DNA from: an uncultured Chloroflexia bacterium
GTDB lineage: Bacteria; Chloroflexota; Anaerolineae; JAAYZQ01
Assembly: GCA_963700285.1 (NCBI GenBank)
Contig: CAVOXA010000014.1
Span: forward strand, 128,001-192,000
DNA length: 64,000 nt
Reading direction: 5' to 3'
In this document: one piece after another, positions 1 to 64,000 of the stretch
How the letters are laid out: every line of letters starts with the position of its first letter
Position numbering within the stretch: position 1 is the first letter of the stretch
The notes under the pieces: model-generated
Databases searched by the model: none
Seen by the model: the letters and a program-made list of their open reading frames with translations, nothing else
Told to the model about the DNA's origin: nothing
Position numbers and translations under genes: made by a program

Positions 1-33
1 ATCTATGATGGTCTGCAGGGCTACAACTATATC

Positions 34-1776
34 GTGGTGGTCATGCCCACCAGGAGCGAGTTGGGCCACATCACAGGCGCAATCGCCGGGCTCTACCGCC
101 TGGGTCGCAGCGCCGACAATGCACTGTACGCCAGCCTTGAGCAACTTCGGGTCGGCAGCAGCAAGACCGTCTACCTGGTGGACGGACGCGGCCGTGTCAT
201 CTATCACACCAACAGGTACCATATCGGCAGGAGCTTTGGAAAACGCACGGCCGTCGAAATGGTACTCGGTGACCTGACCGGCGCCTATCGAACCCGCAAC
301 TTGGAAGGCGAGGAGATCGTTGCCAGCTTTGCGCCCGTACCCAACACCCCCTGGGGTCTCATCATTGAGGAGAATTGGGATGCGCTGACCCGGTCCAGCC
401 GCAGCTACGGACAGATCCTGCTCTTGCTTCTGGGCTTGGGCGTGGTAGCCCCCGCAGCCCTGGTCACCGTGGGCGTCCGGCGCATCACGCAGCCCATCTC
501 CGACCTGATCCTGGCTGCCCAGGAGATCGCCGGCGGGCGCTACAAGCAGCGCATAGAGGCGTCCTCGGGCGATGAGCTGGAAGAACTGGCCGAGCAGTTC
601 AACCTCATGGCCGCCCACCTCCAGGAATCCTATGCCCACCTGGAGCGCAAGGTCGCCGATCGAACCAAAGGGTTGGCCGCACTCAACACAATTGCCGCCG
701 AGGTCAGCCAGTCGCTGGATCTGGAGCAGGTTTTGGACAAGGCTCTGGAGGAGGTCCTGCAGGTCCTGGGAATGGAGAGTGGGCGAGCGTTCCGGCTGGA
801 GGAGGAGACGTCCGAGCTGATCTCCGTGGCCCATCGCGGACTGTCCGACGAGTTTGTGCGCAGTACGGTGAGACTGCCCCTTGAGGCGAGCCTGGCGGGG
901 CTGGCATCCAGGCTGGGCCAGCCGGCTGTCCGCCGGGCAGCCGACTATCCGCCCGGGGAGATGAGGGATCTGGTGCGCCGGGAAAGGCTAGAGCTTTTGC
1001 TGAGCATCCCGCTCATGGTCCATGGCAAGTGTGTGGGCGCCATCAACGTTGGGACTAGGACACCGCGGTATATCGAAAAAGAAGAACTCTCGCTGCTGGC
1101 GGCCATTGGTCACCAGATTGGCGTGGCCGTGGAGAACGCGCGGCTGTACGAGCAGGCCCAGCAGTTGGCCGTCATGAAAGAACGCAACCGGCTGGCCCGC
1201 GACCTGCACGATTCTGTCACCCAGGCGCTGTACGGCATAACCCTCTACTCCGAGGCCGCGGTGCGCCAGCTACTTTCGGGCGAAGCCGGCCTCGCCGCCG
1301 GTCACCTGGTCGAGATCCAGGAGACGGCACAGGAATCCCTGCAGGAAATGCGGCTGCTCATCTTCGAGCTTAGACTGCCCTCGCTCCGCAACGAAGGCCT
1401 GGCGGCCGCTCTGGGAGCGCGCCTGGAAGCCGTGGAAGCCCGCGCTGGAATAAAAGTCGCCTTCGAGTCACAGCTCCATGGCGGATTGTCGCCGGAGATT
1501 GAAGAGGGCCTGTACCGCATTGCCCAGGAAGCGCTCAACAACACCCTCAGGCACGCCCGGGCGCAGAGACTCTGCGTGCGGCTCCATCAGAACGGTCGGA
1601 CCATTGCCCTCGAGGTGAAGGACGACGGTGTGGGCTTTGACCCGGCCCAAGCCTGGCAGCGCGGTGGCTTTGGCCTGCGGGGCATGGAAGAACGGGCGGC
1701 GAGGCTGGGTGGGGAGCTGACCGTGGAGAGTATGCCAGGCCATGGTACAACGATTGCTGTGGAGGTAGAACTGTGA
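34..1776 (+). CDS. Sensor histidine kinase (extracellular sensor-TM-HAMP-GAF-HisKA_3-HATPase), 5' end probably outside window
   Basis: ERNRLARDLHDSVTQ H-box, QEALNN N-box, DDGVGF and GGFGLRGM G-boxes; HAMP (DELEELAEQFNLM); overlaps the response regulator. Confidence 0.93.
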   Translation: MVVMPTRSELGHITGAIAGLYRLGRSADNALYASLEQLRVGSSKTVYLVDGRGRVIYHTNRYHIGRSFGKRTAVEMVLGDLTGAYRTRNLEGEEIVASFAPVPNTPWGLIIEENWDALTRSSRSYGQILLLLLGLGVVAPAALVTVGVRRITQPISDLILAAQEIAGGRYKQRIEASSGDELEELAEQFNLMAAHLQESYAHLERKVADRTKGLAALNTIAAEVSQSLDLEQVLDKALEEVLQVLGMESGRAFRLEEETSELISVAHRGLSDEFVRSTVRLPLEASLAGLASRLGQPAVRRAADYPPGEMRDLVRRERLELLLSIPLMVHGKCVGAINVGTRTPRYIEKEELSLLAAIGHQIGVAVENARLYEQAQQLAVMKERNRLARDLHDSVTQALYGITLYSEAAVRQLLSGEAGLAAGHLVEIQETAQESLQEMRLLIFELRLPSLRNEGLAAALGARLEAVEARAGIKVAFESQLHGGLSPEIEEGLYRIAQEALNNTLRHARAQRLCVRLHQNGRTIALEVKDDGVGFDPAQAWQRGGFGLRGMEERAARLGGELTVESMPGHGTTIAVEVEL

Positions 1777-2492
1777 GCGAACCAGAGATGAGCGCCCCCA
1801 TCACGACAGACCCAGCAGATGGCGGTACCATACGCGTTTTGATCACCGATGATCACGCCATCGTACGCAAGGGAATCCGCGCCCTGCTGGCCACGGAGCC
1901 CGGTATCGAGGTCGTGGGCGAGGCGGAAGACGGGCACGAAGCCATCACCCAGGTAATTACTACCCAGCCAGATGTCATCCTCATGGACATTGTGATGCCG
2001 GGCATGGACGGCCTGGAGGCCACGCGCCATATTCTGGAGCAGCAGCCCGGCGCGCGCATCCTGGTACTGACCAGCTTTGCCAGCGATGACAAGATTTTTC
2101 CCGCCATTCGGGCCGGGGCCCTGGGCTATCTTCTCAAAGACTCGGGGCCGGGGGAGCTGACGCTGGCCATCCGGCAGGTCTACCGCGGCGAGTCCTCACT
2201 CCATCCCTCCGTCGCTCGCAAGGTTCTGCATCAGCTCGCCTACCCACCAGATACCGCGGCCGGAACAGGAGCCCTTACCGAACGGGAGAAGGAGGTGCTC
2301 CAGCTCTTGGCGCAGGGTCACAGCAACCGCGAGATCGCTGAGGAGCTTTGCATCAGCGAGGCCACGGTACGCACTCACGTGAGCCGCATCCTGAGCAAGC
2401 TGAACCTCTGCAGCCGCACACAGGCCGCCCTCTATGCTCTGCGCGAGGGCCTGGCCACTCTGCACGATGCGGATGCCTCGCCTTCGTCCTAG
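1773..2492 (+). CDS. NarL/LuxR-family response regulator
   Basis: ITDDHAIVR, PDVILMDIVMP receiver; LTEREKEVLQLLAQGHSNREIA LuxR HTH. Confidence 0.95.
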   Translation: MSEPEMSAPITTDPADGGTIRVLITDDHAIVRKGIRALLATEPGIEVVGEAEDGHEAITQVITTQPDVILMDIVMPGMDGLEATRHILEQQPGARILVLTSFASDDKIFPAIRAGALGYLLKDSGPGELTLAIRQVYRGESSLHPSVARKVLHQLAYPPDTAAGTGALTEREKEVLQLLAQGHSNREIAEELCISEATVRTHVSRILSKLNLCSRTQAALYALREGLATLHDADASPSS

Positions 2493-2783
2493 TTCATCTG
2501 AGCCCGACAAAAAGGGGAGCCAGTGAGAACCAGCTTTCTTCTCGGTCACCGTACATCAATTGGTGTACGCTACGTGCAACTTTTGGTGGGCAACACAACC
2601 ACCCGGGGTGACTCTTTTTCCGTAGCCCATATCAGCCCTTTCTCCGATGACAATCTGGCAGCCCTTTGGTATACTGTGATCAGGCTTGTCGCTCCGTCCA
2701 AAAGAGCGTTCGGGGCATGCTTTCCCACGCGCGCCGGCTGAACGCTCAGCACTTATGGGTTCCTTAACGGCTCCGCGCGCAAG

Positions 2784-2813
2784 TTGACAAGTTCAAAGAA
2801 ACTGTGTTATAAT
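2784..2813 (+). promoter_or_regulatory. Sigma70-type promoter of Opp locus 1
   Basis: TTGACA (2784-2789), 18-bp spacer, extended -10 TGtTATAAT (2805-2813). Confidence 0.75.
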
Positions 2814-2999
2814 TCAGCGTCTCGTTGTACGCTCAATAAAAAGCCAACCATTCAGAGAGGAGGTGAACAGGCGGTCCCTGGACCCAAGCCCCATCCCGGG
2901 AAGGCGGTGATGCTGTCTATCCGACCGTCCCTACGGGCTACCGCACCCGTCTATCGTTATCTGTCCACCAAGCACATCAAACTGAAGGAGGAGCTTAAA

Positions 3000-4905
3000 A
3001 TGCCGAGTCGAAACAAAAAAGTGGGCGCCAGCCTGATCGCCCTACTGATCATCGCCACATTGATCCTTGCAGCCTGTGGCCCCGCGCCGGCGCCCGAGAC
3101 CGTGATCCAGACCGTGGTGGTGGAGAAAGAAGTCGAGAAAATCGTCACCCAGGAAGTCGAAAAGATCGTCGAGAAAGTCGTCACCGAGGTGATCGAGAAA
3201 GAGGTGACCATCGTCGAGACCGTCGAGGTCGAGGCTGAGGCCCCTGCGGGCGCGCGTGGCAGTTGCGGTACCGTCACGCTGCTTTACTGGCAGGCCGTCT
3301 CCATGGTCAACGCCTATCTCTCCGGCGGAACCAAGGACATCCACGCCGGTTCGGTCGTCCTGGAATCGCTGGCCCGCTACAACGAGTCCGGCCAATTGGT
3401 GCCCTGGCTGGCCGCAGAGATCCCCACCCTGGACAACGGCGGCGTCTCCGAAGACCTGATGAGCATCACCTGGAAGCTCAAGCCAGGTATCCTCTGGTCC
3501 GACGGCACGCCATTCACCGCGGCGGACGCTGTCTTCTCTGCCGAGTACTGCCTGGACCCGGAGATGGGCTGCAACGCGCTCTCCAACTTTGCCGACGTCG
3601 AGAAGCGTTGAGGCCATGACGATCTGACCTTCAAGATCAACTTCTCCGTGCCCAAGCCGTTCCCCTACGGCCCCTGGTCTCGAGCACGTCACCCATCATC
3701 CAGAAGGCCCAGTTCGAGGACTGCATGGGTGCCAAGGCCCAGGAGTGCACCGAGCAGAACTTTTACCCCATCGGCACCGGCCCCTTCAAGGTCAAAGACT
3801 TCCGGGCCAACGACGTCGTCGTCTACGAGGTCAACGAGAACTATCCGCGACCCCAACAAGCCCTGCTTCAGTGAAGTCGTGATCAAGGGTGGCGGCGATG
3901 CCCCCTCGGCCGCTCGCGCCGTGCTGGAGACCGGCGAAGCCGACTATGCCTGGAACCTGCAGGTCGAGCCGGAGATCCTGTCGGCCATGGAAGCCGCGGG
4001 CAAGGGCAAGGTCATCGCCTCGTACGGCACCGGCGTCGAGCGCATCATGGTCAACTTTACCAATCCCGACCCGCGACTTGGGCGACAAGCGCTCCAGGTG
4101 GACCGAGGACGACCAGTTCCCGCACCCCTTCCTGACCGACCCCGCCGTGCGCAAGGCGCTGTCGATGGCCATCGACCGCAACACGCATCGCCAGCCAGCT
4201 CTACGGCTTTGCCGGCAGAGCCGACCTGCAACGTGCTGTCTGGGCCGACCATCTATGCCTCCACGGCCAACGACGCCTGCCTGACCCAGGACATCGACGG
4301 GCGCCAACGCGCTGCTGGACGAGGCCGGCTGGGTGCCGTGGCGCCGACGGCATCCGCGAGAAGGATGGCGTCCGCCTGAGCATGCTGTACCAGACCTCCA
4401 CCAACTCGGTGCGCCAGAGCACCCAGGCCCTGGTCAAGCAGTGGTGGGAGCAGATCGGCGTGGAGACCGAGCTGCGCAACATCGACTCGGCCGTCTTCTT
4501 TGGCGGCGACCCGGCCAGCCCGGACACCTACGGCAAGTTCTACGCCGACGTCGAGATGTACACCAACTCCTTTGACGGCACCGACCCCGAGCGCTATATG
4601 GCCAACTGGCTGAAAGCAGAGATCTCGGACGAGTCCAACCAGTGGCTGGGCAACAACATCCCGCGCTGGTGCGAATCCGGACTACGAGGCGCTGGTGGCC
4701 GAGTTCGCCATGACGGCCGACTTTGACAAGCGCATCGAGATCGCCAAGGCCCAGAACGACCTGCTGATGCCAGAACTATGTCATGATCCCGCTGGTGCAC
4801 CGCGGCGACGTGTCGGCCCACGCCAACAGCCTGCTGGGCGTGCGCATGAACTCCTGGGATTCCGAGCTGTGGAACATCGCTGACTGGACGCGGGCGAGCC
4901 AGTAG
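3000..4905 (+). CDS. Peptide/nickel ABC transporter substrate-binding lipoprotein (family 5), split by several frameshifts
   Basis: AAGGAGG RBS; lipobox LAACG; Val/Glu-rich linker; ITWKLKPGILWSDGTPFTAADAVFS motif; continues through ORFs 3648-4379 and 4382-4726 to TAG at 4905. Confidence 0.85.
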
Positions 4906-4951
4906 GCGCCTGTGACTGCAAGGGAAGCAGTTACCCCTAGCTAACCGATAG

Positions 4952-4992
4952 AAAGTGGTCTACGGCGCCCGCCAGGGCCCGTAGACCACTTT
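4952..4992 (+). terminator. Intercistronic stem-loop after SBP gene
   Basis: AAAGTGGTCTACGG...CCGTAGACCACTTT 14-bp inverted repeat. Confidence 0.65.
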
Positions 4993-5013
4993 GTTCTTCA
5001 GAATCGAGGCAGC

Positions 5014-6031
5014 ATGGGAAGATACATCGTTCGCCGCATACTGACCGCCATCCCCACCCTGTTGGTCATCAGTTTTGTCATCTTTGCCATCCTGGACCTG
5101 GCGCCCAACGATCCCACCGGCAACCTGCCCCTGACCATCCCGCCGGAGGTCCGGGCCCAGATCCGGCGAGTCGTTGGGTCTGGGCCAGCCCATGCACATC
5201 CGCTACGTGAAATGGCTGCGCCAGTTCTTTGTCAACGAGCCGCTGAACATCATCGAGCAGCTCACCGGCGTCGAGATCGGCGACTCGGCGAACCGCCTGC
5301 GCGTCAGATCGTGGGCCACCCGCAGCCCGGTCATCGATCTGATCATCGAACGCCTGCCGCAGACCCTGTGGGTCATAGGCTTGTCCTATCTCTTCTCGAT
5401 GCTAATCGCCATCCCCATTGGCGTCATTTCGGCCTACAAGCAGTACTCTGTCTTTGACCAGGCCGGGACCTTTGTGGCCATGATCGGCTTTTCGGTGCCC
5501 ACCTTTTTCACCGGCCTGCTGTGCATCATCATCTTTAGCGTCGACCTGGGCTGGTTCCCTTCGATCTATGACACCACCCTCAAAGTCACCGATTTTGACA
5601 GCTTTATCCAGCAGATCAAGCAGTTGATCATGCCCGTGACCGTGCTGGCCTTTTTCCAGGCGGCCCAGTTGAGCCGCTACACACGCTCCTCGATGCTGGA
5701 CAACCTCGAGTCGCGACTATGTGCGCACCGCCCGTTCCAAGGGGCTGGGTGAGCGGGTCGTGCTGATGCGCCACGTCCTGCGCAACAGCCTGATCCCGGT
5801 GGTGACCCTGATCGCCCTGGGCATTCCCGGCCATCTTTGGCGGAGCCATCATCACCGAGCAGATTTTTCGCGTCAACGGCCTGGGCTCACTTCTCATCAT
5901 CGCCATCCAGGGGGCCGACATCCCTCTTGTACAGACGCTGACCTTTATTTTTGCCGTCCTTATCGTGCTCGTTCAACATCGTGGCCGACGTGCTCTACGG
6001 CGTCCTGGATCCGCGGATCCGTTACGACTAA
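5014..6031 (+). CDS. Peptide ABC permease, OppB/DppB-like (frameshifted)
   Basis: [10 protein letters not shown] start; [21 protein letters not shown] loop; DPRIRYD C-terminus. Confidence 0.88.
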
Positions 6032-6039
6032 AAAGAGTC

Positions 6040-6134
6040 AGTCCTCGGAGGTCTCTGTCTGGCGTGCTCTTGCCTCAAGTTGAGGCTCCCGCCACGGCAC
6101 AGCGACCGGCGTGAGAGCAGGACCTCCGAGGTCT
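6040..6134. repeat. REP-like palindrome doublet (AGACCTCCGAGGTCT family)
   Basis: gtcctcggaggtct at 6041 and gacctccgaggtct at 6121; same family at 14545, 51096, 58976. Confidence 0.7.
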
Positions 6135-6157
6135 TGTTGAGAATACGAGGTAGTACC

Positions 6158-7084
6158 ATGACTGCCGAGACTGTCAAAGCCAAGACCGTAACCGATTTTG
6201 CACTGCGCAAGCACCGCTCGCTCTGGGGTGACGTCTGGACACAGTTCCGCAAACACAGACTGGCCATGATCGGTCTGGCTACCTTCATCCTTCTGATCCT
6301 GTTCTCATTCATCGGCCCGCTGATTTACCAAGGGGATCCAGACTATATCGATTTCAACGTGGCCCACCAGGGGCCGAGTCGCGAGCATCCCATGGGTACC
6401 GACCACCTGGGGCGCGACATGATGGCCCGGACCATGTACGGCGGCCGGATCTCTATCGCGGTGGGCATCGTGGCCATGCTCATCGCCATCGTCGTGGGCG
6501 CCGCTCTCGGCGGCCTGGCTGGCTTCTTTAACAGACTGGACGGCCCGCTCATGCGCGTCACCGACATGTTCCTGGCGCTGCCCCTGCTGCCCCTGCTATT
6601 GGTGATCATCCTTCTGTTTCGCGACACTTTGAGAGCGGCCTTTGGGCCAGAGATGGGCATATTCATCCTCATCGTGTTTGTCATCGGCATCCTCAACTGG
6701 ATGGCCACGGCCCGCGTCGTCCGCGGCCAAACGCTGTCGGTCAAGGAAGAGGAATTTGTTACGGCGGCCAATGCCGTCGGCACCCGGCAAACCCGCATCC
6801 TGAGTCGCCACGTCTTCCCCAATGTGCTGAGCCCCATCATGGTCGCCGCCACGCTGGGTGTGGCCAACGCCATCCTCACCGAATCCGCCCTCTCCTTTCT
6901 TGGCCTGGGCTTCCCCTCCGACTTTCCGACCTGGGGCCGGCTGCTGTACGACGGCAAGGACTTTTTGGTGTTGAACCCCTGGATGGTCATCTGGCCCGGC
7001 ATCTTTATCTCACTCACCGTTCTGAGCATCAATTTCCTGGGCGACGGTCTGCGCGATGCCCTGGACCCGAGGCTGAGGGACTAG
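6158..7084 (+). CDS. Peptide ABC permease, OppC/DppC-like
   Basis: HPMGTDHLGRD, ESALSFLGLG, GDGLRDALDPR motifs. Confidence 0.95.
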   Translation: MTAETVKAKTVTDFALRKHRSLWGDVWTQFRKHRLAMIGLATFILLILFSFIGPLIYQGDPDYIDFNVAHQGPSREHPMGTDHLGRDMMARTMYGGRISIAVGIVAMLIAIVVGAALGGLAGFFNRLDGPLMRVTDMFLALPLLPLLLVIILLFRDTLRAAFGPEMGIFILIVFVIGILNWMATARVVRGQTLSVKEEEFVTAANAVGTRQTRILSRHVFPNVLSPIMVAATLGVANAILTESALSFLGLGFPSDFPTWGRLLYDGKDFLVLNPWMVIWPGIFISLTVLSINFLGDGLRDALDPRLRD

Positions 7085-7110
7085 GAAGAGCCTGCTCGCT
7101 GACATTGAAT

Positions 7111-7150
7111 AAGCCCTTCGGGCCTCAGAGCTCCGAAGGGTTTCTGTTTT
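7111..7150 (+). terminator. Rho-independent terminator
   Basis: AAGCCCTTCGG...CCGAAGGGTTT followed by CTGTTTT. Confidence 0.7.
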
Positions 7151-7295
7151 CGCACCCGGCCAGGACTGGCAGTCCTTCTCTCTCGCTCCCGTCGGGTCCG
7201 TGACCCGGCGGTCTCGCGAAGCCGGCATGGTTCGTCTCCTGGCCTTGGGCAGTTCACCGCCAGGATCCCCTGCCAAATCACAGATAAACCCGCAC

Positions 7296-7324
7296 TTGCG
7301 AAAAAAACAGGGCTCAGGTATACT
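7296..7324 (+). promoter_or_regulatory. Putative promoter of cytochrome operon
   Basis: TTGCGA-17-TATACT. Confidence 0.5.
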
Positions 7325-7381
7325 CTGCAAGTCGTAGAATCAACCGAGTCCGGCATAAGCTGAGAGGACACGCGGGCAAAG

Positions 7382-8170
7382 ATGGCCAAGTGGTTCACAA
7401 ACCTCCAACGCAGACGGATCTGCATCCTTATCGCACTGCTGCTGGGCGCTGTGTTTGTGGCGGCGCTTCCAGGATTCAGGCTTGCGCCTCACGACCTGGG
7501 TTCACCCCGCTCCCTGGCCGCGGATGCCGAGCCCACACCCAGTCCTAACATGGGCATGGGCATGGGCATGATGTCCCCCCACGAACGCCTTTCCCGCCCG
7601 CTGATATCCAAGCCCCCGACCCAGATCGAGCTGGGGCACGCCGAGTACTGGATGTCCTGCATGGTCTGCCACGGCGACCGGGGCCAGGGTCTGACGCCAG
7701 AGTGGCGCAGCGTACTGGACCCGGCCGATCAGAACTGCTGGCAATCCCGGTGCCACGCCGCCAACCACCCGCCTGAAGGGTTCCAGATCCCGCGTGAGTC
7801 GCCGCTGGTCATGGGCACCGGGGCGCTAGCCGGCTACCGGACCGCCACGGAATTATACGAGTACCTTCGTGTGGAGATGCCCTGGTCCTTCCCCGGCCTC
7901 TTTAGTGATGAAAAATACTGGGAGCTTGCCGCCTATCTGGCCGAAACCAACAAGATCGATATCCCTCACAAACCCCTGGGTCCGGATAACGGAAAAGATG
8001 TACTCCTGGTATCGGGCCTCGTCCAGGCCGACCACCAGGGGGTAGGAACAGAGAGGGTTCTAGCTGGCGTCGTGCTCGTGCTGCTGCTGAGCACCCTGAT
8101 TCTGCAGAGATGGACCCGGCGCCCTGAGGTGAAGCAACAACATAGCAGTGAGGTGGATGGCGATAGCTGA
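7382..8170 (+). CDS. Membrane-anchored c-type cytochrome
   Basis: N- and C-terminal hydrophobic segments; CMVCH plus CWQSRCH. Confidence 0.8.
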   Translation: MAKWFTNLQRRRICILIALLLGAVFVAALPGFRLAPHDLGSPRSLAADAEPTPSPNMGMGMGMMSPHERLSRPLISKPPTQIELGHAEYWMSCMVCHGDRGQGLTPEWRSVLDPADQNCWQSRCHAANHPPEGFQIPRESPLVMGTGALAGYRTATELYEYLRVEMPWSFPGLFSDEKYWELAAYLAETNKIDIPHKPLGPDNGKDVLLVSGLVQADHQGVGTERVLAGVVLVLLLSTLILQRWTRRPEVKQQHSSEVDGDS

Positions 8171-8918
8171 GCACGGTCGAGGAACAGGAACCGGGCAGGT
8201 GACGGGGCAAAGAATACGTACCACCTGCAGGCTCGGCGCCTTTGTCATCCTGCCGCTGGTCCTCTGGCTGCCGGTGAGCGTCTCCTTGCCCGGCTTGTTG
8301 GCGCCAACTCCGCTCCACGCCGCTCCCCCGCAGCCTCCCACGTCGAACTCAGACACGATGCCGGGCATGGGTCGCTCGACTGAGCAGAGCGGCGACCGCC
8401 TGGCCAAGCCGGTCCTGCCCGAATCGCCGACCCAGGTCGACGTGGGCCACAGTCTCTACTACTTCCACTGCATGCCCTGCCACGGCGACAGGGGCCAAGG
8501 TCTGACCGATGAATTCCGCGAGGTATGGGTTGAGGACCATCAGAACTGCTGGGGCCGTGGCTGCCACACAGGCAAGTCAGAACAAGCCGCCTTTTACATA
8601 CCAAAATCGGTTCCGCCGGTGAGCGGCGTACCGCAGGCCCTTGGGGCTTTTCAATCGCCGGAGGAGCTGTTCGCTTTTGTGCAGGGTACCCAGCCTCCCC
8701 AGCGCCCCGGGGCACTCTCTGAGAGCGAGTACTGGGCGCTGACCGCATTCCTGCTGCACGAGAATGGTCGCCTGCCCACTGGTGGCCGGGTTGGCCCAGA
8801 GGTCCGTGGCGACGCAATCGTCGCCGCTACGTTTGGGCTGGTCCTGATCCTCGTGACCATGGCCTGGACAGGCAGGCGAAGACAGGGCATGGTCGCTCAC
8901 CAGCCGGCCGCCAGATAA
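8148..8918 (+). CDS. Membrane-anchored c-type cytochrome, paralog of upstream gene
   Basis: CMPCHGDRGQGLT and CWGRGCH; HGDRGQGLT shared with 7382-8170; start uncertain. Confidence 0.8.
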   Translation: MRWMAIAEHGRGTGTGQVTGQRIRTTCRLGAFVILPLVLWLPVSVSLPGLLAPTPLHAAPPQPPTSNSDTMPGMGRSTEQSGDRLAKPVLPESPTQVDVGHSLYYFHCMPCHGDRGQGLTDEFREVWVEDHQNCWGRGCHTGKSEQAAFYIPKSVPPVSGVPQALGAFQSPEELFAFVQGTQPPQRPGALSESEYWALTAFLLHENGRLPTGGRVGPEVRGDAIVAATFGLVLILVTMAWTGRRRQGMVAHQPAAR

Positions 8919-8946
8919 CGTAGCCAGACAAGGATAGACCTGAAGA

Positions 8947-9453
8947 ATGGACCGTCAAGTTCAGACACCGCAGAACCACACCGACACCGGCCTTGACACA
9001 GACCAGGTAGACCGCCGCAGATTCCTGACCTGGCTAACCCGGGGCTCGCTGGCCGCGGCGGGCGCCCTCGCCATCGGCCAGGTCGTCCGCTTTCTCTCCT
9101 TTGAACCGCCCAATCCTATCTCGAGCATCGTTGCCCTTGGCCTTCCGGGCGACTATCCGCGGGGCACGCTGGTCTATGTTCCTGAAGCACAGGCCTACGT
9201 CGGCCACGATGCGCCGGGCTTTTACGTCGTCGACGCCGTCTGCACCCACCTGGGCTGTCTCGTGGAGCAAGGAGAGGCGGGCGAGTTCGTCTGCCCCTGC
9301 CACGACAGTCGCTTTGACGCCCAGGGAAAGGCCGAAAACGGGCCGGCCACCAAACCTTTGCGCTTCCTTTACATCTGGCTGGACCAGGACGAGGGCCAGT
9401 TGATGGTTGACCGGGCCAATCCGGTGGATCCCGCGGCGCGTCTGGCCATCTGA
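8947..9453 (+). CDS. Rieske 2Fe-2S subunit (Tat substrate)
   Basis: DRRRFL twin-arginine motif; CTHLGC and CPCHDS boxes. Confidence 0.93.
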   Translation: MDRQVQTPQNHTDTGLDTDQVDRRRFLTWLTRGSLAAAGALAIGQVVRFLSFEPPNPISSIVALGLPGDYPRGTLVYVPEAQAYVGHDAPGFYVVDAVCTHLGCLVEQGEAGEFVCPCHDSRFDAQGKAENGPATKPLRFLYIWLDQDEGQLMVDRANPVDPAARLAI

Positions 9454-9480
9454 GATCCCACACGAATCAGGAAGACATCC

Positions 9481-10497
9481 ATGTCCCAGCGCCGTCCCAA
9501 TTTCTACTACCACTTGCATCCCCCGACGATCCCCGCCCGGGAGGCTCGCGCTGTTTACACCTTCGGGTTGGGCGGCATCTCGCTGCTGCTGTTTCTCGTA
9601 CTGGGCATCACCGGCGTGATCGAGATGTTCATCTATGTGCCTGCTCCCGAACTGGCCCACGAATCGATCCGGCAGATCACCTATCGGGCACCCTACGGCT
9701 GGCTGCTGCGCAACCTGCATTTCTGGGCCGGCCAACTGATGGTGGGTACCGTCGTCCTGCACATGGCTCGCGTCGTACTCAGTGGGGGCTACAAGGCAGG
9801 GCGCAGGGCCAACTGGCTCATCGGCGTGGCGCTGTTGTTCCTGACGCTGGTCCTCAACTTTACCGGCTTTGTCCTGCGCTGGGATCAGGACACCTCCTGG
9901 GCGCTCATGGTCGGTACCAACCTAGTGGCGGCCATCCCCGGCCTCGGCCCGGCACTGTACCGCTTTGTAGTTGGCGGAACCACCATCGGCGCCGCGGCCC
10001 TGATCCGCTTCTACACCTGGCACATCCTGGGTCTGGCCCTGCCGGCCCTGCTGCTCACGACGTGGCACCTCTTCCGGGTCCGTCGCGACGGAGGCATCTC
10101 CAGCCGGCAGCGAGCGCCCCGCGTGGGCCGGGAGCGGTTGGTCCGTACCGAGATAACCGCGGCCCTGCTGACCCTGGCCGCCCTGGTCGGGCTCAGCCTG
10201 CTGCTGGACGCGCCCCTGGCTCCCCCCGCCGATCCCACCGCCCTGGTCGCCGAGCCGAAGGCGCCCTGGTTCTTTCTGTGGATCCAGGAACTGCTGCGCA
10301 TCGCCTCGCCCTTCCTGGCCGGCGTGCTGGTGCCGTTGGTTGTTCTGCTGGTGCTGGGTATCTTGCCCTACAGCCTGGACCGCAGCGACCGGGGCATCGC
10401 CCAGTGGTTCAATCGCCCAGGGCGCGCGGCCCAGATCGTCTTTCTGTTCATCCTCGTCGGAGCCGTGCTATTGACCCTGCGCGGTGTACTGCGCTAG
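9481..10497 (+). CDS. Cytochrome b of a Rieske/cytb complex (b6-like plus subunit IV-like, fused)
   Basis: GWLLRNLHFW, VLHMARV, RFYTWH, TWHL heme histidines; KAPWFF at the PEWY position. Confidence 0.9.
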   Translation: MSQRRPNFYYHLHPPTIPAREARAVYTFGLGGISLLLFLVLGITGVIEMFIYVPAPELAHESIRQITYRAPYGWLLRNLHFWAGQLMVGTVVLHMARVVLSGGYKAGRRANWLIGVALLFLTLVLNFTGFVLRWDQDTSWALMVGTNLVAAIPGLGPALYRFVVGGTTIGAAALIRFYTWHILGLALPALLLTTWHLFRVRRDGGISSRQRAPRVGRERLVRTEITAALLTLAALVGLSLLLDAPLAPPADPTALVAEPKAPWFFLWIQELLRIASPFLAGVLVPLVVLLVLGILPYSLDRSDRGIAQWFNRPGRAAQIVFLFILVGAVLLTLRGVLR

Positions 10498-10572
10498 CCT
10501 CTTGAGCTTGCCCATTCGCAGTGCATGTGTGAGCACTGGCTGCTCGATCTGGCTACAGGTCGGGCCTCGCTG

Positions 10573-10619
10573 GTAGTGCGCGCTTCAGCGCGCTTTTTTT
10601 GCGCTGGAGCGCCTACTAC
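10573..10619. repeat. GTAG-type REP doublet / bidirectional terminator between convergent genes
   Basis: GTAGT-GCGCGCTTCAGCGCGC-TTTTTTT-GCGCTGGAGCGCCTACTAC. Confidence 0.6.
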
Positions 10620-10636
10620 AAGACTCCGCCAGGACA

Positions 10637-11884
10637 TCAGTCGCCAGCTCCCGTCCTGATCACCAGCAGCGCCATGTCGTCAAACTGTGCTGCCCCTGCT
10701 TGGAACTGGCCGACGCGCTCAAAAACCAGGTCACACGCTCCTTGGGCATCCATTGCGCTGGCAGCAAGCATGGTATCCTGGAAACACTTCACCCCAAAGA
10801 ACTCACCAGAGGGCGAGATGGCATCCGTGATGCCGTCGGTGTAGAGGATGAGCAAGTCGCCAGAACCCAGACACACAGCGACTTCCTCAAGTACCACCTC
10901 TTCGACGACGCCCAACGCCATGCCCTCAGCATCCAGGACCTTGCACTCGCCCAGGTCAGCCTGCAAGAGCAGAGGACGATCGTGACCGGCCCTGACGTAT
11001 TGAAGGAGGCCCTGCCCCACATCGAGGACTCCGTAAAAGACGGTGACAAACATGCCAACCTGGCTCATCTCCAGCAGCAGGCAGTTGACATTGAGCAGCA
11101 CGGACCGGGGCGAGGGGTTGCGTTGGGCTTCGGCCCGGATCAAACTCCGGGTGAGGGCCATGAACAGCGCCGCGGCCATGCCCTTGTCCGACACGTCGGC
11201 CATCACCAGACCCACACGCTGGTCGCCCAGGGGGAAAACGTCATAAAAGTCACCGCCTACCTGCCTCGCGGGCCGGTAGCGGGCCGCACATTCCAAGCCC
11301 GGCAGGCGCGGGAATGCGCGGGGCAGGAAGCTGTGCTGGATGCCGCGGGCAAGCTCCAGCTCCCGCTCCAGGCGCTCCTTTTCCACCAGTTGGGCCTGAG
11401 CCTCCTCCAGTTCGCGAAAGGCCCGGGCCAGCTCCTCGTTCTTGCGCTGCAGATCGGCGATCATCTGCTGGTCTGACTCCCGCAGCCGGGCGCTGAGTAC
11501 CTGCATCGTACGGTACATCAACTGGGGCTGTTCCGACAGCAGGGAGTTCATGCCCGCTTCGGAAAGCTCCAGCAGCGTCGTGGGCTCCAGGGCGCGGATC
11601 GTGGCCGAGCGTGGCCGGCCGTCGACGAGGCCCATCTCGCCAAAGATCTGCCCTGGACCGCGTCTGCTCAGGACCATCTCTTCAGCGCCCTGCCCTTTGA
11701 CCACTTCGACCTGCCCTTCCACGATTATGTACACTTCACGTCCGGCGGTTCCCTCCCGCACGATCGTTTGCCCCGGCGCAAAGCTCCGCTCCTGCGCTGT
11801 CTCGGCCACCCATTCTAGCAGCTCCGGTCCAGCACCTTTCAGAAAGGGTACCTGGATCAAGACCTCCCTATCGAGCCTGGTCAT
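10637..11884 (-). CDS. cNMP-binding domain + coiled coil + PP2C/SpoIIE-type Ser/Thr phosphatase
   Basis: FGEMGLVDGRPRSAT cNMP cassette; VGGDFYD, ADVSDKG, YTDGITDA, DDMA PP2C motifs. Confidence 0.92.
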   Translation of the reverse strand: MTRLDREVLIQVPFLKGAGPELLEWVAETAQERSFAPGQTIVREGTAGREVYIIVEGQVEVVKGQGAEEMVLSRRGPGQIFGEMGLVDGRPRSATIRALEPTTLLELSEAGMNSLLSEQPQLMYRTMQVLSARLRESDQQMIADLQRKNEELARAFRELEEAQAQLVEKERLERELELARGIQHSFLPRAFPRLPGLECAARYRPARQVGGDFYDVFPLGDQRVGLVMADVSDKGMAAALFMALTRSLIRAEAQRNPSPRSVLLNVNCLLLEMSQVGMFVTVFYGVLDVGQGLLQYVRAGHDRPLLLQADLGECKVLDAEGMALGVVEEVVLEEVAVCLGSGDLLILYTDGITDAISPSGEFFGVKCFQDTMLAASAMDAQGACDLVFERVGQFQAGAAQFDDMALLVIRTGAGD

Positions 11885-12286
11885 GCGTCCTCACTCAAGC
11901 TACGGCCAAAGAACACCTTGCCCTCCATCCCCTGCCGGTGCACGGCCTGACCTGGTGCCCGGATGCCAGGCCGGTGTTGATGCCGACCCGCACACCAAAG
12001 CCATGGAGGCCGCGGTTTCGCTCCCGATGTGTCGTGTACTCTTGCGCACCCTTATGGCTACCACGTCACAAGCGTCCAGGGCCAAATCGGCCCAATCGCA
12101 GCTTCAACCTGTATTGGGCAGCAACGTCAATTGAAAGTATACCACAGTTGGGGGGAATCTACCACTGCCGAGAGACCATGCCAAACTGGACCAGTCTGGC
12201 ACGCAGGTGGCATTCTCGTTCACACGGTATCCTAGCCGCGAGGGCTTGTTGCTTTCAGGGTAACAGAGCTGATCTGGTCTTTCGAG

Positions 12287-15200
12287 TCAAGCCACGCGCT
12301 GCAGGTCCAGCAACCGCCTGCTTGTGTCGCGTTCAAGCTGCCGGCCCACGTACAGGTGCTCGCTGACCAGGCGGTCGAAATCATCTTTGGTTAAGGCCAA
12401 TACGCGTGTCGGCGCCAGGGCCGTGACGGTGGCCGTACGAGGAACTTGAAGCAAGAGCGCGATCTCGCCCACGTACTCGCCTGGCCCGCGCTCAGCAGCG
12501 ACGCGCAGCTCGCCATCCTGGCCCACGGATACCTGTACCCGCCCCGACTCGATGACATAGAAGGTCTCCCCCATCTCACCCTGGCGCATGAGGGCTGCGC
12601 CAGGCTCGTAGGTCTGGGCTTGCAGTTGGGCAGCGACGAGCCGGAGCTGTTGGGCGCCCATCTCGGCAAAGAGCGGTACGCGCCTCAGCAGTTCCACCTG
12701 GGTTATGGAGCGATCCACCTTGTCCCGCAGGGCAAAGCGAGCTTTGACCAACTGTTCAAAGTCGCGGCGGCTCAAGGACAGCAACTCTGTGGGTATTGTC
12801 GTCCGGCATGTGGCGTTGCGCGGGGCATCGTGCAGCAGCGCCAGCTCGCCAAAATAGCCCCCTCGGTCCAGTTGGTTCACCACCTCGGAGACTCCTCGTT
12901 CGTCGCGCTGTGTCACCTCGACGTGCCCGTGCCGGACGATGAAGAACCGGTCCCCGCGCTCACCCTGGCGGATGACGGCCCGGCCAGGCCCGTGGTGCTC
13001 TACCCGCAGGCGGGAGCAGACCAGGTCAACCTCGGCACCGTCCATGGTAGCGAAAAGGGGCATGCGCTGCAGCAGGCGCCTGTAATCCTGCTGTACAGTC
13101 TGAAAGTCAGCACTCAGGCTCTCGGCCCGCTTTACCTCGCGGAACAGGTATTGGACTCCGATCTCCCGCTCCTCCCAGGGCAACCCATCGTAGGCCCGCT
13201 GCAGAGACCGCACCGCCAGCTTTTCCCCTACCTCCTCGGCGGTCAGGTCCAGGAGCAGCCCCAGCACGGCAGCATAGATCTCGCCCTGCTCGATGAGGGG
13301 GCGCTCCGAGACTGTGGCCTCCTCGACCTGCCCTGCGACGATGCTCACCGCCCAGCCAGCGGCCAGGGCATAGTTGTTGAAACGCTCCACCAGGTTGCGG
13401 GCAGCCCGGTCGCCGGCAATCTGGCGGAACTGCTCCACGAGGTCGGACACAGTCCAGCCCAGGGCCCTTTGCAGACGGCGCCCGTCGCTCAGGTCAACCA
13501 CGGCCCTGGGTTGGTCGCTCAGGAGGGCGATGGACCTGAAGGCCAGGTGGTGGAGCAAAAGCCCTCCAGCCAGGAGCAGATAGGCAAGCAGCGGAACGCG
13601 GCCGGTGAGCGCCGAGACCGCCATTCCTCCCAGGCTGAAGATCAGCAGCGTCCAGGCCGGACCAAAACTCGTCCGCCAGAAAGAGACCAGGGTAGGCGCC
13701 ATCAGGGCCAGTGTCAGCAGCGGGAGCAGCCAGCCGCTGACGGTCAACAGCGCCCCGGCAACCGTAGGGCTGGCCTGCTGCTGTCGCGCGACCAGCCACA
13801 ACACCAAGCCGTAGCTTCCCGCCAGGCCAAGGACCAGCAGGGCCTTTCCCATCCGGCTCATCTCTTTGAGCTTCGCGCCGGAAAACAGGAGGAGGCCGGC
13901 CACGGCCAGAGCGCCATAGGCCAGGTAGGCCAGACCGATGGCGACAGGTGCGACGAGAATGGGCAGCACAGGCTGCCCTTCTTTCACCGCAATCGCCCCG
14001 GTTCCCACAAGTCCGATCAGCACAAGACTCGGCACAAGAGCCAGGGAAAAGAGCCCTATCAGCCAGAACACAGGCGACAGGCGGGATCCTGCATAGTCGG
14101 AAGCAATGCGCCAGGCGAGAAAGGCGGCAATGCTCAGAGCAGCCACGCCGATAACCGGGGTCAGCGCCCGGTAGGATAAGGCAGCAGGTACCAGGCTGAG
14201 CGCGACTGCGGCAGCCAGGAGCAAGGCAGCCACATTCCAGGGGTTGGCAAAGAGGCCCTTCCGGGCCGCCCAGAGCACAACCTTGCGGACCATGCTTAGC
14301 AGGGCCAGGCCGATGGATAGGACCAGGAGCAGGCTGAGGGCCGCCAACCCCAGGGCAAGCAAGATCCTGCCCACGCCGCCGCCCCGAGTCCACAGGTCGC
14401 GCAGCGCCCCAGCCAGCCGCCGCTGCCAAAAGTAGGCGCCCATCAAGATGGCGTAGGCGGTCCAGGCCGCCGACAACAGGCCAAAGACAGTAAAGATCTT
14501 TTCCTCGCGGGAGAAGGAGGGCAGGACGCCTTTAGGGCTGGCCGAGACTTCGGAAGTCTTGGAGACTTCCGAAGTCTGCTCTTGCCGGACAGCCTTGACC
14601 TTTTCCCACAAACCACCCCGGATAAAGGCCAGCGATTTGCGCCGCAGCATGGGGATGTCGAGCCAGTCCATGAGCAAGTAATAGCCATCCAACTCTAGCA
14701 GGGGATTGAGGTTGAAAAAGACCGTCAGGTAAGACAGAAAGGCGAACTGGAAGAGCAGGGGGTTCAGCGCGAAGGCAGGCCAGAGAAAGAGTACGATACT
14801 GGCCAGGCCTCCCAGGATCAGACCCGAGTAAGGGCCCGCCCAGGTGACGGCCAGGCGAGCCCGTTTGCCCTCCAGCCAGATGTCGGTGGTATCCACGAAA
14901 AAGGCGGGCATGCCAAAATAGATCATAAACCCGCCGCGCCGCACTTCGCGCCCATAGTGCTTGACCGTCAGGGCGTGGGCCATCTCGTGGATGAGGACGG
15001 CGAACAGGTTGGCCACGATCAGGCCCATCATGCCCAGCGCGATAGAACCGGCGATGGTCACCACGCCGTACTGTCCCCCGCGCAGGGCCTGGACAAAGGC
15101 ATAAAAGCCCAGTACCGTTACGAGCAGGTAGAGGATCAGCACCGGTCGGGCGAAGAGCAATCCACCGACCCGCCGATAGACACCACTCAACGCGCGATCC

Positions 15201-15682
15201 AGGCCACCGATGGTGAATTGCCTTTGCAGAAAAGACTGCCAGACCCGGGCCAGACGGTATTGGGGACGGCGTCTCAGCAGGCGGCCCCGCACCCGCTGGT
15301 AGACGTTGACCGGCCGCTCGCTGAGCAGCAGGCCAGCTTTGAGCCCCTCTACCAGGGCGGCCACACGAGCAAAGGCAAAGGAACCATATTCAAGAAAGTA
15401 GGCAACGACCAGGTCCTTGACCGTGCGGCGGCCATCCATCCGCTCCCACAAGAAGTGGTCCCGGTCGCTCAGGCGGTAGTAGGTCTTGGTGGCTGGATTC
15501 TTCAAGACATAGTACACGCCATCGCGCCCTGTCAGGCGGCTGGCTATCACGCCCGGCGCCGCCTGGGGTCGGTATTGGGCCATCTCCAGCTTTTCGTACA
15601 GCCAGGCCTTCAGGCCCAGCCAGCCCTGATCGGGCTGGCTGGTCTCTTGCCGCAGCGTGTCCCAGAGGGAGGTTGCTTCCAT
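12287..15682 (-). CDS. Fusion: PqqD/RRE-like domain + M50 zinc metallopeptidase + multi-TM block + two cNMP-binding domains
   Basis: N-terminal YYVLKNP..YYRLS..FLWERMDGRRTV (PqqD-like pattern); HEMAH, AGP, NLNPLLELDGYY (M50); FGELALLHDAPRNAT and VGEIALLLQVPRTAT (cNMP). Confidence 0.85.
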   Translation of the reverse strand: MEATSLWDTLRQETSQPDQGWLGLKAWLYEKLEMAQYRPQAAPGVIASRLTGRDGVYYVLKNPATKTYYRLSDRDHFLWERMDGRRTVKDLVVAYFLEYGSFAFARVAALVEGLKAGLLLSERPVNVYQRVRGRLLRRRPQYRLARVWQSFLQRQFTIGGLDRALSGVYRRVGGLLFARPVLILYLLVTVLGFYAFVQALRGGQYGVVTIAGSIALGMMGLIVANLFAVLIHEMAHALTVKHYGREVRRGGFMIYFGMPAFFVDTTDIWLEGKRARLAVTWAGPYSGLILGGLASIVLFLWPAFALNPLLFQFAFLSYLTVFFNLNPLLELDGYYLLMDWLDIPMLRRKSLAFIRGGLWEKVKAVRQEQTSEVSKTSEVSASPKGVLPSFSREEKIFTVFGLLSAAWTAYAILMGAYFWQRRLAGALRDLWTRGGGVGRILLALGLAALSLLLVLSIGLALLSMVRKVVLWAARKGLFANPWNVAALLLAAAVALSLVPAALSYRALTPVIGVAALSIAAFLAWRIASDYAGSRLSPVFWLIGLFSLALVPSLVLIGLVGTGAIAVKEGQPVLPILVAPVAIGLAYLAYGALAVAGLLLFSGAKLKEMSRMGKALLVLGLAGSYGLVLWLVARQQQASPTVAGALLTVSGWLLPLLTLALMAPTLVSFWRTSFGPAWTLLIFSLGGMAVSALTGRVPLLAYLLLAGGLLLHHLAFRSIALLSDQPRAVVDLSDGRRLQRALGWTVSDLVEQFRQIAGDRAARNLVERFNNYALAAGWAVSIVAGQVEEATVSERPLIEQGEIYAAVLGLLLDLTAEEVGEKLAVRSLQRAYDGLPWEEREIGVQYLFREVKRAESLSADFQTVQQDYRRLLQRMPLFATMDGAEVDLVCSRLRVEHHGPGRAVIRQGERGDRFFIVRHGHVEVTQRDERGVSEVVNQLDRGGYFGELALLHDAPRNATCRTTIPTELLSLSRRDFEQLVKARFALRDKVDRSITQVELLRRVPLFAEMGAQQLRLVAAQLQAQTYEPGAALMRQGEMGETFYVIESGRVQVSVGQDGELRVAAERGPGEYVGEIALLLQVPRTATVTALAPTRVLALTKDDFDRLVSEHLYVGRQLERDTSRRLLDLQRVA
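14545..14577. repeat. REP-like palindrome doublet lying in frame inside the M50 fusion gene
   Basis: AGACTTCGGAAGTCT-TGG-AGACTTCCGAAGTCT, read as QTSEVSKTSEVS. Confidence 0.8.
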
Positions 15683-15698
15683 AAGATGTCCAAGACAT

Positions 15699-15727
15699 CG
15701 AGCCGTCCGCACAGTGCGGACGGCTCG
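15699..15727 (-). terminator. 13-bp GC-rich hairpin between precursor gene and peptidase gene
   Basis: CGAGCCGTCCGCA-CAG-TGCGGACGGCTCG; no clear U-tract. Confidence 0.6.
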
Positions 15728-15794
15728 GTGCGGTTGTCAGACCCCCGATAGGCACTGACAAACCTGGGATTGAGGGGAAGAGATAATGTTAAAT

Positions 15795-16067
15795 CTAGAC
15801 GATCTTGAACTCCGGTCCCACCATAGGACCGGCGTCGACGCTGCCAAAGGCCACCATTCCGGCAAAGTCCATTTTGGAGATGCGCTCGTCCAGAGTACCG
15901 GCCAGCGTCTCCATGGTCTCTGCGTCAAGACTCTTCAGTGCGGCCACCTCCTCGTCCGTCAGCTCAAAGCCCGCCAGCGCCTCCTCGGGGCTGGCAAACA
16001 GAGCCTCGCGAAAGTCTTTCTCCAGTACTGCCTTGCCGATGACAGTTTCCACAGCTTCCTTGGACAT
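15795..16067 (-). CDS. NHLP-clan (Os1348/Franean1_4349-like) RiPP-type precursor peptide B, 90 aa
   Basis: AAAGGAG RBS; MSKEAVETVIGKAVLEKDFREALFASPEEALAGFELTDEE leader; leader ends LDERISK; 25-aa tail. Confidence 0.8.
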   Translation of the reverse strand: MSKEAVETVIGKAVLEKDFREALFASPEEALAGFELTDEEVAALKSLDAETMETLAGTLDERISKMDFAGMVAFGSVDAGPMVGPEFKIV

Positions 16068-16128
16068 GGTACACGCTCTCCTTTTCTTGAGTTTGGTCTC
16101 TCGGCCTGATGGGCTCAAATCTGACCTC

Positions 16129-16194
16129 ATTCTACAGCACAACCGGGCTCCTGTCTATGACCGCCTTCACAGGCTGACTGTGACCTGCGTCACA
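16129..16194 (-). promoter_or_regulatory. CRP-dependent promoter of precursor B: -10 plus two CRP boxes
   Basis: -10 TAGAAT (16134-16129); TATGA-N6-TCACA 16156-16171; perfect TGTGA-N6-TCACA 16179-16194. Confidence 0.85.
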
Positions 16195-16201
16195 GTATCG
16201 C

Positions 16202-16822
16202 TCAGCGGCGACAACCAATGTCCGCCAGCAGAACTTCTAGGGCCGCGATGTTCCGCTGCTTTCCCGTCCCGCGAAGGGCCCGCGCTGCCCCGGTAAAGTA
16301 GGTGTGTTCTCGAAGGAACTGGAGTTGGCGGCGATACCAGGCTTCCTTACCCAGCCGCACACCGTGCGCCGCCCACTCGGCACGCAGCGCCTCACTCTGA
16401 ACCAGGCCATCCTCCCGCCCCAGGCTATCGAGGTCAGCATCGGCCAGGATCTCTTCTAGGGACGTAAGGGGTCGCTGCGGCAGCCTGGTGGCCAGGATCA
16501 GCCCCTGGACCACGGACACCTGTTTTGGCGTGAAACCAAAGCAGGGCAGGACCAGGACCACGATCTCGGCGCCGGCCCGTTCGTGGTCGTGGTACTGGAA
16601 CAAGAATCCAATGTCATGATAGGCCGCGGCGATTTCGATGAGCCGGGTCTCATCCTCATCCATGCTGCTGGCCGCCGCCAATCGCAGGGCTGCGGGCAGC
16701 ACGTCATCGTTTGTATGGGAAAAGTTGTGGTAGGTCAGTTCCGGAGCCAGTTCGCTTTGCAGGCGGTCCAGCGCATAGCGCTTGGCAGCCTCAAAATCGG
16801 ACTGGCGGTGAGGGTAGCGCAT
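16202..16822 (-). CDS. HD-domain metal-dependent phosphohydrolase
   Basis: YHNFSHT, AAAYHDIG, ADADL motifs; start could be further upstream (ORF to 16909). Confidence 0.88.
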   Translation of the reverse strand: MRYPHRQSDFEAAKRYALDRLQSELAPELTYHNFSHTNDDVLPAALRLAAASSMDEDETRLIEIAAAYHDIGFLFQYHDHERAGAEIVVLVLPCFGFTPKQVSVVQGLILATRLPQRPLTSLEEILADADLDSLGREDGLVQSEALRAEWAAHGVRLGKEAWYRRQLQFLREHTYFTGAARALRGTGKQRNIAALEVLLADIGCRR

Positions 16823-17157
16823 GGCTTCCCGGCCAGCTCCTGCCCACGGCTCTCCGCTCAGAATCTGCCAGCCGGTCACGGCCTCCGGATCCGTTCCCTG
16901 GATAGCCATTGCGCAGGAATGCAGATCATTGGACGCTCACGCGGCAGCCCTCGCCCTTCGCTGCGCATCGACCGCAGTCCACGCATGGGATCCATGTGCG
17001 CTGGAGGGCGCACTTGGAGGCCCGCCCGAGCTTGGCGCAGGAAAGGCACGGGTCTGTGACCCGGCCTGAGGGAATTCGGACGGGCGAGCCGGTGTCATTA
17101 GCCGGCACAGGTGCCGGGGGAGGGAATGCGGCAGCACATGAGTCCGATGCAGGTCTT

Positions 17158-17448
17158 CTATGTGACCTCAATCAGGGACGCCCTGCCCATGTCACCCGAC
17201 TCGCCGGCCCACAGCCCGTTCCAGCCGTAGCTGAGCACGCCCTGGTAGTCACTCTTGGAAATGCGCTCGTCCAGGATGCCGGCAAACGACGCAATGGCCT
17301 CGGCATCGATGGTCTTCAGAGCGGCTGCTTCCGCCTCGGCCAGGTCGTAGCCGGCCAGTGCCCGGTCGGGATCTATGAAGAGGAGGTCGCGGAACTCGCG
17401 GTCCAGCACTGCCCTGCCGATAACGGCCTCTACGGCTTGCTTTGACAT
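17158..17448 (-). CDS. NHLP-clan (Os1348/Franean1_4349-like) RiPP-type precursor peptide A, 96 aa
   Basis: AAAGGGG RBS; MSKQAVEAVIGRAVLDREFRDLLFIDPDRALAGYDL leader; LDERISK; 31-aa tail; collinear with precursor B. Confidence 0.8.
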   Translation of the reverse strand: MSKQAVEAVIGRAVLDREFRDLLFIDPDRALAGYDLAEAEAAALKTIDAEAIASFAGILDERISKSDYQGVLSYGWNGLWAGESGDMGRASLIEVT

Positions 17449-17532
17449 AGGATTCCCCTTTCTTTCAGGCCGGTCCCGCCCCAGATCGCGGGCGTACCTG
17501 CTACAGCCCCATCGAGATCGCTAACTGGTACG

Positions 17533-17598
17533 AGTATAACGCACTGCCGGACTGTGGGCCATGAACTGCGTCACATCGTTGCTGTTAACTGGGTCACA
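17533..17598 (-). promoter_or_regulatory. CRP-dependent promoter of precursor A: -10 plus two CRP boxes
   Basis: -10 TATACT (17538-17533); CATGA-N6-TCACA 17560-17575; TGTTA-N6-TCACA 17583-17598. Confidence 0.8.
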
Positions 17599-17616
17599 CT
17601 CCAGGCTAGCGCCGGA

Positions 17617-17658
17617 CAAAACGAAAGGGATGGAAACAGCAGAACCGTTTCCATCCCT
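17617..17658 (-). terminator. Rho-independent terminator downstream of the CRP gene
   Basis: AGGGATGGAAAC...GTTTCCATCCCT 12-bp stem, then TTCGTTTT on the minus strand. Confidence 0.7.
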
Positions 17659-17776
17659 CACAGGCACAGCACCGTCTATTTGCTTATGACAAGATCATCT
17701 CGCGCTTCAGAGAGTGGCCGGGCTCTCCCCCCTGAGCGGCAACAGGGTTGGCGGCTTCGCAGGCGTCTCGGTCCCA

Positions 17777-18478
17777 TCAATACAGGATCCTTCTCTCCAA
17801 TCCCTGCCGGTCCAGAATCGTGACCCGATGCCCCTCGATCTCGATCAGCCCCTGGTCCCGGAAGGCGCCCAGTACCTTGTTCACCCTCTCCCGGCTGGCT
17901 GCTACCCAGGTGGCCAGCTCGGTCTGGGTCAGGCGGAGATCGATGGCGACAGTCTCATTGCCTTGCTCCCCTTCCTGTCCCTCCCGCCCGTAGCGCTCGG
18001 CCAGCTCCAGGAGCTTGGCCGCTACCCTGCCATAGACGTCGAGAAAGGACAGGCTCTCAACATAGGCAGTGGTATAGCGGACTCGGGCGCTCAGAACCTC
18101 CAGGATGCTTCTGGCCATACCGGGGCAGGATTCCAGGTGCCGCAAAAAGTCGTCTCGGCTCAGGGTCAGCGTCACCGTCTTTTCCATGGCCACCGCCCCG
18201 GCCGAACGCGGCAGGCCGTCGAGCAGTGCCAGCTCACCAAATACCTCACCGGGGCCGTAAACGTTGACCGAAATCTCCTGACCAGACTCGCTGATGATAA
18301 AGATGCGGACCTTGCCCGATTCGATGACGTACAGACTGTGGCCCCGGCCGCCCTTGTGAAAGATGATCATCCCCTTGCCAAAGGTGCGTTTCCCCAGGCT
18401 GCCGGCCAGGGTCTCCAGATTTTGGTCAGAGACTCTGGCAAAGAACGAAACGTTCCGAAGCTGATCCACCTGGGACAT
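17777..18478 (-). CDS. Crp/Fnr-family cNMP-binding transcriptional regulator
   Basis: FGELALLDGLPRSA cNMP cassette; LTQTELATWVAASRERVNKVL HTH with CRP-type R-E recognition residues. Confidence 0.95.
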   Translation of the reverse strand: MSQVDQLRNVSFFARVSDQNLETLAGSLGKRTFGKGMIIFHKGGRGHSLYVIESGKVRIFIISESGQEISVNVYGPGEVFGELALLDGLPRSAGAVAMEKTVTLTLSRDDFLRHLESCPGMARSILEVLSARVRYTTAYVESLSFLDVYGRVAAKLLELAERYGREGQEGEQGNETVAIDLRLTQTELATWVAASRERVNKVLGAFRDQGLIEIEGHRVTILDRQGLERRILY

Positions 18479-18879
18479 TCACACCTCCCGCGCGCGCTGC
18501 AAGCGATTGGAATGCTCCTATTCTAACACACAACAGCAGAAAACAAAACCACTACTCTCATTTCCCGTGTCGCCGTGGGTCGAAGGCATCCCGCGGTCAA
18601 TCGCCCACAAAGTCTAGGGACGTCGTCAACAGCGCACAGTGGTCGCACTCAAGCTCCCGGCCTAGGGCCCAGGTCAAGAACACGACAAGCCCTGCCCGAT
18701 ACCCCACTGAATGTTTTCGAGCAGCGTCGCGCTTGAGAGAAGGCGCAGGATCGCCCCGGCGATGGCGACCACCAGGTCCAGGGCTGTGATGGCCTGATTG
18801 GTCGGATAGATGGGGTCGATAGGGGTGCGTCCCGGGGCGTTACGTCACTCGGCTTCGTCGTGTCGCACCTCTTCGATTG

Positions 18880-19481
18880 AGATTCACCTGCTGGTGTATC
18901 CACTCCGGCACCGGATAGCGGTTGAGGTGATGCTTGAGCAGGGTTAAGGGCACGATCAGTGGCACCAGCCCCTGCCGGTAGTCCTCGATGAGGCCCAGGA
19001 GTTCCTGCTTATCTTCGCTGGAGAGGTCATTCTTGAGGTAACCCATCAGGTGCTGGAGCACGTTCACATGCTTGCCCCGCGTGCCCAACACGGCGAGGCC
19101 CTCCATCAATTGAGCGCCGTACTCTGCGGTCAATTCGTCCCAGTCCCGCTTGCCCGCATCGGCGACCAGGCGGCCCATCTCAGTGTAGTGTTTGGGACTA
19201 TGGGCCATCAGCGTCATCTTGTGCGCCGTATGGAACTTGACCAGGCCACCTGGCGTCGGCTCCTCGTCTAGCATTCGAGTCCAGCGATAGTAGGCGAACA
19301 CCCGCTCGACAAAGTTCTCGCGCAGCGGCAGGTCGTTGAGCCGTCCCTCCTCCTCCAATGGCAGCAAGGGGAACCGGTTCATCACCTCTCGGGGGAACAT
19401 GCCCGTGCCGTTGCGCTCGGCCATGCCATGTGGATTGTACACTTTCACGCGAAATAAGCCTGAACTTGGCGAATCCTTCTT
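18880..19481 (-). pseudogene. DUF1722/YbgA-like gene fragment, copy A (truncated at both ends)
   Basis: KKDSPSSGLFRVKVY...LKHHLNRYPVPEWIHQQV; near-identical to 22738-23424 but lacks start and final residues. Confidence 0.85.
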
Positions 19482-19602
19482 ATAAGACTGGACACAAACG
19501 ACAAATCCAGCTGGCCAATGAACTGACTCTGACAACTAGAATCAAGCTCCGGAGGCTCTGCGACTGAGACCTGTTACTACGCGTGGTCGGCTCCAGAGAT
19601 AG

Positions 19603-20676
19603 CTATGCCCCAGACTCAAAAACCTCTGCCGCGCGGCGCATCTTGGCGATGATATCAACATCAAATGGGCAACGCTCGAGGCACACCTCGCATTCGATGC
19701 AGTCCGATCCCGTAGCCGGGAGCGACGCATACCACTCCCGATTCGCCTGCTGGTGAAGCGGCGTAAGTCCGTAGTACTCGACGTAGTTCAGATAGTAGAT
19801 GACGCTAGGAATGGGGATGTCCTGTGGGCAGGGGAGGCAATGTTTGCAGCGCACGCACTGCCCGCGGAGCCAGTACTTGAGATCGTCGTGCAAAGGGGTG
19901 GCCCGTTTCTCCTCCGCGGATGCCGTCAGATAGCTGAGGGCCTGCCGCGTCTGATCGGCATTCCGGGGGCCGGGCACGGCAGCGGCGACTCCCTGTGACA
20001 GGACATAGTGCAAGCACTGGGCCGGCGTGATGCCGGTCGGGGTGCCATCTCTCTGCAACAGCACGCCACCGTAGTAGGGCTTCATGGCGACGACGCCAAC
20101 CCCGTACTCTGCGCAGGTCTCCAGAAGTGCGGCTCGCTCCGGGTCCCCGTGGTGTTGATACAGATTGACCGGGAACATGAGGACATCGATGAGGCCCGAT
20201 TCGATGGCCATGCGGGCCACAGCCGGATTGTGGTTGCTGAGACCGATAAAACCGATCCGCCCGTCGCGTCGGAAGCGATCCAGTCGTTCGATTCCCTGCG
20301 CCGCCCAGTTCTGCCACAACGATTCGGTATCGACCATGGTGAGCATTGCGATCTCAGCGTAGCCGTTTCCCAGGAGGCTGAGTGCCTGATCGAAGCAGCG
20401 CTGGCAGCGGTCAACCGGTTCGTGGTAGATGAACCCCCAGTGTAGGCAGAGCACCAGACTCTCGCGAAATCGGCGAATGGCTGGGCCGATAGCCTCCCAA
20501 TAACCGGCATGGCTTTCCAAGGGGTCGTTGTAGACCAGATCGATGTAGTTCACGCCCGCTGACAGGGCTAGGCCGAGCACTGCATCCATGTTCTCAGAGC
20601 TCTCGATCAGGTGCTCAGTGCCTAGCCCGATCACACCGACCTCGAGTCCTGTCCTACCCAGAGTTCTGGTTTCCAT
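19603..20676 (-). CDS. Aldo/keto reductase with C-terminal 4Fe-4S dicluster
   Basis: RTLGRTGLEVGVIGLG, GVVAMKP; CVRCKHCLPCP and CIECEVCLERCP. Confidence 0.9.
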   Translation of the reverse strand: METRTLGRTGLEVGVIGLGTEHLIESSENMDAVLGLALSAGVNYIDLVYNDPLESHAGYWEAIGPAIRRFRESLVLCLHWGFIYHEPVDRCQRCFDQALSLLGNGYAEIAMLTMVDTESLWQNWAAQGIERLDRFRRDGRIGFIGLSNHNPAVARMAIESGLIDVLMFPVNLYQHHGDPERAALLETCAEYGVGVVAMKPYYGGVLLQRDGTPTGITPAQCLHYVLSQGVAAAVPGPRNADQTRQALSYLTASAEEKRATPLHDDLKYWLRGQCVRCKHCLPCPQDIPIPSVIYYLNYVEYYGLTPLHQQANREWYASLPATGSDCIECEVCLERCPFDVDIIAKMRRAAEVFESGA

Positions 20677-20878
20677 TCTTATCGCAGATTGCCCCCTATT
20701 CTGCTCGTCCAGCTTTCCTGTCCAATGGTAGACCGTCTAGCAAGTACCGAACAGAACACCTCTGCACAAGCAAACTGACCAGATGACCATGAAGAATCTG
20801 CTTGTAGAAGCACCCGTAGCTGGAAAATTCCAGAGATCCTTCAATGCGTCTCCTGGTGGGACTCTATGACCAATTGAC

Positions 20879-20907
20879 ATTGTATCATAGTCTCGCCCCT
20901 TGAGCAA
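20879..20907 (-). promoter_or_regulatory. Putative promoter of the aldo/keto reductase cassette
   Basis: TTGCTC-17-TACAAT with extended TG. Confidence 0.55.
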
Positions 20908-20939
20908 AACCACGTGTGCGGGGACTGGAATGCCACAAC

Positions 20940-21512
20940 TCAGGTGATGCTTCAGCAGCGTCAACGGCACGATCAGCGGCCCAGCCCCTGACGGTAGTCC
21001 TTGATGAGACCCAGGAGCTCCAGCCTACCTTCGGTAGGCCTTGTCATCACTGGAGAGATGGTTCTTTAGTAACCCATCAGGTGCTGGAGCACGTTCACAT
21101 GCTTTCCTCGCGTGCCCAGTACAGCCAGGCCCTCCATCAGCATAGCCCCATACTCGGCTGTCAGTTCGTCCGAGTCCCGCTTGCCCGCGTCAGCGACGAG
21201 GCGGCCCATCTCGGTGTAATGCTTGGGACTATGGGCCATGAGCGTGAGCTTGTGGGCGGTGTGGAACTTGACCAAGCCGCCTGGGGTAGGTTCCTCGTCT
21301 AGCATTCGGGTCCACCGATAGTAGGCAAAGATCCGCTCGATAAAGTTCTCACGCAGGGGCATATCGTTGAGCCGGCCTTCCTCCTCCAAGGGCAGCAGCG
21401 GGAAACGGTTCATGAGCTCGCGGGGGAATATGCCTGTCCCATTTCTCTGCGCCATTCCGTGCTCATTATACACTTTCACACGGAATAAGCCCGAACTTGG
21501 CGAATCCTTCTT
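20940..21512 (-). pseudogene. DUF1722/YbgA-like gene fragment, copy B (degenerate)
   Basis: ORF 21066-21479 matches full copy; frameshifted tail to PLTLLKHHL. Confidence 0.85.
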
Positions 21513-21627
21513 ATAAGACTGGACACAAACGACAAAAAGTCTTCATGCTAACGACCTGCATCCAAGTAATGGGAGAGGCCGAAATAGACTGAACACGTCT
21601 TATAGGTTGAGCAAAACGCAGATGAAA

Positions 21628-21972
21628 CTACATCTGTAGCCCAGATCGCAACAGGTCGATGATTGCCTGGACGATGCTCTGGAGGGTCGCTTGCGAGAGG
21701 TTACCGGCTTCGGATACCATGAGGCTGCTGCTGGCCGTGAACAGCTTGCCAGGACGTGCATAGCTTGTCACCCGAAGGGAGCCTGTATCGAAATCTGCGT
21801 CCGTAAGCTCAACGGCACGCGGGTCTGCGTACGGATTGCTGGTGATCTGGCACAGTATCCAGTCATCCCTGCCAGAGTCAGCCAACACAAGCGCAGGTCG
21901 CAGCTTGGCCTCCGACAGATCCGAGAACGGAAATGGTACAAGCACTATCGAGCCGACTGCAGGTGTGACCAT
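21628..21972 (-). CDS. PemK/MazF-family toxin
   Basis: GSIVLVPFPFSDLSEAKLRPALVL...ILCQITS signature. Confidence 0.88.
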   Translation of the reverse strand: MVTPAVGSIVLVPFPFSDLSEAKLRPALVLADSGRDDWILCQITSNPYADPRAVELTDADFDTGSLRVTSYARPGKLFTASSSLMVSEAGNLSQATLQSIVQAIIDLLRSGLQM

Positions 21973-22166
21973 GCGGCATCTTCCTCTGACCTGTTCCAGT
22001 CCTTGGCCAGTGCTGCCTCGCTGAGCAAGGCCGTTTCAGACACGCCGCTTAGAGGCGCCTCCTCCAAGATTGTCACAAGTGCACGCCGCACAGCCGGCAA
22101 TCGGACTGATTCAAGCAAGCTCACTTTGCCTTGCTCGTCAATCACAGCTTCGATTGTTTTGACCAT
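21945..22166 (-). CDS. Putative cognate antitoxin
   Basis: 73 aa upstream of and overlapping the toxin; acidic C-terminus LSEAALAKDWNRSEEDAAW; own promoter. Confidence 0.75.
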   Translation of the reverse strand: MVKTIEAVIDEQGKVSLLESVRLPAVRRALVTILEEAPLSGVSETALLSEAALAKDWNRSEEDAAWSHLQSAR

Positions 22167-22201
22167 GCCTACCCCTTTCATCGACACTGAACCCTAACCT
22201 G

Positions 22202-22230
22202 ATTATACAACGAATGGCATGGCCGGTCAA
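22202..22230 (-). promoter_or_regulatory. Promoter of the toxin-antitoxin operon
   Basis: TTGACC-17-TATAAT. Confidence 0.7.
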
Positions 22231-22295
22231 CCAACCGAAACAACTTCGCACGCAGGTCAAGGCTCATGTAGACAGTGATGGGTTGATCCATTGGT

Positions 22296-22430
22296 CTACA
22301 CGTGATTGCGCAGCATGAGCTCCTTGGGGTACGGATGCAAGTACGCCTGCTGGTGTACCCAATCGGGAACCTGATAGCGGTCTAGATGATGCTTGAGCAG
22401 CGTCAGCGGCACGATCAGCGGCAGGAGGTC
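22296..22430 (-). pseudogene. DUF1722/YbgA-like 3'-terminal remnant, copy C
   Basis: Encodes PLIVPLTLLKHHLDRYQVPDWVHQQAYLHPYPKELMLRNHV-stop. Confidence 0.85.
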
Positions 22431-22443
22431 CCGCTGACAAGCC

Positions 22444-22725
22444 TCACCCATCTGGGCTCGGAACTCCAGGATACACAGATTGTGGAAGGCTTCTAGCTTC
22501 TGCTGCTGCCTTCTGCAACGCAGCGGCTAGTTGCTCTGCCTGTTCGATGGTCAGCAGGAAGCTCGTCTCATCCGCCTCAAAGAGCCGCATATCCCTCGGC
22601 CCTGACTCATGGATGCGAAACCGGATTTCATCATCCCAACCTTGCTCCCGGTCCGCAGGGTCAAAGTACACTTCGACAGAAATGTTCTCGCCTGCTTGAA
22701 CGATCATGTAGACATCTCGAAACAC
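22444..22725 (-). CDS. Hypothetical protein, 93 aa
   Basis: Clean acidic ORF between full ybgA-like gene and copy C; no motif recognised. Confidence 0.55.
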   Translation of the reverse strand: MFRDVYMIVQAGENISVEVYFDPADREQGWDDEIRFRIHESGPRDMRLFEADETSFLLTIEQAEQLAAALQKAAAEARSLPQSVYPGVPSPDG

Positions 22726-22737
22726 CGCACTACCAGT

Positions 22738-23719
22738 TTAAACATGATTCCTAAGCATCAGCTCCTTTGGGTACGGATGGAGGTAGACCTGCTGGTGCAC
22801 CCAGTCAGGCACCGGATGCCGGTTCAGATGATGCTTGAGCAGCGTCAGCGGCACTATCAGTGGCACCATCCCCTGCCGGTAGTCCTCGATGAGGCCCAGG
22901 AGCTCCTTCTTGTCTTCACTCGAGAGGTCCTTCTTGAGATAGCCCATCAGGTGCTGGAGCACGTTGACGTGCTTGCCCCGGGTGCCCATCACACCGAGGC
23001 CCTCCATGAGCATGGCCCCATACTCGGCTGTCAATTCGTCCCAGTTCCGCTTGCCCGCGTCGGCGACGAGGCGGCCCATCTCGGTGTAATGCTTCGGACT
23101 GTGGGCCATCAGCGTCAGCTTGTGCGCGGTGTGGAATTTGACCAGACCACCGGGCGTTGGCTCCTCGTCTAGCATTCGCGTCCAGCGATAGTAGGCAAAG
23201 ACTCGCTCGATAAAGTTCTCGCGCAGCGGCATGTCGTTGAGGCGGCCCTCCTCCTCCAGCGGCAAGAGCGGGAAGCGGTTCATGACCTCGCGGGGAAACA
23301 TGCCCGTGCCATTGTGCTGGGCCATGCCGTGTTCATTATACACTTTTACACGGAACAGACCCGACGAAGGAGAATCCTTTTTGAACACAAAGCCGTGAAG
23401 CTCGGCGGCAGCCAGCTCTTCCACACGATTCTCGTGCCCAGGCGATCATGGCTTCCGTATGGTCAGTGCCGGACTTGGGCGCTATCAGCCGCGGATGCTC
23501 GCTGTCACCCACCAAGCGCAGGCTCTCCCGTGGGATGGGCAGCCCCATCTCTACCTCCGGGCAGACAGGCACCCACTCAACGAATAAGCCCAGCGTGCCG
23601 GTCAGATACCGGTCCAGTTTGTGCCCGCCGTCAAAGCGTACCTTTTCTCCGAGCAGGCAGGTGCTGATTCCAAGACGAATCGTCGGTCCCTCGATGGGCT
23701 TCTGCTCGACGTTTGCCAT
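22738..23719 (-). CDS. DUF523 + DUF1722 protein (YbbK/YbgA-like), one frameshift near 23425
   Basis: AAGGAGG RBS; GISTCLLGEKVRFDGGH, VCPEVEMGLPIPRE, KKDSPSSG, EEEGRL, YPKEL motifs. Confidence 0.88.
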
Positions 23720-23770
23720 CTGTTCCTCCTTCCCTGTCACGGTGCCGGCCCCATCGGGGGGCAGCTTCGT

Positions 23771-24244
23771 TCAGGGGCTTTCAGGCCGGCTATCAGCAGG
23801 CGTGCCCCACCGCTCTCGGCGACGATAGCGTCGGCGGATGGAGCGAAAGTGGACTCGAATCGGCGCCTCATCCAGCTCTGGATGGGCAGTGAAAAGAGCG
23901 CGATCGCCGTAGCGAAAGGCCTCCAGCACCAAAGGCAACTCACGTTGAAAGATGGCGTACCGCCAACGAGAGGTGCCAAAGACGAGTCCCCCGCTCACGT
24001 GACAGTACACGTGCAACGCAGGGCCGTCGTCGTCTTTGCGCCACTCAGCCAATACCTCGTCACGCATCAGGCGTGTGTACCAACTGCTGATCTGGTCCCG
24101 ATCATAGTCCGGACCGACGGTTAGGTACAGGTCGCCGGTCATGTCGGAATGAGTCAAGGTGTAGCACCGGTGTGCAATCGGGCCTTCCGCCTCCATGCCC
24201 CGGACAAAGCGCACATCCAATTTCTCAGGACGCAAGCGACTCAT
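23771..24244 (-). CDS. Staygreen (SGR) family protein, Mg-dechelatase homolog
   Basis: YTLTHSDMTGDLYL, RDEVLAEW, LHVYCHVSG, IRVHFRS, WG motifs. Confidence 0.88.
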   Translation of the reverse strand: MSRLRPEKLDVRFVRGMEAEGPIAHRCYTLTHSDMTGDLYLTVGPDYDRDQISSWYTRLMRDEVLAEWRKDDDGPALHVYCHVSGGLVFGTSRWRYAIFQRELPLVLEAFRYGDRALFTAHPELDEAPIRVHFRSIRRRYRRRERWGTPADSRPESP

Positions 24245-24268
24245 TTGAGCACTCCCCTGGCCCAGCGA

Positions 24269-25564
24269 TCACGGATGTGCCTGGGCCGGTTCTGGAGTAG
24301 CCGCCGTTTCCTCCCTGCCCGGCAGAGGCGGATCAGGATTGATGATGAGTCGGCGCCAGACATAGATAACGACCCAGGCCATGATGACCGCGCCGACTAC
24401 GCCCGGCGCCCAAGCCCCCAGAGCTCCCAGGAGAAGGCCGCCGGCTGCTGGGCCAATGACTCGCGTTAGACTCTCGACGGACGAGGACACACCCAGGGCG
24501 CCACCCACCTCCTCGGGATAGACCGACTTGGTGATGCTACTGTTGATTACGGTATTTAGCACGCCAGCGGCAAAGGACAACGGAGCCAGGACCAGCAGCA
24601 ACCACAGGAGATTTGGTGCAAATGCCCAGCCCAGGAGCGAGACGGCCAGCACCATCACGGCGCCAAAGATCAAGCGATTCTCGGGAAAGCGTTTTGTCAG
24701 CCGGCCAATCGCCACCCCCTGGACCAACACGCTCAGCAAGCCGACATAGGCCAGGATGTAGCCGGTTCCGATCGAATCAAGCCGGAGCTGGTACTGAGCA
24801 TACAGCGCAAATACCCCCGTAAACGTGGCAAAGGCCAGGCCGTAGAAAAAGCGGATGTTCAGCAACGGGCCAAAGCGCGGTCGCTGCAGTGCATTCACAA
24901 GCTCCCGCACGCTGAGCAATGACTTTGCCGGTTGCTTGGCCAGTTCAGCCTTGATCTCGTCGGTAAGCGACTCTGGCAGCCAGAACAGAACGGCGAACCA
25001 GTTCAGGGTGGCGATGGCAGCCGCTACAAAGGCAGGAACAGCATACCGCCCCCCGGCGCTAAGCGCACCGCCCAACGCCGGACCGATGATGAAGCCCAGA
25101 CCAAAGGCTGCGCCGATGAGGCCCAGCCCGCGAGCTCGACTCTCCTCGTCGGTGACGTCGGTGATGTATGCCTGTGCAACCGAGATATTGCCGCCGGTCA
25201 GACCATCAATGATGCGACTGATGAAAAGAATAATGAGGATGATCGCATTGGTCGTCGCCACCGAACTGTCACCGGCCAGTGCCCTTCCTAGCGGCTCGGC
25301 AAGCCCCAGCAGCAGAAAGCCGGCCACCGTGCCGGCAATGCTGATCAGCAGGATGGGCCGCCGACCGTAACGGTCAGAGAGGCGGCCCAGGACCGGTGCG
25401 CCAATCAACTGCGCTGCCGCATACGAGGCAGCCAAAAGGCCAACGACAAAAGGCGCAGCGCCATAAGCCTCGGCATAATACGGCAGCAGCGGCAAGATTA
25501 AGCCAAAGCCCAACAAGTCAACAAAAACGATGATGAATACAGTAATGAGACGTCTTTTGTCCAT
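24269..25564 (-). CDS. MFS efflux transporter, TetA-like
   Basis: GRLSDRYGRRP motif A; GFIIGPALGG antiporter motif. Confidence 0.92.
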   Translation of the reverse strand: MDKRRLITVFIIVFVDLLGFGLILPLLPYYAEAYGAAPFVVGLLAASYAAAQLIGAPVLGRLSDRYGRRPILLISIAGTVAGFLLLGLAEPLGRALAGDSSVATTNAIILIILFISRIIDGLTGGNISVAQAYITDVTDEESRARGLGLIGAAFGLGFIIGPALGGALSAGGRYAVPAFVAAAIATLNWFAVLFWLPESLTDEIKAELAKQPAKSLLSVRELVNALQRPRFGPLLNIRFFYGLAFATFTGVFALYAQYQLRLDSIGTGYILAYVGLLSVLVQGVAIGRLTKRFPENRLIFGAVMVLAVSLLGWAFAPNLLWLLLVLAPLSFAAGVLNTVINSSITKSVYPEEVGGALGVSSSVESLTRVIGPAAGGLLLGALGAWAPGVVGAVIMAWVVIYVWRRLIINPDPPLPGREETAATPEPAQAHP

Positions 25565-25591
25565 CCTACTCCTCCCTGTTTGCCCCCTTGT

Positions 25592-27103
25592 TTATCGAGT
25601 CCCAGGCTGCGCCGCCTGCGCAGCCAGGTCTGTAGCCACCTCTGGGGACGACAGGGATTCGGCGCGTTCGGCCAGTCTGCCGATCATGTTACCAAAGATG
25701 GGTCCATGGAACGGGTAAAGACCGTACCAGTACAGGAAGCCGGGCAACCCTTTTGGCGCCAAGAAAGCAGTCTGCACCAACAATGTCTTTCCATCCTCGC
25801 GGGGCCGAGCTTCAAACTGAAGCCAAGCCTGGCCCGGCACCTTCATCTCAGCCCGCAGGCGCATCAGGCGGCCCGGCTCGACGGCTTCTACGCGCCAAAA
25901 GTCCAGGGCATCTCCCACGCGAACTTTTTCGGGATGGCGACGGCCCCGGCGCAAGCCCGGCCCGCCCACGAGCCGGTCGGCGACGCCCCGCAGCCACCAC
26001 AGCCAGTTGGCATACAGCCAGCCCTGCTCACCGCCCAAGCGGCTGAACACGGCAAAGACATCCTCCGGCGGCGCATCCACTACCTGTTGGCGGCGCTCAA
26101 TCTGCAGGCCTTCTTCGGTCGTGAGCTCCACAGGAGCCACGTCTCCGGCACTGGATGCCAACGAGTCGCTCCAACGGGTCTCCACCTGTCCCAACTCCAA
26201 GCTGGCCAAGGCTCGGCGCACAGCCGTGTCATAGCCTACCGGCACGATATCGGGAAAAAGTGTCTGGGCCGCGTCGTCGCGTACGACAACTTCGTTTCGC
26301 AGTCCCTCGATGAGGGGGTATACGATGCCAGCGTTCACCGGCGTCATCCAGTGTACCCAGTGAGCGGAAAGACGGGGCGTCAGCACCGGCACGGGGATGA
26401 GCAGGCGGCGCAGGCCGCGCACCTGCGCGTAGCCCTTCATCATGTCGCCGTAGGTCACTATGTCAGCCCCGCCGACCTCGATGATGCGCCCGGCACTCTC
26501 CGGCACCCTCAAGGCATCGACCAAGTAGTCGAGAATATCTCGGATAGCGATGGGCTGGATGCGAGTGTATACCCAGCGCGGGCTAATCATGACCGGCAGT
26601 CGCTCGGTCAGGTAGCGGATCATCTCGAACGACAGGCTGCCCGAACCGACGATGACGGCCGCGCGGAACTCGGTGACCGGCACGCCCGCCTCGCGCAGCG
26701 CAGCACCCGTCTCCTGGCGAGAGCGCAAGTGTACCGAGAGCTGGCTGTCAGGATCGCCCAGACCGCCCAGGTAGATGATGCGTTCTATGCCAGCAGCCTT
26801 GGCTGCATGCCCAAAGTTGCGAGCGACGACGATGTCGCGTTCACGGTACTCTTTTGTGTCACTCAGACTGTGGATGAGGTAGTAGGTGGCCCATGCGCCT
26901 TGCATAGCGGCGACCAGCGTCTCTGGACGCAGCGCGTCGGCTTCAACCACCTCTACCTGATCGCTCCAGGAACGTCCCTGAAGACGGTTGGCATCGCGCA
27001 CCAGGCAGCGAACCCGGTAGCCCGCATCCAAAAGATGCGGCACCAACCTGCCGCCGATGTAACCTGTGGCACCTGTGACGAGAACGAGCTTTGGCTCCTG
27101 CAT
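25592..27103 (-). CDS. Atypical SDR / NAD(P)-binding protein with DUF2867, YbjT-like
   Basis: VTGATGYIGG Rossmann motif; DFWRVE, LRAEMKVPG, GFLYWY C-terminal domain. Confidence 0.88.
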   Translation of the reverse strand: MQEPKLVLVTGATGYIGGRLVPHLLDAGYRVRCLVRDANRLQGRSWSDQVEVVEADALRPETLVAAMQGAWATYYLIHSLSDTKEYRERDIVVARNFGHAAKAAGIERIIYLGGLGDPDSQLSVHLRSRQETGAALREAGVPVTEFRAAVIVGSGSLSFEMIRYLTERLPVMISPRWVYTRIQPIAIRDILDYLVDALRVPESAGRIIEVGGADIVTYGDMMKGYAQVRGLRRLLIPVPVLTPRLSAHWVHWMTPVNAGIVYPLIEGLRNEVVVRDDAAQTLFPDIVPVGYDTAVRRALASLELGQVETRWSDSLASSAGDVAPVELTTEEGLQIERRQQVVDAPPEDVFAVFSRLGGEQGWLYANWLWWLRGVADRLVGGPGLRRGRRHPEKVRVGDALDFWRVEAVEPGRLMRLRAEMKVPGQAWLQFEARPREDGKTLLVQTAFLAPKGLPGFLYWYGLYPFHGPIFGNMIGRLAERAESLSSPEVATDLAAQAAQPGTR

Positions 27104-27170
27104 AACACACCCTTTCGGTAGATCTGGCTGGGAGAACCCGAACCAGAACGATCTCTATTCTACGTCAAGG

Positions 27171-27210
27171 ATTATACCACGTTGAAGGTATTTTGTCAAG
27201 CTTTTGTACA
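27171..27210 (-). promoter_or_regulatory. Promoter overlapped by 11-bp-phased repeats (CarH/LitR-like operator)
   Basis: TGTACAaaagcTTGACA-17-TATAAT on the minus strand. Confidence 0.7.
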
Positions 27211-27257
27211 TGTTCCTAATGGGTTTCTAACGCCGAACAGAGGGATACCAGTGTCAG

Positions 27258-27593
27258 CTAGGCACCCGCCGCCCGCCTCCCCATCCAGAAACGTCGCCAG
27301 TCTCCCCCACTGGTCTGGAGCGCAACGAGTGTGTACAGGCTGCCCGCCCAGAAACCCAGAGTCATCATGAGGATGACCCACACAACGGATCGCACGCCGA
27401 TTCCCTCCCGGTAGACGATCCAACCGGAAAACAGGACAAAGCCCACGTACAGATCGACCAGTGACACGATTCCCCAGGGCATGGATAGGAGCTGCTTCCC
27501 TTCTTCGGCAAAGTTGCCGGCAGTGAAGCCATAGATGAGGACGGCCGTCATAGCCAGCAGTCCCAACAGTGCGATACCTTTCGCAGTCTTCAT
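27258..27593 (-). CDS. Small membrane protein, DUF1475-like
   Basis: PWGIVSLVDLYVGF..WIVYRE motif; three TM segments. Confidence 0.7.
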   Translation of the reverse strand: MKTAKGIALLGLLAMTAVLIYGFTAGNFAEEGKQLLSMPWGIVSLVDLYVGFVLFSGWIVYREGIGVRSVVWVILMMTLGFWAGSLYTLVALQTSGGDWRRFWMGRRAAGA

Positions 27594-27722
27594 GTGTTTG
27601 TCTCCTTTTGTCTACACACTGGCCGCCAGAGGTCCCGACGACCACCTTCCCTTAGCACCCAGACAAACAGTACGATGACCGAGCCCAGGGAACGCCAGAT
27701 GTAGACGTCCTGGGCCAGCCCG

Positions 27723-29147
27723 TCATATTCCAGTCTCTCTAGCCAAGCGATAAGCGCTTAGCGTCCGCTGCCGCGCCCAGGCATGGTCGATGATCGGCGC
27801 CGGGTAGCCCTGGCCCAGGACGAACCCGGCCTCACGCTGTACATCACCGGGCATCTCCCACGGCGCGTGGAGGTATCTGTCCGGCACGCGGGCCAGCTCA
27901 GGCAGCCAGCGCCGCACAAAGACACCGTCCGGATCGTGTTTTCTGCCCTGAAGTATTGGGTTAAAGATGCGAAAGTAAGGCGCAGCGTCAGTGCCGGTGC
28001 CGGCCGTCCACTGCCAGCCGCCGTTGTTGGCCGCCGGATCGCCATCTACCAGGTGCTGCATGAAGAACCGCTCACCCCACCGCCAGTCGATGAGCAGGTC
28101 TTTGACCAGGAACGATGCGACGATCATCCGTGCCCGGTTGTGCATCCAGCCGGTCTCGACCAGTTGGCGCATGGCCGCGTCGACCACGGGATAGCCGGTC
28201 CGGCCCTCGCACCAGGCGGCGAAAGCACCCGCATCGTTCTCCCAGGCGATCTGGTCGTATACAGGGCGAAAGCTCGATCCGGATACATGGGGAAAGTGGT
28301 GGACGATGTTGATGTAGAACTCGCGCCAGACCAACTCGTTGAGCCAAACCTCGACGCCTTTGCGCTCCTCAGCGCTGGACGCCGCGCCGGCAGCAGCCAG
28401 GGCGCGGGTCACCGCCTGCCGCGCTGAAACCATACCAAATCGCAGGTAGGGCGAAAGTTTTGACGTGCCGTCCTGATCCAATCGATCGCGGCCCTCTGAA
28501 TAGCAGTAGATAGGCGCGGCGTCGAGATCGACAAACGAGTCTAGGCGGCGCCGGGCCTCGGCCTCCCCGGGTGGGAAGGGTACCTTGGAGGGCAGAGTCG
28601 GGGAATCGGGAATCGGCAAGGCCGGCACATCCGGCACTGCAGGCAGCGACGCCGGGGCAGCCAGCAAGAGTCGCTCGTACGGCGGGGCTAGGGCCTTCCA
28701 GGCACGGCCAAAGGGCGTAAAGACGGTATAGGGCGCACCGGCGGCGTTGAGAACCACTCCGGGCGGGTGCACAGTCACGCCCGCGGTCAGGTGGAGCGGA
28801 AGCACCTCGGCGACGCGGGCATCACGCCCTCGGGCGTACGGCGTATGGTCCTCTTCGGCAAAGATGCCGGCCGCACCGGTCTCACCCACCAGTGTCCTCA
28901 GTTCGGCCAGCGGCTCGCCGCGCCGGACCACCAGGCGGCTGCCCCGCGCACGCAGGTCTGAGTCGAGTTGGCGCAGCCCGCCAAGCAGGAACGCCACCCG
29001 CTTCTCGCCGGCGCACGGCGAATTGAGTAGCGCCGGGTCGAGTACAAAGACCGGGATGACCTTTTCGGCGAGGGCCAAGGAGGCGGCAAGAGCTTGGTTG
29101 TCTGCCAGGCGGAGATCGCGGCGGGTCCACCAGATGGCTGTGGTCAT
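27723..29147 (-). CDS. phrB: Deoxyribodipyrimidine photolyase (class I CPD)
   Basis: [48 protein letters not shown]. Confidence 0.95.
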
Positions 29148-30135
29148 GATTGGTTTTGGTCCGCCTCGATCAATTGCTCTCGACGGCGCCGATGTTCGAT
29201 GATGGGCCGGTCACCCTGGATCATCTTTTCGCCGATGCGCAGCCCTGAGGGCCGCGGCTGCTGGGTCTCTACCACACGGCGATCCTGGTGCAGCACAAGA
29301 CGGTTGTAAGGCATCGCCGCCCAAGCTACCAGTTCCTTCAGCCCCGGTACCGGCAGGAACTTCTGATAGAAGCGCAGGTAGAATAGTGTGTGCTCCTCAT
29401 CCACGGGCGCAAAGGCAACGATGATCCGCACGTCCTGGCTGATATAGTTCTGCCACAGGTTGGGAAAGAGAAACTCCAGTTTGAATTCCCGATCCGTGGG
29501 CGGCACCGGCACTTCAGCTTGGTCGTCGAGGTGGCGTCCCGTCGTCCTCCCGGTTGAACGTATAGACGTAGAACATGTCCTCGTCAATCCAGTCCATACC
29601 AGGGCCATCCACCAACTTGCCTATGCCGCGCCCAATGGTGTTGTAATGCACGAAAGGCACGTGCACTACGTCGAGCTGGTTTTCAATGGCGCGGGAATAG
29701 TGCGCATTCCACAGGTCATGGATCGTAGCGTAGGTAAAGCCATCGTCCATGTCGTCAAAGAAGCGCGGTGGCGGCAGGTCCTCCGGTGGGTTATCACCCC
29801 ACCACACCCAGACAAAGCCGTGGCCCTCGTAGGTCGGGTAGCTATGTGCCTTGAGAGCTTGGGGCACCGGAGCATTGCGACCATTTGCCGGGATGAGCAC
29901 CGCTCTATCAGAGCTGTCGTACTCAAAACCGTGGAAAGGGCAATGGATGTGGCCATCGACCACCTTGCCTTTGCTGAGCTCGACGCCCCGGTGAGGGCAC
30001 TTGTCGCGCAGACAGACTCACGCTGCCCGTGCCGTCACGCCAGAAGACCAATTTCTCGCCCATGCGGGTGACGCCGACAGGTTTGTCCTTGACCTGTTTG
30101 GATTCGACCAAAACGTACCACTGGTTAGGAATCAC
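29144..30135 (-). CDS. Rieske non-heme iron oxygenase alpha subunit (frameshifted)
   Basis: NQWY start, [23 protein letters not shown] iron motif, QD near C-terminus; three ORF pieces. Confidence 0.85.
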
Positions 30136-30182
30136 GTCCCATCATCCTCCATCGTTGCTTTTTGAATCCTTGCCATTCTCTC

Positions 30183-31744
30183 TTACCTCCAGGTTGATGA
30201 GTACGAGGATTGTGGCTCGCCAGGAGCTTTGAGAGGTACTTCCCGCAGACCCAGCTCGGCCAGTAGCGACCGCGCCACGCGCAAGCCACCCAGGGCCACG
30301 GCCGGCACCGACTGCCCGGGAAAGACGCTGTCGCCCACCAGCCACAGGCCAGGTGCCAGCCGCGGCCCCCAGGCTCGGAAGAGGCTGGTCTGCGGGAAAC
30401 CACCCACCCAGCCCCAGTCCCGGCGGGTGAAGCGCTGAAACGTAACCGGCGTGCCGGGCAGAATCAGGTTGGCGGCGTCCCGCAAGAGGGGCACCGCAAC
30501 CTCGGCCAGCGGCCAGTACTCGTTCCGCATACGATTGCTTGCGGGCCTTGTAGGCCTCGCGATCATGCTCGTACAGATCCCACCACGGATCTAGCTCGGT
30601 ATGGGTGCTGAGGGTGAGCGTGCGCTGTCCCTTCGGCGCGCGATCCTCATCCCACGCTGGGCTGAGCGACAGAAAAACGGTATTGCCGTTGCCCATCGGC
30701 TCGCGCACCACGACCTGGTGGTGCAGCGGAAAACCGGCGGGCACGGCGGCACCATCCAGGCCGACGTAGACCATGAAGGCGCCCCACACCTCCTGCGGGC
30801 GGGGCGGAAGCGTGCGCAGTCTGTGAACGCGCAGGCCGCGCGCCTCGTGCTCACCCAGCAGCCGGGCAACGTTCCACGGCGGCAGATTGGCGATCACGAC
30901 GTCGGCGGGGAAGGACTGCTCCCTTTTTCGTCTCCACGGCCACCGGTCGCCCGCGCTCGACGGCGATGCGCGTGGCCTCCTGGCGAAAGTGCACCTGCCC
31001 GCCGTTGCGCCGCACAGCTTCGACCAGCGTCCCGGCGATGGCTCCCATGCCGCCCTCTGCGTGGGCCACGCCGCGACGGGGTAGGTCCAGCGCCGATGCG
31101 CCGTAGAGGGCGTTGGCGTAGCGGCTCGTCGTCTGGGCGGCGATGAGCAGTTGGGCATCCACGAACAGCCGCAGCCGCTCAGACGCGCCGCGCAGGTGGG
31201 TACTGACTGGGCGGAACGCATCGAGCATCAGCGACGGCCTGAGCCGATTCCGCAGATCGTTGCCCAGCCAGGCGAGACCATCGCCCACCAGGTGGGCAGC
31301 CTCGCCGGGAGTCTGAGGCGGCCAGGCCGGCAGCCGCAGCGCCAGGTCCCACAGGGCGTCAGAGGTGGCTTCCTGCCAGCGCCAGAAGGGCTCGGCCTCG
31401 GGGCCAAAGGCGCGGCGGCGTTCGTTCCAGCGCTCTTCGCCACAGTAACGGGTGACGCTCGCACCATCGGGCAGGTGGACGACCATGGCCGGGTCGTCGG
31501 GCTGGACCGGCCAGCGGTTTATGCCCACAGCTTGGGCCACAAGGTCCATCGGCCCGCCGGGGTAAAAGCCAGCGGGCAGGGTCGCCCCGACGTCGAAGCG
31601 GTAGCCCTGGTGATAAAAGGTCCCGGCGCAGCCCCCGGCGTAGACGTGGGCCTCCAGCACGGTGACGTCCAGGCCGGCGCGGGCCAGCAGCGCCGCCGTC
31701 GTCAGTCCGCCGATTCCTGCACCGATGACGACAACGCGACTCAC
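30183..31744 (-). CDS. FAD-dependent carotenoid desaturase, CrtD/CrtI family (frameshifted)
   Basis: [52 protein letters not shown]. Confidence 0.82.
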
Positions 31745-32091
31745 GCTGCAGCTTCTTCCAGCAAACGCCGAGTTTTCCAGCCTCGATAGGCAAAGAGCAG
31801 CGCTAAGGCGAGCCACATGGCCAAACCGACAGATCGCCAGAACAGGTGCGGCTTGAGCTGCGCATCCACCTCGTCAATCACCTGGGTCGCCGCCTCGTCC
31901 ACGGCCACAAAGCTATGGTGATGGGCCCAGGAGGCAAAAGGACCGCGTACCTGACGGTCCAGAAAACCGGTCGGCGAGACATCCTCCACGCGGGCCACCC
32001 AGTGCACGGGTAGGGGCCCCACCCACATGGTGAAATCCATCTCGTCGCTGTCGCCCATAATCCAGCAGAATCTCGGTCTCCCCCGTTCCAT
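31741..32091 (-). CDS. SRPBCC/START-like protein, N-terminus truncated or frameshifted
   Basis: [25 protein letters not shown] motifs. Confidence 0.7.
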
Positions 32092-32175
32092 CCAACCCTA
32101 CTCCTTCCCTGCCCTCACGCACGGTAATGCGTCCAATCCTATCGTTGTCGCAACGCGTTTGCCGACGGGCCTCGC

Positions 32176-33018
32176 CTACTCCTGCGCCTTGATGGCCACA
32201 AAGCCGACGGCACCCGGACCGATGTGGGTGCCAATCACAGGTGTTACCTCGGCGGACAGGGACAACACGCCCTCGGGATCCAGGTATCTGGCCTCGCGCC
32301 CCAGCGCTTCCGCTTCTTCGGGCGCGTGGGTGTGGACCAGAGCCAGTTCCTCAAGCGATCCCAGTCCACTCAGCAGCTCGATCACTCGGGCCAGGGCCGC
32401 CTTGCGCGTGCGCACCCGTTCCATGTCGAATTCCCCGTTGTTCATCTTGAGCAGCGGCTTGATCTGTAGTACCGAAGCGAGGCCGGATTGGAATCGGGTC
32501 AGGCGCCCACTGCGGCGCAGGTACTCTACGGTATCCAGGGCGGCGAAGCAATAGGTGCGCGCTGCCAGGTCTTCGAGGAGGGCCACGATCTCGTCCATGG
32601 TGCGCCCCTCGGCAGCAGCCCTTGCTGCCGCCAGCACCTGCAGGCCGGTGCCCAGCGTCAAGTTTCCCGAATCAAAGACGGTCACCGGCAGCTTGTCCCA
32701 CTCTTCCGCCGCCAGGCGGGCCGAGTTCACCATGGCGCTCAGACTGCCGGCTACGTGTATGGCCAGGATCTCGGTCGCTCCCTCGGCAGCCAGCTTGTCA
32801 AACGTCTCAATGAACGTCCCCGGCCCGGGAACCGACGTCATCGGATGGCTATCGAAATGGGGCAAGCCCTCGTAGAACTCCTGGCGCGACATCGTGACAC
32901 CATCCAGGTAGCTTTCGGAGCCGATGTTGATGTACATCGGCACGACGGTGATGCCATACTCGTCTACCATCGCCTGGGGAAGATCGCAGTTGCTGTCGGT
33001 GACAATCCTTATAGACAT
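32176..33018 (-). CDS. DegV-family fatty-acid-binding protein
   Basis: IRIVTDSNCDLP, YLRRSGR, IKPLL, IGTHIGPG. Confidence 0.93.
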   Translation of the reverse strand: MSIRIVTDSNCDLPQAMVDEYGITVVPMYINIGSESYLDGVTMSRQEFYEGLPHFDSHPMTSVPGPGTFIETFDKLAAEGATEILAIHVAGSLSAMVNSARLAAEEWDKLPVTVFDSGNLTLGTGLQVLAAARAAAEGRTMDEIVALLEDLAARTYCFAALDTVEYLRRSGRLTRFQSGLASVLQIKPLLKMNNGEFDMERVRTRKAALARVIELLSGLGSLEELALVHTHAPEEAEALGREARYLDPEGVLSLSAEVTPVIGTHIGPGAVGFVAIKAQE

Positions 33019-33066
33019 CAGCTCATCCCTCCTCGATAATTGGCCTACAAGCCCTTCCATGAGGGC

Positions 33067-33106
33067 ATTATAGCACGTTGTCATGGTTTTGTCAATAGTT
33101 TGGACA
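33067..33106 (-). promoter_or_regulatory. Promoter overlapped by three 11-bp-phased repeats (CarH/LitR-like operator)
   Basis: TGTCCAaacta-TTGACAaaacc-ATGACAacgtg-c-TATAAT; 17-bp -35/-10 spacer. Confidence 0.7.
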
Positions 33107-33177
33107 GGTTTCTGGAGTTAAACTTGCATTAAAACTGGGCACAACCTTGACAACCAGCAAGGCATGGAGGTTCTGAT

Positions 33178-33673
33178 ATGAATCACCAACGGATCGAGCC
33201 TGGACCCGGTCAGGAATCGGTGTGGGATTATCCTCGTCCGCCGCGCGTTGAAGAGACAGCGCGGCATGTGAAGGTCGTTTTCGACGGTGAGGTGATCGCC
33301 GATACGCGCCGGGCGAGGCGGGTGCTGGAGACGAGCCATCCACCCGTCTACTACATCCCGCCGGAGGACGTCCGGATGGAATACCTGACCGAGACGGGCC
33401 GCCGCACCTGGTGCGAGTGGAAAGGGCAGGCCGGCTACTACAGCCTACGGCGTAAGCGGGCGGCGAGTGGAGAATGCTGCCTGGTTTTATCCACAACCCA
33501 CCACCGGCTACAAAGAGATCCAAGGACACGTGGCCTTTTACCCGGGAAAGATGGATGCCTGTTACGTGGATGGCGAGCGGGTCCAGGCTCAGCCCGGCGA
33601 CTTTTACGGCGGCTGGATCACCGGTGACATCGTGGGACCGTTCAAGGGCGAGCCGGGAACGGCGGGCTGGTAG
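33178..33673 (+). CDS. DUF427 family protein (frameshift near 33450)
   Basis: ESVWDYPRPP, LETSHPPVYYIP, CEWKG, GDFYGGWIT. Confidence 0.85.
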
Positions 33674-33723
33674 CCCTGCACACCCTGGTGGCAGCATTGC
33701 AGTGCGCCCTTGTGACAGTTTCA

Positions 33724-34610
33724 CTACCGTCTGGGTGAGAATCGAGGTCGGGGGATCAGCACCGGGGTGCGTTCCTTGTAGGCCTCGTAGTCCTCCTGGC
33801 CGCCCCATTTCTCGTCGGCCCTTTTCTCCAGCATGGGCACGCCGCTGACGCGGGTGAGCAGCAGGGTGACAAATACCGGGGAGATCAGGGTGACCCACTG
33901 CCAGCCCCGCAGGACGGGCAGGGCGATGATGGCCACGCCGATCCAGAGCACGATCTCGCCAAAGTAGTTGGGGTGGCGGGACCAGGCCCACAGACCGCTG
34001 TCGATGAATCTGCCCTTGTTCGCCGGATCCGCCCGGAAGCGGCTCTTCTGGGCGTCGGCCGCCGCCTCGAACGCGAACCCGAGCAGCCAGACCACAAAGC
34101 CGACCAGCGCAAACAGGCCCAGCTCCTTGCGGGTGGTCGTGGTGATGGCCGCCAGCGCGGCGGCCAGCGTGAGGGTCACCCACAAGCCCCTGCAGGGTCC
34201 AGGTCAGCAGGAAGCGGGGGAAGGAGGGCTTGATCTCGTCAAAGCGGGCGTCCTTGCCTGCCTTGCGGATGCGGCGGAACAGGAAGGTGCCCAGGCGGAC
34301 CGCCCAGATCACCACCAGGCCCAGCAGCAAGAGTCGACCGGCCATCGACGACCGGGCTGAGCAGCACCGCAATGGCCGTCACCGAGATGTAGGTGATGCT
34401 GCCGGTGAGGTCAAAGAACTGCTCGCTCTGCAGCAGGTAGGCCGGGATGAAGGCCAGCCACTGGATCAGGAAGGCCAGCCCCACACACAGGGCAAAGACC
34501 GGGATGCCGGCGACCGTGGCGCCCCCCTGGCTGCCGGCCCAGGCGATCCCCACACCGACCAGGACGATGACGGGCAGGGCGAGCAATGAGTTACGATCTG
34601 CTTTCTTCAT
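33724..34610 (-). CDS. DUF1295 / steroid 5-alpha-reductase-like membrane protein (frameshifted)
   Basis: FFDLTGS, GKDARF, ADAQK, GLWAWSRHPNYFGE, SGVPMLE. Confidence 0.88.
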
Positions 34611-34816
34611 AGGGTTCTCTGTCCTCTCTGCCCCAGCGGATCGGTGGGGCAGGCCACCATCTGGACAATCCAGATGACTTGTCTGGAGAATTATATCACA
34701 GATTGACCGAGACCGCCAGCTTTCCGGCCGGACTTCCAGCAAGACGCCCGTGTACTTCGTCCTCGATTGGTCGTCGCTCGTTGGTCCATAACTCAGCCGG
34801 AGCATCGTTCCGCCCC

Positions 34817-37800
34817 TCAATGCGGCTCGATGACCACATCCTGCCAGAACCAATTCCTGAGGGAGGAGGCGGGGCTCTTTTTCACCCAGGGCTTGACCAG
34901 CAGATGCCGGCGCATATAGATCAGGGGAAGTATCGCAGCCTGCTCAAGCGCGATCTTGTCTGCCTGCTGATACAGCACCATCCTATCCCGCTGATCTGTG
35001 AGACGCCTGGCCTTCTCCACCAGATCGAGAAACCCCTCGTGCTGCCAGCTCCCTCGGGTCCAGCGGCGCATGCCCACCCGCAGGGGATTGTCCGGGTCGG
35101 CATAGTCGGTGACCCACGCCCCGAGCCACATGTGGGGAAGCTCTTCGTCCAGCATACTGAGATAATTTGCCCAGTCCAGCGATGAGGCCAGGGTGACAGG
35201 AACCTCGAGGCTCTCCTGCCACATGATGAGGGGAACCTCGCCAAAAGGCTCCCTGCCTCGCCACACCGGCAGTTCAATCTCCGGGAAGCCTCGCCCACCC
35301 GGAAAGCCAGCCTCGGCCAGGAGAGCGCGCGCGCGGTTGAGGTCATAAGGCAGGCCGATATTCGGAGAATGACCAGGCATCGTCGGTGGTATTACTCCCC
35401 CGGTGGCCGGAAAATAGTGTCCCCGGAAGGCGACATCCGCCAGCGTCTCCCTGTCCGTAGCCAGGGCAAAGGCCTGTCGCACACGCACGTCGTCAAATGG
35501 GGGGCGGCTTGCATCGAAAGCGATGTGAAAGTGCCCCGGCACGGGGACCGATACGTATTCATCTGCAAGTCGCTGTCTCAGGCCCTCCACTTCTGGCTCC
35601 GGAAACCCCAAGGTCTCCAGGATGTCGAGATCGCCAGCCTCGTACATCTCCAGCTTGCGAGGCCATGCCTCGAGCGGAAGCACCCAAACCTCCACACGAT
35701 CTACGTTGCCTGAACAGAGACCATGATATCGACGATTGCGCGCCAGGACCAGCCGTTCTCCCGGCTGCCAATTCTCCAGCATAAAGGGGCCATTCGTCAC
35801 GATGTTTCCTGCTGCTGCCCAGGCATCGCCGTAGGCCTCCACGATGTGCCGGGGTACCGGCAAGAGGAATGGCAGCAACTGAAGGAAATGGCCGGTTGGC
35901 CGCTCCAGTTCAACAACAAGGGTTGTGGCATCCAGCGCCTGGATCGCCACTTGGTCCGGATCTGTTTCCTGACCCTGGTGGTAGGCCCGGGCTCCCCGGA
36001 TATCGTGCAGCCCCTGTGCAGCGGCCGATCCAGTCGCTGGATCCAGGATGCGCTTCCAGCTGTATTCAAAATCGTGCGCCGTCACCTGGACGCCATCGCT
36101 CCACCACACATCGTCCCGCAGGTGAAAGCGATACTTGCGGCCTCCTCCAGGACCTCCCAGCTCAGGGCCATATCGGGAACGATATCCATCTCCGGGGTCA
36201 GGATCGCCAGCCCGCTGAATAGATGCTGGATCACTTGGGCTGAGTCATCGTCGTTGACCGCAGTCGGATCCAGAGTGAGAAGGACCCCGATGGATACTCT
36301 GAGGGCATGGGGGGCAGGTCGCAACAGGATAGAAGGCTGTGGCCTTCCTGCCTTTTGCCACATGGCGAAACCGTCGTCGTAGGCCTGGCGGGCCTGGCGA
36401 AAGTCAAAGGCATTGTGGTGGGTCAGGCCCAACTTCATCAGCGTCCGGGCTGCCTGCTCATGGTCCCCACGCTCCTTGAGAAAAGCCAGCGCCCGCTCGT
36501 AGGCGCGGATCGCCTCCGGATGGGCGTACAGACCCCGCGCCCTGTCCCCTGCCTGGAGCAGATACCCCACAGCTTCGCCGCTGCGCCCGGCCAGCGCCAG
36601 GTGGTCGGCGATCAGACCCGTGTACTCGGCAACCCGCTCCCCACCCTGCTCCAGCAGCCAGTCGGCGACCAGGCCATGGTACACCCGCCGCTCCCGTCTC
36701 AATACGCTCTCGTAGCTGATCTCCCGCAGCATGTTGTGCTTAAAGATGTACTCCTGGGCATCCGCAAAGGTGGACGTCTCCCGCTGGAAGACCAGCTCTC
36801 TGCCCCGAAGAGCCGACAACTTTTCCTCCACCTCCGCGTCCGTTATCCCCTCACCGGCCGACTGGTTTATGCGGGCCACGGCCTGATCCCAGAACAACCG
36901 CCCCACCACCGACGCCTGCTGCAGCACCGTCCGCTCAACCGCCGGCAGGAGGTCCAACCGGGCCTGCAACACACCGGTCAGGGTGGGCGGCACCCGGACT
37001 TCCGCCAAACGCGCAGTCTCCAGCCGCCACTCCGTCCCACTCTTGACGATCACACCATCCTCAACGAGCATCTTGATCAGCTCTTCGATGAAGAAAGGAT
37101 TGCCCTCCGCCCCGGAGACCACGAGGTCGAGCAGCGCTTTTGGTGGGTGGTCCATCCTTCGCAGGATCTGGGCTACCAAGCGCCGGCTATCCCACTTGGA
37201 CAGGGGATCCAAGTCAAGGCGGCTGTGGAAGGGCTGGCCCTCACCCCAGCGAGGCCGCCGCTCAAAGAGCGACGGGCGCGCCGCACCGACGGTCATCACC
37301 GGCTGGCCTTCCAGGGCCAGGACCAGGTGGTTCACCGCATCCAACGAGCTTTCGTCCGCCCAGTGCAGATCCTCCAGCAGAACCAACACCGGACCCTGGG
37401 CAGCCATGCCCCGGAAATAATCAGCCAGGTTCGCCAGCCCCCGGTTGCGGACCTCCTGGGCATCGCTCAGCACGCCGTCCGGCTGTGGGCTTTCCCCAAG
37501 CTCAAACCCGAGCAGGTAGCCAATGAGATGAGCCGCGCTTTGACTCTCACTGGAGCCGCCCAGGGCCGCTGCCACGCCTGCGTCGAGCTTCTCTCGTACC
37601 TGTGCCGGCGGGTCACTGTCCAGGATCTCGAAGCGAAAGGCCAGCAGGTCACGGATCAGCCGGTAGGGCAGGTTCTGCATCTCCTGGCTGGCGCGCCCCT
37701 TGAAATAGTAAAACTGCTGGGGCAGCAACTCGGACCACAAGTCGAACTCATAGAGCAGCCGCGACTTGCCGACACCGGCCTCGCCGCTGACGGTCACCAT

Positions 37801-38761
37801 CTGCAGCTCACCGTCCTCCATCGCCGTGTAAAAGGCATCCTGCAGGCGCTTCAACTCCGCTTCCCGGCCCACCATGCGCGTCTCTATACCTTCCACGCCC
37901 CGTTCCGGCTTGCGAAAAGCCCTCGCTTTGGCCCGCTCCACCAGGTAGGTCTGGACTGGCACCGACCGGCCTTTGACGTGTAACGGTTCCTGGGGCTGGA
38001 CATCAAAGACGCCGCGCACATGACGGTAGGTATCGTGGCTGATCAGGATGCCGCCCGACGGCGCGTTCTGCTCCATGCGGCGCCGCCAGGTTGACCGCGT
38101 CACCCATGGCCGTATACTCGACCCTGAGATCGGTGCCCACTTCGCCGACGACCACCAGCCCGGTGTTGATACCCACCCGCACGGCAAAGCCCCGGATCCC
38201 GCGCTCCCGCTCCAACTTGATGCCGTACTCCTGAGCCCCTGCGATGATGTCCAGTGCAGCCTTGCAGGCGCGCTCCGGGTCATCCTCGTGGGCGATGGGC
38301 GCTCCGAAAAAGGCCAGGATGGCGTCACCCATCAGCCGAGCAACAGTTCCCTCCTGGCGATAGATCGGCCCCATCAGGACATCAAAGGCGCCATCCATGA
38401 TCTCGAGCCATTCCTCCGGGTCCAGCTCCTCGGCCAAAGCCGTCGAACTCTTGATATCGGAAAACAGAATCGTGACCATGCGGCGTTCGCGGCTCAGGCG
38501 ACCGCGGGTGGCCTGCAGCCGGTCGGCGTACTCTCTCGGTACCAGGCGGTGCAGCCGCTCTGCAACGGCATCGGAAGAGCCACTGGCTTGGACGTCCACC
38601 TCCGCCGCTATCTCGCCGCCGCACACGAAGCAAAAGCGTGCATCCGGATCAGGCGGCAGATCTGTTCCACACTGGGGACATACCAGGGACAGCTTGGACC
38701 CACACCTCATGCAGAAACTAGCGCCGTCAGGGTTCCATTTTTCGCATTGCGAACAGCGCAT
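34817..38761 (-). CDS. Zinc ribbon-class III nucleotidyl cyclase-AAA/STAND ATPase-TPR-peptide-binding (family 5) fusion, copy 2 (frameshifts near 38080 and 36130)
   Basis: CxxC ribbons; ILFSDIKSST, RLMGDAI, YTAMGDAVNLAAR; GEAGVGKS, LEDLHWAD; WSDGVQVTAHDF, PFDDVRVRQA. Confidence 0.85.
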
Positions 38762-38874
38762 CGTACCCCCTCAGCAATGGCAATGCCAGACCGGTCCAAC
38801 CCATTTTACATCAGATCCCGAAATAGGCCAAGGTCCAGTTCCGAAGGCTTGAGCTTGGCGTTCGGCGAATGCCA

Positions 38875-39927
38875 TCACGTCTCATGCAGCCGTGGATCAA
38901 GGGCATCCCGCAGCCCATCGCCAACAAAGTTGAAGGCCAGCGTCAGCAGGGTCAGCGCCAGGCCGGGCACTAGGACCAGGTGCGGGTTGGAGCGAAGGCC
39001 GGGATAACCCTCCTGGATCATGGCCCCCCAGCTTGGCGTCGGCGGGTTCACGCCCAGCCCGATGAAGCTCAGCGCCGCCTCGGCAAAGATAAAGCCGGGG
39101 ATGGCCAAGGTGGCGACCACCAGTAGGGGACCGATGGTGCTGGGCAGCAGGTGCCGAAACAGGATGCGCATCCTGCCCGCGCCGATGGCCCGGGCGGCCA
39201 GGACGAATTCCCGCTCCTTGTGGCTAAGCACCTGTCCCCGGGCCAGACGGGCGATGCCCAACCAGCTCAGCGCCCCCAGCGCGATGAACAAGAAGAGCAG
39301 CCCGCCCAGGGCATTGTTGGCCCCTATGAGAAAGCCGGCAGGACCGGTCGCCCCCTGGCGCGAGAGGGCCTTGAAATAGACCTGGAGCAGGATGATCAAC
39401 GTCAGCCCGGGGATGGCGTACAGAAAATCGACCACGCGCATCAGGGCCTCGTCCGTCCGCCCGCCGCTGTAGCCCGAAACAGCGCCATAGATGACCCCGA
39501 CGGCCAGGCTCACGGCCGTTGCCACAAAGGCCACGGCCAGGGAGACGCGGGCGCCGTAGACGGTCCGGCTCCAGAGATCGCGGCCCAGCCCGTCGGAGCC
39601 AGCAAGGAAGACTGTGCACGCTGGCTGCAAAGGGGTCCCGGCCCAGTGGCATTTCACCAGATGGTCCTCGTCGACACCGTAGCGGGTGAAGGGTTTGGCT
39701 CGACCGTTGGCGGTGTTCAGCGCGGCATAGTCATAAGGCGTGATGCAGGGAGCGATGATGGCCAGGAACACGACCAGAGCAATGAAAAGCGCTCCGGCCA
39801 CGGCCACCCTGTTGCGGCGAAACTGGCGCCAGGCATCTGTTACCGGACCCCGGCCCGTGCGCAGTTGATCCTGAACCCGTACTGCTGCTGGCCCCTCGTC
39901 TGCCATACTCACCAACGCTTCAGTCAT
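38875..39927 (-). CDS. Peptide ABC permease, OppC-like
   Basis: GSDGLGRD, EAALSFIGLG, GDGLRDALDPR. Confidence 0.92.
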   Translation of the reverse strand: MTEALVSMADEGPAAVRVQDQLRTGRGPVTDAWRQFRRNRVAVAGALFIALVVFLAIIAPCITPYDYAALNTANGRAKPFTRYGVDEDHLVKCHWAGTPLQPACTVFLAGSDGLGRDLWSRTVYGARVSLAVAFVATAVSLAVGVIYGAVSGYSGGRTDEALMRVVDFLYAIPGLTLIILLQVYFKALSRQGATGPAGFLIGANNALGGLLFLFIALGALSWLGIARLARGQVLSHKEREFVLAARAIGAGRMRILFRHLLPSTIGPLLVVATLAIPGFIFAEAALSFIGLGVNPPTPSWGAMIQEGYPGLRSNPHLVLVPGLALTLLTLAFNFVGDGLRDALDPRLHET

Positions 39928-40163
39928 GGGTGCGCCCTGGTCATTGCGCTCTGGGTCTAGGACTGGCAGGATCACTGCCACCCTCAACCTAGTCTTTGAA
40001 GAGGACACATGGCAATGCTATCACTGATTGGGTCCCGGGAGTCCCCAGCTTGCTGGGGTTCTTGCCCTCCGGGGACAGTCGCCCAGAGCAGGGCTTTGAC
40101 CTTGGCACAGGCGGACGCCCGGAACCACCACCGAGGGTCATCTATCAGACCAACAGTATCCCA

Positions 40164-41136
40164 TCAGTCGTACCGGATCCGTGGATCCAGCCAGGCGTAC
40201 ATGATGTCGACCATCAAGTTCCCGGCAACCAGGAATAGCGCATAGATCAGGGTGATGCTGGTCAGCAGAAAGTACTCGCGACTGCCGACGCTCTCCACGA
40301 ACTTTCGGCCCAGGCCGTCCAGGGCAAAGATCTGCTCGACGATGAAAGTCCCGGTGAGGACTCCGGCCAGGAGCGGGCCCAGGATGGTGGCCAAGGGGAT
40401 CATGGCGTTCTTGAGCACGTGGCGCAGTAGGACCCATTCCTCGCGCACGCCCTTGGCCCGGGCCGTCCGGGTATAGTCCTCGGACAGTACCTCCAGCATG
40501 CTGGCCCGCAGCAGGCGGGCGATACCGGCCGACAGCCCCAGACCCAGGGCGAGCACGGGCAGCACGGCATGCCGCCAGAAATCGGCCGTCGGCCGCGGCA
40601 GGAAACCCAGGATGTAGGGTGGCTCGGCCCCCCAGAAGGCGATGGGGAACCAGTCGAGGCGCAGGCCCAGAATCAGGATCAGCGCTGGACCCAGGACGAC
40701 GACGGGCATCGACGCGCCCAGCACGGCGAAAAAGGTGGCCGAATGGTCGACGAATGTGTTTCGCCGCCAGGCCGCGATCAAGCCGGCCGGCATGCCGATG
40801 GCGAAACCCACGAGCAGGGCCAAAACCCCGAGTTGGATGGAGACCGGCAGCGTGCGGGCCACCACGTCGTTCACCGTCTGGCCCGGCATGTGCAGCATGG
40901 GCCCCAGATCACCACGCAGCAGGTTGCCCATGTAGGCGCAGGAATTGCTCTGGCCAGAGGCCGGTCCAGGCCGTAGCGCTTCTCCATGACTAGACGGATG
41001 GATCGGGCATGTCCTTCTGGCCCATGGTGGAGAAGGGACCGCCGGGCAGGGCCTGGATCAGGGCAAAGGTCGCCGCGGCGATGGCAAAAAGTACCGGAAC
41101 CGACAGGAGCAACCGCCGGACAATGTGCCGGGTCAC
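40164..41136 (-). CDS. Peptide ABC permease, OppB-like (frameshifted near the 5' end)
   Basis: RHIVRRLL, PGGPF, RTARAKG, DPRIRYD. Confidence 0.9.
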
Positions 41137-43319
41137 CGGCGGGCTGCCTGCTTTGCTTCCCAGTCGATGGTCCAGTTGTGGAAGTGCATGCTGAAGGGAT
41201 CCTCTGGCCCCTGATCGAGCCAAGAGTGCACGGCCTCGATCGACATGTCCACGGTGAGGGGGATGAAGGGCAGATCGCCCTCTGGGCCGAAAAAGCCCTC
41301 TTCGATCTGGCGGTAGAGCGCGATCCGGCGGTCCGGGTCTGGCTCTTCCCGCGCCTGAACGATCAGATCGTCGAGCGCCCCACATTCCCGGCCACGCGCC
41401 GGCATTGTGCCACTCTTGCACCACAGCACATCCCCAACCCAGTTGTTCTCGTCAGGATAGTCGGCGGCCCAGCCCATCGTCCACAAGTGGGGCCGCGTTT
41501 CCGCTGGCCCCCGAGCGGCGTCCATCCGCTCGCGGAAGGACAGTTGCTCAACCTGGATCATTTCCGGGCTGCAGCCCAGGTGTTCCACCCATTGGGCCTG
41601 CGCGTATTCACCGTTGGGCAGCGCATCGGGGCCAGGACCGATCATCAGCGTCACCTGGGGAAAGCCGGCGCAGTCCGGGTATCCAGCCTGAGCCAGTTGC
41701 TCTCGAGCGAACTCGGGATCGAAGCCGACCCCACCTCGTAGATGGGCGGGGCGCCAAAGATGCCCGGAGGGGCAAAGTGCACCATCGGCAGGCCTGACCC
41801 TGCATCACCTCCTCTGCGAGGGTCTGGCGGTCAAAGGCCGCGTTAAAGGCCCGACGCACATGCACATTGTCGAAGGGCGGCTTGTCGCGGGCGAAGCCAA
41901 GATAGAGCACCGCCGGATCGGGCACCGGATCCCCTTCGTCCGGGAACTGCTCCAGGTGCGCCTGCAGCTCCAGATCCGGGATCCCGAGACATCCACCTCA
42001 TTGTTGAGCCACAGGGCATAGCCGGTGACTCAGGTCGGGCACCACTCTGACCACGGTGCGCTCGATGTTGCCGCTACCGCGCAGGTCCTGGGGCATCAGC
42101 GGGTTGCGCCACAGGCTGCTGCGAACCCCACGCTGCCACTCGTGCAGCACGAAGCGGCCGTTGGTGACAATGCTTGCCCGGCTCTATCCAGGCTTCGCCG
42201 TGCTCCTCGACGGCCCACTGAGGCGTCGCCGCCAGCGTCCACATGGGCGTCATCGACAGAAAGTAGCTGGCCGGAAACGCCAGCTCGATGACCAGCGTGT
42301 CGTCCGCCGGCCCGGACCCCGATGGCCTCGACCAGTTCCGGCGGGATCGCAGCCGGATCTTCCGCGTACAGGACCTCTTCGCAGCCTTTAATCAGGGGCG
42401 CGACCACAGCGCTATAGTAGGAACCAACGTCGGGATCGCAGGCGCGCTTGATAGCGTATGCGAAATCGTGGGCCGTAACGGTGCGGGGCTTGCCTGCCTC
42501 GTCCAGCACTTGCCTCGTCTCGCCCGTGTCCGGGTCGTGGCGGACCCAGGGGATGTCGGTGCGCAGCTTGAAGGTGTAGACCAGGCCGTCGTCGCTGACC
42601 TGCCAGCTCTCTGCTACCTCGGGTACGAGCTCGAGCGTCTCTGGATCCCGGTCGGTGAGGTTCATGAACAGGTTTTCGATTTCGTCGAACGAGACCACGT
42701 CGCTGGCCAGTTGAGGGACATGGGCCGGGACGTCGGCATACAGCACGGCCTCGCAGCCCTTGATCAGCGGCGCTACCACGCTGCTGTAGTAACTGCCCAG
42801 GTTGGGATCGCAAGCGCGCTTGATGGCGTAGGCGAAATCGTGGGCCGTCACAAAGCGGGGGTTGCCCGCCTCGTCCAGCACCTGCTCCGTGTCGCCCGTG
42901 TCCGGGTCGTGGCGCACCCAGGGGATGTCAGGCCGCAGCTCGAAGGTGTAGACCAGGCCGTCGTCGCTGACCTGCCAGCTCGTAGCGGCCTCGGGCACGA
43001 ATTCGAGAGACTCCGGGTCGCGGCTCGTCAAGCTGACAAACAGGTTCTCGACAAAGTCGATCGAGCCCGCGTCATCGGCCAATTGCGGATCAAGGGTGGA
43101 GATCTCTGTGGTACGATAGCCATCAAAGGTCACAGGCTCCTGCGACGCCGACGGCGATGGCACGGCCGTCAGAGCGGGCGACGGAGCCTGCTCTCCGGTA
43201 GATGAAAGTACTGCAGTCTCCCCCAGGACCGCCGGCTCCGGGGTCGAAGCGCAGCCGGCCAGTACCATTGCCGCCAAGATCAAGGGCAACCGCAAACTTG
43301 GGTATCTCCTCTTTATCAT
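41133..43319 (-). CDS. Peptide ABC substrate-binding lipoprotein, OppA-like, with an internal 372-bp duplication (frameshifted)
   Basis: Lipobox LAGC; SDDGLVYTF/VTAHDFAYAIKR present twice; PFDNVHVRRAF; GWAADYPD. Confidence 0.85.
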
Positions 43320-43461
43320 CTCTTCCTCTTTCCAGCTCAGATTCCTACTCGAAAGTCTCAGAGAAGCGCCGAGACCGGCCAGTGTTCAGTGACGAATGGC
43401 CAAGGGATAGTGGGCCATCCCATGTCCATCCTCCCCCATCCACCGCTCCTGCTTCCTCCCC

Positions 43462-46400
43462 TCAGTGCGGCTCGATGACCATGTCTTTCCAGAAGAACGC
43501 GCCCGACGCCGACCTGGGGCTGCTCCGGACCCATGGCTTGACCAGCATATGCACCCTCGGGTAGGAGAGGGGTAGGAGGGGCACCTGCTCGACCAGGACA
43601 AGTTCTGCTTGAGCGTACAGCGCCATCCGCTCTGCCAGGTCCATGGCACGCCGTGCCCGCTCGATGAGGGCAAAGTACTGCTCTTCGCGCCAGGCCGTGG
43701 CGCGCTGCACCGCCACGCGGAGGTAAGTATCCGGATCCGGGTAGTCAGGCCCCCAGGCCACCAGAGTCAGGTGAGGTGGAGCGTTGCGGACCCGGTTGAT
43801 GAACTCGGCCCACGGTAGGACCTGGTAGCCGATCTCTACCCCCAAGATCTCATGCCACTGCGCCTGCAGGTGCGGGGCCTGGGCCCGGAACCCAAGAGGT
43901 GCCAGCAACTCCACCTCAGGGAAACCCCTGCCGCCAGAATATCCGGCCTCTGCCAGGAGTTGCCGGCCACGCTCTGGGACGTACGGCAGGGCGATACCCG
44001 CCGAGTGTCCCGGCATGCCAGGCGGCACAAGCCCGCCGGTAGCCGGCTGGTAGTAGCCGGCGGAGGTGACGTCGACCAGTCCCTCCCGGTCCAGTGCATA
44101 GGCAAAGGCCAGCCGCACCCGGAGGTCGTCAAAGGGCGTGCGTGTCAGATCAAAGGCCAGGTAGCGGGTTAGCACCCCGGGTTGCGTTATGTAGTCCCCT
44201 GCCAACCTCCGCCGTACCCGATCCGCCTCTTTCGGGTCGTCAACATCCAGCCCGATGATATCCAGAAGATCGGCCTCGTACATCTCGAGAATAGAACGCC
44301 AATCCCCTAGGAGACCCAGCGGCAGCTCCACTCGTTGGACGTTGCCGCCGAACCGCCCGTGGTACCGCAGGTTGCGCACAAGTACCAAGGAGTTGCCCCG
44401 CTGCCATGAATCCAGTCTAAGGGGCCCATTGGTGAGGATGTTCTCGGGCTCCGACCAGGCTGAGCCCAGTCGCTCAACGAGGTGGCGAGGAACCGGATAC
44501 AGGGCGCTGTAGCTCAGCAGTGGCAGAAGGTATCCCGTCGGCGCCTCAAGCTCCACGGCGAGTGTGACGTCGTCAATGGCCATCACACCCAGGCCATCCG
44601 ACTTGGAGACGTGTCTATTGTGGTATGCCTTGGCCCCCTTTATGTCGTATAGCAGGCTGGCATTTCGGGATTCACTCGCAGGAGCCAGCACGCGCTTCCA
44701 GGCGTAGACAAAGTCATGGGCTGTCACCGGCACCCCGTCACTCCAATAGGCATCAGCCCGCAGGCGAAAAACAACCCTGCGCCCATCCCGGGAGACCTCC
44801 CAGCTTGCAGCCACGTCAGGCACAACGCCACCGTCATAGGTGAAATCCACCAGCCCACTGAATAGTTGTTCAACGAGATCGAGGGAACCCTCGTCAGTCG
44901 CGAATGCTGGGTCCAGGGTCAGCGGGTCAACGCCTGGCTCCCTGAGGGCATGGGGTGCAGGCGGCAGCGAAGCGGCAGTGGCGGCCTCTTCCGCACGGCG
45001 CCAGAAGGCAAAGCCCTCGTCATAGGCCAGGCGGGCCTGCTGGAAGTCAAAGGCCGCATCGTGCGTCAGCCCCAACCGCATCAATGTGCGCGCCGCTTGC
45101 TCATCCTCTCCTGCCTCTTTCAGGGACACCAGCGCCCGCTGGTAATAGTCCGTCGCCTCCTGGAGGGCATAGGCAAGCCTCGCCCGATCCCCTGCCCGCA
45201 ACAGGTACTCTGTCGCCTTCTCGACGTCACCGGCTCGCTCCCAGTGGTAGGCCAGCAAGCCCACCTGCTCCTCCACCCGCACGTGGAACAGTCGCTCTAG
45301 CGCCTCGGCCACCTGCCGGTGGAAGACACGCCGGTCTTTTATCAATAGTCCGTTGTAAGCTGCCTCCTGGGTCAGCTGGTGCTTAAAGATGTACTCCAGA
45401 TCCGGCAGCCGCGCTCTCTCACGTATCATCTCTTCCCGCTGCAGCGTCTGCAGCTCAGCGTGCAAATCGCGTTCCTCATGGGCGAGCTGCGTCAGCACCC
45501 GGCACAGAAAGAGCCGCCCGATGACCGCCGCCATCTGCAACACCCGCTTCGTCTCCTCCTCCAGCCGGTCGATGCGGGCCGCCAACACCCCCTGCAAGGT
45601 GTCTGGGATTGCGATCTCGCTCACCTCCCGCGCCGCCAGCCAGCGACCTGTCCCTACCTCTTGCTCGATGGCTCCCTCATCGATCAAGGAGCGCAGTACC
45701 TCCTCCAGGAAGAAGGGGTTGCCCTCGGCCCGGTCCAGGATTCTCTCCTTAAGCTCAGGGGGCAGGCATTCCATCCACAGCAGGTTTCCCACCAACCGCC
45801 CACTCTCAGCCTCGGACAGGGGATCAAGCCACAGATCGGTGTGCCGCTGTCCGTGGTCCCGGGCAGCCGTTTGCCTCAACTGCCAGGACTTGTGCGACCG
45901 CTCCGGGCGGAATACGCAGACGATCAACAGCGCGTGCCCTTCGGTGACGGCCAGCAGCTTTTCCAGCAACTCTATCGACGTCGGGTCCGCCCAATGCAGG
46001 TCCTCCACGACAAGCACCAGGGACCTTTCCCTGGCCGCAGATGCAACCAGCGTCTCCACAGCGCGGAACGTGGCAGACTTGAGCTCCCGGCCATCCAAGT
46101 GGCTCAGCCTGGCCTCCGACTCTTTTTCCAGTGGTAGGGACATCAGCGCGGCCAGGAAAGGGTAGACCTCATCAGACTGCTCAGGGTACAGGGCCTGGAC
46201 GCGTCCTCGCAGGGCATCCCCGACATCCACAGGACCGTCCCCCACGCGCACTCCCAGCAGCCCTCGCAGCAGATCGAGCCAGACAAGATAGGCCACGGAG
46301 CCACCGTAGGACAGACAGCGGCCCTCGACCCATTGGACCCAGCCTTGTGAAGGCTCCTTCGCAAGGCTTTGCTTGCGCAGCTCCGCCACCAGCCGTGACT

Positions 46401-47405
46401 TGCCGATCCCGGCTTCGCCTACGAGGGTCGCGATGCCGCCCGCCCCGGTCTGCAGGCGGTCCAGCGCCTCGGTCAGGGCAGCCAACTCTTCTACCCTACC
46501 CACCAGCGGAGAATCCAGCCCGGCGATGCCACGCAGCTTGCCGGGGGCATCCTCTGGCGCCAGCACCCGGTAGACGTCGACTCGCTCCATCCGGCCCTTG
46601 ACCTCAATTGGCCCTAGGGCCTCCGTCTCAAATAGAGGCGCGACCAGTTTGTGGGTGGCCTCACTGATCAGCACCGTGCCTGGCTCCGCCGCCGACTCTA
46701 TCCGCGCCGCCAGGTTCACCGCGTCGCCCATGGCCGTGTACTCGACCCGCAGGTCCGAGCCCACCTCGCCCACGACGACCAAGCCGGTGTTGATCCCCAC
46801 CCGCACGTTGAACCCCTGGACCCCTCGCTCTCGCGCCAGACGCGTTGCATAGTCTTGAGCACCCGCGATTATGTCCAGGGCAGCGCGACAGGCCCGCTCC
46901 GCATCGTCCTCGTGGGCAATCGGCGCGCCAAAGAAGGCCAGGATGGCGTCGCCCATCAGCCGGGCCAGCGTGCCCTCGTAACGGGTTACGGGCTCGATGA
47001 GGACGTCAAAGGCCCCGTCCATGATCTCCATCACGTCTTCCGGATCGAGTTCTTCGGCCATGGCCGTCGAACCCTTGACGTCACAGAAGAGGATGGTTAC
47101 CGTGCGCCGCTCACGGCCCACCTGGCCCCGCGAAGCCAGCAACCGCTCGGCGTACTCTTTGGGCACCAAGCCGTCTCAGGAGGCGGCCGCCGTTGGCCTC
47201 AGGCGCAGGCCGCGGTTCGCAGCCAGGGCTGCGCCAGTACCTAGGGCGGATGGGCAGCACGGTTCGCGCCGCAGTCAAGACAAAACCTGGCCTGGAGGGG
47301 CAGCTCAGTGCCGCACTGGGCGCAGATCAGACCAGCCTGGACCCGCACTTCAGGCAGAACTTGGCGCGTTCGGGATTTTCGGTGGTCGCAGCTCGCACAC
47401 TGCAT
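43462..47405 (-). CDS. Zinc ribbon-class III nucleotidyl cyclase-AAA/STAND ATPase-TPR-peptide-binding (family 5) fusion, copy 1 (frameshifts in N-terminal ribbon)
   Basis: Continuous 1235-aa ORF joins ILFCDVKGST/RLMGD/GDAVNLAARIE, GEAGIGKS/VEDLHWAD, GNPFFLEE and WSDGVPVTAHDF..WGPDYPDP. Confidence 0.9.
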
Positions 47406-47558
47406 CTCAACCCTCCGATCTGCGTAGCGGTTTGTGCGAGATTATCGGTACAAAGACATCTCGCCTTTCGCGCCAGTCTTCGCCACGATAAGCGTGTGAC
47501 GGTAGCGACAGAGGCCAGGTGTCCCTGGTTCTGGCCCAGAGCGAAGAACCCCTACTCG

Positions 47559-47587
47559 ATTATAGAACAGATGAACAGATTTGTCAA
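47559..47587 (-). promoter_or_regulatory. Consensus sigma70 promoter of the cyclase-Opp operon
   Basis: TTGACA-17-TATAAT on the minus strand. Confidence 0.75.
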
Positions 47588-47923
47588 CTATTGCCTGCAG
47601 GCCACGTACCTTACGTACAGTTGTGGGCACCTCATCAGCGCAGGACCTGCTCGGTCCTGGCATCCGGCGCCATCCTCTCTCCTGGTCCATCGCCCGCCTG
47701 GCCTGCTGGCAAGGGCAATGATAGGCTCGTGGCGCCACGGTGGTTCCAGGTCCTGTCTGTCAAGTACCACAGACAGGCCGGAAATAGCCAGCGCCCGTTC
47801 GGCGCCGGGGACAGGCCAGGCCAAGCCGTCTCCAGTTGGATGTGGCACAGTTCGCCCTTATGTGGTAGAATACCTAGGCGGTGCCCAAACCGCGAGACTG
47901 TCAGACTAGGAGGAGGTCAATTG

Positions 47924-48493
47924 ATGCTACGGGATCTGGTACTGAAGAACAGAAGCTACCGCCGCTTCCACCAGGAGGTCGCCATCGACACAGAGACGCT
48001 GAGGGATCTCGTGGATCTGGCCCGACTCTCCGGCTCCGGCAGCAACCAGCAAGCCCTCAAGTTCATGCTGGTCAACGACCCGCAGACCTGCGCCGTGGTG
48101 TTTCCCCGCCTGGGCTGGGCAGGGTTCATCAAGGACTGGCCCGGCCCGGGCGAGGGGGAGCGGCCCTCGGCCTACATCATCATCCTGGGCGATACCGAGA
48201 TCAGCAACTCCTTCGGCGTCGATTGGGGCATCGCTGCGCAGAGCATCATGCTTGGCGCCGCGGAGAAGGGCTGGGGCGGCTGCATGATCGGATCCGTCAG
48301 CCGGAAAAACCTCCGAGATGCGCTGGACATCTCGGAGCGTTTCAAGATCCTGCTGGTCCTGGCCCTGGGCAAGCCCGCGGAGAAGGTCGTCATCGACCCA
48401 GTCGGATCAGATGGCAGCATCAAGTACTGGCGCGACAGCGACAGCGTGCACCACGTTCCAAAACGGTCTCTGGACGAGCTGATCGTCGGCTAG
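47924..48493 (+). CDS. Nitroreductase family protein
   Basis: AGGAGG RBS; NRSYRRF, SGSNQQ, IAAQSIMLGA..GWGGC, PKR. Confidence 0.9.
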   Translation: MLRDLVLKNRSYRRFHQEVAIDTETLRDLVDLARLSGSGSNQQALKFMLVNDPQTCAVVFPRLGWAGFIKDWPGPGEGERPSAYIIILGDTEISNSFGVDWGIAAQSIMLGAAEKGWGGCMIGSVSRKNLRDALDISERFKILLVLALGKPAEKVVIDPVGSDGSIKYWRDSDSVHHVPKRSLDELIVG

Positions 48494-48542
48494 CCCTCAA
48501 GCGTGGCCGCGGCCCATATCCTGCGACAATGGAGGAGGCAGC

Positions 48543-49034
48543 ATGGCGATCGAGATCCGCCCGGCAACCCCCCAGGACTATGATGACTTGTGCGCGCTCC
48601 TTGACCAGGTGGATGCCCTGCACCGCGACAACCTGAGTCACCTCTACCAGAAGCCACGCGGGCCAGCCCGAGGCAAAGACTATGTCCTGAGCCTGCTCGC
48701 AGACGAGGATGTGTGCCTGTTCGTGGGCGAGGCTGCCGGCGTCGTCGTCGGCTTTGTGCATGTTCAGGTGTGCGAGTCGCCGCCCATACCAATCTTTGTC
48801 CCACGACGATACGCGGTCGTGGACAACCTGGTGGTAGACCGGCACTTCCAACGACGCGGCCTGGGCCGGGCGCTCATGGAACAGGCGCATCGGTGGGCCG
48901 CAGATCAAGGCGCCACCGCAGTCGAGTTAACCGTCTACGATTTCAACGAAACGGCCCGCGCCTTCTACAAGAGCCTTGGCTACGTCGTCCAAAGCTCCCA
49001 GATGTACAGGCCTCTCAAGCAGGACTTGCCCTGA
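48543..49034 (+). CDS. GNAT acetyltransferase
   Basis: LVVDRHFQRRGLGRALM, NETARAFYKSLGY. Confidence 0.92.
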   Translation: MAIEIRPATPQDYDDLCALLDQVDALHRDNLSHLYQKPRGPARGKDYVLSLLADEDVCLFVGEAAGVVVGFVHVQVCESPPIPIFVPRRYAVVDNLVVDRHFQRRGLGRALMEQAHRWAADQGATAVELTVYDFNETARAFYKSLGYVVQSSQMYRPLKQDLP

Positions 49035-49066
49035 TCGCGGCAGACCCCACAGGAAGCGGTGGCAGC

Positions 49067-49799
49067 ATGGCGCTACGGTTTGCGTTCTTGGTTCTGCAAG
49101 AGCACCCTTATGGGCGCGAGATGTTGCGCATCCTCCTGGACCAGGGCTTTGTGCCGGGGCTCGTCATCGAAGAGGTCTCGGCCGTTGCCGACGAGGAGCG
49201 GGCCAAGTTCCTGACCCGCATCGCCGGCCAGCCGGTGCCACCGGCCACGGCCGAACTCGTCGCCGCTTCGGACATCCCCCGCCGGGAGGTGGCCAATCAC
49301 AACGAATTCGCCTGTCGCCAGTACCTGGAGGCATTCCGCCCCGACCTCACCGTGCTGGGCGGTACGCGCATCCTGCGCCCCGACATCCTGGCCATCCCGC
49401 GCCTGGGCACGGTCAACGCCCACCCGGGGCTGCTGCCCTGGCTCCGGGGCTCCTCGTCGGTGGCCTGGGCGCTGTACAAAGATCTGCCGCTCGGTTCGAC
49501 CACGCACCTGTTGGACGCGAGCATCGATACCGGCCCCATCATCCTGCGGCGGCGGTTGGCGGTCCGCCACGGGGACACCTACGAGCAGCTCGTCCGCCGC
49601 ATGCTCACGCTCTCTGGCGAACTGATGGCCGATACGCTGGCACTGTTCCAGGCAGAAGGCGGTGGAAACACTCGGCCAGGACCCGAACGCCGGCGAAACC
49701 CTGCGCGTAATCCCAGCCGATCTGCTGGAAGAGGCCAAGGCCAAGCTGGCTCGGGGACACTATAGTCACTTTGTCGACGCAGGAGGAACGAATGATTGA
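49067..49799 (+). CDS. Formyltransferase-domain protein (frameshift near 3' end)
   Basis: VNAHPGLLPWLRG, IDTGPII motifs. Confidence 0.8.
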
Positions 49800-51069
49800 A
49801 CCAAGCTTTGAGTCAGGCCTGACCGCCGCCCTGGAAATGGACCGGCAGGACAACCTGGCGTCCTTCCGCGATGCTTTTGTCATAGACCAGCCGGACCTCG
49901 TCTACCTGGACGGCAATTCTCTGGGCCGCCTGCCCCACAAGGCGGCCGAGCGGATGCAAACAGCCGTCGAGGACGAGTGGGGCCGCGACCTGATCCGGAG
50001 TTGGAACGCCAATTGGTTCAGCGCCCCGGCCCGGGTGGGCGACAAGATCGCCCGCCTGGTAGGCGCCGGCCCGGGGCAGGTCGTGGTCAGCGATTCCACC
50101 TCGGTCAACCTCTTCAAGCTGGTCATGGCCGCGCTGGCCATGCGGCCCGACAGGCTGGGCATCGTCAGCGACGTACTAAACTTTCCCTCCGATCTCTACA
50201 TCCTTCAGGGCTGCAGCCAATTGCTGGGCAATCGCCACCAGATCCAACTGGTTCCCTCGGCCGACGGGATCGAGCCCGACCTCCAGGAACTCTGGCAGAC
50301 CATCGACGAACAGACGGCACTGGTGACCCTGTCCCACGTGTGCTTCAAGAGCGGCTACCTCTATGACGCATTGGCGGTGACCGAGCGCGCGCACGAGGCC
50401 GGCGCCCTGGTCCTCTGGGACCTGAGCCATTCCGTGGGGGCCGCGCCTGTAGACCTGGATCGCTGCGGTGTGGATCTGGCAATCGGCTGCACCTACAAGT
50501 ACCTCAACGGCGGGCCCGGGTCGCCGGCCTTTCTGTACGTCAGCCACGACCTGCAGGAAGCCGCCTCATCGCCCATCTGGGGCTGGCACGGCCAGCGGTC
50601 GCCCTTTGCCTTCAACCTGGGCTATGAGCCCCTGGAGGGCGTGGGCCGCTTTCTGACCGGCACACCACCGGTCCTCTCCCTCCTGGCCATGGAGGCCGCC
50701 CTCGACCTGACCCTGGAGGCCGGCATGGACCGCATCCACACCAAGTCGGTCAAGCTCACTTCCTACCTGATCCACCTGGTGGACGCTGTGCTTGCCCCCC
50801 TGGGCTTCACGCTGGGCACGCCACGCGACCCCGGCCACCGCGGCTCCCACGTCAGCATCCGCCATCCGGAGGGCTACCGCATCAACCGGGCGCTCATCGA
50901 AGAGATGCAGGTTCTGCCCGATTTTCGAGAGCCGGACAACATCAGGCTGGGATTGGCACCCCTCTACACCTCCTTTGCCGAGGTCTGGCAGGCCGTGGAT
51001 CGCATCCGATTGACCATAGAGGAAAAGCGCTACGAACGCTATTCGACAGCGAGACAGACCGTGACCTAG
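49792..51069 (+). CDS. kynU: Kynureninase
   Basis: YLDGNSLG, FPSDLY, WDLSHSVG, GCTYKYLNGGPG, RGSHV, APLYT. Confidence 0.95.
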   Translation: MIEPSFESGLTAALEMDRQDNLASFRDAFVIDQPDLVYLDGNSLGRLPHKAAERMQTAVEDEWGRDLIRSWNANWFSAPARVGDKIARLVGAGPGQVVVSDSTSVNLFKLVMAALAMRPDRLGIVSDVLNFPSDLYILQGCSQLLGNRHQIQLVPSADGIEPDLQELWQTIDEQTALVTLSHVCFKSGYLYDALAVTERAHEAGALVLWDLSHSVGAAPVDLDRCGVDLAIGCTYKYLNGGPGSPAFLYVSHDLQEAASSPIWGWHGQRSPFAFNLGYEPLEGVGRFLTGTPPVLSLLAMEAALDLTLEAGMDRIHTKSVKLTSYLIHLVDAVLAPLGFTLGTPRDPGHRGSHVSIRHPEGYRINRALIEEMQVLPDFREPDNIRLGLAPLYTSFAEVWQAVDRIRLTIEEKRYERYSTARQTVT

Positions 51070-51095
51070 ATGCGCGATTCGGATCTGCGCCATCC

Positions 51096-51193
51096 AGACC
51101 TCGGAGGTTTCTCACGCCCTTCCACAAGTCGAGTCGGAAGAACATTGGCCCGATCCTCGACTGTTTGGATACCCGGCAAAACCTCCGAGGTCT
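51096..51193. repeat. REP-like palindrome doublet (AGACCTCCGAGGTCT family)
   Basis: AGACCTCGGAGGTTT at 51096 and AAACCTCCGAGGTCT at 51179, inverted pair. Confidence 0.75.
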
Positions 51194-51217
51194 GTTCTCG
51201 ATAAGGAAGGACACTCG

Positions 51218-52898
51218 ATGGCTAATACCCCATTCGCAGAACTTGCCCAACTTGGCGAAGAACTGGAGGCGACAACCAAACGCCTCGAGATGTCGACGCT
51301 GCTTGCTGGCTTTCTGAGACAGCTCGCCCCAGAGGAGATCCCCCCAGCGGTGCGCCTGACCATCGGCCAGGTCTTTCCGGAATGGGACGGCCGGGCGCTG
51401 AATGTGAGCTGGAAAGTCGTCATCGCCGTCGTGGACAACCTGACCGATGCGGCCCCCCAGGTCCGGGAGGAGATCTGGGGCCAGGCGGCAGATGGGGGTG
51501 AGGCCGTGCGCCTCTTGCTCGAGCGCGCCCGCATACAGCCTCCTGAGGCGCCGCCGCTGACGATTTTGGGTGTGTACGGCACCTTCGAAGAGATCGCCGC
51601 GACGGCGGGCAGGGGCTCCCGGGCGCGCCGGGAGGCGCTCTTGCGCAGGGCTGCTGGTCCGGGCCACCCCCGTGGAGGCCAAGTACTTGGCCAAGATCAT
51701 CTACCAGGACATGCGCCACGGCGTCAGTGAAGGCATCATGCTCGACGGCATCGCCAGGGCGGCCGGGGTCAAGGCCCCGCTCGTGCGCCGCGCCAACCAG
51801 TTGTGGGGCGACCTGGGTGAGGTGGCGCTTGTAGCCTTGACGGAAGGAGAAGCGGGCCTGATCAGAGCCAGCCTGCGCCTTTTCCGCCCCATCAAGCCCA
51901 TGCTGGCCCATACCGCCGGCAGCCTCGATGAAGCAATGGAGCGACACGGTGGCGGGTTGGCCCTGGAGTACAAACTCGACGGAGCGCGGGTCCAGATCCA
52001 CCGCCGGGGTGACCAGGTACGCATCTACTCGCGCAATCTGGCGGACGTCACAGCCAGCCTGCCGGACGTCGCCGCTGAGGTCCAGAAAAAGCTGGGGGCA
52101 GAGGAGGCCATCCTGGAAGGCGAAGCGCTAGCCGTGGACCATCAGGGGCACCCGCTGCCCTTCCAGCATCTCATGCGCCGCTTCCGCCGCACACGCGATG
52201 TGGCGGCGACGGTCGCCCAGATACCCGTCCATCTCCACCTTTTTGACGTGCTGTACGTAGATGGCCGGTCGCTGGTGGATGAAAGCAACGAGGCTCGATG
52301 GGCGGAACTGGAATCCGCTGCCGGCGGACTCGACCTGGTGCGCCGTATCCTGCCGGGTACCATGGAGGAAGGTAAGGCGTTCACCGACGAGGCTTACCGC
52401 GACGGCCACGAAGGGGTGATGGCCAAATCCCTGGACAGCACCTACAGTCCCGGTGTGCGGGGCAAGTCCTGGCTCAAGCTCAAACACGTCGTCAGCCTGG
52501 ATCTGGTCATCGTCGCCGCCGACTGGGGCTATGGGCGGCGGCGAGGTTGGCTATCCAACTACCACCTGGCAGCCCGCGATGCCGAAAGCGGCGAATTCCT
52601 GGTCGTGGGCAAGACCTACAAAGGGCTGACCGACGTGGAATTCCAGGTCATGACCACACGCCTTCTTGCCCTGGAACAGGGGAGACGCGACGGTACCGTC
52701 TTTGTCCAACCCAGGGTCGTCGTCGAGGTTCTGTTCAACGAGATCCAGGAGAGCAACCGGTACCGGTCGGGCCTGGCGCTCCGCTTCGCCCGTATCGCCG
52801 GCCTCCGCGAGGACAAAACGCCGGCCGAGGCCGACACGATTCAGACGCTGCGCCAGCTCTACGACCAGCAGTTCCAATACAAAGGGCGATTGCCCTGA
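51218..52898 (+). CDS. ATP-dependent DNA ligase, archaeal/LigB-like (frameshift near 51645)
   Basis: EYKLDGARVQ motif I, ILEGE, LFDVL, EGVMAK, WLKLK, LRFARI. Confidence 0.92.
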
Positions 52899-52967
52899 TT
52901 TCGCAAGAGCCCAACGCCCACGCTTGGTTGAGGGACGCAAGGGCCTGAGCTGAAATCGTAACAGACC

Positions 52968-53906
52968 ATGGACAAACCAGCAGGAGAGACAGAGGGTCTG
53001 GAACAGCCAGTATCCAGCCGGCGACGGGCGCAGTTGATCGGCGTCGTCCTGGCCAACGTGGCCACCCTTACCTGGGCCACCAACATGACGCTGGGCCGCT
53101 GGCTGCGCGACGACATTGGGCCGCTGACCCTGGCCGCGTCCCGGTTCTGTATCGCCTCTGTTCTCTTTGCCATCCTCCTCCAGGGACGGCCGGCCGAGGA
53201 GCGCAAGTTGGGTCCGGATCGCTGGTGGCTGCTGGCCATGGGTCTCACCGGCGTCGTCTTTTTCGCGCCCGCCCTGTACCTGGGCTTGCGTTTCACCACC
53301 ACCGTCAATGCCACCCTGATCAACGGGCTGGGCCCGCTCATTACCGGGCTGCTGGCCGCCCTGCTCATCCAGGAACCCATGACGCGCCGCCAGGTCGGCG
53401 GCGCTTTCGTCGGACTGGCCGGCGTGTTGGTCTTGATCTCCGGAGGTTCGCTGCTGCTCTGGCGATCGATGGCCATCAATGCCGGCGATCTCATCATGGT
53501 CGGGGCGGTCGCGCTGTGGTCGCTTTATTCGGTCCTGGTCCGGCGCGTCATGCGGCAGAGATCGGCCCTGTCGGCTACGGCGCTCTCGACCTTTATGGCC
53601 CTACCCCTGCTGTTGATGGCCGCCACATGGGAGATCTACCACCTGGGGGTGAGGCTCAGCCCCCAGCTCGCTGTGGCCATCCTGTACATCGGCATCGCGC
53701 CGACCGTGGTTGGCTTCCTGTCCTGGAACGAAGCCATCCGCCGCCTGGGCTCCAGCGGCGCGATGGTCTTTTACAATACCCTGCCCCTTTACGGGGCGCT
53801 GCTGGGCATCATGCTCCTGGGCGAGACCGTCAGTTGGAGCTACCTGGTGGGTGGCGTTCTGATCATCGGCGGCGGGCTGTACGCAGCGCGGGGGCAACAG
53901 AAGTGA
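52968..53906 (+). CDS. EamA/DMT-family transporter
   Basis: About ten TM segments in two repeats; GD..M and LLGE motifs. Confidence 0.9.
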   Translation: MDKPAGETEGLEQPVSSRRRAQLIGVVLANVATLTWATNMTLGRWLRDDIGPLTLAASRFCIASVLFAILLQGRPAEERKLGPDRWWLLAMGLTGVVFFAPALYLGLRFTTTVNATLINGLGPLITGLLAALLIQEPMTRRQVGGAFVGLAGVLVLISGGSLLLWRSMAINAGDLIMVGAVALWSLYSVLVRRVMRQRSALSATALSTFMALPLLLMAATWEIYHLGVRLSPQLAVAILYIGIAPTVVGFLSWNEAIRRLGSSGAMVFYNTLPLYGALLGIMLLGETVSWSYLVGGVLIIGGGLYAARGQQK

Positions 53907-53973
53907 CAGCCTGGTCGGCGGCAAGGACCCAGGGTACGCGTTGTTCTACGTGTACTGCAGTATGCACATTCAC

Positions 53974-54116
53974 ACCTGAAGCCACGACTTGCTCGCGCGG
54001 ACCACAGTCCGCGCATTGGGACCTGGAGCCACGAGTCGTTCCACGCAGACGACAGTCTGCGCATTGGCACCTGGAGCCACGAGCTGCTATGCGCGGACCA
54101 CAGTCCGCGCAGTTGT
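53974..54116. repeat. Three tandem ~48-bp units, each with a hairpin
   Basis: ACCTG(G/A)AGCCACGA-N7/8-GCGCGGAC.caca.GTCCGCGC; units at 53974, 54021, 54069. Confidence 0.85.
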
Positions 54117-54212
54117 GCCAGGAGCGCTGGACTGCGATCCAGCGTGAGCCGAAATGGGATGGAGGATCATCCCAGAATAAAACGGAAAATCTGCAAAGGG
54201 AATGCTACAACC

Positions 54213-55148
54213 ATGACAATGACTCAGACTCTCAAAGCCTATGATCTCCTGGATAGCGCACTGGTTACAGGGTATTCGGTAGCAAACGTACTCCGGGAAC
54301 ACGGACTGCAGGTCGAGGTGGTCCCTATCACAGGCCCAAACGGCTCCACCCACTTTGTCCGTGCCTTTGTGTCCGGTACGGCCGGCAAGCGAGGCGGCGG
54401 ACCCGCCCCCACCCTGGGCATCATCGGCCGGTTGGGCGGGATCGGTGCGCGCCCCGCCGCCATTGGCCTGGTGTCGGACGGCGACGGCGCGGTCACGGCC
54501 ATCGCCTGCGCCCTCAAACTGGGCGATATGGCCGCCGCCGGCGACCGGCTGCCCGGCGATGTCATCGTGGCCACCCACATCTGCCCGACCGCACCGGTCA
54601 TGCCCCACGAACCTGTGCCTTTCATGGGCTCGCCTGTAGACATGGGCACCATGAACCGCCACGAGGTGCAGCCCGAGATGGACGCCATCCTTTCAGTGGA
54701 TACGACCCGCGGCAACACCCTCGTAAACCAGCGGGGCTTTGCCATCTCTCCAACCGTGAAGGAGGGCTACATCCTGAAGGTGAGCCCCGACTTGCTACGA
54801 ATTATGTCGACTGTCACCGGCCGTCCACCGGTCGTACTGCCCATCACGACCCAGGACATCACGCCCTATGGCAATGGCATCGATCACGTCAACAGCATCA
54901 TGCAGCCGGCCACGGCCACCGGCGCTCCCGTTGTCGGGGTGGCCCTGACGGCCGAAACCGCGGTGCCGGGCTGTGCCTCCGGGGCCAGCCAGCCGGTCGA
55001 CATCGAGGCGGCCACGCGCTTCTGCCTGGAGACAGCCAAAGGCTTTGGCCAGGGCGCCTGCAGTTTCTACGATCCAGAGGAGTTCGAGCGACTGGTCAGC
55101 CTCTATGGCTCGATGCAGCATCTGCAGACCCTGGGCAGCCCGCGATGA
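54213..55148 (+). CDS. DUF1177 family protein
   Basis: GRLGGIGARP, VSDGDGA, PHEPVPFM, SPTVKEG, HVNSIMQP, VPGCASGAS. Confidence 0.85.
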   Translation: MTMTQTLKAYDLLDSALVTGYSVANVLREHGLQVEVVPITGPNGSTHFVRAFVSGTAGKRGGGPAPTLGIIGRLGGIGARPAAIGLVSDGDGAVTAIACALKLGDMAAAGDRLPGDVIVATHICPTAPVMPHEPVPFMGSPVDMGTMNRHEVQPEMDAILSVDTTRGNTLVNQRGFAISPTVKEGYILKVSPDLLRIMSTVTGRPPVVLPITTQDITPYGNGIDHVNSIMQPATATGAPVVGVALTAETAVPGCASGASQPVDIEAATRFCLETAKGFGQGACSFYDPEEFERLVSLYGSMQHLQTLGSPR

Positions 55149-55255
55149 GTCCCTTGCGGGCCATTCCGGCTCCCGGCTATCAGGCAAGAATCCGTGTCCT
55201 GAGCCATAATCCAGCCCGGAAGAGCGCTCTGTTCCGTCAACGGCTGGAGTAGTTT

Positions 55256-55323
55256 GTCATTCTGAACGCAGTGAAGAATCTCACTTGCGCCCAGCCGAGA
55301 TCCTTCGCTTCGCTCAGGATGAC
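55256..55323. repeat. Palindromic intergenic repeat (GTCATTCTGA...TCAGGATGAC type)
   Basis: GTCATTCTGAACGCAGTGAAGAATCT...AGATCCTTCGCTTCGCTCAGGATGAC; widespread REP/MITE-like element. Confidence 0.75.
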
Positions 55324-55467
55324 GTTATGTCTGGCTCAGGATCTCTTTCTCACGAAGAGGCACCCTGTACCATGGAACACTCAAAATGACGCATTCCCGA
55401 GGACCGAATTTCTTCCACATGGAGTGACCTGCCGGGCCATAGATCACCGGTAGTAGAAAGGATCACG

Positions 55468-58400
55468 ATGGCAAAACGCTTCATACCAATCACTCTGCTA
55501 CTGACGCTCCTTCTTCTGGCTGGCTGTGCCACAGCGGCGACGCCCAGCCCCGAGCCGTCGCCGACTCACCCACCACCGCCGACAGAGAGCCCCACCATTC
55601 TTCAGCAGGGTGCGCTGATCAGTGAAGTCCTGCCAGGTGTGGTCGGCACCAACAACAACCTGGAATTCATCGAGCTGTACAACGCCGGGACCGAAGCGCT
55701 GGATCTGAAGGGCTGGTCGCTGTGGTACCGCCTGGATGACAAGCAAGCGGAGCAACAGATCTACGCCTGGGACAGTCCGAGAGACGTGCCCGGCCATGGC
55801 CATTTTCTCATCGTACGCTCCGGGCAGGATGTGGGCAACCTTGGCGATGCCGAGTTTGACCTTTCACTCTATGAGAAGAGGGGAGGATTGGCGCTGCGCA
55901 ACGCTGAAGGCGAACCCGTGGACACGCTCGTTTGGGGTGCGGGCCCTTCCGATTATGTCACTGGCTCTCCTGCCGAGGCGCCCGCCTCGGGCGCGAGCCT
56001 GGAGAGACTGCCAGGGGGTTCCGCCGGCAACGGCGCCAGCACTGGGAATGATGCTGCTGACTTTGCCCTCAACGCAGTGCCGAGTCCCCAGAACAGTGGG
56101 GATCCCGTCAGCCCCCTGCCAGATCAGTATCTGATCATCGACTTGGTAGCGCCAGAAAGCATTGAACCCGGGAGCGAGATCAACTATGCCGTCGAGGTCC
56201 AGAACCTCACCGCTGGGCCGGTCCACGATGTTCGCGCCAGGATTCCCATTCCCCCTGGCTTTGAGGTTTTGTCGATGCCTGCTGGGGCAGGCAAAAGCGA
56301 GGGCTGGATCGAGTGGCCCATCCCCGAACTGGGCGCCGGCGCTACCCAAACCGGCAAGATCATACTTCAGAGTCCCTGGACCTATCTCCGTACCCTGGTC
56401 AGCGGCTATTATGTCCAGGCCGGCGATTGGGTAGACAGGGTCTACGGCCCGATCCGGCCGCTGGCCGTGGAGGGTGGGGCCATCCCCATTGGTACGGCTC
56501 GCGCGCTCACGGGCGAGACCGTTACCGTTGAAGGCGTGGCCAGTATGTACACCGGCGGCTTTTACGCAGGCAGCACCGGCACCAAGTTCTACATGGAGGA
56601 CGACTCGGGCGGAATCCAGGTCTATTGCCCCGGTGGCGCCGACCTGGTCAGCGTGGATGTGGGCGACCGGGTGCGGGTCACGGGCCTCATCGAGGCCTAT
56701 CGCGACTCTGTCGAGATCGTCCCCGCCGTATATCCGGACGACGTTGAGGTCGTCGAACAGGGAGGCAGCGAGCCGGTTCCCTTCCCGGCCACGCTGCCGC
56801 AGGCCAGCAGCGACGAATCCCTACTGGGCCGCCTCGTCGAGGTAGAGGGAACCGCGGGCCGTATCGAAGAGTTCAGCTACAGCTACGAAGTCGATCTGCT
56901 GGACCAGGAGGGCCATGCCCTCCTGGTCTACGTTGACAAGGAGACCGGCGTCACCACCGAGCCCATGGACGTGGGCAGCCTGTACCAGATCACTGGCGTT
57001 AGCGAGCTGTACAACGGTAGCTGGCAGCTCATGCCCCGTTTCCAGACCGATCTCGGCGAGATCTTTCCGCCAGAGCTGATGCTGGACATGGCAGCCAACA
57101 ACAGTGCCCTGCCCGGGGGAATCATCACCTATACCCTGACCGCCTTCAACCACACGCAGGCGCCTCTGACAGGCGTCCAGATTCAGGCTGTTCCACCGAC
57201 CGGCGGGGTAGCCATCTCCGGGATCCTGGATGGGGGCGAGCGAACAGATAACAGCATCATCTGGACCATTCCCGAGCTGGCCGCCGGGGGAGGGTCCGCG
57301 ACAGTCCAATTCCTGGTCAGCGTTGATGCGGACGCCAGCGGCCAGATCCAGGTCCCAGGGGCAGTGGTTACGGCCAGCGAATGGCCGGAACCGGTCCACA
57401 CTCATCCCACCCTGACCTTTGTCGGCAGCGGCGTACCCATCTGGGCCATCCAGGGCCCGGGCGTCGCTTCGCCCTACGCGCGCCAGGAGGCGACCACCGA
57501 AGGTATCGTCATCGGCGTCTTCCCGGGCCTGGGCGGGTTCTGGATCCAGGAAGAGGAGAGCGACGACGATCCGGCCACGTCTGCCGGCCTGTTCGTACTG
57601 ACCCAGGATCTGGAGACGCCGGTCGAGCTGGGCGACCTTGTCCGAGTCACCGGCAGGGTCCGGGAGCTGTCGGGCCAGACGATGCTTGACGTCTCTGACT
57701 CGGGTGATATGACCGTTCTGACAACGCGCAACCTGCTGCCGGCAGCCGTCGAGCTGGACCCGCCCCTGGACAAGGCGGAGTCACAAGTCTACTACGAAGC
57801 GCGGGAAGGCATGCTGGCCCAGGTCACGGCTCCGGCCGTGGCGGTGGGGCCGACGACCAAGTACGGCGAGACGGCGCTGGTTCGCAGCGACCGCGAGATC
57901 GAGCGGGTTATGCGCGGCGACCCAACCGGCATGTTGATCTTTTTCGACGACGGCTCGGAGGCCACCCACTTGGACGCCTCCACGCTGGCTTTTGGCCTGA
58001 GAACGGGCGATTTGCTCAGCGCCGTCGAAGGCCCGCTGGCCTACACCTTTGAGAACTACAAGATCGAGATCATCTCGCTGCCGGTCATCACGTCGACAGC
58101 CACGGCACTCCCCGCGCTGCAGCCTCCCGGCCCTGACCAATTCAGCATCGCCACCTTTAACGTGGAGAACCTGTTTGACGCCAACTCACCGCATCCCTCA
58201 GATCCGCCGATACCTAGCACGCGCCAGTACAAAGCGGACCTGGGCAAGACGGCGGAGGCCATCAAGGCCATGGGCTCGCCGACCATCGTCGCGCTGCAGG
58301 AGGTGGAAAACATTGGCGTCCTGGCCGACCTGGCCGAGCAGGAGGCCATCGCCCAGCTTGATTACCAGCCTTTCCTGCAGGAGGGTACCGACAGCCGGGG

Positions 58401-58971
58401 CATCGACGTTGCCTACCTGGTCCGCGGCGACCGGGCCACCGTCAAGGGGACGGCCAGCTACCCGGCGCCGGAAGGCCTGACCAGCCGGCCGCCGCTGGTC
58501 ATCACCACGACCCTACACCTGGAGACGGGGGATACCACGGTCTATGTCATCAACAACCACTTTACCTCCATGTCAGGCGGAGAGAAGCCGACCGAGCCCC
58601 GCCGGACGGCCCAGGCCGCGTGGAATGTTGACCTGGTGGAGAGGATCCTGCGCAGCGATCCGGCCGCCCGTGTCGTCATCCTGGGCGACCTGAACTCCTT
58701 CTACGACTCACCGCCGCTGAACGTTCTGCGCGAGGCAGGACTGCGGCACGTCTACGAATTCGTCGAGCCTGACCGGCCTTACTCTTATATCTACCAGGGC
58801 GAATCCGAAACCCTGGACCATATCCTGGTGACACCTTCGCTGTACGACCGCCTTGTACAAGTTGAGGCCCTTCACATCAACGCCGACTACCCTCTCCCGA
58901 CGCCGGGTGATGCATCCGCCCGCGGCTCGTCGGACCACGATCCGATCGTCGCCATGTTCTCGTCTGACTAG
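55468..58971 (+). CDS. Extracellular nuclease lipoprotein (lamin-tail, DUF11-like, OB-fold, EEP nuclease domains)
   Basis: Lipobox LAGC; LISEV..EFIELYN; ATFNVENLF, ALQEVEN, NNHF, GDLN, LDHIL, SDHDP. Confidence 0.9.
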   Translation: MAKRFIPITLLLTLLLLAGCATAATPSPEPSPTHPPPPTESPTILQQGALISEVLPGVVGTNNNLEFIELYNAGTEALDLKGWSLWYRLDDKQAEQQIYAWDSPRDVPGHGHFLIVRSGQDVGNLGDAEFDLSLYEKRGGLALRNAEGEPVDTLVWGAGPSDYVTGSPAEAPASGASLERLPGGSAGNGASTGNDAADFALNAVPSPQNSGDPVSPLPDQYLIIDLVAPESIEPGSEINYAVEVQNLTAGPVHDVRARIPIPPGFEVLSMPAGAGKSEGWIEWPIPELGAGATQTGKIILQSPWTYLRTLVSGYYVQAGDWVDRVYGPIRPLAVEGGAIPIGTARALTGETVTVEGVASMYTGGFYAGSTGTKFYMEDDSGGIQVYCPGGADLVSVDVGDRVRVTGLIEAYRDSVEIVPAVYPDDVEVVEQGGSEPVPFPATLPQASSDESLLGRLVEVEGTAGRIEEFSYSYEVDLLDQEGHALLVYVDKETGVTTEPMDVGSLYQITGVSELYNGSWQLMPRFQTDLGEIFPPELMLDMAANNSALPGGIITYTLTAFNHTQAPLTGVQIQAVPPTGGVAISGILDGGERTDNSIIWTIPELAAGGGSATVQFLVSVDADASGQIQVPGAVVTASEWPEPVHTHPTLTFVGSGVPIWAIQGPGVASPYARQEATTEGIVIGVFPGLGGFWIQEEESDDDPATSAGLFVLTQDLETPVELGDLVRVTGRVRELSGQTMLDVSDSGDMTVLTTRNLLPAAVELDPPLDKAESQVYYEAREGMLAQVTAPAVAVGPTTKYGETALVRSDREIERVMRGDPTGMLIFFDDGSEATHLDASTLAFGLRTGDLLSAVEGPLAYTFENYKIEIISLPVITSTATALPALQPPGPDQFSIATFNVENLFDANSPHPSDPPIPSTRQYKADLGKTAEAIKAMGSPTIVALQEVENIGVLADLAEQEAIAQLDYQPFLQEGTDSRGIDVAYLVRGDRATVKGTASYPAPEGLTSRPPLVITTTLHLETGDTTVYVINNHFTSMSGGEKPTEPRRTAQAAWNVDLVERILRSDPAARVVILGDLNSFYDSPPLNVLREAGLRHVYEFVEPDRPYSYIYQGESETLDHILVTPSLYDRLVQVEALHINADYPLPTPGDASARGSSDHDPIVAMFSSD

Positions 58972-58975
58972 AACA

Positions 58976-59009
58976 AGACCTCGGAGGTTTTTCTCAACCT
59001 CTGAGGTCT
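58976..59009. repeat. REP-like palindrome doublet (AGACCTCCGAGGTCT family)
   Basis: AGACCTCGGAGGTTT-TTCTC-AACCTCTGAGGTCT. Confidence 0.75.
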
Positions 59010-59080
59010 GGGAGGCACAGACTACGGGGGTGCCAAACCTCCGGTTCGTCGAACGCCTCTAACGTCCAGGAGGTACAACT

Positions 59081-59944
59081 GTGTCCAACGCCAACAGCTT
59101 TCGCGAGATCTATGCCCGGGTTGACGATGAAACGGCCCGCTCCCTCCAGGCGTTTCGCCGCGATCCACCGATCAAGCAGCTCTCTATCGATGGCGGCATC
59201 TGGGATTATGTCACTTTGGGACACGGCGACCAAACCATCCTGTTTCTGCACGGCATGGCGGGAGCCTACGATATCTGGTGGCGGGTCCTTGAGAGCCTCA
59301 AGCACCGCTATCAGGTCCTGTCCCTCACCTACCCGCCGGTCGAGGGACTGGAGGCTCTGGCCCGCGGGATCGAGGGCATTCTGGACCAGGAGGGGATCCG
59401 TAAAACAAACATCGTGGGCAGCTCGCTGGGCGGCTACCTGGCCCAGTACCTGGTAGCCAGGGTTTCCAACCGGATCAGGCGGGTGGTCTTTGCCAACACA
59501 TTCCCACCCAACGACGTCATCGCCGCCAACACCCGGCTGGCGGGCAGGTTCCTGCCCTTCCTGCCCGGCCCGCTGCTGATGTACGGCCTCAGGCAGAATA
59601 CAGAGAAGCGGCTCTACCCCGCGTCGGGCAATTCAGAGCTCCTGCGGGCCTATCTGCTGGAGCAGTATTCAGGGGCCATGAGCAAGGCCCAGTTCCTGGC
59701 CCGCTACCGCTGCGTGGTCGATCCTTTTGAGGCCCCCAATCCGGAGGAGCTGGGCATCCCAGTCCTGATCCTGGAGGCAGACAACGATCCACTGGTGGAA
59801 AAAGCCCTGCGCGACATGCTCAAGGAGACCTATCCTTCGGCGGTCGTGCACACTTTGCTCGGAGTGGGCCACTTTCCCTACTTGAACGTGCCTGGCGTCT
59901 ACACAGACCTGTTGAGAGGATTCTTTGCCGGCGAGTCGGGATGA
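59081..59944 (+). CDS. Alpha/beta hydrolase
   Basis: AGGAGG RBS; FLHG, GSSLG nucleophile elbow, NDP, GHFPY. Confidence 0.88.
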   Translation: MSNANSFREIYARVDDETARSLQAFRRDPPIKQLSIDGGIWDYVTLGHGDQTILFLHGMAGAYDIWWRVLESLKHRYQVLSLTYPPVEGLEALARGIEGILDQEGIRKTNIVGSSLGGYLAQYLVARVSNRIRRVVFANTFPPNDVIAANTRLAGRFLPFLPGPLLMYGLRQNTEKRLYPASGNSELLRAYLLEQYSGAMSKAQFLARYRCVVDPFEAPNPEELGIPVLILEADNDPLVEKALRDMLKETYPSAVVHTLLGVGHFPYLNVPGVYTDLLRGFFAGESG

Positions 59945-60010
59945 GCAGGGCGGCCCTGGCCATGACGCGCGTCGCGGCCGGCGGACAGGAGCAGGCGGCC
60001 GCTCCGGACC

Positions 60011-60439
60011 CTAAAACGACAGGGCGACTGTCCCCCCACGCTCCAGAACTGCTGGCCATAAGCGATTCCTACCCCGCCCCGTTGGGCAGCGCCTGGGGCC
60101 GCATACAAGTCCTGGGCGCCTGGCCAAGCCCCATGGCACGCCATCGTCCCTCAGGGCGCAGGACTGGGCATAACCGGCGCCTGCCTCGAGAAACACCCCG
60201 GGCGGCGGTGTCGCCTGCCCTTTGTCGTTGCGACCCCAGCATACAAGGCTGCCGTCGGCCTTGATGGCACAGGTGTGCTCGGTGCCCGCCGCAACCCTGC
60301 CGGTGATGGAGGCCAGGCTGGTCGCCTCGCCAACCGTGCGCGGGCCCCCTGCCCACGCGACCTGTGGCCGGAACATGACAAGGATGGCCACACCAGCCAG
60401 CATCAGGGACAGGAGGAAACCTGTCCGAAACAGGCTCAT
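60011..60439 (-). pseudogene. Truncated secreted RCC1-repeat protein
   Basis: Signal peptide, then VAAGTEHTCAIKADGSLVCWGRNDKGQ and a decayed second repeat. Confidence 0.6.
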
Positions 60440-60607
60440 ACCAAGATGTACACCGAATTGTGATTGGGGGTTACCGCGCTTGACTCCTGCCCCTCCGGAT
60501 CGGTGCGCTCAGCCTCCATCAGGGCTGGGGAGGCCGACGGTCCAGTACCGACCTCCCCACGGTGTTGCGGGTTCAGATCCGGCCGATCAACCGGTGGACC
60601 GATACCC

Positions 60608-61913
60608 TCAGCGCCGCAACAGAGGCAGGAAGGCCCGCGCATGGCCCACCAGACGCCCCCGGATCTCATAGTCAGGCCCCGGGCCATTCATCCTCGTAGG
60701 CCACCAGGCAGGGCCCGGAGGGAGCACAGGCCACTTCCGGGACCTTTTGGGCCAAAGCCGAGTTGTCGATGGGGAATTGGGTCCCCACGGGCGCATTCGA
60801 GATCGGGCTGACCACCCGGCCATAGACATCCCAGGCCGGATAGGCGCCGCCGATGTGCCGCCACGGGACCAGATAGCGCCCGCCGTCGCCAAAGGCCACC
60901 GCAGGCTCGACGCGCTTCATTCCGGTATCGTGGGCGATGTTGATGAAGGGCTCAAGCCCGCCATCGCCGCGAACCCGCCGGCCCCAGACGCTGTAAAGAC
61001 TCGCCCCATGATCCTCATTCCAGACAGCCATGTATTCGTCTGAGCCTCCGGCCAGGGCAACGCCATCCTGCGGCGGGAAACCGGTGGGGCTAAGGTAGAA
61101 CTCGGAACCCAGCCAACCCATGTTAAAGCTGGTCCGCCGCCCGACTATGTCGCCGCCCGCCGTGGGTGGGCCCTGGAAGGTATAGGCAATCAGATACTCG
61201 TTGCGCGCCCGGTTGTAGGCGACGTCGGGCAGCCGCCGCACCTGATTGGCTCCCCCAGCGATGTTTCGCCAGGTTTGCAGCGCGCCAGTGCTGGCACGGA
61301 CCCGCCGGGCCTCGATATCGCGCCGGGTGGGGCCGAGGTCCTTTTCGTATACCACCAGAAACTCATCCGCCTGGGCGCTGCAGGCCACAGCGGCATACCC
61401 GTCCTTGTCATAGTCAGGGTCGATCTGAACAAATGTCCCGGGCTCACCTGACCCTTTGAGCAGCTGGCCTTGGATGTCCGTGTCGGTGGCACTGAACTCG
61501 TAGGTCCACACCACCAGGTAGTTGCCGCTCTTGGGACAGTAGGCCACGTCGGGCCAAGTGTACCGCGCGTTCACCTTGTGCCCCACCGCAAAGGCCGGGT
61601 CCCTGAGCGATCCGTTGCCTGCCACCCGCCGGCCAAAGATGGCCACTTCGCCCCCGTGGATGTGCTGCTCCCAGACCACCAAGTACTCGTTGAGCCGCTC
61701 GTTGTAGGCCACCGACGGGTTCTGGTTTTCCAGCCCGTCAACCTGGATTTGGATAAAGTCACCCATCGGCGGGGCGGCAATCGCCGCTGGAACTCCGACT
61801 GCGGTCACGCTTTTGCCGTCTTCTCCAGGCTGGGCCAGTGCTCCCCCGCTGGCCACAAACAGAGCCACCAACAAACCCAATAACGTGCCCTTCAACCAGT
61901 GTGTGCTCATCAT
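60608..61913 (-). CDS. Secreted repeat (beta-propeller-like) protein with C-terminal LPL motif (probable frameshift near 60675)
   Basis: Signal peptide; repeated PxVAY...EYLVVW...I.GRRV units; alternate frame ends AFLPLLRR. Confidence 0.7.
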
Positions 61914-62665
61914 GTTCCCTCCTCTCTCTACTTGTACTCTTGCTTTTGCCTTCGCAGGCTGACAGCCAGGCTGGCGCCGCACCGGCCCGGGTCTACCACT
62001 GAAGACCACTTGTCTGCGCCGCGCACCTCAGGCAGCCCGCCACCGTGCCGAACTCGGCCATCCAGAAGACACCGCCCCCAGGGTACGGCACTGTCGGCGG
62101 CAATGTCGCCCTGCGGTACATTGCACTGAACGGGAATGTGGGATGGGAGCCAACGGGCACCGTACGCCGGAGCTGTATGGTCTTTGACGCGGTGGCTGCC
62201 TTGACGGGCATAGATGGCCTGAGACCACCTGCAAGCCGTCAGCGCCTGGTTGCGGGGCAGATCGTTGGGCCAAGCCCACCCAATCTGTTGGCGGATGGTG
62301 GCCGGGCAGGGCAGCCGGCCGGTTGGCCAGTGCCTCATTCGGTCCATCTTGCGGATGCACAAACGGCTCACACTACCAACCTCCCTCTGCGAAAGCGCCG
62401 GGAGATGATCCAAGGAGACGTTCAGGCGCTGTTGGCCTGCAACATCTCTATCACAGTACCGTTGTCCCCGCTGCCCGGTGTGCGTGGTGTGTGCCTGCTC
62501 CGCAGACCACCCTGCGGGTCCGGGCGGGATCCGTGCTATATTGACTGGTGCGTCCCTATTGTAGCACAGGATCCAGTCCGGGGCAAGTCGCCCCGGCTGA
62601 GACCAGGCAGCAGAGACTGCGGAGGTCCGCTCTGCGCCTCACGCGCCGCCCGTGATCCGCGATCC

Positions 62666-63115
62666 CTACCTGTCCTCCTCCATGATCCGGATGGCGGCCT
62701 GGGCCAGATCCTGGCCGGCAATATCGGGGCGCGGCGAGAGCGAGCCGAAGACCATCCCGGGGCGGGCAACGAAAGCGGCGGCGCGTCCGGCCCCCATTGC
62801 GCCGGCCACGTCCCGGTCGCAGGCGGCGATGAGCCGCATGTCCCCCGTCCCCACGCCCAACTCCGCCGTCGCGTAGCGATAGAATTCGGCGGCAGGCTTG
62901 AACGCTGCACTGCATCGACGGAGAGAACTCGTTCGAAATCGCCGGCCAACCCGGCGTGGGCCCCAGTTGGGCCTCGGCCACCTCCAACGTCGAGTTGGTG
63001 AGGGTGGCCGCGCGGAAACCCGCGTCCTGCAAGCTCGCCAGGCTGGCGGGGGCCTCGGGATGGCGGGTGTTTGGGTACTTGAACCACAGACACACGGGAA
63101 CACAGTGAAACCCAT
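62666..63115 (-). pseudogene. Haloacid dehalogenase type II fragment
   Basis: ATLTNS, FERVLSVD, FKPAAEFY, DVAGA..AG..AAFVARPG spread across frames; no N-terminal motif I. Confidence 0.65.
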
Positions 63116-63197
63116 GGATTGGCTGGACGTGGTGCGCTCTGCGCCTCTGGCTGGGGCTGGTGCCGATTCCCGGTAGCGCTTGGCAGGCAGGCACGGC

Positions 63198-64000
63198 CTA
63201 TGCTTTGCTCAGATTGTATTTCATGATCCCGGCGTGCTTGCCTCCCTTGGTGCGCTCCAGGGCATAGACATCGCCCGCGGGGCCCCGCGCCTGGTCGGCA
63301 ACCTGATGGATGGCCGCCACGTCCTCGCCGTCCAGAGAAAAGTCAAAGAGGTGCAGGGTATCGGGCAGGTGGCCGGCGTGGCGCGCGCCGACGATAGCTG
63401 CGGCGACCCCGGGCTTTTGCAGGACGTAGCGCGTGGCCACGGCGGCGATACTGACCCCATGCTTACCGGCCACCTCGCGCAGCACAGCCAGCAGATGCTG
63501 GAACAGGCCCCAGCCACCAAACTCGTCGACGATGAGCATGTACTTGGTCAGGGAACGGTTCTCGAAGGGCGGCTCTGGTTGAGGCACGCCCAGATAGCGG
63601 TCCGAGAGAAGACCTCCGGCCAGGGAGCCATAGCAGAGTAGCGAGATGCCGTGCCGCGCACAAAAGTCAACCATAGCCGGTTCGGGGCGGCGGTCGAGGA
63701 CCGAGTACTGGACCTGGTTGGAGACCACTGGCACGCCAGCGTCCACGATCTGAGCGAGTCGAGGAACGTCAAAATTGGTCAGGCCAACCTGCTTGATCTT
63801 GCCCGCGCGCTGCAGGTCGTAGAGATATCCCGCGACCTGCACATAGCCGGGCACCTCATAGTCCCACCAGTGGAACTGGACGAGATCCAGCCGCTCAACA
63901 CCCAGGCGCCGCAGAGAGCGGTCGATGGCCCGCTCCACGCCATCCCTGCCCAGCGACGGCAGCGCGTCGAGATCGGGGACATACTTGGTGTGGACCTGCA
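63198..64000 (-). CDS. Aldo/keto reductase, 5' end outside window
   Basis: TKYVPD, SLRRLGVERLDLVQFHWW, NQVQYSVLDRR, YGSLAGG. Confidence 0.92.
   Translation of the reverse strand, partial: QVHTKYVPDLDALPSLGRDGVERAIDRSLRRLGVERLDLVQFHWWDYEVPGYVQVAGYLYDLQRAGKIKQVGLTNFDVPRLAQIVDAGVPVVSNQVQYSVLDRRPEPAMVDFCARHGISLLCYGSLAGGLLSDRYLGVPQPEPPFENRSLTKYMLIVDEFGGWGLFQHLLAVLREVAGKHGVSIAAVATRYVLQKPGVAAAIVGARHAGHLPDTLHLFDFSLDGEDVAAIHQVADQARGPAGDVYALERTKGGKHAGIMKYNLSKA

What the first reader, a model, noticed from the sequence alone, without database searches (positions are those of the whole stretch)
10637..47587. Candidate closed-loop peptide/cyclic-nucleotide signalling system (RiPP-like autoinducer -> Opp import -> peptide-binding cyclase -> CRP -> peptide)
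Seen: one locus (10637-18478) has CRP, two NHLP-clan precursors each behind tandem CRP boxes, an RRE-M50 peptidase with two cNMP domains, an HD hydrolase and a cNMP-PP2C. About 16 kb away, an operon (34817-47587) has two class III cyclases ending in family-5 peptide-binding domains, flanking OppABC. Known: M50 site-2 proteases mature peptide pheromones (Enterococcus Eep); Opp re-imports them in RRNPP systems; CRP reads cAMP. Inference: all parts of an autoinduction loop are present, with a cyclase as receptor rather than an RRNPP protein, HD as signal off-switch and PP2C as output. I know of no described system with this wiring. The link between the two loci is the least certain part.
Basis: partly seen in the sequence, partly recalled or inferred. 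Interest (0 to 1): 0.92.

Follow-up and report, generated by a model that had tools for sequence, protein, structure and literature searches.

The report
cAMP-driven peptide loop with peptide-sensing cyclase
These bacteria carry a conserved gene set, split in this genome but joined in relatives, in which a cAMP-type regulator likely switches on small peptide genes, a membrane protease with cyclic-nucleotide sensor domains likely cuts the peptides free, and a soluble cyclase fused to a peptide-binding-type domain may sense them, which would be a self-amplifying peptide signal of a kind I found no description of.

Summary
The parts are real and the two loci belong together. In a same-genus genome, the 84%-identical orthologue of the cyclase at 34817-38761 sits directly upstream of CRP, and a second such cyclase lies between the protease and the PP2C gene. 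In 11 of 15 related CRP+precursor loci with enough flank, a class III cyclase is in the same locus. Each precursor sits behind two CRP boxes 23 bp apart in class II geometry, conserved in 15 related promoters. Near-identical precursor contigs occur in four metatranscriptomes. Corrections: the cyclases are STAND-ATPase/TPR proteins; OppABC is not conserved with the cassette; HD and PP2C are optional; no modifying enzyme is present. The closing step, peptide binds cyclase, is untested. Against it: tails vary from 3 to 252 residues; several cassettes use cyclases without the peptide-binding domain; 15 other cyclase-SBP5 loci lack the cassette; one 95%-complete genome has the cassette but no class III cyclase hit. 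Best reading: a cAMP-peptide positive-feedback circuit (0.45). Main rival: an open chain with another ligand (0.35). Nine literature searches found no description.

The parts
10637..11884 (-). cNMP-binding domain + SpoIIE/PP2C phosphatase; likely cNMP-gated output to a partner-switching (STAS/anti-sigma) module; optional member
   Evidence: Pfam; in 12 of 80 related loci; STAS gene beside it in G255, L096, L099; STAS + anti-sigma kinase beside the cassette cyclase in G280
12287..15682 (-). RRE-M50 (site-2) intramembrane metalloprotease, extra helical membrane block, two cNMP-binding domains; predicted leader peptidase
   Evidence: Pfam/NCBIfam (daptide protease model 146 bits, cut-off 300); HExxH and NxxP-x-D invariant in 62 sequences; both phosphate-binding cassettes intact; about 12 hydrophobic segments; model pLDDT 87, tandem cNMP domains match PKA/PKG regulatory domains
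15795..16067 (-). Os1348/Frankia_peptide-family precursor 2: 65-aa leader ending LDERISK, 25-aa tail
   Evidence: 99%+ identical contigs in 4 of 4 RNA libraries laid
16129..16194 (-). Class II CRP-type promoter of precursor 2: boxes 16179-16194 and 16156-16171, -35 TAGACA 16152-16157, 17-bp spacer, -10 TAGAAT 16129-16134
   Evidence: RNA contigs end at 16106 (three studies) and 16111 (one), 11-16 nt downstream of the predicted start near 16122
16202..16822 (-). HD-superfamily hydrolase; candidate cNMP phosphodiesterase, substrate not shown; optional member
   Evidence: Pfam; 51-63% identical HD domains are fused to receiver-cyclase proteins in L012 and L108; only generic HD matches
17158..17448 (-). 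Os1348/Frankia_peptide-family precursor 1: 65-aa leader ending LDERISK, 31-aa tail
   Evidence: short near-identical RNA contigs at depth 2-3 listed for 3 of 4 libraries
17533..17598 (-). Class II CRP-type promoter of precursor 1: boxes 17583-17598 and 17560-17575, 17-bp spacer, -10 TATACT 17533-17538
17777..18478 (-). CRP-family regulator with intact cNMP pocket (GE..PRSA) and SRE recognition helix
   Evidence: directly upstream of the precursor or protease gene in 28 of 80 related loci
34817..38761 (-). Cyclase B: double zinc ribbon-class III cyclase-STAND ATPase-TPR-family 5 binding domain; orthologue of the cyclase directly upstream of CRP in G259; two frameshifts, probably assembly errors
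   Evidence: (84% DNA identity over 3,688 nt)
38875..43319 (-). oppC, oppB and a frameshifted lipoprotein oppA; no ATPase genes; probably not a conserved part of the system
43462..47405 (-). Cyclase A: same architecture; the open frame 43462-47169 holds cyclase, STAND, TPR and family 5 domain, with a frameshift only in the zinc ribbon; no hydrophobic segment, so predicted cytoplasmic
   Evidence: 65% identical to the cassette cyclase of G300; binding domain closest to MppA/OppA/DppE

Best explanation
The window holds, split in two by 16.3 kb of unrelated genes, a conserved Chloroflexota cassette that likely works as a cAMP-peptide positive-feedback circuit. Shown: gene content, intact catalytic and binding motifs, adjacency in relatives, conserved tandem CRP boxes in class II geometry, precursor sequence in RNA libraries. 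Inferred steps: (1) a soluble STAND cyclase is switched on when a ligand binds its C-terminal sensor (family 5 peptide-binding domain here, TPR or another sensor in some relatives) and makes cAMP; (2) cAMP-CRP activates the precursor promoters; (3) cAMP also binds the tandem cNMP domains of the RRE-M50 protease, which docks the leader and cuts near LDERISK, releasing a tail that usually starts with a short hydrophobic stretch; (4) that tail, or a trimmed piece (M16 or lipoprotein zincin peptidases accompany some cassettes), is predicted to be the cyclase ligand, closing the loop; (5) HD would degrade cAMP and the cNMP-PP2C would pass the signal to a sigma-factor switch. Whether the peptide leaves the cell and returns through general Opp systems, or acts only inside the cell, is open.
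For: Adjacency: G259 has cyclase-SBP5, CRP, precursor, HD, precursor, protease, cyclase-SBP5, PP2C in one run; G300 and L094 have cyclase-SBP5, CRP, precursor, M16, protease; G255 and G232 have cyclase-SBP5, precursor, CRP. A cyclase lies in 11 of 15 CRP+precursor loci with at least 8 kb upstream, against about 3% expected by chance and 0 of 80 generic cyclase-STAND loci with CRP, precursor or protease (only 26 are 10 kb or longer). The only class III cyclase found in G280 is the cassette one. Genome level: 12 of 16 genomes with a cyclase-SBP5 fusion have the RRE-M50 gene, against 16 of 285 others; 8 of 9 against 6 of 52 families. Promoters: 15 tandem-box promoters in relatives, all 23-bp spacing with a -10 element at the same offset. 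The cNMP pockets of the protease are intact (at least one) in 18 of 18 CRP-linked copies and both degenerate in 21 of 28 copies without CRP nearby. The binding domain keeps the OppA W..DY motif whose Asp holds a peptide amino terminus (role recalled), in 19 of 21 sequences, with variable pocket loops. The leader fold is shared with the ComX pheromone precursor (PMC12353581).
Against: No experiment or model tests peptide-cyclase binding. Tails range from 3 to 252 residues with no shared motif beyond a hydrophobic start (35 of 41); precursor 1 of this window lacks even that. Only 4 of the 11 cyclase-bearing loci have a cyclase-SBP5 fusion (one fragmentary); the rest have TPR-only, WD40 or receiver-HD cyclases, and L095 has a CHASE2 membrane cyclase. 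Reverse test: 0 of 15 other cyclase-SBP5 loci have CRP, precursor or protease nearby (several contigs are short), and 4 genomes with the fusion show no RRE-M50 hit. The same STAND-TPR-SBP5 module also carries SARP DNA-binding domains, so it may be a general peptide or murein sensor. G186 (95% complete) has the full cassette with a triple CRP box but 0 class III cyclase hits. No exporter is conserved. Co-occurrence counts are inflated by kinship and genome size, only two candidates per genome were scored, and the cNMP-pocket loss maps to one clade.
Confidence: 0.45

Rival explanations
1. Open chain: the cyclase senses something else (imported dietary oligopeptides, murein peptides, or a phosphorelay or extracellular cue in relatives); cAMP-CRP and the cNMP-gated protease then produce a peptide that acts elsewhere, as a structural, adhesive or antagonistic product.
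For: Interchangeable cyclase sensors across cassettes; long low-complexity repeat tails up to 252 residues; MppA, the murein tripeptide binder, is the top fold match; cyclase-SBP5 genes mostly occur without the cassette; Os1348 itself is tied to antibiotic activity (PMC7726476).
Against: Does not explain why a cyclase with a peptide-binding-type sensor recurs next to a peptide-producing module in at least three families (f1, f43, f40) and twice in one operon in G259; many tails are only 3-8 residues, the size OppA-type domains bind; no modifying enzyme, immunity gene or exporter is conserved.
Confidence: 0.35
2. Defence or alarm system: the STAND cyclase detects an invader-derived peptide or protein, and cAMP triggers a peptide alarm or dormancy in a filamentous organism, as proposed for actinobacterial peptide-processing systems with AP-ATPases and CRP.
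For: STAND-TPR architecture; PMC7159879 section 24 describes precursor + peptidase + AP-ATPase-TPR, sometimes with CRP, as conflict-linked; fast-diverging tails; a toxin-antitoxin-like pair sits inside the cassette in G300 and G280.
Against: PADLOC gives only generic cyclase and cNMP domain hits, none for HD or STAND parts; no nuclease, TIR or pore effector is conserved; precursor contigs were present in 4 of 4 RNA libraries laid (these were chosen as holders); neighbours are mostly housekeeping genes.
Confidence: 0.12
3. The two loci are unrelated and co-occur in the window by chance in a genome rich in cyclases and Opp systems.
For: The genome has at least 7 class III cyclase genes and about 30 oppB/oppC pairs; 16.3 kb of unrelated genes separate the loci.
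Against: The orthologous cyclase is directly upstream of CRP in G259, where homologues of the interposed genes lie elsewhere; the same order recurs in other families. The rival does hold for oppABC.
Confidence: 0.03

Closest known systems
RRNPP peptide signalling (Rap/Rgg/NprR/PlcR/PrgX; Eep site-2 protease, Opp import) - recalled
   Same: Ribosomal precursor, M50 processing, predicted cytoplasmic receptor with TPRs, likely positive feedback on the precursor gene.
   Different: The receptor candidate is a 1,300-aa STAND cyclase with an OppA-like domain, not an HTH-TPR or Rap protein; transcription goes through cAMP-CRP; precursors have a folded 65-aa leader and no signal peptide; the protease is dedicated, RRE-fused and carries cNMP domains.
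Daptide RRE-site-2 protease MpaP (PMC10036551; NCBIfam NF041824)
   Same: N-terminal RRE fused to an intramembrane site-2 protease beside short precursor genes; described as removing the leader (passages).
   Different: 146 bits against a cut-off of 300; no ELExMEAP leader, no terminal Thr rule, no decarboxylase, aminotransferase or methyltransferase; 660 extra residues with membrane helices and two cNMP domains.
Os1348 / Frankia_peptide precursors (PMC7726476; PF14407; NF038399)
   Same: Leader family; both precursors pass the curated cut-offs.
   Different: Os1348 is in a Gac-controlled cluster with predicted modifying enzymes and efflux genes; here there are no modifying enzymes and control is by CRP.
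Actinobacterial FxSxx-COOH peptide-processing systems with AP-ATPase-TPR and occasional CRP (PMC7159879, section 24)
   Same: Small variable precursor + metallopeptidase + STAND-class ATPase with TPRs, sometimes a CRP gene; peptide proposed as amplifying signal.
   Different: Soluble zincin peptidase, conserved C-terminal motifs, radical SAM and VMAP/vWA-MoxR context; in the section read, no cyclase-STAND fusion, family 5 domain, RRE-M50 or CRP boxes are described.
HetC of Nostoc (PMC10986499) and TOMM-linked cyclase/cNMP proteins (TIGR03903, TIGR03896)
   Same: A peptide-processing membrane protein with a cNMP-family domain; cyclase-STAND proteins annotated next to RiPP clusters.
   Different: HetC is a C39/ABC exporter whose domain bound ppGpp and not cAMP in vitro; cyclase A scores 290 bits against a TIGR03903 cut-off of 706 and has no kinase domain.
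Peptide-activated receptor cyclases of animals (natriuretic peptide receptors) - recalled, analogy only
   Same: A binding-protein-fold sensor and a class III cyclase in one chain, activated by a processed peptide.
   Different: Transmembrane guanylyl cyclases with a different binding-protein class; no STAND ATPase; no homology claimed.

Membership tests
RRNPP quorum sensing | Receptor is a TPR protein with an N-terminal HTH or Rap three-helix effector | tested here: not met
   The only TPR proteins in the cassette are cyclase-STAND fusions
RRNPP quorum sensing | Precursor exported by a signal peptide or Eep/ABC route and re-imported by Opp | tested here: inconclusive
   No signal peptide in the precursors; opp genes not conserved beside the cassette; general Opp systems are plentiful; transport itself not testable
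RRNPP quorum sensing | Mature peptide binds the receptor directly | not testable with these tools
Os1348/Frankia_peptide (NHLP clan) precursors | Score above PF14407 and NF038399 cut-offs | tested here: met
   65 and 57 bits vs 48; 84 and 75 bits vs 40
RiPP biosynthetic cluster (modified product) | Co-encoded modifying enzyme (radical SAM, YcaO, ATP-grasp, Lan) | tested here: not met
   None in the window locus; a radical SAM hit in 1 of 80 related loci with one radical SAM query; a separate radical SAM cluster with the same leader family exists on C1
Daptides | ELExMEAP leader, terminal Thr, decarboxylase/aminotransferase/methyltransferase | tested here: not met
M50 site-2 proteases | HExxH plus NxxP-x-D zinc ligands within membrane helices | tested here: met
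   H232, E233, H236, N324, P327, D332 invariant in 62 sequences; hydropathy; the Pfam M50 score is only 16 bits, below cut-off
Class III nucleotidyl cyclases | Two metal-binding Asp and the transition-state Asn/Arg | tested here: met
   FCDVKGS/FSDIKSS, MGDA, NLAAR (the NLAA-R of cyclase B is cut by the 38079 frameshift)
Adenylyl (vs guanylyl) cyclase | Lys and Asp/Thr at the two base-specifying sites (recalled) | tested here: inconclusive
   Thr present; Arg replaces Lys; cAMP is the likely but untested product
STAND NTPases (AC-STAND type) | Effector-NTPase-repeat sensor order with intact Walker A/B | tested here: met
   AAA_16; GEAGIGKS and VVEDLHW
OppA/MppA-type oligopeptide-binding proteins | Family 5 fold and amino-terminus-binding Asp | tested here: met
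   Foldseek top hits MppA, OppA, DppE, TM 0.79-0.90; W..DY kept; the Arg that binds the tripeptide carboxylate in OppA (recalled) is not kept
OppA/MppA-type oligopeptide-binding proteins | Exported or lipid-anchored component of an ABC importer | tested here: not met
   C-terminal domain of a protein with no signal or hydrophobic segment
Pycsar | PycC pyrimidine cyclase paired with a cNMP-binding TIR or transmembrane effector | tested here: not met
   Only partial domain-level PADLOC hits; no TIR; cyclase is a STAND fusion; nucleotide product not tested
FxSxx-COOH/VMAP peptide-processing systems | Soluble zincin peptidase, FxSxx/RxD/acidic C-terminal motif, vWA-MoxR context | tested here: not met
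CRP class II activation | Box centred near -41.5 overlapping the -35 element | tested here: met
   Geometry in 3 promoters of this genome and 15 of relatives; protein-DNA binding not testable

The most novel reading that the evidence does not exclude
A third class of bacterial peptide quorum sensing: the receptor is a soluble STAND adenylate cyclase that binds the re-imported peptide with an OppA-like domain, and cAMP closes the loop twice, through CRP at the precursor promoter and through a cAMP-gated leader protease, with variable tails and variable binding pockets defining strain-specific channels in sediment and sludge Chloroflexota.
Probability: 0.3. Interest if true: 0.93.

Novelty: categorically new. 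Interest (0 to 1): 0.78.

Why it matters
As I recall, bacterial peptide signals are read by membrane kinases or RRNPP proteins. A cyclase as peptide receptor would be a new route and would tie peptide signalling to a second messenger. Two proteins are worth study whichever mechanism holds: a site-2 protease with an RRE and PKA-like tandem cNMP domains (a candidate cAMP-gated intramembrane protease), and a STAND cyclase whose sensor is an OppA-like domain (119 of the 120 best homologues carry both domains), a candidate ligand-gated cAMP switch. The hosts are mostly uncultured Anaerolineae, whose cell-to-cell signalling is poorly known. Every step can be tested in E. coli or in vitro.

Tried and rejected
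Dedicated Opp importer: rejected. CRP control of the cyclase, CRP, HD, protease, PP2C or oppA genes: no box within 300 nt except one 2-mismatch site 105 nt before cyclase A, at chance level. HD as class I phosphodiesterase: only generic HD matches. Identity of the extra membrane block of the protease (residues 470-870): no Atlas hit, no PDB sequence hit for residues 1-471, fold searches were filled by the cNMP domains, so its fold is untested. Small Cys-rich protein (43 of 80 loci) and M16 (12 of 80): not found in the window. Tandem 23-bp CRP boxes as a unique marker: rejected; in a 301-genome phylum sample the pattern hit 23 genomes, 15 in one other family, upstream of other genes. The metagenome scan for cyclase-SBP5 loci gave mostly other cyclase-STAND genes on short contigs and served only as background. 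RNA cover of the cyclase region in one library was sparse and uninformative; no contig bridged the 34814 junction, so the 16.3-kb interposition is not confirmed against misassembly. No DNA run was laid over the precursor promoter, so the shared RNA contig ends are only a weak hint. The careful tree did not finish; the quick tree is cited. Literature searches without a description of this system; subscription papers and supplements were not searched.


Full report
Observation. The window is G000:C14:128001-192000. Locus A, minus strand: CRP, precursor 1, HD, precursor 2, RRE-M50-membrane-2x cNMP protease, cNMP-PP2C. Both precursors pass the cut-offs of PF14407 and NF038399, the family of Pseudomonas Os1348 (PMC7726476; abstract and Discussion read). 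Locus B: two genes of the order zinc ribbon, class III cyclase, STAND ATPase, TPR, family 5 binding domain, around oppA-oppB-oppC. Cyclase B is broken twice in this assembly; a related strain's short-read contigs carry single-base indels at both places, so it is probably intact.

Promoters. In 7.05 Mb there are 27 neighbouring pairs of CRP-like sites (2 or fewer mismatches) within 45 bp; 6 have 23-bp spacing and 4 of these lie before the two window precursors and a paralogous precursor on C5, which has three boxes. In relatives, 15 precursor promoters show two boxes 23 bp apart; the proximal box overlaps the -35 hexamer and a -10 element follows after 17 bp. This is class II CRP geometry (recalled). 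A matrix from 13 of them ranks the three G000 precursor promoters at 37.6-43.8 bits, the best other site at 17.1; the four precursors of the radical SAM cluster on C1 are not hit. Four RNA libraries from four studies hold 99%+ identical contigs over precursor 2, ending at 16106 or 16111, just downstream of the predicted start. These runs were found with this stretch, are contigs only, and no DNA control was laid there. The same tandem pattern precedes other genes in another Chloroflexota family, so it marks CRP control, not this system.

Are the loci one system? Yes for the cyclase, no for Opp. In the same-genus genome G259 the order is cyclase-SBP5, CRP, precursor, HD, precursor, protease, second cyclase-SBP5, PP2C. 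Window cyclase B is 84% identical to the first of these; homologues of the 16.3 kb between cyclase B and CRP, and of oppABC, lie elsewhere in G259. G300 and L094 have cyclase-SBP5, CRP, precursor, M16, protease; G280 has the same order with a TPR-ending cyclase and a 63-residue SBP5 remnant, and that is its only class III cyclase hit; G255 and G232 each have two cassettes, one with cyclase-SBP5 directly before a precursor and CRP. Among 80 loci fetched around the protease (best 80 of 185; nearly all titled Anaerolineae or Chloroflexota): 68 have the cNMP fusion, 32 a precursor, 28 CRP, 21 both, 17 a cyclase, 43 a small Cys-rich gene, 12 M16, 12 PP2C, 2 HD, 0 OppB, 1 OppC. Of the 15 CRP+precursor loci with 8 kb upstream, 11 contain a cyclase. 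Background: 0 of 80 generic cyclase-STAND loci contain CRP, precursor or protease. In a 301-genome class sample, 28 have the protease gene and 16 a cyclase-SBP5 fusion (confirmed by loci); 12 have both (Fisher p 5e-11; families 8 of 9 vs 6 of 52). These sets overlap with the 80 loci, kin are not independent, large genomes are favoured, and some of the 12 have a protease without cNMP domains or with degenerate ones.

Do the proteins look active? The protease keeps its zinc ligands in all 62 sequences; its model (pLDDT 87) has tandem cNMP domains like PKA regulatory subunits. Their phosphate-binding cassettes are intact in CRP-linked copies (16 of 18 both, 2 one) and degenerate in a 31-member clade without CRP neighbours, which is one evolutionary event. 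The cyclases keep the metal Asp pair, Thr, Asn and Arg, with Arg at the usual Lys site, and intact Walker motifs; they have no hydrophobic segment. The terminal domain folds like MppA/OppA/DppE, keeps W..DY, and has variable pocket loops. HD has only generic matches but close homologues are fused to cyclases.

What limits the loop model. Of 49 precursors examined, 41 had the leader-end motif; tails are 3-252 residues (median 31), with a hydrophobic start in 35, which may serve the protease, not a receptor. Only 4 of the 11 cyclase-bearing loci use an SBP5 fusion; others use TPR, WD40, receiver-HD or CHASE2 cyclases. None of 15 further cyclase-SBP5 loci has the cassette or opp genes nearby, four genomes with the fusion lack the protease, and the STAND-TPR-SBP5 module also carries SARP domains. 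G186 has the cassette but no class III cyclase hit. A second subtype has long five-residue-repeat tails and a lipoprotein zincin peptidase upstream of CRP, which suggests processing outside the cell but also allows a non-signal product. Binding could not be modelled.

Mechanism. Most likely a cAMP-peptide positive-feedback circuit (0.45): ligand-activated STAND cyclase (by analogy with MalT-type STAND proteins, recalled), cAMP-CRP induction of the precursor, cAMP-gated cleavage, tail as ligand, optional HD reset and PP2C output. My odds by step: one functional unit under CRP 0.9; protease cuts precursor 0.8; neighbouring cyclase supplies the nucleotide 0.8; tail is the ligand about 0.5. Rivals: open chain 0.35, defence alarm 0.12, coincidence 0.03.

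Comparison and novelty. It works like RRNPP signalling but fails the receptor test. It is not a daptide (PMC10036551, passages), Pycsar or TIGR03903 system. The nearest published analogue is the actinobacterial peptide-processing system with AP-ATPase and occasional CRP (PMC7159879, passages and section 24). HetC shows that a cNMP-family domain on a peptide processor need not bind cAMP (PMC10986499, passages). The leader fold is grouped with ComX (PMC12353581, passages). Term passages of PMC2887384, PMC8939145 and PMC13712780 showed nothing on this wiring. Nine searches found no description. Unchecked notes of this scan report similar cassettes in other genomes; they are leads, not support.

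Verdict. A real, conserved and apparently undescribed cyclic-nucleotide/peptide cassette. The cyclase link is supported, the dedicated Opp role is not, and loop closure is a testable hypothesis at about even odds. Interest 0.78.

Noticed in passing
G000:C5:258970-269600 (L008:6899-17572): Paralogous cassette in the same genome: HD, MFS-cNMP, about 1.5 kb of degenerate tandem repeats, CRP, triple CRP box, precursor, M16, RRE-M50-2x cNMP, small Cys-rich protein; no cyclase beside it.
   Followed up: partly
L010:5014-15896 (G000:C1): A separate RiPP cluster: four Os1348-family precursors alternating with four radical SAM genes, a possible prenyltransferase-like helical protein (label is my guess), RRE-M50 without cNMP domains and the small Cys-rich gene; no tandem CRP promoter.
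   Followed up: partly
L008:17360-17572 and 43 of 80 related loci: A 70-aa Cys/His-rich protein of no clear family follows the protease gene more often than any other gene, but is missing from the window locus.
   Followed up: partly
L107, L110, L112, L117, L119, L122: Second subtype: lipoprotein zincin (HExxH) with MAM domain, CRP, protease, small Cys protein, then a precursor with long five-residue repeat tails behind a single perfect CRP box; may release many copies of a short peptide.
   Followed up: partly
L012:5674-10599 (G000:C1); L108:4533-8066: Receiver-double cyclase-TPR-HD fusion proteins, one beside an MFS-cNMP transporter, one directly upstream of a cassette.
   Followed up: partly
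L182, L183, L185: SARP-STAND-TPR-family 5 fusions: the same sensor module on a DNA-binding effector, widespread in the class.
   Followed up: partly
L274, L275 (family f81): The same tandem CRP promoter precedes small Gly/His/Cys-rich peptides with a double-glycine-type leader in another Chloroflexota family.
   Followed up: no
window 42342-43160: oppA contains an internal duplication of about 120-140 codons (80% identical); a contig of a related strain skips 372 nt there. Strain feature or assembly artefact.
   Followed up: partly
window 18489-34814: Interposed block with photolyase, staygreen, DUF1722 (two copies), DUF2867/epimerase, carotenoid-desaturase-like and DUF1295 genes, several frameshifted.
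   Followed up: no
31-member clade (for example L123, L129, L154): RRE-M50 proteases whose two cNMP pockets have lost the phosphate-binding Arg and that mostly stand without CRP or precursor; they may sense another ligand.
   Followed up: partly

Follow-up and report, generated by a model that had tools for sequence, protein, structure and literature searches.

P0001, an RRE-fused site-2 leader peptidase variant with tandem cNMP-binding domains in Chloroflexota

Several described systems share parts with the locus analyzed here. The daptide peptidase MpaP/DapP has an N-terminal RRE and an intramembrane S2P core, and is encoded next to multiple short precursors with ELExMEAP leaders and with a Thr that is invariant at the C-terminus (10.1101/2023.03.08.531785). 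SpoIVFB and other CBS-domain site-2 proteases carry a C-terminal cytoplasmic nucleotide-binding module; the CBS module binds ATP, and it has been proposed that regulation works through gating of the substrate (PMC6242693). The Nostoc peptide maturase HetC, a C39 cysteine peptidase with an ABC exporter, has a cNMP-type domain that is essential for function and binds ppGpp, not cAMP (PMC10986499). Known members of the Os1348/Frankia_peptide leader family are found next to tailoring enzymes and efflux genes (PMC7726476; PMC12353581).

We analyzed a stretch of 64,000 nucleotides from an uncultured Chloroflexia bacterium (contig CAVOXA010000014.1, positions 128,001 to 192,000), here called the window. 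It encodes P0001, which is an RRE-fused site-2 leader peptidase variant previously undescribed in the literature searched:

12287 to 15682, minus strand: P0001, 1131 aa (RRE, M50 protease, 7TM, helical domain, two cNMP domains)
15335 to 15547, minus: RRE (PqqD-like), residues 46-116; AlphaFold gives three strands followed by three helices
14648 to 15148, minus: site-2 (M50) protease core, residues 179-345; HExxH plus Asp, 3b4r profile match
14975 to 14989, minus: HEMAH, residues 232-236
14684 to 14713, minus: NLNPLLELDG, residues 324-333
14261 to 14509, minus: membrane helix pair, residues 392-474, reached by the NF041824 match (to residue 454) and present in short forms
13532 to 14242, minus: linker helix and seven-helix bundle, residues 481-717; structural matches GPCR-type 7TM
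13067 to 13486, minus: cytoplasmic helical domain, residues 733-872
12728 to 13060, minus: cNMP-binding domain A (Pfam), cassette G945-E946..R955 intact
12308 to 12700, minus: cNMP-binding domain B (Pfam), cassette G1072-E1073..R1082 intact

The open reading frame runs on the minus strand from an ATG at 15682 to a stop at 12287, and the plus-strand reading of the same interval is interrupted by stops. A chance ORF or artefact was ruled out by 457 homologs. The family is conserved across Chloroflexota, and its carriers include the cultured Oscillochloris trichoides DG-6. An earlier sequence-only reading had given the domain order as a PqqD-like N-terminus, an M50 core, about ten more TM segments and a pair of cNMP domains whose GE..R cassettes are intact. 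Parsing with Pfam and AlphaFold confirmed this order, with ten further helices modelled at residues 392-717, and added the conserved cytoplasmic helical domain (approximately residues 733-872), which was absent from the earlier anatomy. The 14 membrane helices fit a family-wide positive-inside pattern that places the RRE, the helical domain and the cNMP domains in the cytoplasm. The AlphaFold model of full P0001 reached a pTM of just 0.68, and the packing of the domains is therefore uncertain.

The suggested winged-helix RRE fold of the N-terminus agrees with the strand and helix order of the model (pLDDT above 90 for residues 46-116). Pfam PqqD scored 22.5 bits on whole P0001, below the cut-off of 23.4, and 25.3 bits on the excised N-terminal segment. 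PqqD was the sole family matched by 27 of 40 homologous N-terminal segments, and the solved PqqD 3g2b matched the P0001 RRE with an E-value of just 0.45. The M50 core also stood: both of its motifs are intact, and its profile matches the solved site-2 protease MJ0392 (3b4r) with an E-value of 1.2e-7. Pfam M50 alone scored 16.2 (cut-off 27.2). AlphaFold places the strands of the membrane beta-loop after HExxH at residues 249-263. Among 188 full-length homologs HExxH was kept in 187 and Asp332 in all. Judged by its sequence, P0001 is a site-2 membrane metalloprotease with intact catalytic residues and predicted proteolytic activity. The helix pair at residues 392-474, also present in the short forms of the family, would correspond to S2P gate helices 5-6.

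The best NCBIfam match of P0001 was NF041824, the daptide peptidase family (E 1.4e-42, residues 63-454), but its 146 bits fall short of the family cut-off of 300, and membership was rejected. P0001 differs from MpaP/DapP in also having a 7TM block, a helical domain and a pair of cNMP domains, and its precursors carry Os1348-type leaders in place of ELExMEAP ones. None of the daptide marks (ELExMEAP, invariant Thr, MpaB/C/D/M neighbours, ABC exporter) was found alongside P0001; precursor A does end in Thr, but the family in general does not. Unlike SpoIVFB, P0001 has a PKA-R-like tandem cNMP pair, located nine helices and the helical domain away from the core, and the substrate proposed for it is a leader peptide that the RRE would capture. 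Compared to HetC, P0001 has an M50 peptidase, no ATPase and canonical cassettes.

The 7TM block, like the helical domain, has no Pfam family, and the two were modelled together as one confident unit (pTM 0.86). Nearly all of the best 50 structural rows for the 7TM block were GPCR-type 7TM bundles and none was a named peptide transporter; the best match had a Z of 11.3 (rmsd 5.4 over 183 residues), and values up to this lie in the range that helical bundles can reach through a common arrangement. That search barely covered the helical domain, and Foldseek found nothing at E 0.001 for residues 476-868. In an atlas search the named cluster nearest to the 7TM block was HisKA_7TM at 0.79, with all leads below 0.9, and the helical domain gave no usable match. 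By hhalign, which has low power with a single-sequence template, homology of the 7TM block was detected neither with a neighbouring MASE3-like protein nor with the N-terminal membrane region of a neighbouring kinase. Conserved polar residues of the block were confined to helix ends, with none mid-membrane. The helical domain shows a weak relationship (E 4e-9 to 3e-6 library-wide) to domains that lie C-terminally in signalling proteins of the DUF4388 and HD-GYP kinds, and it could be placed in 149 of the 150 matches listed, nearly all of them P0001-family proteins or their fragments. We propose that the 7TM block is a relay or sensor arm rather than an exporter.

The two cNMP domains were found by Pfam (E 1e-45). 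The best Foldseek matches of the whole model were PKA/PKG regulatory tandems, in a list filled by cNMP domains. The residues following the cassette Arg are N and T, which do not settle the base preference. Both cassettes were intact in 111 of 119 homologs with a core identity of at least 50%. Among 74 diverse full-length members, catalysis and both cassettes were retained in 39, the largest class; 14 had lost both cassettes and kept catalysis, nine had lost catalysis and kept both cassettes, and none had lost everything. The compared genomes are kin, so that these tallies do not count independent events. Since some lineages have lost the cassettes and others the catalytic residues, the protease and cNMP modules are separable and their coupling is not obligatory. 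Gating of cleavage by cNMP is plausible, and the binding of ppGpp by HetC counts against gating by cAMP.

The genes and elements around P0001 are:

10637 to 11884, minus: cNMP-domain/SpoIIE (PP2C) phosphatase
15700 to 15726, minus: hairpin of 12 bp, perfect and lacking a U-tract, in the spacer from precursor B to P0001
15795 to 16067, minus: precursor B (90 aa), with a leader of the Os1348/Frankia_peptide family that ends in LDERISK, and a 25-aa tail
16129 to 16194, minus: promoter of precursor B; perfect CRP box 16179-16194, one-mismatch CRP box 16156-16171, -10 TAGAAT 16129-16134
16202 to 16909, minus: HD-domain hydrolase, start uncertain; candidate cyclic-nucleotide phosphodiesterase
17158 to 17448, minus: precursor A, 96 aa; Os1348/Frankia_peptide leader, 31-aa tail
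17533 to 17598, minus: precursor A promoter; CRP boxes 17583-17598 (one mismatch) and 17560-17575 (two mismatches), -10 TATACT 17533-17538
17777 to 18478, minus: CRP-family transcription factor; cNMP domain with GE..RS, HTH_Crp_2

The two precursors scored 84.4 and 74.6 with NF038399 (cut-off 40) and 66.2 and 56.9 with PF14407 (cut-off 48), and the best solved match of the precursor profile was 6lk7. The association of P0001 with leader peptides was borne out across genomes, PF14407 being present in 34 of 37 genomes with a P0001 homolog compared to 68 of 364 without. Whereas known Os1348 members adjoin tailoring and efflux genes, the window precursors lie behind CRP boxes among signalling genes. 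Family tails range from 23 to 323 aa without a common sequence, and several are low-complexity repeats; this variety counts against the reading favoured below. Mean hydropathy over the first seven tail residues exceeded 1 in 14 of 18 precursors, precursor A (-0.21) not being hydrophobic there. The tails share no modifiable motif, and none of the 18 contains Cys. As the sequence-only reading had it, P0001 lies directly downstream of precursor B, with a gap of 112 bp, and the folding of this spacer (z -5.05) was matched by none of 200 shuffles. Contigs from RNA libraries cover precursor B in 4/4 runs from four studies, a weak hint in which levels are not readable. Their ends at 16106-16111 fall 11-16 nt within the transcript predicted to start at about 16122, but contigs cannot show starts.

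A CRP box with at most one mismatch was found before 14 of 18 window-clade precursors compared to 8 of 749 other genes. A -10 element followed exactly 44 nt after the box in all 16 box-bearing promoters, and 21 nt after the second box in 14 of them. The three boxes in the window alone were equalled by 15 of 100 shuffles and are not beyond chance; the case therefore rests on position and on conservation across loci. In the cassette-decayed clade, the neighbours of which (106 proteins) were compared with analysis-built profiles only, CRP was missing from 23 of 23 protease loci and a box was found before none of 11 precursors. Control of peptide output at transcription, as suggested earlier, is strongly supported by the conserved tandem boxes before both window precursors, to which a CRP-type factor would bind.

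The window-clade context set comprised 20 stretches from 17 genomes. A precursor was found in 16 of these loci, CRP in 13, a zinc finger in 11, a cyclase in nine, PP2C in eight, an M16 peptidase in six and HD in three. None of the solved relatives searched was informative for the HD-domain hydrolase. The position that we take to be the usual base-specificity Lys is Arg in the nearest cyclases. Fusions of cyclase, AAA and SBP_bac_5 domains were observed near the cassette, upstream of CRP in one locus (L006) and 25 kb from the P0001 locus in the window. Short-tailed leaders were observed beside cyclase-AAA-TPR genes: in a sister clade a leader with a tail of 5-9 residues adjoins such a gene in 10 of 11 genomes examined, and in another class a short-tailed leader directly follows the end of a homologous gene in 5/5 genomes.

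With a probability of roughly 0.55 we favour the reading that the RRE-bearing site-2 protease docks the Os1348-type leaders of the neighbouring precursors and removes their unmodified tails, governed by the cyclic nucleotide that is also predicted to act on the precursor genes through CRP. A STAND-type class III cyclase, for which genes were observed nearby, would make cAMP or, less likely, cGMP. CRP would bind the tandem boxes at approximately -64.5 and -41.5 and activate precursor transcription. The folded leader would then be captured by the cytoplasmic RRE, and hydrophobic residues that follow LDERISK would enter the membrane active site for cutting. Nucleotide binding to the PKA-R-like tandem may be passed on by the helical domain and then by the 7TM bundle to the helix pair beside the active site, in an architecture that is itself predicted, most probably relieving inhibition. 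One second messenger is thus likely to control both making and cutting of the peptides.

The best surviving alternative, although unlikely, is that P0001 is a membrane hub with two functions, in which cutting is not gated by the cNMP arm. Its 7TM, helical and cNMP parts would form a receptor with protein contact as its output, the partner being for example the zinc finger protein, the phosphatase or the cyclase, while handling or sensing of the precursor would fall to the RRE and the protease. The nine representatives that keep both cassettes without catalytic residues agree with this, as do the signalling-protein relatives of the helical domain and a variant (L066) that has the protease and two cNMP domains without the 7TM block. 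However, catalysis and both cassettes were kept together in the window clade (111/119), and among the matches listed the helical domain is nearly confined to the P0001 family.

That P0001 is an ordinary RiPP leader peptidase, with substrates modified by enzymes encoded elsewhere and cNMP tuning the output of an antibiotic or other metabolite, is improbable. Another contig of the same genome (L002) encodes a short RRE-M50 protein alongside four called precursors and four genes for B12 radical SAM enzymes, radical SAM genes were found near 5 of 9 short-form loci, an ATP-grasp ligase adjoins the cNMP-bearing L066 variant, and Os1348 itself is linked to antibiotic activity (PMC7726476). However, radical SAM was found in 0/20 window-clade loci, the window locus has no tailoring enzyme, and neither YcaO, LanM, C39 nor HlyD was found among 91 neighbour proteins at E 1e-11. 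The radical SAM cluster of the same genome has its own protease and leaders just 34-45% identical, and the uniform lack of Cys and of a modifiable motif in the tails also argues against this explanation.

The earlier suggestion of P0001 as maturase and exporter in one, with the extra membrane block carrying the released peptide out, is very improbable. In its favour, the Pfam neighbour scan confirmed that no HlyD, C39 or ABC exporter gene adjoins P0001, no C39 match was found in the genome (which is 89% complete), its five HlyD_3 matches all lie outside the window, and other S2P-matured peptides require a separate ABC exporter (TMcin, PMC13712780). Against it, the block resembles receptor bundles without conserved mid-membrane polar residues, Pfam found no ATPase, ABC or C39 domain inside P0001, the short forms lack the block, and an MFS-cNMP gene at the paralogous locus could export instead.

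The favoured reading of a protease under CRP's nucleotide might extend to peptide autoinduction, which we consider unlikely. The released peptide or leader would be the ligand of the neighbouring STAND cyclases, whose sensor ends are oligopeptide-binding SBP_bac_5 or TPR domains, and the nucleotide would induce more precursor through CRP and open the protease; the placement of the fusions and short-tailed leaders described above favours this. If true, this would be a quorum-type system of Chloroflexota centred on a cNMP-gated intramembrane protease. The Eep and RRNPP pheromone circuits use an S2P for the release of a short peptide, which then acts back on a sensor of TPR type. These circuits are analogous but are not known to have an RRE, a folded leader or a cyclic nucleotide step, and their sensor is a transcription factor or phosphatase instead of a STAND cyclase.

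We found no description of the P0001 architecture or of the shared-messenger wiring in the open-access literature searched, although supplementary RRE-Finder and daptide tables may list members. Nor was a site-2 protease with cNMP domains found there, whereas ones with ATP-binding CBS domains are known. If confirmed, P0001 would put a site-2 protease under the direct regulation of a cyclic nucleotide, and the parts of a RiPP system, leader and RRE, would serve signalling and not a modified natural product. The system is compact, consisting of a single protease, a substrate of 90 aa, a single ligand and a defined promoter for CRP, and it is widespread in Chloroflexota.

The protease gene is real and conserved. 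Together with its two precursor genes it occupies the following positions in the window:

12287-15682, minus strand: protease of 1131 amino acids (RRE, M50 core, 7TM, helical domain, two cNMP domains)
15795-16067, minus strand: precursor B, Os1348/Frankia_peptide leader with tail
17158-17448, minus strand: precursor A, of the same type

A homolog search with 7993 scored candidates gave 457 homologous proteins, the named ones being from Anaerolineae or Chloroflexi. The Pfam scan of the protease found two cNMP domains, a weak M50 match and PqqD slightly below the cut-off. In NCBIfam it matched best to the daptide intramembrane metalloprotease, but with 146 bits it stays below the cut-off of 300 bits, and membership of that family was rejected; it would nevertheless work like the daptide protease MpaP (10.1101/2023.03.08.531785). 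The AlphaFold model (129 input sequences, mean pLDDT 86.9, pTM 0.68) has predicted strands at residues 46-72 followed by helices at 73-116, which is the RRE order. Once excised, this segment cleared the PqqD cut-off, and PqqD was the sole family matched by 27 of 40 homologous segments, which confirms the PqqD-like N-terminus of the sequence-only reading. The M50 core proposed there also held, with HEMAH at 232-236, NLNPLLELDG at 324-333, a beta-loop at 249-263 and a profile match to MJ0392 (E 1.2e-7). The roughly ten further membrane segments were found as ten predicted helices at 392-717, and the two cNMP domains resemble PKA and PKG regulatory domains in structural matches of the tandem. The protein is predicted to have 14 helices in total, and the family-wide Lys/Arg alternation fits a cytoplasmic location of the RRE, the 733-872 domain and both cNMP domains.

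The helical domain (733-872) has no Pfam family. A full-library profile search gave 203 matches; among the 150 listed nearly all were its own family or fragments, and the weak tail included C-terminal domains of DUF4388 and Cache-HAMP-GAF-HD-GYP proteins. This tail suggests that the domain may be a signalling interaction module. In one family belonging to a different class, 23 of 25 genomes had the domain, and in all five genomes tested there a leader of 72-74 aa directly followed the end of a homologous gene.

Among 188 full-length homologs, a partly redundant set, HExxH was kept in 187. Both phosphate-binding cassettes (GE..R) were kept in 111 of 119 close homologs, while both Arg residues were lost in 64 of 69 distant ones. 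The Arg-less proteins grouped together on the core tree with a moderate support of 0.86 (FastTree, subsample); CRP was absent from all 23 of their loci and a precursor was present at one. In 74 diverse full-length sequences, catalytically intact proteins had both cassettes (39), one (10) or none (14), and those with lost catalytic residues had both (9), one (2) or none (0). From these classes, the ancestral protease most likely had both functions, either of which can be lost. The main rival explanation, that the cNMP arm drives some output other than cutting, we consider unlikely.

Candidate pseudo-protease receptors, full-length homologs with zinc ligands lost and at least one cassette kept, were P0255, P0273, P0277, P0299, P0308, P0312, P0319, P0335, P0280, P0293 and P0313.

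On the minus strand of the window, CRP is followed by precursor A, an HD hydrolase, precursor B, the protease and a cNMP-PP2C phosphatase; the protease does lie directly downstream of precursor B as first read. Both precursors cleared the Os1348 and Frankia_peptide cut-offs. Homologs (E 1e-60, short forms counted) were carried by 37 genomes in a sample of 401 from the class, and PF14407 (E 1e-6) was found in 34 of these 37 vs 68 of the 364 without. The context of the window's clade was analyzed in 20 stretches from 17 genomes (our own grouping; several stop at contig edges, and L042 and L066 are marginal), using genes within 8 kb called with our own caller. Neighbours were precursor (16), CRP (13), zinc finger (11), cyclase (9), PP2C (8), M16 (6) and HD (3).

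The same genome has a paralogous locus, L001, with HD, MFS-cNMP, CRP, precursor, M16 peptidase, long protease and a 70-aa zinc finger. It also has L002 (G000:C1:1157000-1168000), a RiPP-like cluster in which a short RRE-M50 occurs with four B12 radical SAM genes, with a 349-aa protein without Pfam family and four called leader peptides with tails of 11-13 aa. Radical SAM genes were found within 8 kb in none of the 20 clade stretches; no HlyD, C39, YcaO or lanthipeptide enzyme occurred in the 91 scanned of 132 unlabelled first-batch neighbours (five being protease homologs), and an ATP-grasp ligase occurred at one locus. That the substrates are RiPPs modified in trans is improbable and ranks below the main rival.

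The Cys-rich 70-aa zinc-finger ORF, with weak DUF2180/B-box-like matches, adjoins the protease in 22 loci, including both copies of this genome (L001:16360-16569 and L002:5017-5226); the window locus has none. MFS transporter-cNMP fusions lie beside HD genes at L001:6748-8396 and L003:5677-7476, the latter also adjoining a protein that combines a receiver domain and a cyclase motif. Three partial or whole DUF1722 gene copies lie at 18840-23424 of the window, where several adjacent genes are fragmented; genes at 3725-4883 and 29144-31816 also appear frameshifted, which may be assembly error.

Residues 476-868 were modelled separately (pTM 0.86), and Foldseek gave no match to this model at E 0.001. 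In a wide structure search, GPCR-type seven-helix bundles made up almost all of the best 50 rows, with residues 500-718 as the aligned part; the top row had Z 11.3 and rmsd 5.4 over 183 residues. Helical bundles can attain such a Z through a common arrangement, so the matches indicate receptor-like packing and not homology. The conserved polar residues of the extra block are confined to helix ends, mostly cytoplasmic, and no feature indicates a transport path. The built-in exporter considered in the sequence-only reading is therefore very improbable and also ranks below the main rival.

Precursor B has a perfect predicted CRP box (TGTGA-N6-TCACA) 127 bp upstream, and precursor A one with a single mismatch 150 bp upstream. 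A box with at most one mismatch was found within 250 bp upstream of 14 of 18 precursors at CRP-linked loci vs 8 of 749 other genes, and before 0 of 11 cyclase-only and 0 of 10 other precursors. In 16 promoters picked for having a box, which thus test spacing, TAnnnT was located exactly 44 nt after a box in all 16; 14 also had another box 23 bp further downstream, which TAnnnT followed at 21 nt. This layout corresponds to what we take to be a class II site at -41.5 with an upstream site near -64.5. Box occurrence and fixed spacing thus support the proposal that output would be controlled at transcription. RNA-library contigs covered precursor B in all four runs; their ends at 16106-16111 weakly hint at the start predicted near 16122. 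The spacer between precursor B and the protease gene holds a 12-bp hairpin.

Precursor tails of the CRP clade are 23-323 aa and mostly begin with hydrophobic residues; some are low-complexity repeats. Gly/Ala/Ser/Thr repeat tails of 106-323 aa (L049:5791-6912, L052:6908-8071, L037:5253-5765 and L040:7417-8100) share leader and CRP promoter. In genomes with Arg-less proteases the precursor has a tail of 5-9 residues, and in 10 of the 11 such genomes examined this precursor adjoins a cyclase-AAA-TPR gene. Tight linkage of such short-tail leaders with cyclase-AAA-TPR genes, either tandem or convergent, is seen at L075-L079, L082, L084-L086, L089, L043 and L105-L109; these leaders often end in GxG plus hydrophobic residues. 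At L065:10486-11529 and L069:7977-9020 an ECF sigma factor and then an anti-sigma-like protein directly precede a short RRE-M50. The C-terminal half of these anti-sigma-like proteins is a Frankia_peptide leader domain, as is the C-terminus of a regulator-like protein at L063:5747-6346. The L065 and L069 arrangement suggests that leader domains may be used as cleavage tags on regulators.

The window also contains a class III cyclase-AAA-SBP_bac_5 fusion gene of 1235 aa (43462-47169, minus strand) and a second copy split in three ORFs (34817-38761, minus strand), which flank oligopeptide permease genes; at L006 this type of fusion precedes CRP. For a STAND cyclase to carry a cytoplasmic peptide-binding domain is unusual in itself. 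The boldest reading of the tails' role, an autoinduction loop in which they would act through SBP- or TPR-bearing cyclases, is rather doubtful.

A search of open-access papers found no description of the RRE-S2P-7TM-cNMP architecture. SpoIVFB (PMC6242693) and HetC (PMC10986499) are precedents for a nucleotide module on a peptide-cutting membrane protein, with another ligand and fold than here. S2P helices 5-6 are a proposed substrate gate in PMC13712780.

The analysis shows the domains, the catalytic residues and those of the cassettes, the linkage of the genes and the layout of the promoters, and it predicts the folds and the topology. From these we infer that the leader is bound and cut near LDERISK, that a cNMP gates the cut and with which sign, and which nucleotide this is. 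Our preferred reading, to which we give a probability of about 0.55, is a feed-forward arrangement. One cyclic nucleotide would switch on the precursor genes via CRP and would also control cleavage of their products via the tandem cNMP domains of the protease, the signal passing from the helical domain through the 7TM arm to the helix pair adjoining the active site.

Follow-up and report, generated by a model that had tools for sequence, protein, structure and literature searches.

The PF14407 peptide family was reportedly defined by Iyer et al. in 2009. The accessible part of PMC8939145 describes its definition from peptides linked to ATP-grasp enzymes, and that of PMC7726476 places Pseudomonas Os1348 in a GacA-controlled setting, with an acetyltransferase, a peptidase and SagB-type genes as neighbours. 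Here we analysed two precursor genes, P1 and P2, of an uncultured Chloroflexia bacterium within a window of 64,000 nucleotides (the whole stretch of DNA studied). Their products resemble the Os1348/Franean1_4349 family (NF038399, PF14407; structure 6lk7) in scoring above its curated cut-offs, but the locus differs in that no modifier was found and that its neighbouring genes encode CRP, an HD protein, a cNMP-bearing protease and a PP2C phosphatase (Table 1).

Classical NHLP RiPPs (TIGR03793; Haft et al. 2010, PMC2887384, accessible sections) share with P1 and P2 a nitrile-hydratase-related folded leader and a hypervariable tail. P1 and P2 differ from them in falling below the TIGR03793 cut-off of 50.9 bits (P1, 16.5 bits; P2, no match row), in having neither Gly-Gly nor Cys, and in that no C39-ABC exporter, YcaO or LanM was found in the window. 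TIGR03896, which describes a cNMP protein tied to bacteriocin-type transport, gave a weak match here. In daptide systems, leader-directed removal by MpaP is described in the accessible text of bioRxiv 2023.03.08.531785. The fusion protein encoded 3′ of P1 resembles MpaP/DapP in its N-terminal RRE and HExxH intramembrane site-2 protease, but is ∼660 residues longer, with a predicted seven-helix bundle, a domain without known fold and two cNMP domains; it scored 146 bits (E 1.3e-42) with the MpaP/DapP model NF041824, whose equivalog cut-off is 300. P1 and P2 also lack the ELExMEAP leader, and the locus contains no Dmp-forming enzymes and no daptide oxidative decarboxylase, aminotransferase or methyltransferase. 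Among the matches listed, a daptide-type C-terminal Thr ended only 12/116 tails.

The SHP/Rgg and ComRS systems (Eep, PptAB, Ami/Opp, RRNPP) provide a functional comparison. As far as the accessible part of PMC7564271 goes, SHP peptides are matured by Eep, re-imported and act in positive feedback; the likeness lies in a short peptide gene targeted by a neighbouring regulator (by prediction in the present case) and in a transmembrane zinc protease. Here, however, CRP is the regulator and would bind cAMP instead of the peptide; the dedicated protease carries cNMP domains and is predicted to be RRE-guided; and a folded domain of 65 aa serves as leader. No adjacent TPR-fold RRNPP regulator was found in the locus; TPR or SBP5 domains sit on cyclases. 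By analogy, the locus likely works like Eep-matured SHP pheromones, yet would not be an RRNPP system. The literature searched, which did not cover most subscription journals, contained no description of such a module, and the cAMP-controlled peptide signalling system proposed here is likely undescribed.

The reading that we prefer, and think probable if only just, is that P1 and P2 encode a peptide signal that is induced by cAMP, stays unmodified and is set free by a membrane protease of its own.

Table 1. Coordinates of the features of the P1/P2 locus and of two further cyclase genes, numbered from the first nucleotide of the window
Feature	Position	Strand	Remarks
cNMP-binding domain + SpoIIE/PP2C phosphatase	10637-11884	-	candidate cAMP output
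Class III cyclase gene remnant, 28 codons	11967-12050	-	68% identity to the cyclase-STAND-SBP5 protein encoded in the window
1131-aa fusion	12287-15682	-	RRE/PqqD 15335-15511; site-2 protease; predicted seven-helix bundle; domain without known fold; two cNMP domains
12-bp perfect hairpin	15700-15726	-	between P1 and protease gene; 15683-15794 folds at z -5.05
P1, Os1348/PF14407-family precursor, 90 aa	15795-16067	-	leader 15873-16067 (65 aa), tail 15798-15872 (25 aa)
Sigma70-type promoter of P1 (predicted)	16129-16157	-	TAGACA-17 nt-TAGAAT, 10/12
Proximal CRP box of P1	16156-16171		1 mismatch; centre ∼-41.5; overlaps -35 hexamer
Distal CRP box of P1	16179-16194		perfect TGTGA-N6-TCACA; centre ∼-64.5
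Stand-alone HD-domain protein	16202-16909	-	candidate cNMP hydrolase
P2, Os1348/PF14407-family precursor, 96 aa	17158-17448	-	leader 17254-17448 (65 aa), tail 17161-17253 (31 aa)
Proximal CRP box of P2	17560-17575		2 mismatches; 21 nt ahead of -10 TATACT (17533-17538)
Distal CRP box of P2	17583-17598		1 mismatch
Terminator-like hairpin, 16 pairs	17625-17659	-	3′ of crp, before P2 promoter; z -3.76
CRP-family regulator	17777-18478	-	canonical cNMP pocket GELAL...PRSA; recognition helix SRERVNK (RExxxK)
Cyclase-AAA_16-TPR-SBP_bac_5 gene	34817-38542	-	in pieces in this assembly
Intact cyclase-AAA_16-SBP_bac_5 gene	43462-47169	-	candidate cAMP source and sensor

Constant leaders and variable tails

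P1 and P2 scored above cut-off with both NF038399 (84.4 and 74.6 bits; cut-off 40) and PF14407 (66.2 and 56.9 bits; cut-off 48), and the best PDB match to the precursor was 6lk7, Os1348 (E 2.4e-8). On these profile matches, they are assigned to the Os1348/PF14407 family and not to classical NHLP RiPPs or daptides. The initial annotation had described two NHLP-clan precursors with equal 65-aa leaders ending in LDERISK, and this was borne out by the profiles and by an ungapped alignment of the two leaders, which are identical at 39/65 positions and both end in LDERISK. To this pair we compared 118 homologues, that is the best 120 of 171 protein-search matches (the search took in proteins of 49-158 aa), plus P2, minus three without the boundary motif. 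Among these listed matches, the leader was 65 aa long in 112/118, showing that this length is the family norm and not a peculiarity of P1 and P2, and AGxLDERISK was almost invariant. Mean identity over the same 118 listed matches was 76% in the leader and 16% in the tail. Two of the three outcomes that the initial annotation named as refuting, no NHLP-clan match and tails as conserved as leaders, thus did not arise. Both tail sequences quoted there were confirmed, as was the absence of Cys and of a double-glycine site from P1 and P2; likewise, none of the 118 listed homologues had Cys in the tail or GG within the last 8 leader residues.

The tails of P1, P2 and their 118 nearest homologues, among the matches listed, are short and non-repetitive (median 30 aa), consist of Gly at 21% of positions and fall into discrete recurring types. 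Both tail ends appeared constrained in the listed matches: the start was more hydrophobic than the remainder in 113/116 tails, and the end was hydrophobic in 68/116 vs a 23% background. The tails of P1 and P2 carry a net negative charge and end in Val and Thr, respectively. The initial description of both as hydrophobic held for the start of P1 (mean Kyte-Doolittle value of the first 10 residues, 1.29) but not for that of P2 (-0.4). At CRP-type loci more widely, tails range from 23 to >300 aa, many made of repeats of 5-12 residues in tandem (323 aa at most), a spread that would be odd for one pheromone class.

Likeness between the P1 and P2 tail starts is beyond chance. Their first 10 residues gave a BLOSUM62 score of 25 in fixed register, reached by only 5/100,000 shuffles. 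The shared core motif of the initial annotation is thus present in both tails; the strict motif, however, occurred in only 7/118 homologues among the matches listed, which indicates that it marks one tail type and rules it out as a family-wide core. Comparison with the closest orthologous locus, L042, gave different results for the two genes. P2 tail and leader were equally conserved at the nucleotide level (86% and 87% identity), whereas P1 became unalignable right after the ISK codon (81% identity before, 31% beyond). G-phi-phi-[AS]-[FY]-G was nonetheless retained in all four tails, and is lacking from the third CRP-linked paralog, at C5, which has its own fusion. We infer selection of this motif by the partner encoded in the same locus. 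No silent copy of P1 or P2 tail DNA was found elsewhere in the genome, and an order-wide search recovered a close leader in 4/23 genomes.

Paired CRP boxes ahead of the precursor genes

At each of P1 and P2, two CRP boxes spaced 23 bp apart (at about -64.5 and -41.5), predicted to bind the neighbouring cAMP-responsive regulator, lie upstream of a -10 element; the initial annotation had overlooked this control layer. To place them against genome background, 260 nt of upstream DNA of each of 6,333 called genes were scanned. A box with at most one mismatch was found ahead of 39 genes, and tandem boxes 20-25 bp apart ahead of three only, namely P1, P2 and the C5 precursor. Since the tandem-box criterion was fixed after seeing these sites, homologous loci are the real test. 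All 11 promoters examined had the layout box-7 nt-box-21 nt-TAnnnT (two pairs being orthologues, and the second box of L057 being more degenerate). In 13/16 crp-containing loci the precursor was preceded by a box with no more than one mismatch, vs 2/48 others, both of the latter on truncated contigs; these locus counts include related, non-independent loci and many short contigs. Within the set, L059/L065 and L057/L080 are close kin.

The conserved layout places the proximal box at -41.5. This is the class II CRP position in E. coli, where TGTGA-N6-TCACA is the CRP consensus. The likeness to a class II promoter lies in such a box with its centre, counted from the -10 hexamer, at -41.5; the difference lies in a second box at a constant distance of 23 bp further upstream, and in a tandem-box regulon that, from the promoter scan, appears restricted to precursor genes in this genome. 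Single boxes were not above chance in the whole window (3 found, 1.27 expected; 15/100 shuffles reached 3); the signal lies in position and pairing and not in single-box count. Taken together, these arrangements strongly suggest that both promoters would be activated by the adjacent CRP with cAMP.

RNA contigs came from 4 of the 15 listed metatranscriptome runs and, the runs having been chosen with this stretch, they attest presence in RNA libraries and not level. P1 was represented at ≥99% identity in 3/4 runs and P2 by contig pieces in 4/4. Over 8.3 kb, 9/11 pieces of at least 150 nt and high identity fell on P1 or P2, and P1 contigs of three runs shared a 5′-side stop at 16106, a weak hint for the promoter. 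A 20-kb control stretch also yielded 8 pieces of ∼150-190 nt from the same four runs, so that DNA carry-over is possible. The RNA contigs do not rank genes by expression. Concentration of RNA pieces on the two precursors, the strong hairpin separating P1 from the protease gene and the long tandem repeats of many CRP-type homologues would all suit tails exported as structural material (sheath, matrix or fibre monomers) and made in bulk under cAMP control. We regard this as the least plausible of the readings, the tails of P1, P2 and the 118 listed homologues being short and free of repeats.

Search for modifying enzymes, and the candidate leader protease

YcaO and Peptidase_C39 gave no match in the 89%-complete genome, with working positive controls; LanC-like proteins gave none either, a weak negative because the LanC control matched nothing anywhere. 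The genome had 58 radical SAM matches, none of them within the window. The initial statement that no modifying enzyme lies nearby therefore stands, least firmly for LanC. Modifiers (radical SAM, ATP-grasp, C1-type accessory) were present at 0/16 CRP-linked loci vs 15/48 others, and a Pfam scan covering 49 of the 80 unlabelled neighbours of CRP-linked loci detected no RiPP modifier. In the CRP-type loci scanned, these neighbours included, there was neither a conserved immunity gene nor an ABC exporter. Since the gene 3′ of P1 encodes an RRE-peptidase, the precursors do adjoin machinery of RiPP type, if not a modifier.

The family has seven members in this genome, four in cluster C1 and three in two look-alike loci, of which C5 has the order HD, MFS-cNMP, crp, precursor, M16, fusion. 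C1 shows a conventional modified-RiPP layout (four precursors, a short RRE-M50 and four genes for B12-radical SAM enzymes) and, belonging to the same leader family, could in principle modify P1 and P2 in trans as orphan RiPP precursors. This we consider very unlikely. Its precursors are only 35-42% identical to P1, its own RRE-M50 lacks cNMP domains, it has no CRP boxes, and modifiers are missing from all 16 CRP loci. A same-genus genome, G263 (90% complete), keeps the locus and has only these two precursor matches, which makes trans-modification of P1 and P2 unlikely. Of the initial proposal of unmodified or trans-modified signalling peptides rather than classical antibiotics, the second alternative thus loses ground, whereas an unmodified signal is the best reading of the CRP boxes, the cyclase linkage and the 0/16 CRP-linked loci with a modifier.

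A signal must also be weighed against a weapon. Unmodified membrane-active bacteriocins or kin-discrimination toxins, with cAMP-CRP only timing their production, would fit hypervariable Gly-rich tails and the apparent tail replacement at the leader boundary; moreover, Os1348 deletion lowered antibiotic activity in Pseudomonas Os17, according to the accessible part of PMC7726476. The same text reports that recombinant Os1348 is not antibacterial and that its cluster has modifiers. The net acidic P1 and P2 tails, the 100-300 aa acidic repeats of many homologues, the lack of a conserved immunity gene or ABC exporter in scanned CRP-type loci and the fact that nearly all partner genes encode cNMP signalling proteins also speak against toxins, and we judge this reading unlikely. 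A fixed leader, a variable tail, paired CRP boxes and an intact protease point instead to likely cAMP-controlled signalling.

The fusion has intact protease motifs. Its RRE scored above cut-off with PF05402, its catalytic residues are in place (H232-E233-H236 and NPLLxLDG), and HExxH and NPxxxLDG were invariant in 23 aligned proteins. Its cNMP domains have the pocket motif GE.ALL...PR.AT, in which the pocket Arg is retained in CRP-linked fusions and lost in most stand-alone ones. AlphaFold modelling of aa 395-875 (pLDDT 89) predicted a seven-helix bundle at aa ∼500-721. The top 50 VIA rows for this bundle were all GPCR folds (Z 11.0-8.2, where the tool's helical-bundle guide is Z 13); the best had Z 11.0 and rmsd 4.1 (range ∼4-7) over 176 aligned residues, a Z within the range flagged by the tool as possibly a common helical arrangement. 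Foldseek gave a best E of 0.4, and no 7TM Pfam family appeared among 45 members. The GPCR-like nature of the modelled structure is therefore no more than suggestive. Residues 735-872 have no clear known fold (no Foldseek PDB match; best VIA Z 6.7, to unrelated folds), and H-NOX identity for them was unsupported (VIA Z 5.4 only). The ESM Atlas returned no usable match for aa 470-870.

An intact protease also bears on a further possibility, that P1 and P2 are intracellular cAMP-induced regulatory ligands whose folded leader titrates the RRE-protease or a STAND cyclase, cleavage being mere turnover. Near tail-less forms (5-9 aa) adjoin tandem-cyclase STAND-TPR genes in 10/11 such loci; in L067 and L128 a leader is fused behind an extra N-terminal region, just downstream of an ECF sigma gene; and Os1348, the best PDB match, crystallised as a stable homodimer, as stated in the accessible part of PMC7726476. 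Against such a role, tails are constrained at both ends and occur in conserved types, P2 and its orthologue show equal conservation in tail and leader, and the catalytic residues of this protease are preserved. We therefore hold it to be rather unlikely.

Proposed circuit and distribution

Genes of the operon are ordered crp, P2, HD protein (candidate hydrolase), P1, fusion, cyclase remnant and cNMP-PP2C, with no dedicated exporter in the locus. The HD protein is 56% identical to an HD domain that another gene of this genome joins to a tandem cyclase; the ESM Atlas returned 'HD domain' only, so that its candidate phosphodiesterase activity is suggested solely by the cyclase-fused paralog. At the position of the cyclase remnant, L042 has a full-length (frameshifted) cyclase-STAND-SBP5 gene, and the fragmented cyclase gene of the window has 84% nucleotide identity to the L042 copy directly upstream of crp. 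A small zinc-ribbon gene of >60 related loci is missing here.

Under the preferred reading of an unmodified, cAMP-induced signal, cAMP and the adjacent CRP would activate the P1 and P2 promoters, the step for which the case is strong. With moderate confidence, the RRE would then grip AGxLDERISK and the site-2 protease would cut at or just after K65, the cut being placed, equally moderately, within the first ten residues of the tail, which are hydrophobic and rich in Gly, or ahead of them; gating of the protease by the two cNMP domains of the fusion is proposed with similar confidence. The freed, unmodified tails would likely be strain-variable signals in a cAMP circuit. How they are perceived is the weakest part of the scheme: the seven-helix domain of the fusion might sense them or, after re-import, the SBP_bac_5 or TPR end of a STAND cyclase might do so. 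Sensing might in turn close a feedback loop, with the HD protein perhaps resetting it and cNMP-PP2C perhaps relaying output.

A more specific version we advance only tentatively, as one that may well prove wrong. It is a protease-receptor circuit in which the RRE docks the leader, cAMP gates the cut and the GPCR-like domain senses a strain-specific tail, forming an autoinducing cAMP switch; STAND cyclases, the dedicated CRP and the HD hydrolase would be its parts, and tails would be exchanged at the leader boundary. If true, this would be a peptide quorum-sensing class in Chloroflexota made of RiPP parts. Neither in RiPP enzymology nor in bacterial signalling would there be a precedent for such a design, a leader peptidase gated by a second messenger and possibly equipped with a seven-helix sensor. 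No cell-cell signalling mechanism in Anaerolineae was found in the literature searched, and the locus points to one.

The fusion was found in 27/301 class genomes sampled (E≤1e-60), and 26/27 of these had a precursor match, vs 147/301 overall. The proposed circuit thus offers a testable role both for these RRE-site-2-protease-cNMP proteins and for the large pool of modifier-less 'orphan' NHLP-clan precursors. Cyclases lie near 7/16 other CRP-linked loci; they are class III, and most combine STAND with TPR or SBP_bac_5 domains; five genomes checked had only 7-17 cyclase matches each. Several observations sit less easily with a signal. Besides the missing exporter and zinc-ribbon gene, 44/67 cNMP-bearing fusion loci had no precursor in the available DNA (many contigs being short), and the HD protein occurred in only 2/16 other CRP loci. 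In one phylum family (f73), 23/25 genomes were positive and the fetched fusions stand alone, so that a linked peptide is no precondition for the fusion. The RRE-protease part was found in 49/401 phylum genomes, and one ATP-grasp locus type (L068, L123) also carries an RRE-M50-cNMP gene.

Further precursor loci and tail types

Besides the operon in the window, the same genome carries an uncharacterised RiPP cluster, in which four PF14407 precursors with cores of 11-13 aa are found with RRE-M50 and four ApyD-like B12-radical SAM genes. The cluster also includes an unannotated accessory gene and genes for a zinc-ribbon protein and an aspartyl-protease-like protein. A second CRP-type locus (precursor with linked crp) comprises HD, MFS-cNMP transporter, crp, precursor, M16 peptidase, fusion and zinc-ribbon genes; its precursor has three CRP boxes and a tail rich in Pro, Lys and Thr. 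The MFS-cNMP protein, the gene for which is split in the present assembly, is a candidate exporter.

RNA contigs from another organism in metatranscriptome runs X3 and X4 matched the leader end in the window and then ran on into a different tail, and thus further tail types are present in these libraries.

Coordinates of the features described (L numbers, fetched loci with their own coordinates; G000, genome containing the window; C1 and C5, its other precursor-bearing stretches)
Feature	Location	Position in G000
Uncharacterised RiPP cluster	L008:11379-19975 and L009:423-1889	C1:1157-1168 kb
Second CRP-type locus	L010:6941-17566	C5:259-270 kb
PF14407 leader behind an extra N-terminal region, 165-aa protein	L067:12486-13529; L128:6698-7928; L112:7437-7940	
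PF14407-like leader N-terminal to a presumed methyltransferase-like domain	L109:4860-5699; L110:3837-4676	
Cys-rich zinc-ribbon gene, 70 aa	L044:4590-4802, plus >60 other loci	
Immune inhibitor A-like (MAM domain) proteins	L091:56-1738; L093:4112-7978; L095:1907-3754	
Leader end matched by RNA contigs	window 15874-15920	
DUF1722/2-thiouracil desulfurase-like copies	window 18840-23740	
Frameshift-split genes	window 2910-7081, 34817-43268	
Cytochrome/Rieske genes	window 7382-10497	

Precursor variants in other loci

Tails of only 5-9 residues were found in the precursors of L048, L071-L076, L078, L079 and L083, which lack CRP boxes and are convergent to tandem-cyclase STAND-TPR genes, the fusion usually being located elsewhere in these genomes. 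Such pairs possibly form a TPR-ligand sub-system. Tandem-repeat tails of 76-323 aa, with a unit of 4-12 residues, occur in L054, L057, L080, L087, L091, L095, L122, L135, L147, L173 and L175, and may represent either cores in several copies or segments that form fibres.

Leaders are also fused to larger proteins. The 165-aa protein lies directly upstream of RRE-M50, and in two of the loci (L067, L128) it is preceded by an ECF sigma gene. It resembles an anti-sigma factor carrying a tag for RRE-guided proteolysis, its identity as an anti-sigma factor being a guess. The second type of leader fusion, with a domain presumed to be methyltransferase-like from its motif, is flanked by two precursors.

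Partner genes and stand-alone fusions

The 70-aa zinc-ribbon protein has no Pfam match. Its gene accompanies RRE-M50 genes of modified and unmodified types alike; it is missing at the window locus and at the closest orthologous locus, L042, and two copies lie elsewhere in the window's genome. In one sub-group, Immune inhibitor A-like genes, possibly encoding extracellular processing proteases, are found directly 5' of crp-fusion.

Full-length fusions with degenerate cNMP pockets stand alone in L164-L168, L183 and other loci of the phylum, with no linked precursor or crp. Presence of the RRE-protease in 23/25 genomes of one family (f73) suggests that stand-alone fusions have a conserved role with another ligand.

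Surroundings of the window operon

Compared with L042, ~16 kb separate crp from the cyclase gene in the window. Within this interval the desulfurase-like gene occurs as three to four partial copies in tandem, among which genes for an aldo-keto reductase and for a PemK-like toxin-antitoxin pair are interspersed. Frameshifts break up several SBP_bac_5/BPD_transp peptide-ABC genes as well as a cyclase-STAND-SBP5 gene; since L042 shows similar splits, these are possibly assembly indels. The genes for two c-type cytochromes, a Rieske protein and cytochrome b, convergent on the operon end, are syntenic in L042.

Follow-up and report, generated by a model that had tools for sequence, protein, structure and literature searches.

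The window (the whole stretch of 64,000 nucleotides analysed here) contains a group of minus-strand genes arranged in the order crp, promoter A, precursor A, HD gene, promoter B, precursor B, peptidase gene and cNMP-SpoIIE phosphatase gene; all features described below lie on the minus strand. The crp gene (17777..18478) encodes a 233-aa, GlxR/Rv3676-like regulator of the CRP family, with an intact cNMP pocket and an R-E-x-x-x-K recognition helix. The helix sequence SRERVNK, pointed out in the initial annotation, was found in this protein. Its closest solved relatives are two structure entries, of the GlxR type and the Rv3676 type, which, judging from the entry codes, we take to be GlxR and Rv3676 themselves. 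A candidate extended -10 promoter of crp, predicted from the sequence, is located at 18520..18528. Autoregulation of this gene was considered and rejected, since there is no CRP box upstream of it. A hairpin resembling an intrinsic terminator (17625..17659; a consensus match only) lies 3′ of crp, between this gene and promoter A, just upstream of the latter.

Precursor A (17158..17448; 96 aa) is composed of an Os1348/Frankia_peptide leader and a 31-aa tail (NF038399, 74.6 bits; PF14407, 56.9 bits), and is matched by RNA pieces. Precursor B (15795..16067; 90 aa), covered by RNA contigs, has a 65-aa leader of the same type and a 25-aa tail (NF038399, 84.4 bits; PF14407, 66.2 bits). Both proteins score above the curated cut-offs of NF038399 and PF14407, and they are paralogues sharing 48% identity. 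The leader family has already been described (PMC12353581, PMC8939145, PMC7726476).

The HD-domain hydrolase encoded between the precursors (16202..16909; a shorter start at 16819 is possible) has a fold common to class I cNMP phosphodiesterases (PDEs) and uncharacterised HD proteins. Its structural model (pLDDT 97) matched class I PDEs with Z scores of 14.7–16.5 over approximately 190 residues. Individual fold matches include PDE7A (Z 16.5, rmsd 2.9, 191 aligned residues), 2pq7 (Z 17.5, rmsd 3.4, 162 aligned residues) and YpgQ (Z 15.8, rmsd 3.0, 176 aligned residues); 2pq7 was also the sole match in a PDB sequence search. The residues H31, H35 and D69 are invariant in 113 sequences and fit the motif H-X3-H-X25-35-D/E once. 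On the basis of the model, it is plausible that this protein is a cNMP phosphodiesterase. The fold ties PDEs with HD proteins that are not PDEs, YpgQ among them.

The peptidase gene (12287..15682) encodes a 1131-aa membrane protein with a PqqD/RRE-like domain, an M50-type HExxH peptidase domain, a membrane region and two cNMP-binding domains; both the HExxH and the NxxP..DG motifs are present. RRE-M50 fusions encoded beside leader-core precursors are described for the daptide proteins DapP/MpaP and the epipeptide protein EpeP (bioRxiv 10.1101/2023.03.08.531785; PMC10885120), and by analogy with these proteins the RRE-M50 protein of the window probably processes the precursors. In contrast to them, it carries two additional cNMP domains, and it scores below the daptide and epipeptide cut-offs (NF041824, 146 of 300; NF058609, 50 of 225). 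The precursor tails also differ, ranging from 3 to 323 aa and sharing no motif among the crp-containing loci described below.

The gene at 10637..11884 encodes a fusion of a cNMP-binding domain with a SpoIIE/PP2C phosphatase. Between it and the peptidase gene only a remnant of a cyclase gene survives (11898..12050), at a position where the sister genome G263 has a long, second cyclase gene. The three non-CRP cNMP domains of the cassette retain the pocket motif GE..L..PR.AT. Two further cyclase-AAA(STAND)-SBP_bac_5 genes are present in the window, one frameshifted in the assembly (34817..38761) and one intact (43462..47169). The former, 16 kb away from the cluster, is the orthologue of a STAND-type cyclase gene that in G263 directly precedes crp.

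Each precursor gene is preceded by two CRP boxes. Promoter B contains a distal box (16179..16194) that matches TGTGA-N6-TCACA perfectly (0 mismatches), a proximal box with 1 mismatch (16156..16171), a -35 hexamer TAGACA (16152..16157) and, 17 nt from it, a -10 hexamer TAGAAT (16129..16134); the predicted +1 is an A following a C (16122). The corresponding elements of promoter A are a distal box (17583..17598; 1 mismatch), a proximal box (17560..17575; 2 mismatches) and a -10 hexamer TATACT (17533..17538), with the predicted +1 at 17526. With the first T of the -10 hexamer set as -12, the distal and proximal boxes of both promoters are centred at -64.5 and -41.5, and their cores span -72 to -57 and -49 to -34, respectively. 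Two nucleotides are shared between the proximal box and the -35 hexamer, ending the one and beginning the other (in promoter B, TAGACA-17-TAGAAT); neither this overlap nor the hairpin at 17625..17659 is mentioned in the initial annotation. The -35 and -10 hexamers of promoter B agree with the consensus at 10 of 12 positions, whereas the -35 hexamer of promoter A is poor.

All four boxes and both -10 hexamers lie on the minus strand exactly where the initial annotation had placed them. The promoters had been called identical, which is true of their geometry (the same distances in both) and not of their sequence (46 of 78 positions in common); outside the motifs the two share 25 of 55 positions, in agreement with the earlier remark that the flanking DNA has diverged. 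At spacings of 18–33 bp the window contains just the A and B pairs, and in 100 shuffles of the sequence no box pair arose by chance.

A peptidase match was obtained in 38 of the 401 genomes of the class. The set of related loci comprised 38 regions (37 from matching genomes; G346 was left out) plus the best loci, 80 of the 164 from genomes and 80 of the 160 from metagenomes; together with locus L008 and the window it contained 83 distinct precursors. The records of these relatives are titled Anaerolineae and other Chloroflexota. The initial annotation had proposed a motif search upstream of homologous precursor genes, and within this set, limited to the best 80 loci of either kind, the 23-bp pair was found before 32 of the 83 precursors. 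When all spacings from 17 to 40 bp were allowed, 34 pairs in the relatives set were spaced by 23 bp, three by 34 bp and one by 32 bp.

The 32 promoters were picked without reference to the -10, -1, +1 and -35 features. In every one of them a TAnnnT hexamer is located exactly 21 nt after the proximal box (any other offset occurs in at most three), and this invariant spacing supports the class II position proposed earlier. A C is found at -1 in 27 promoters and an A at +1 in 31, and the -35 region has a T at -35 in 30 and a G at -33 in 31; apart from these two positions, the first T and the third G, conservation of the -35 hexamer is poor. The centres at -41.5 and -64.5 are consistent with the conserved C and A at -1 and +1, and with the ends of RNA contigs (see below), and they are counted from a predicted start. 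The spacer between the boxes shows no A/T-rich conservation, and the mean identity among the 32 promoters is 39%. Compared with the proximal box, the distal box is closer to the consensus in 23 promoters, equally close in nine and less close in none. Three boxes at the same period are present in L008 and L055.

Presence of the pair was then compared with presence of a crp gene at 55 distinct precursor loci. Both were found at 28 loci and neither at 22 (two of which have no upstream DNA); at two others the pair is present and the contig ends approximately 200 nt upstream. At the remaining three loci crp is present but no canonical pair is found within 300 nt, and in one of them a pair lies 500 nt upstream, before a 78-aa ORF that is followed by the precursor gene. 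Counted over the 31 precursor loci that contain crp, the geometry occurs in all: in its canonical form in 28, shifted upstream of the small ORF in one, and altered in two. These results confirm that the box pairs are conserved promoter elements, whose presence tracks that of a neighbouring crp gene. The same 31 loci encode HD proteins in 4 cases, PP2C phosphatases in 10 and M16 peptidases in 14. Radical SAM genes, the class of core-modifying enzyme looked for across these loci as a mark of a RiPP biosynthetic cluster, are present in none of them. One crp-plus-boxes unit precedes a gene for a 456-aa beta-propeller protein rather than a precursor.

The genome from which the window derives (7.05 Mb) was surveyed for box pairs with up to 3 mismatches in total and spacings of 16–45 bp. 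Only five were detected, of which four had the 23-bp spacing and the fifth a spacing of 44 bp. Two of the 23-bp pairs are those of the window. The remaining two make up a triple box, located on contig C5 with a paralogous crp gene (54% identical) on one side and a third Os1348/PF14407 precursor gene on the other. The C5 cluster also encodes the same M50 protein, together with an HD protein, an MFS-cNMP protein and an M16 peptidase; no radical SAM gene is found among the ORFs that flank the cassettes of the window and C5. The genome thus contains three composite promoters, all of them in crp clusters and followed by an Os1348/PF14407 precursor gene; no box pair accompanies the four remaining PF14407 genes, which belong to a B12-radical SAM cluster. 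With a matrix built without the window, the sister genome and C5, these three promoters scored 41–49 bits, the next hit (20.5 bits) being a reverse reading of promoter B. A single-box matrix identified one further strong site (C15:209104).

An open-gap search, in which the two boxes could be separated by any spacing from 18 to 38 bp, gave 32 matches in 22 of the 401 class genomes, 28 of them at 23 bp, with none in the reversed control. Other targets within the class are SARP-like regulators, secreted proteins and, in one clade, a STAS gene followed by cyclase and crp genes. Family f83, which belongs to another class, yielded 13 matches spread over 12 of 81 genomes; 11 of these matches were at 23 bp, and the control had none. 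According to the translations, the f83 targets are mostly predicted secreted proteins or lipoproteins, along with one small peptide of the double-glycine type, and all five f83 genomes tested encode a CRP with 49–51% identity. In viral contigs, used as a taxonomically mixed background, 7 of the 80 matches listed (out of 91) were at 23 bp, in a distribution flat over 18–38 bp; after removal of duplicates the figure was 7 of 55 among the matches listed. In one other phylum (that of G833) the open-gap search gave matches in 0 of 79 genomes, which is uninformative about use of the layout outside Chloroflexota. The 23-bp layout is therefore not private to this locus, and is a wider promoter layout of Chloroflexota, found in two classes. 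A chance origin of the box pairs is rejected by the shuffles, the genome-wide pair count and the open-gap searches.

The likeness of promoters A and B might also be a mere by-product of duplication of the precursor gene, with no selection acting on the boxes, and the paralogy of the two precursors agrees with this. However, the motifs and their spacing have remained fixed while the other positions diverged, the same layout precedes unrelated genes, and the conservation over 32 promoters together with the open-gap searches in two classes already contradicts such an origin. We regard it as extremely improbable, and reject it because of the contrast between fixed motifs and divergent surroundings.

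The window CRP, like nearly all CRPs of the related cassettes, combines a GEL..PRSA pocket with an RE..NK helix. In the CRPs of two loci, L084 and L089, R-E is replaced by R-G and the pocket is degenerate. The three promoters of these loci retain both distances, but their boxes are changed: the G4 base, which all 64 canonical left halves have, is absent from all six left halves. In E. coli CRP this base pair is described as being read by Glu181 (PMC11253593). The symmetric C is retained in five of the six right halves, which argues against specificity simply having been lost. In a quick tree the cassette CRPs form one clade, with the L084/L089 pair nested within it (support 98; L084 has a long branch), which suggests that the replacement occurred as one event. 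That helix and box changed together implicates the local CRP in reading the boxes. The neighbouring CRP had been named as the reader before; the co-occurrence of crp and boxes, the co-variation and the intact cAMP pocket all speak in its favour.

Alternatively, the boxes might be read by another, global protein of the CRP/FNR type, or without any nucleotide, the neighbouring crp gene being incidental. The genome encodes four more CRP/FNR paralogues, three of them with R-E helices; genes preceded by the same layout in family f83 are situated far from their crp orthologue; and DdrI is described as binding the TGTGA-N6-TCACA consensus without cAMP. Reading by a global protein nevertheless appears very unlikely in view of the co-occurrence of boxes and crp across loci, the joint change of helix and box at the R-G loci, the lack of the pocket Arg in all four paralogues, and the fact that the 7.05-Mb genome contains just three composite promoters, all in crp clusters.

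CRP is a textbook activator, whose tandem sites are mainly known at spacings with room for the αCTD or a co-repressor. Its footprint is 22 bp, which at the present spacing leaves approximately 1 bp between two dimers. The initial annotation had proposed cooperative, switch-like activation, and the best inference from the layout is indeed cooperative class II activation: a cAMP-type CRP would bind both boxes as abutting dimers, the distal box would load the weaker proximal one, and the precursor gene would thereby be activated (we assign this reading a probability of about 0.62). It is based on the order of strength, in which the proximal box never exceeds the distal one, on the occasional third box at the same period, and on a layout that nearly matches the OR1/OR2 arrangement of λ PRM. 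In that promoter (pM), OR2 extends from -34 to -50 and OR1 from -58 to -74 (PMC1874639), very close to the cores found here, and CI loads the activating site cooperatively. The activator here is a cNMP-binding protein of the CRP family, so the comparison concerns the mode of working and implies no homology. E. coli CRP alone at -64.5 is described as weak (α of 5.8, compared with 763 at -61.5; PMC6301791), and it is therefore unlikely that the distal box has been retained as a stand-alone class I site. Several observations count against this reading or weaken its support: the loci are kin, with CRPs that form one clade and a single R-E to R-G replacement; most right halves at the R-G loci keep the symmetric C; at whiB1 the proximal of two adjacent sites represses (PMC2844151); the HD fold is shared with non-PDE proteins, and HD genes are present in only 4 of the 31 crp loci; the nearest cyclase gene of the window is 16 kb away and frameshifted in the assembly; one crp-plus-boxes unit precedes a non-precursor gene; and the RNA evidence consists of contig ends.

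Like the E. coli class II promoters galP1 and CC(-41.5), promoters A and B have a TGTGA-N6-TCACA box, at a predicted -41.5, that overlaps the -35 region, and a regulator with a cAMP pocket and a helix of the R180/E181 type. They differ in having a second box fixed at -64.5 and abutting the first, and in a C-to-T change of the proximal box that supplies the first T of the -35 hexamer (30 of 32 promoters). The artificial class III tandem promoter ML(-74.5) also binds two CRP dimers, one of them at -41.5, but these are 33 bp apart with the αCTD between them (PMC1874639), as opposed to 23 bp here (28 of the 32 class matches). A tandem promoter of this E. coli class III type was accordingly rejected, as a 23-bp spacing leaves no DNA comparable to that between the dimers of ML(-74.5).

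A related explanation is that the same CRP occupies both boxes and the spacing serves to position the αCTD, giving class III-like synergy without direct CRP-CRP cooperativity. In λ pM the αCTD is located at -54, between OR1 and OR2, and the 7-bp spacer of the present pair is centred near -53 (PMC1874639); moreover, an α of 5.8 indicates that some contact, if a weak one, is still made by E. coli CRP at -64.5 (PMC6301791). Against it stand the gap of about 1 bp left by the footprints, the case of whiB1, which suggests that there is too little room (PMC2844151), the lack of A/T-rich conservation in the spacer, and the third box at the same period, which is better explained by contact between dimers. 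We consider αCTD bridging unlikely.

The whiB1 promoter of M. tuberculosis, recognised by Rv3676, resembles promoters A and B in its adjacent boxes, the upstream one being stronger and aiding occupancy of the downstream one (PMC2844151). Its sites are 21 bp apart with no room for the αCTD, and band-pass behaviour is described (PMC2844151). By analogy, the distal box could activate weakly at low cAMP, and filling of the proximal box, or of both, could damp transcription at high cAMP. The kinship of the window CRP with GlxR and Rv3676 fits such a scheme, as does the pairing of a stronger upstream with a weaker downstream site that whiB1 shares (PMC2844151), and the near-consensus hexamers of promoter B could fire without CRP, the proximal box overlapping its -35. 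Damping of this kind is nevertheless quite unlikely, as, counted from the predicted start, the proximal box is centred exactly at the activating position of -41.5, and not at -37.5, promoter A has a poor -35, and the poor conservation of the -35 hexamer over the 32 promoters suits dependence on an activator. A site pair of the whiB1 type was itself rejected on geometry: in whiB1 the sites are centred at -58.5 and -37.5, with 21 bp between centres, and the proximal one represses (PMC2844151), whereas here the positions are -64.5 and -41.5 and the 23-bp distance is fixed. MtlR-type CRP scaffolds likewise keep a strictly fixed distance between two CRP sites, but this is 43–46 bp, with room for a co-repressor (PMC13421365); with boxes 23 bp apart, a scaffold of this type was also rejected.

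As for the source of cAMP, 16 loci have 3.5 kb or more of DNA upstream of crp, and in 10 of them a cyclase gene on the same strand is situated no more than 3.4 kb upstream of crp. Among the 30 other crp loci, 13 have a cyclase gene somewhere; the genome background is 8 cyclase matches in 7.05 Mb. Most of the cyclases at crp loci have an AAA domain fused to the cyclase and, at their end, TPR repeats or an oligopeptide-binding domain (SBP_bac_5), and L092 encodes a receiver-cyclase-HD fusion.

Under the cooperative class II reading, a cyclase near the cluster would make cAMP, and the neighbouring cAMP-CRP would occupy both boxes as two abutting dimers, the stronger box at -64.5 helping to load CRP onto the weaker box at -41.5 that overlaps the -35. 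From the latter position CRP would activate the precursor gene. In this way cAMP-CRP would switch on the two precursors, and read-through would extend expression to the HD enzyme and the peptidase. The cNMP-binding RRE-M50 protein would then remove the Os1348-type leader and release the tail, and the HD enzyme would hydrolyse cAMP, resetting the switch. The outcome would be a self-contained cAMP cassette with a sharpened, λ PRM-like response.

A partly similar set of genes is the cyaD1-clr-smc02178-spdA locus of S. meliloti, where a cyclase, a CRP-like regulator, a target and a phosphodiesterase-like gene lie together (PMC4222275). That locus has a single Clr box at -61.5 and a receptor-like cyclase and, unlike the cassette studied here, is described with neither a peptide precursor nor a cNMP-binding peptidase (PMC4222275). 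Its class III metallophosphoesterase prefers 2′,3′-cAMP (PMC4222275), which calls for caution in naming the substrate of the HD enzyme.

Parts of the stretch were identified in 16 sediment metatranscriptomes, possibly all from one campaign, and eight of these were compared. In seven of the eight runs, contigs (with at most 1 differing letter) over precursor B end at 16104–16111, that is 11–18 nt below the predicted +1; for the eighth run (X11) there was no precursor B contig among the matches listed. RNA pieces of precursor A reach no higher than 17458 among the matches listed. Coming from contigs without a DNA control, the ends near the predicted start are a weak hint of where precursor transcription begins. 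Short RNA pieces were also found between precursor A and the HD gene, within the HD gene and across the B boxes (one piece of 151 nt), which fits either read-through or DNA. The crp gene and most of the peptidase gene have no contig cover, which is uninformative as to their expression, and depth cannot rank the genes.

The domains of the cyclases raise the possibility of a peptide autoinduction loop acting via cAMP. The released peptide would enter the cell and be detected by a STAND-type cyclase through its TPR or SBP_bac_5 end, and the resulting cAMP would drive cooperative binding of CRP at the 23-bp pair, raising the output of precursor (and, in one clade, of cyclase and CRP as well); cAMP would in addition turn on the cNMP-binding peptidase, and the HD enzyme would reset the system. 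Such feedback is conceivable, if doubtful: the tails vary greatly, cyclases of the STAND type abound in these genomes, and in one case a crp-box unit drives a gene other than a precursor. If true, it would represent a quorum-sensing or excitable circuit, a cAMP relay, in filamentous Chloroflexota, resting on a CRP promoter layout that resembles the λ switch and extends over two classes or more.

A literature search covering the main text of mostly open-access papers gave no account of the cassette or of a fixed 23-bp CRP pair. The abutting pair at -41.5/-64.5 appears to be a new variant of the class II/III CRP promoters, and the predicted cAMP-controlled peptide-processing cassette of Chloroflexota that it marks, with the same layout in about thirty related clusters, is apparently undescribed. 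The occurrence of the fixed 23-bp pair in two classes of Chloroflexota points to a lineage of CRP that may work like λ CI, and the natural R-E/R-G variants with their changed boxes offer a direct in vitro test of both specificity and cooperativity. The promoter also defines a cassette in which the regulator, the peptidase and the phosphatase all bear cNMP-binding domains, and it suggests a possible role for the many unexplained STAND cyclases and Os1348-type precursors of Anaerolineae. Second-messenger signalling would be tied to ribosomal peptide output in an abundant and unstudied group of sediment and sludge bacteria.

A third precursor gene of the source genome (G000) is preceded by three predicted CRP boxes (consensus TGTGA-N6-TCACA) arranged with a 23-bp period (contig C5, positions 263677–263738; about 8678–8739 of region L008). 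The surrounding DNA forms a paralogous cassette comprising HD, MFS-cNMP, CRP, M16 peptidase and M50-cNMP protein genes. Three boxes are likewise present in the related locus L055. A tandem repeat array is located directly upstream of the C5 crp gene (L008, 6500–7950), and another array, on contig C4 (113657–113970), is composed of units of approximately 59 bp, each containing a CRP-like box with one mismatch.

Boxed promoters were also identified ahead of genes other than those for precursors. In L094 (4970–5545), as well as in L086, L096 and L100, a second such promoter lies in front of a STAS gene upstream of the cyclase and crp genes, with a cNMP-PP2C gene ahead of it; the arrangement could possibly provide positive feedback and a link to partner switching. 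In family f83, of a second Chloroflexota class, the 23-bp promoter precedes a gene encoding a 93-aa Cys/Gly-rich peptide (L246, about 9550–9835, minus strand), whose translation reads as a putative leader of the double-glycine type. A single box with a -10 element at class II spacing (27 bits) was found on contig C15 of the source genome (209104; L247, about 9040–9104, minus strand), where it overlaps the end of the preceding ORF and stands immediately ahead of an ABC ATPase-like gene in a glycosyltransferase cluster.

In two loci, L084 (1340–2400) and L089 (7950–8085), the CRPs have an R-G recognition helix and a degenerate cNMP pocket, and the boxes are altered with unchanged geometry. L084 contains a second promoter with altered boxes, ahead of a lipoprotein-like gene, with a CHASE2 cyclase nearby. 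These CRPs may be cAMP-independent derivatives.

The precursor tails are 3–8 aa long in L110, L084 and L089, compared to 200–323 aa, composed of short tandem repeats, in L055, L058, L092, L093, L177 and L190. In L102, L103, L112 and L214, a double-cyclase or cyclase-STAND-TPR gene is followed immediately by a short-tailed precursor gene, which is oriented divergently or convergently relative to the M50 gene; both crp and boxes are absent from these loci. The N-terminal end of a long protein in L143 (547 onward) gives a weak Os1348-like match (E 0.001). Four further PF14407 precursors of the source genome, clustered on contig C1 (1157000–1168000; L009) alongside several genes for B12-radical SAM proteins and one for an M50 protein devoid of cNMP domains, have no boxes.

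Within the window, a YbgA-like gene occurs in three partial or whole copies (18840–23740), and between the copies lies a small PemK-like toxin-antitoxin pair; this region belongs to a 16-kb stretch which the sister genome G263 does not have between cyclase and crp. Between the two cyclase-STAND-SBP_bac_5 genes of the window lie ORFs (38875–43319) whose products appear to resemble permeases of peptide ABC transporters together with a binding lipoprotein. Since RNA contigs of several runs share single-base insertions and deletions relative to the window at 3600–4700, the existence of assembly frameshifts in this genome is suggested, which is relevant to the broken cyclase gene of the window.
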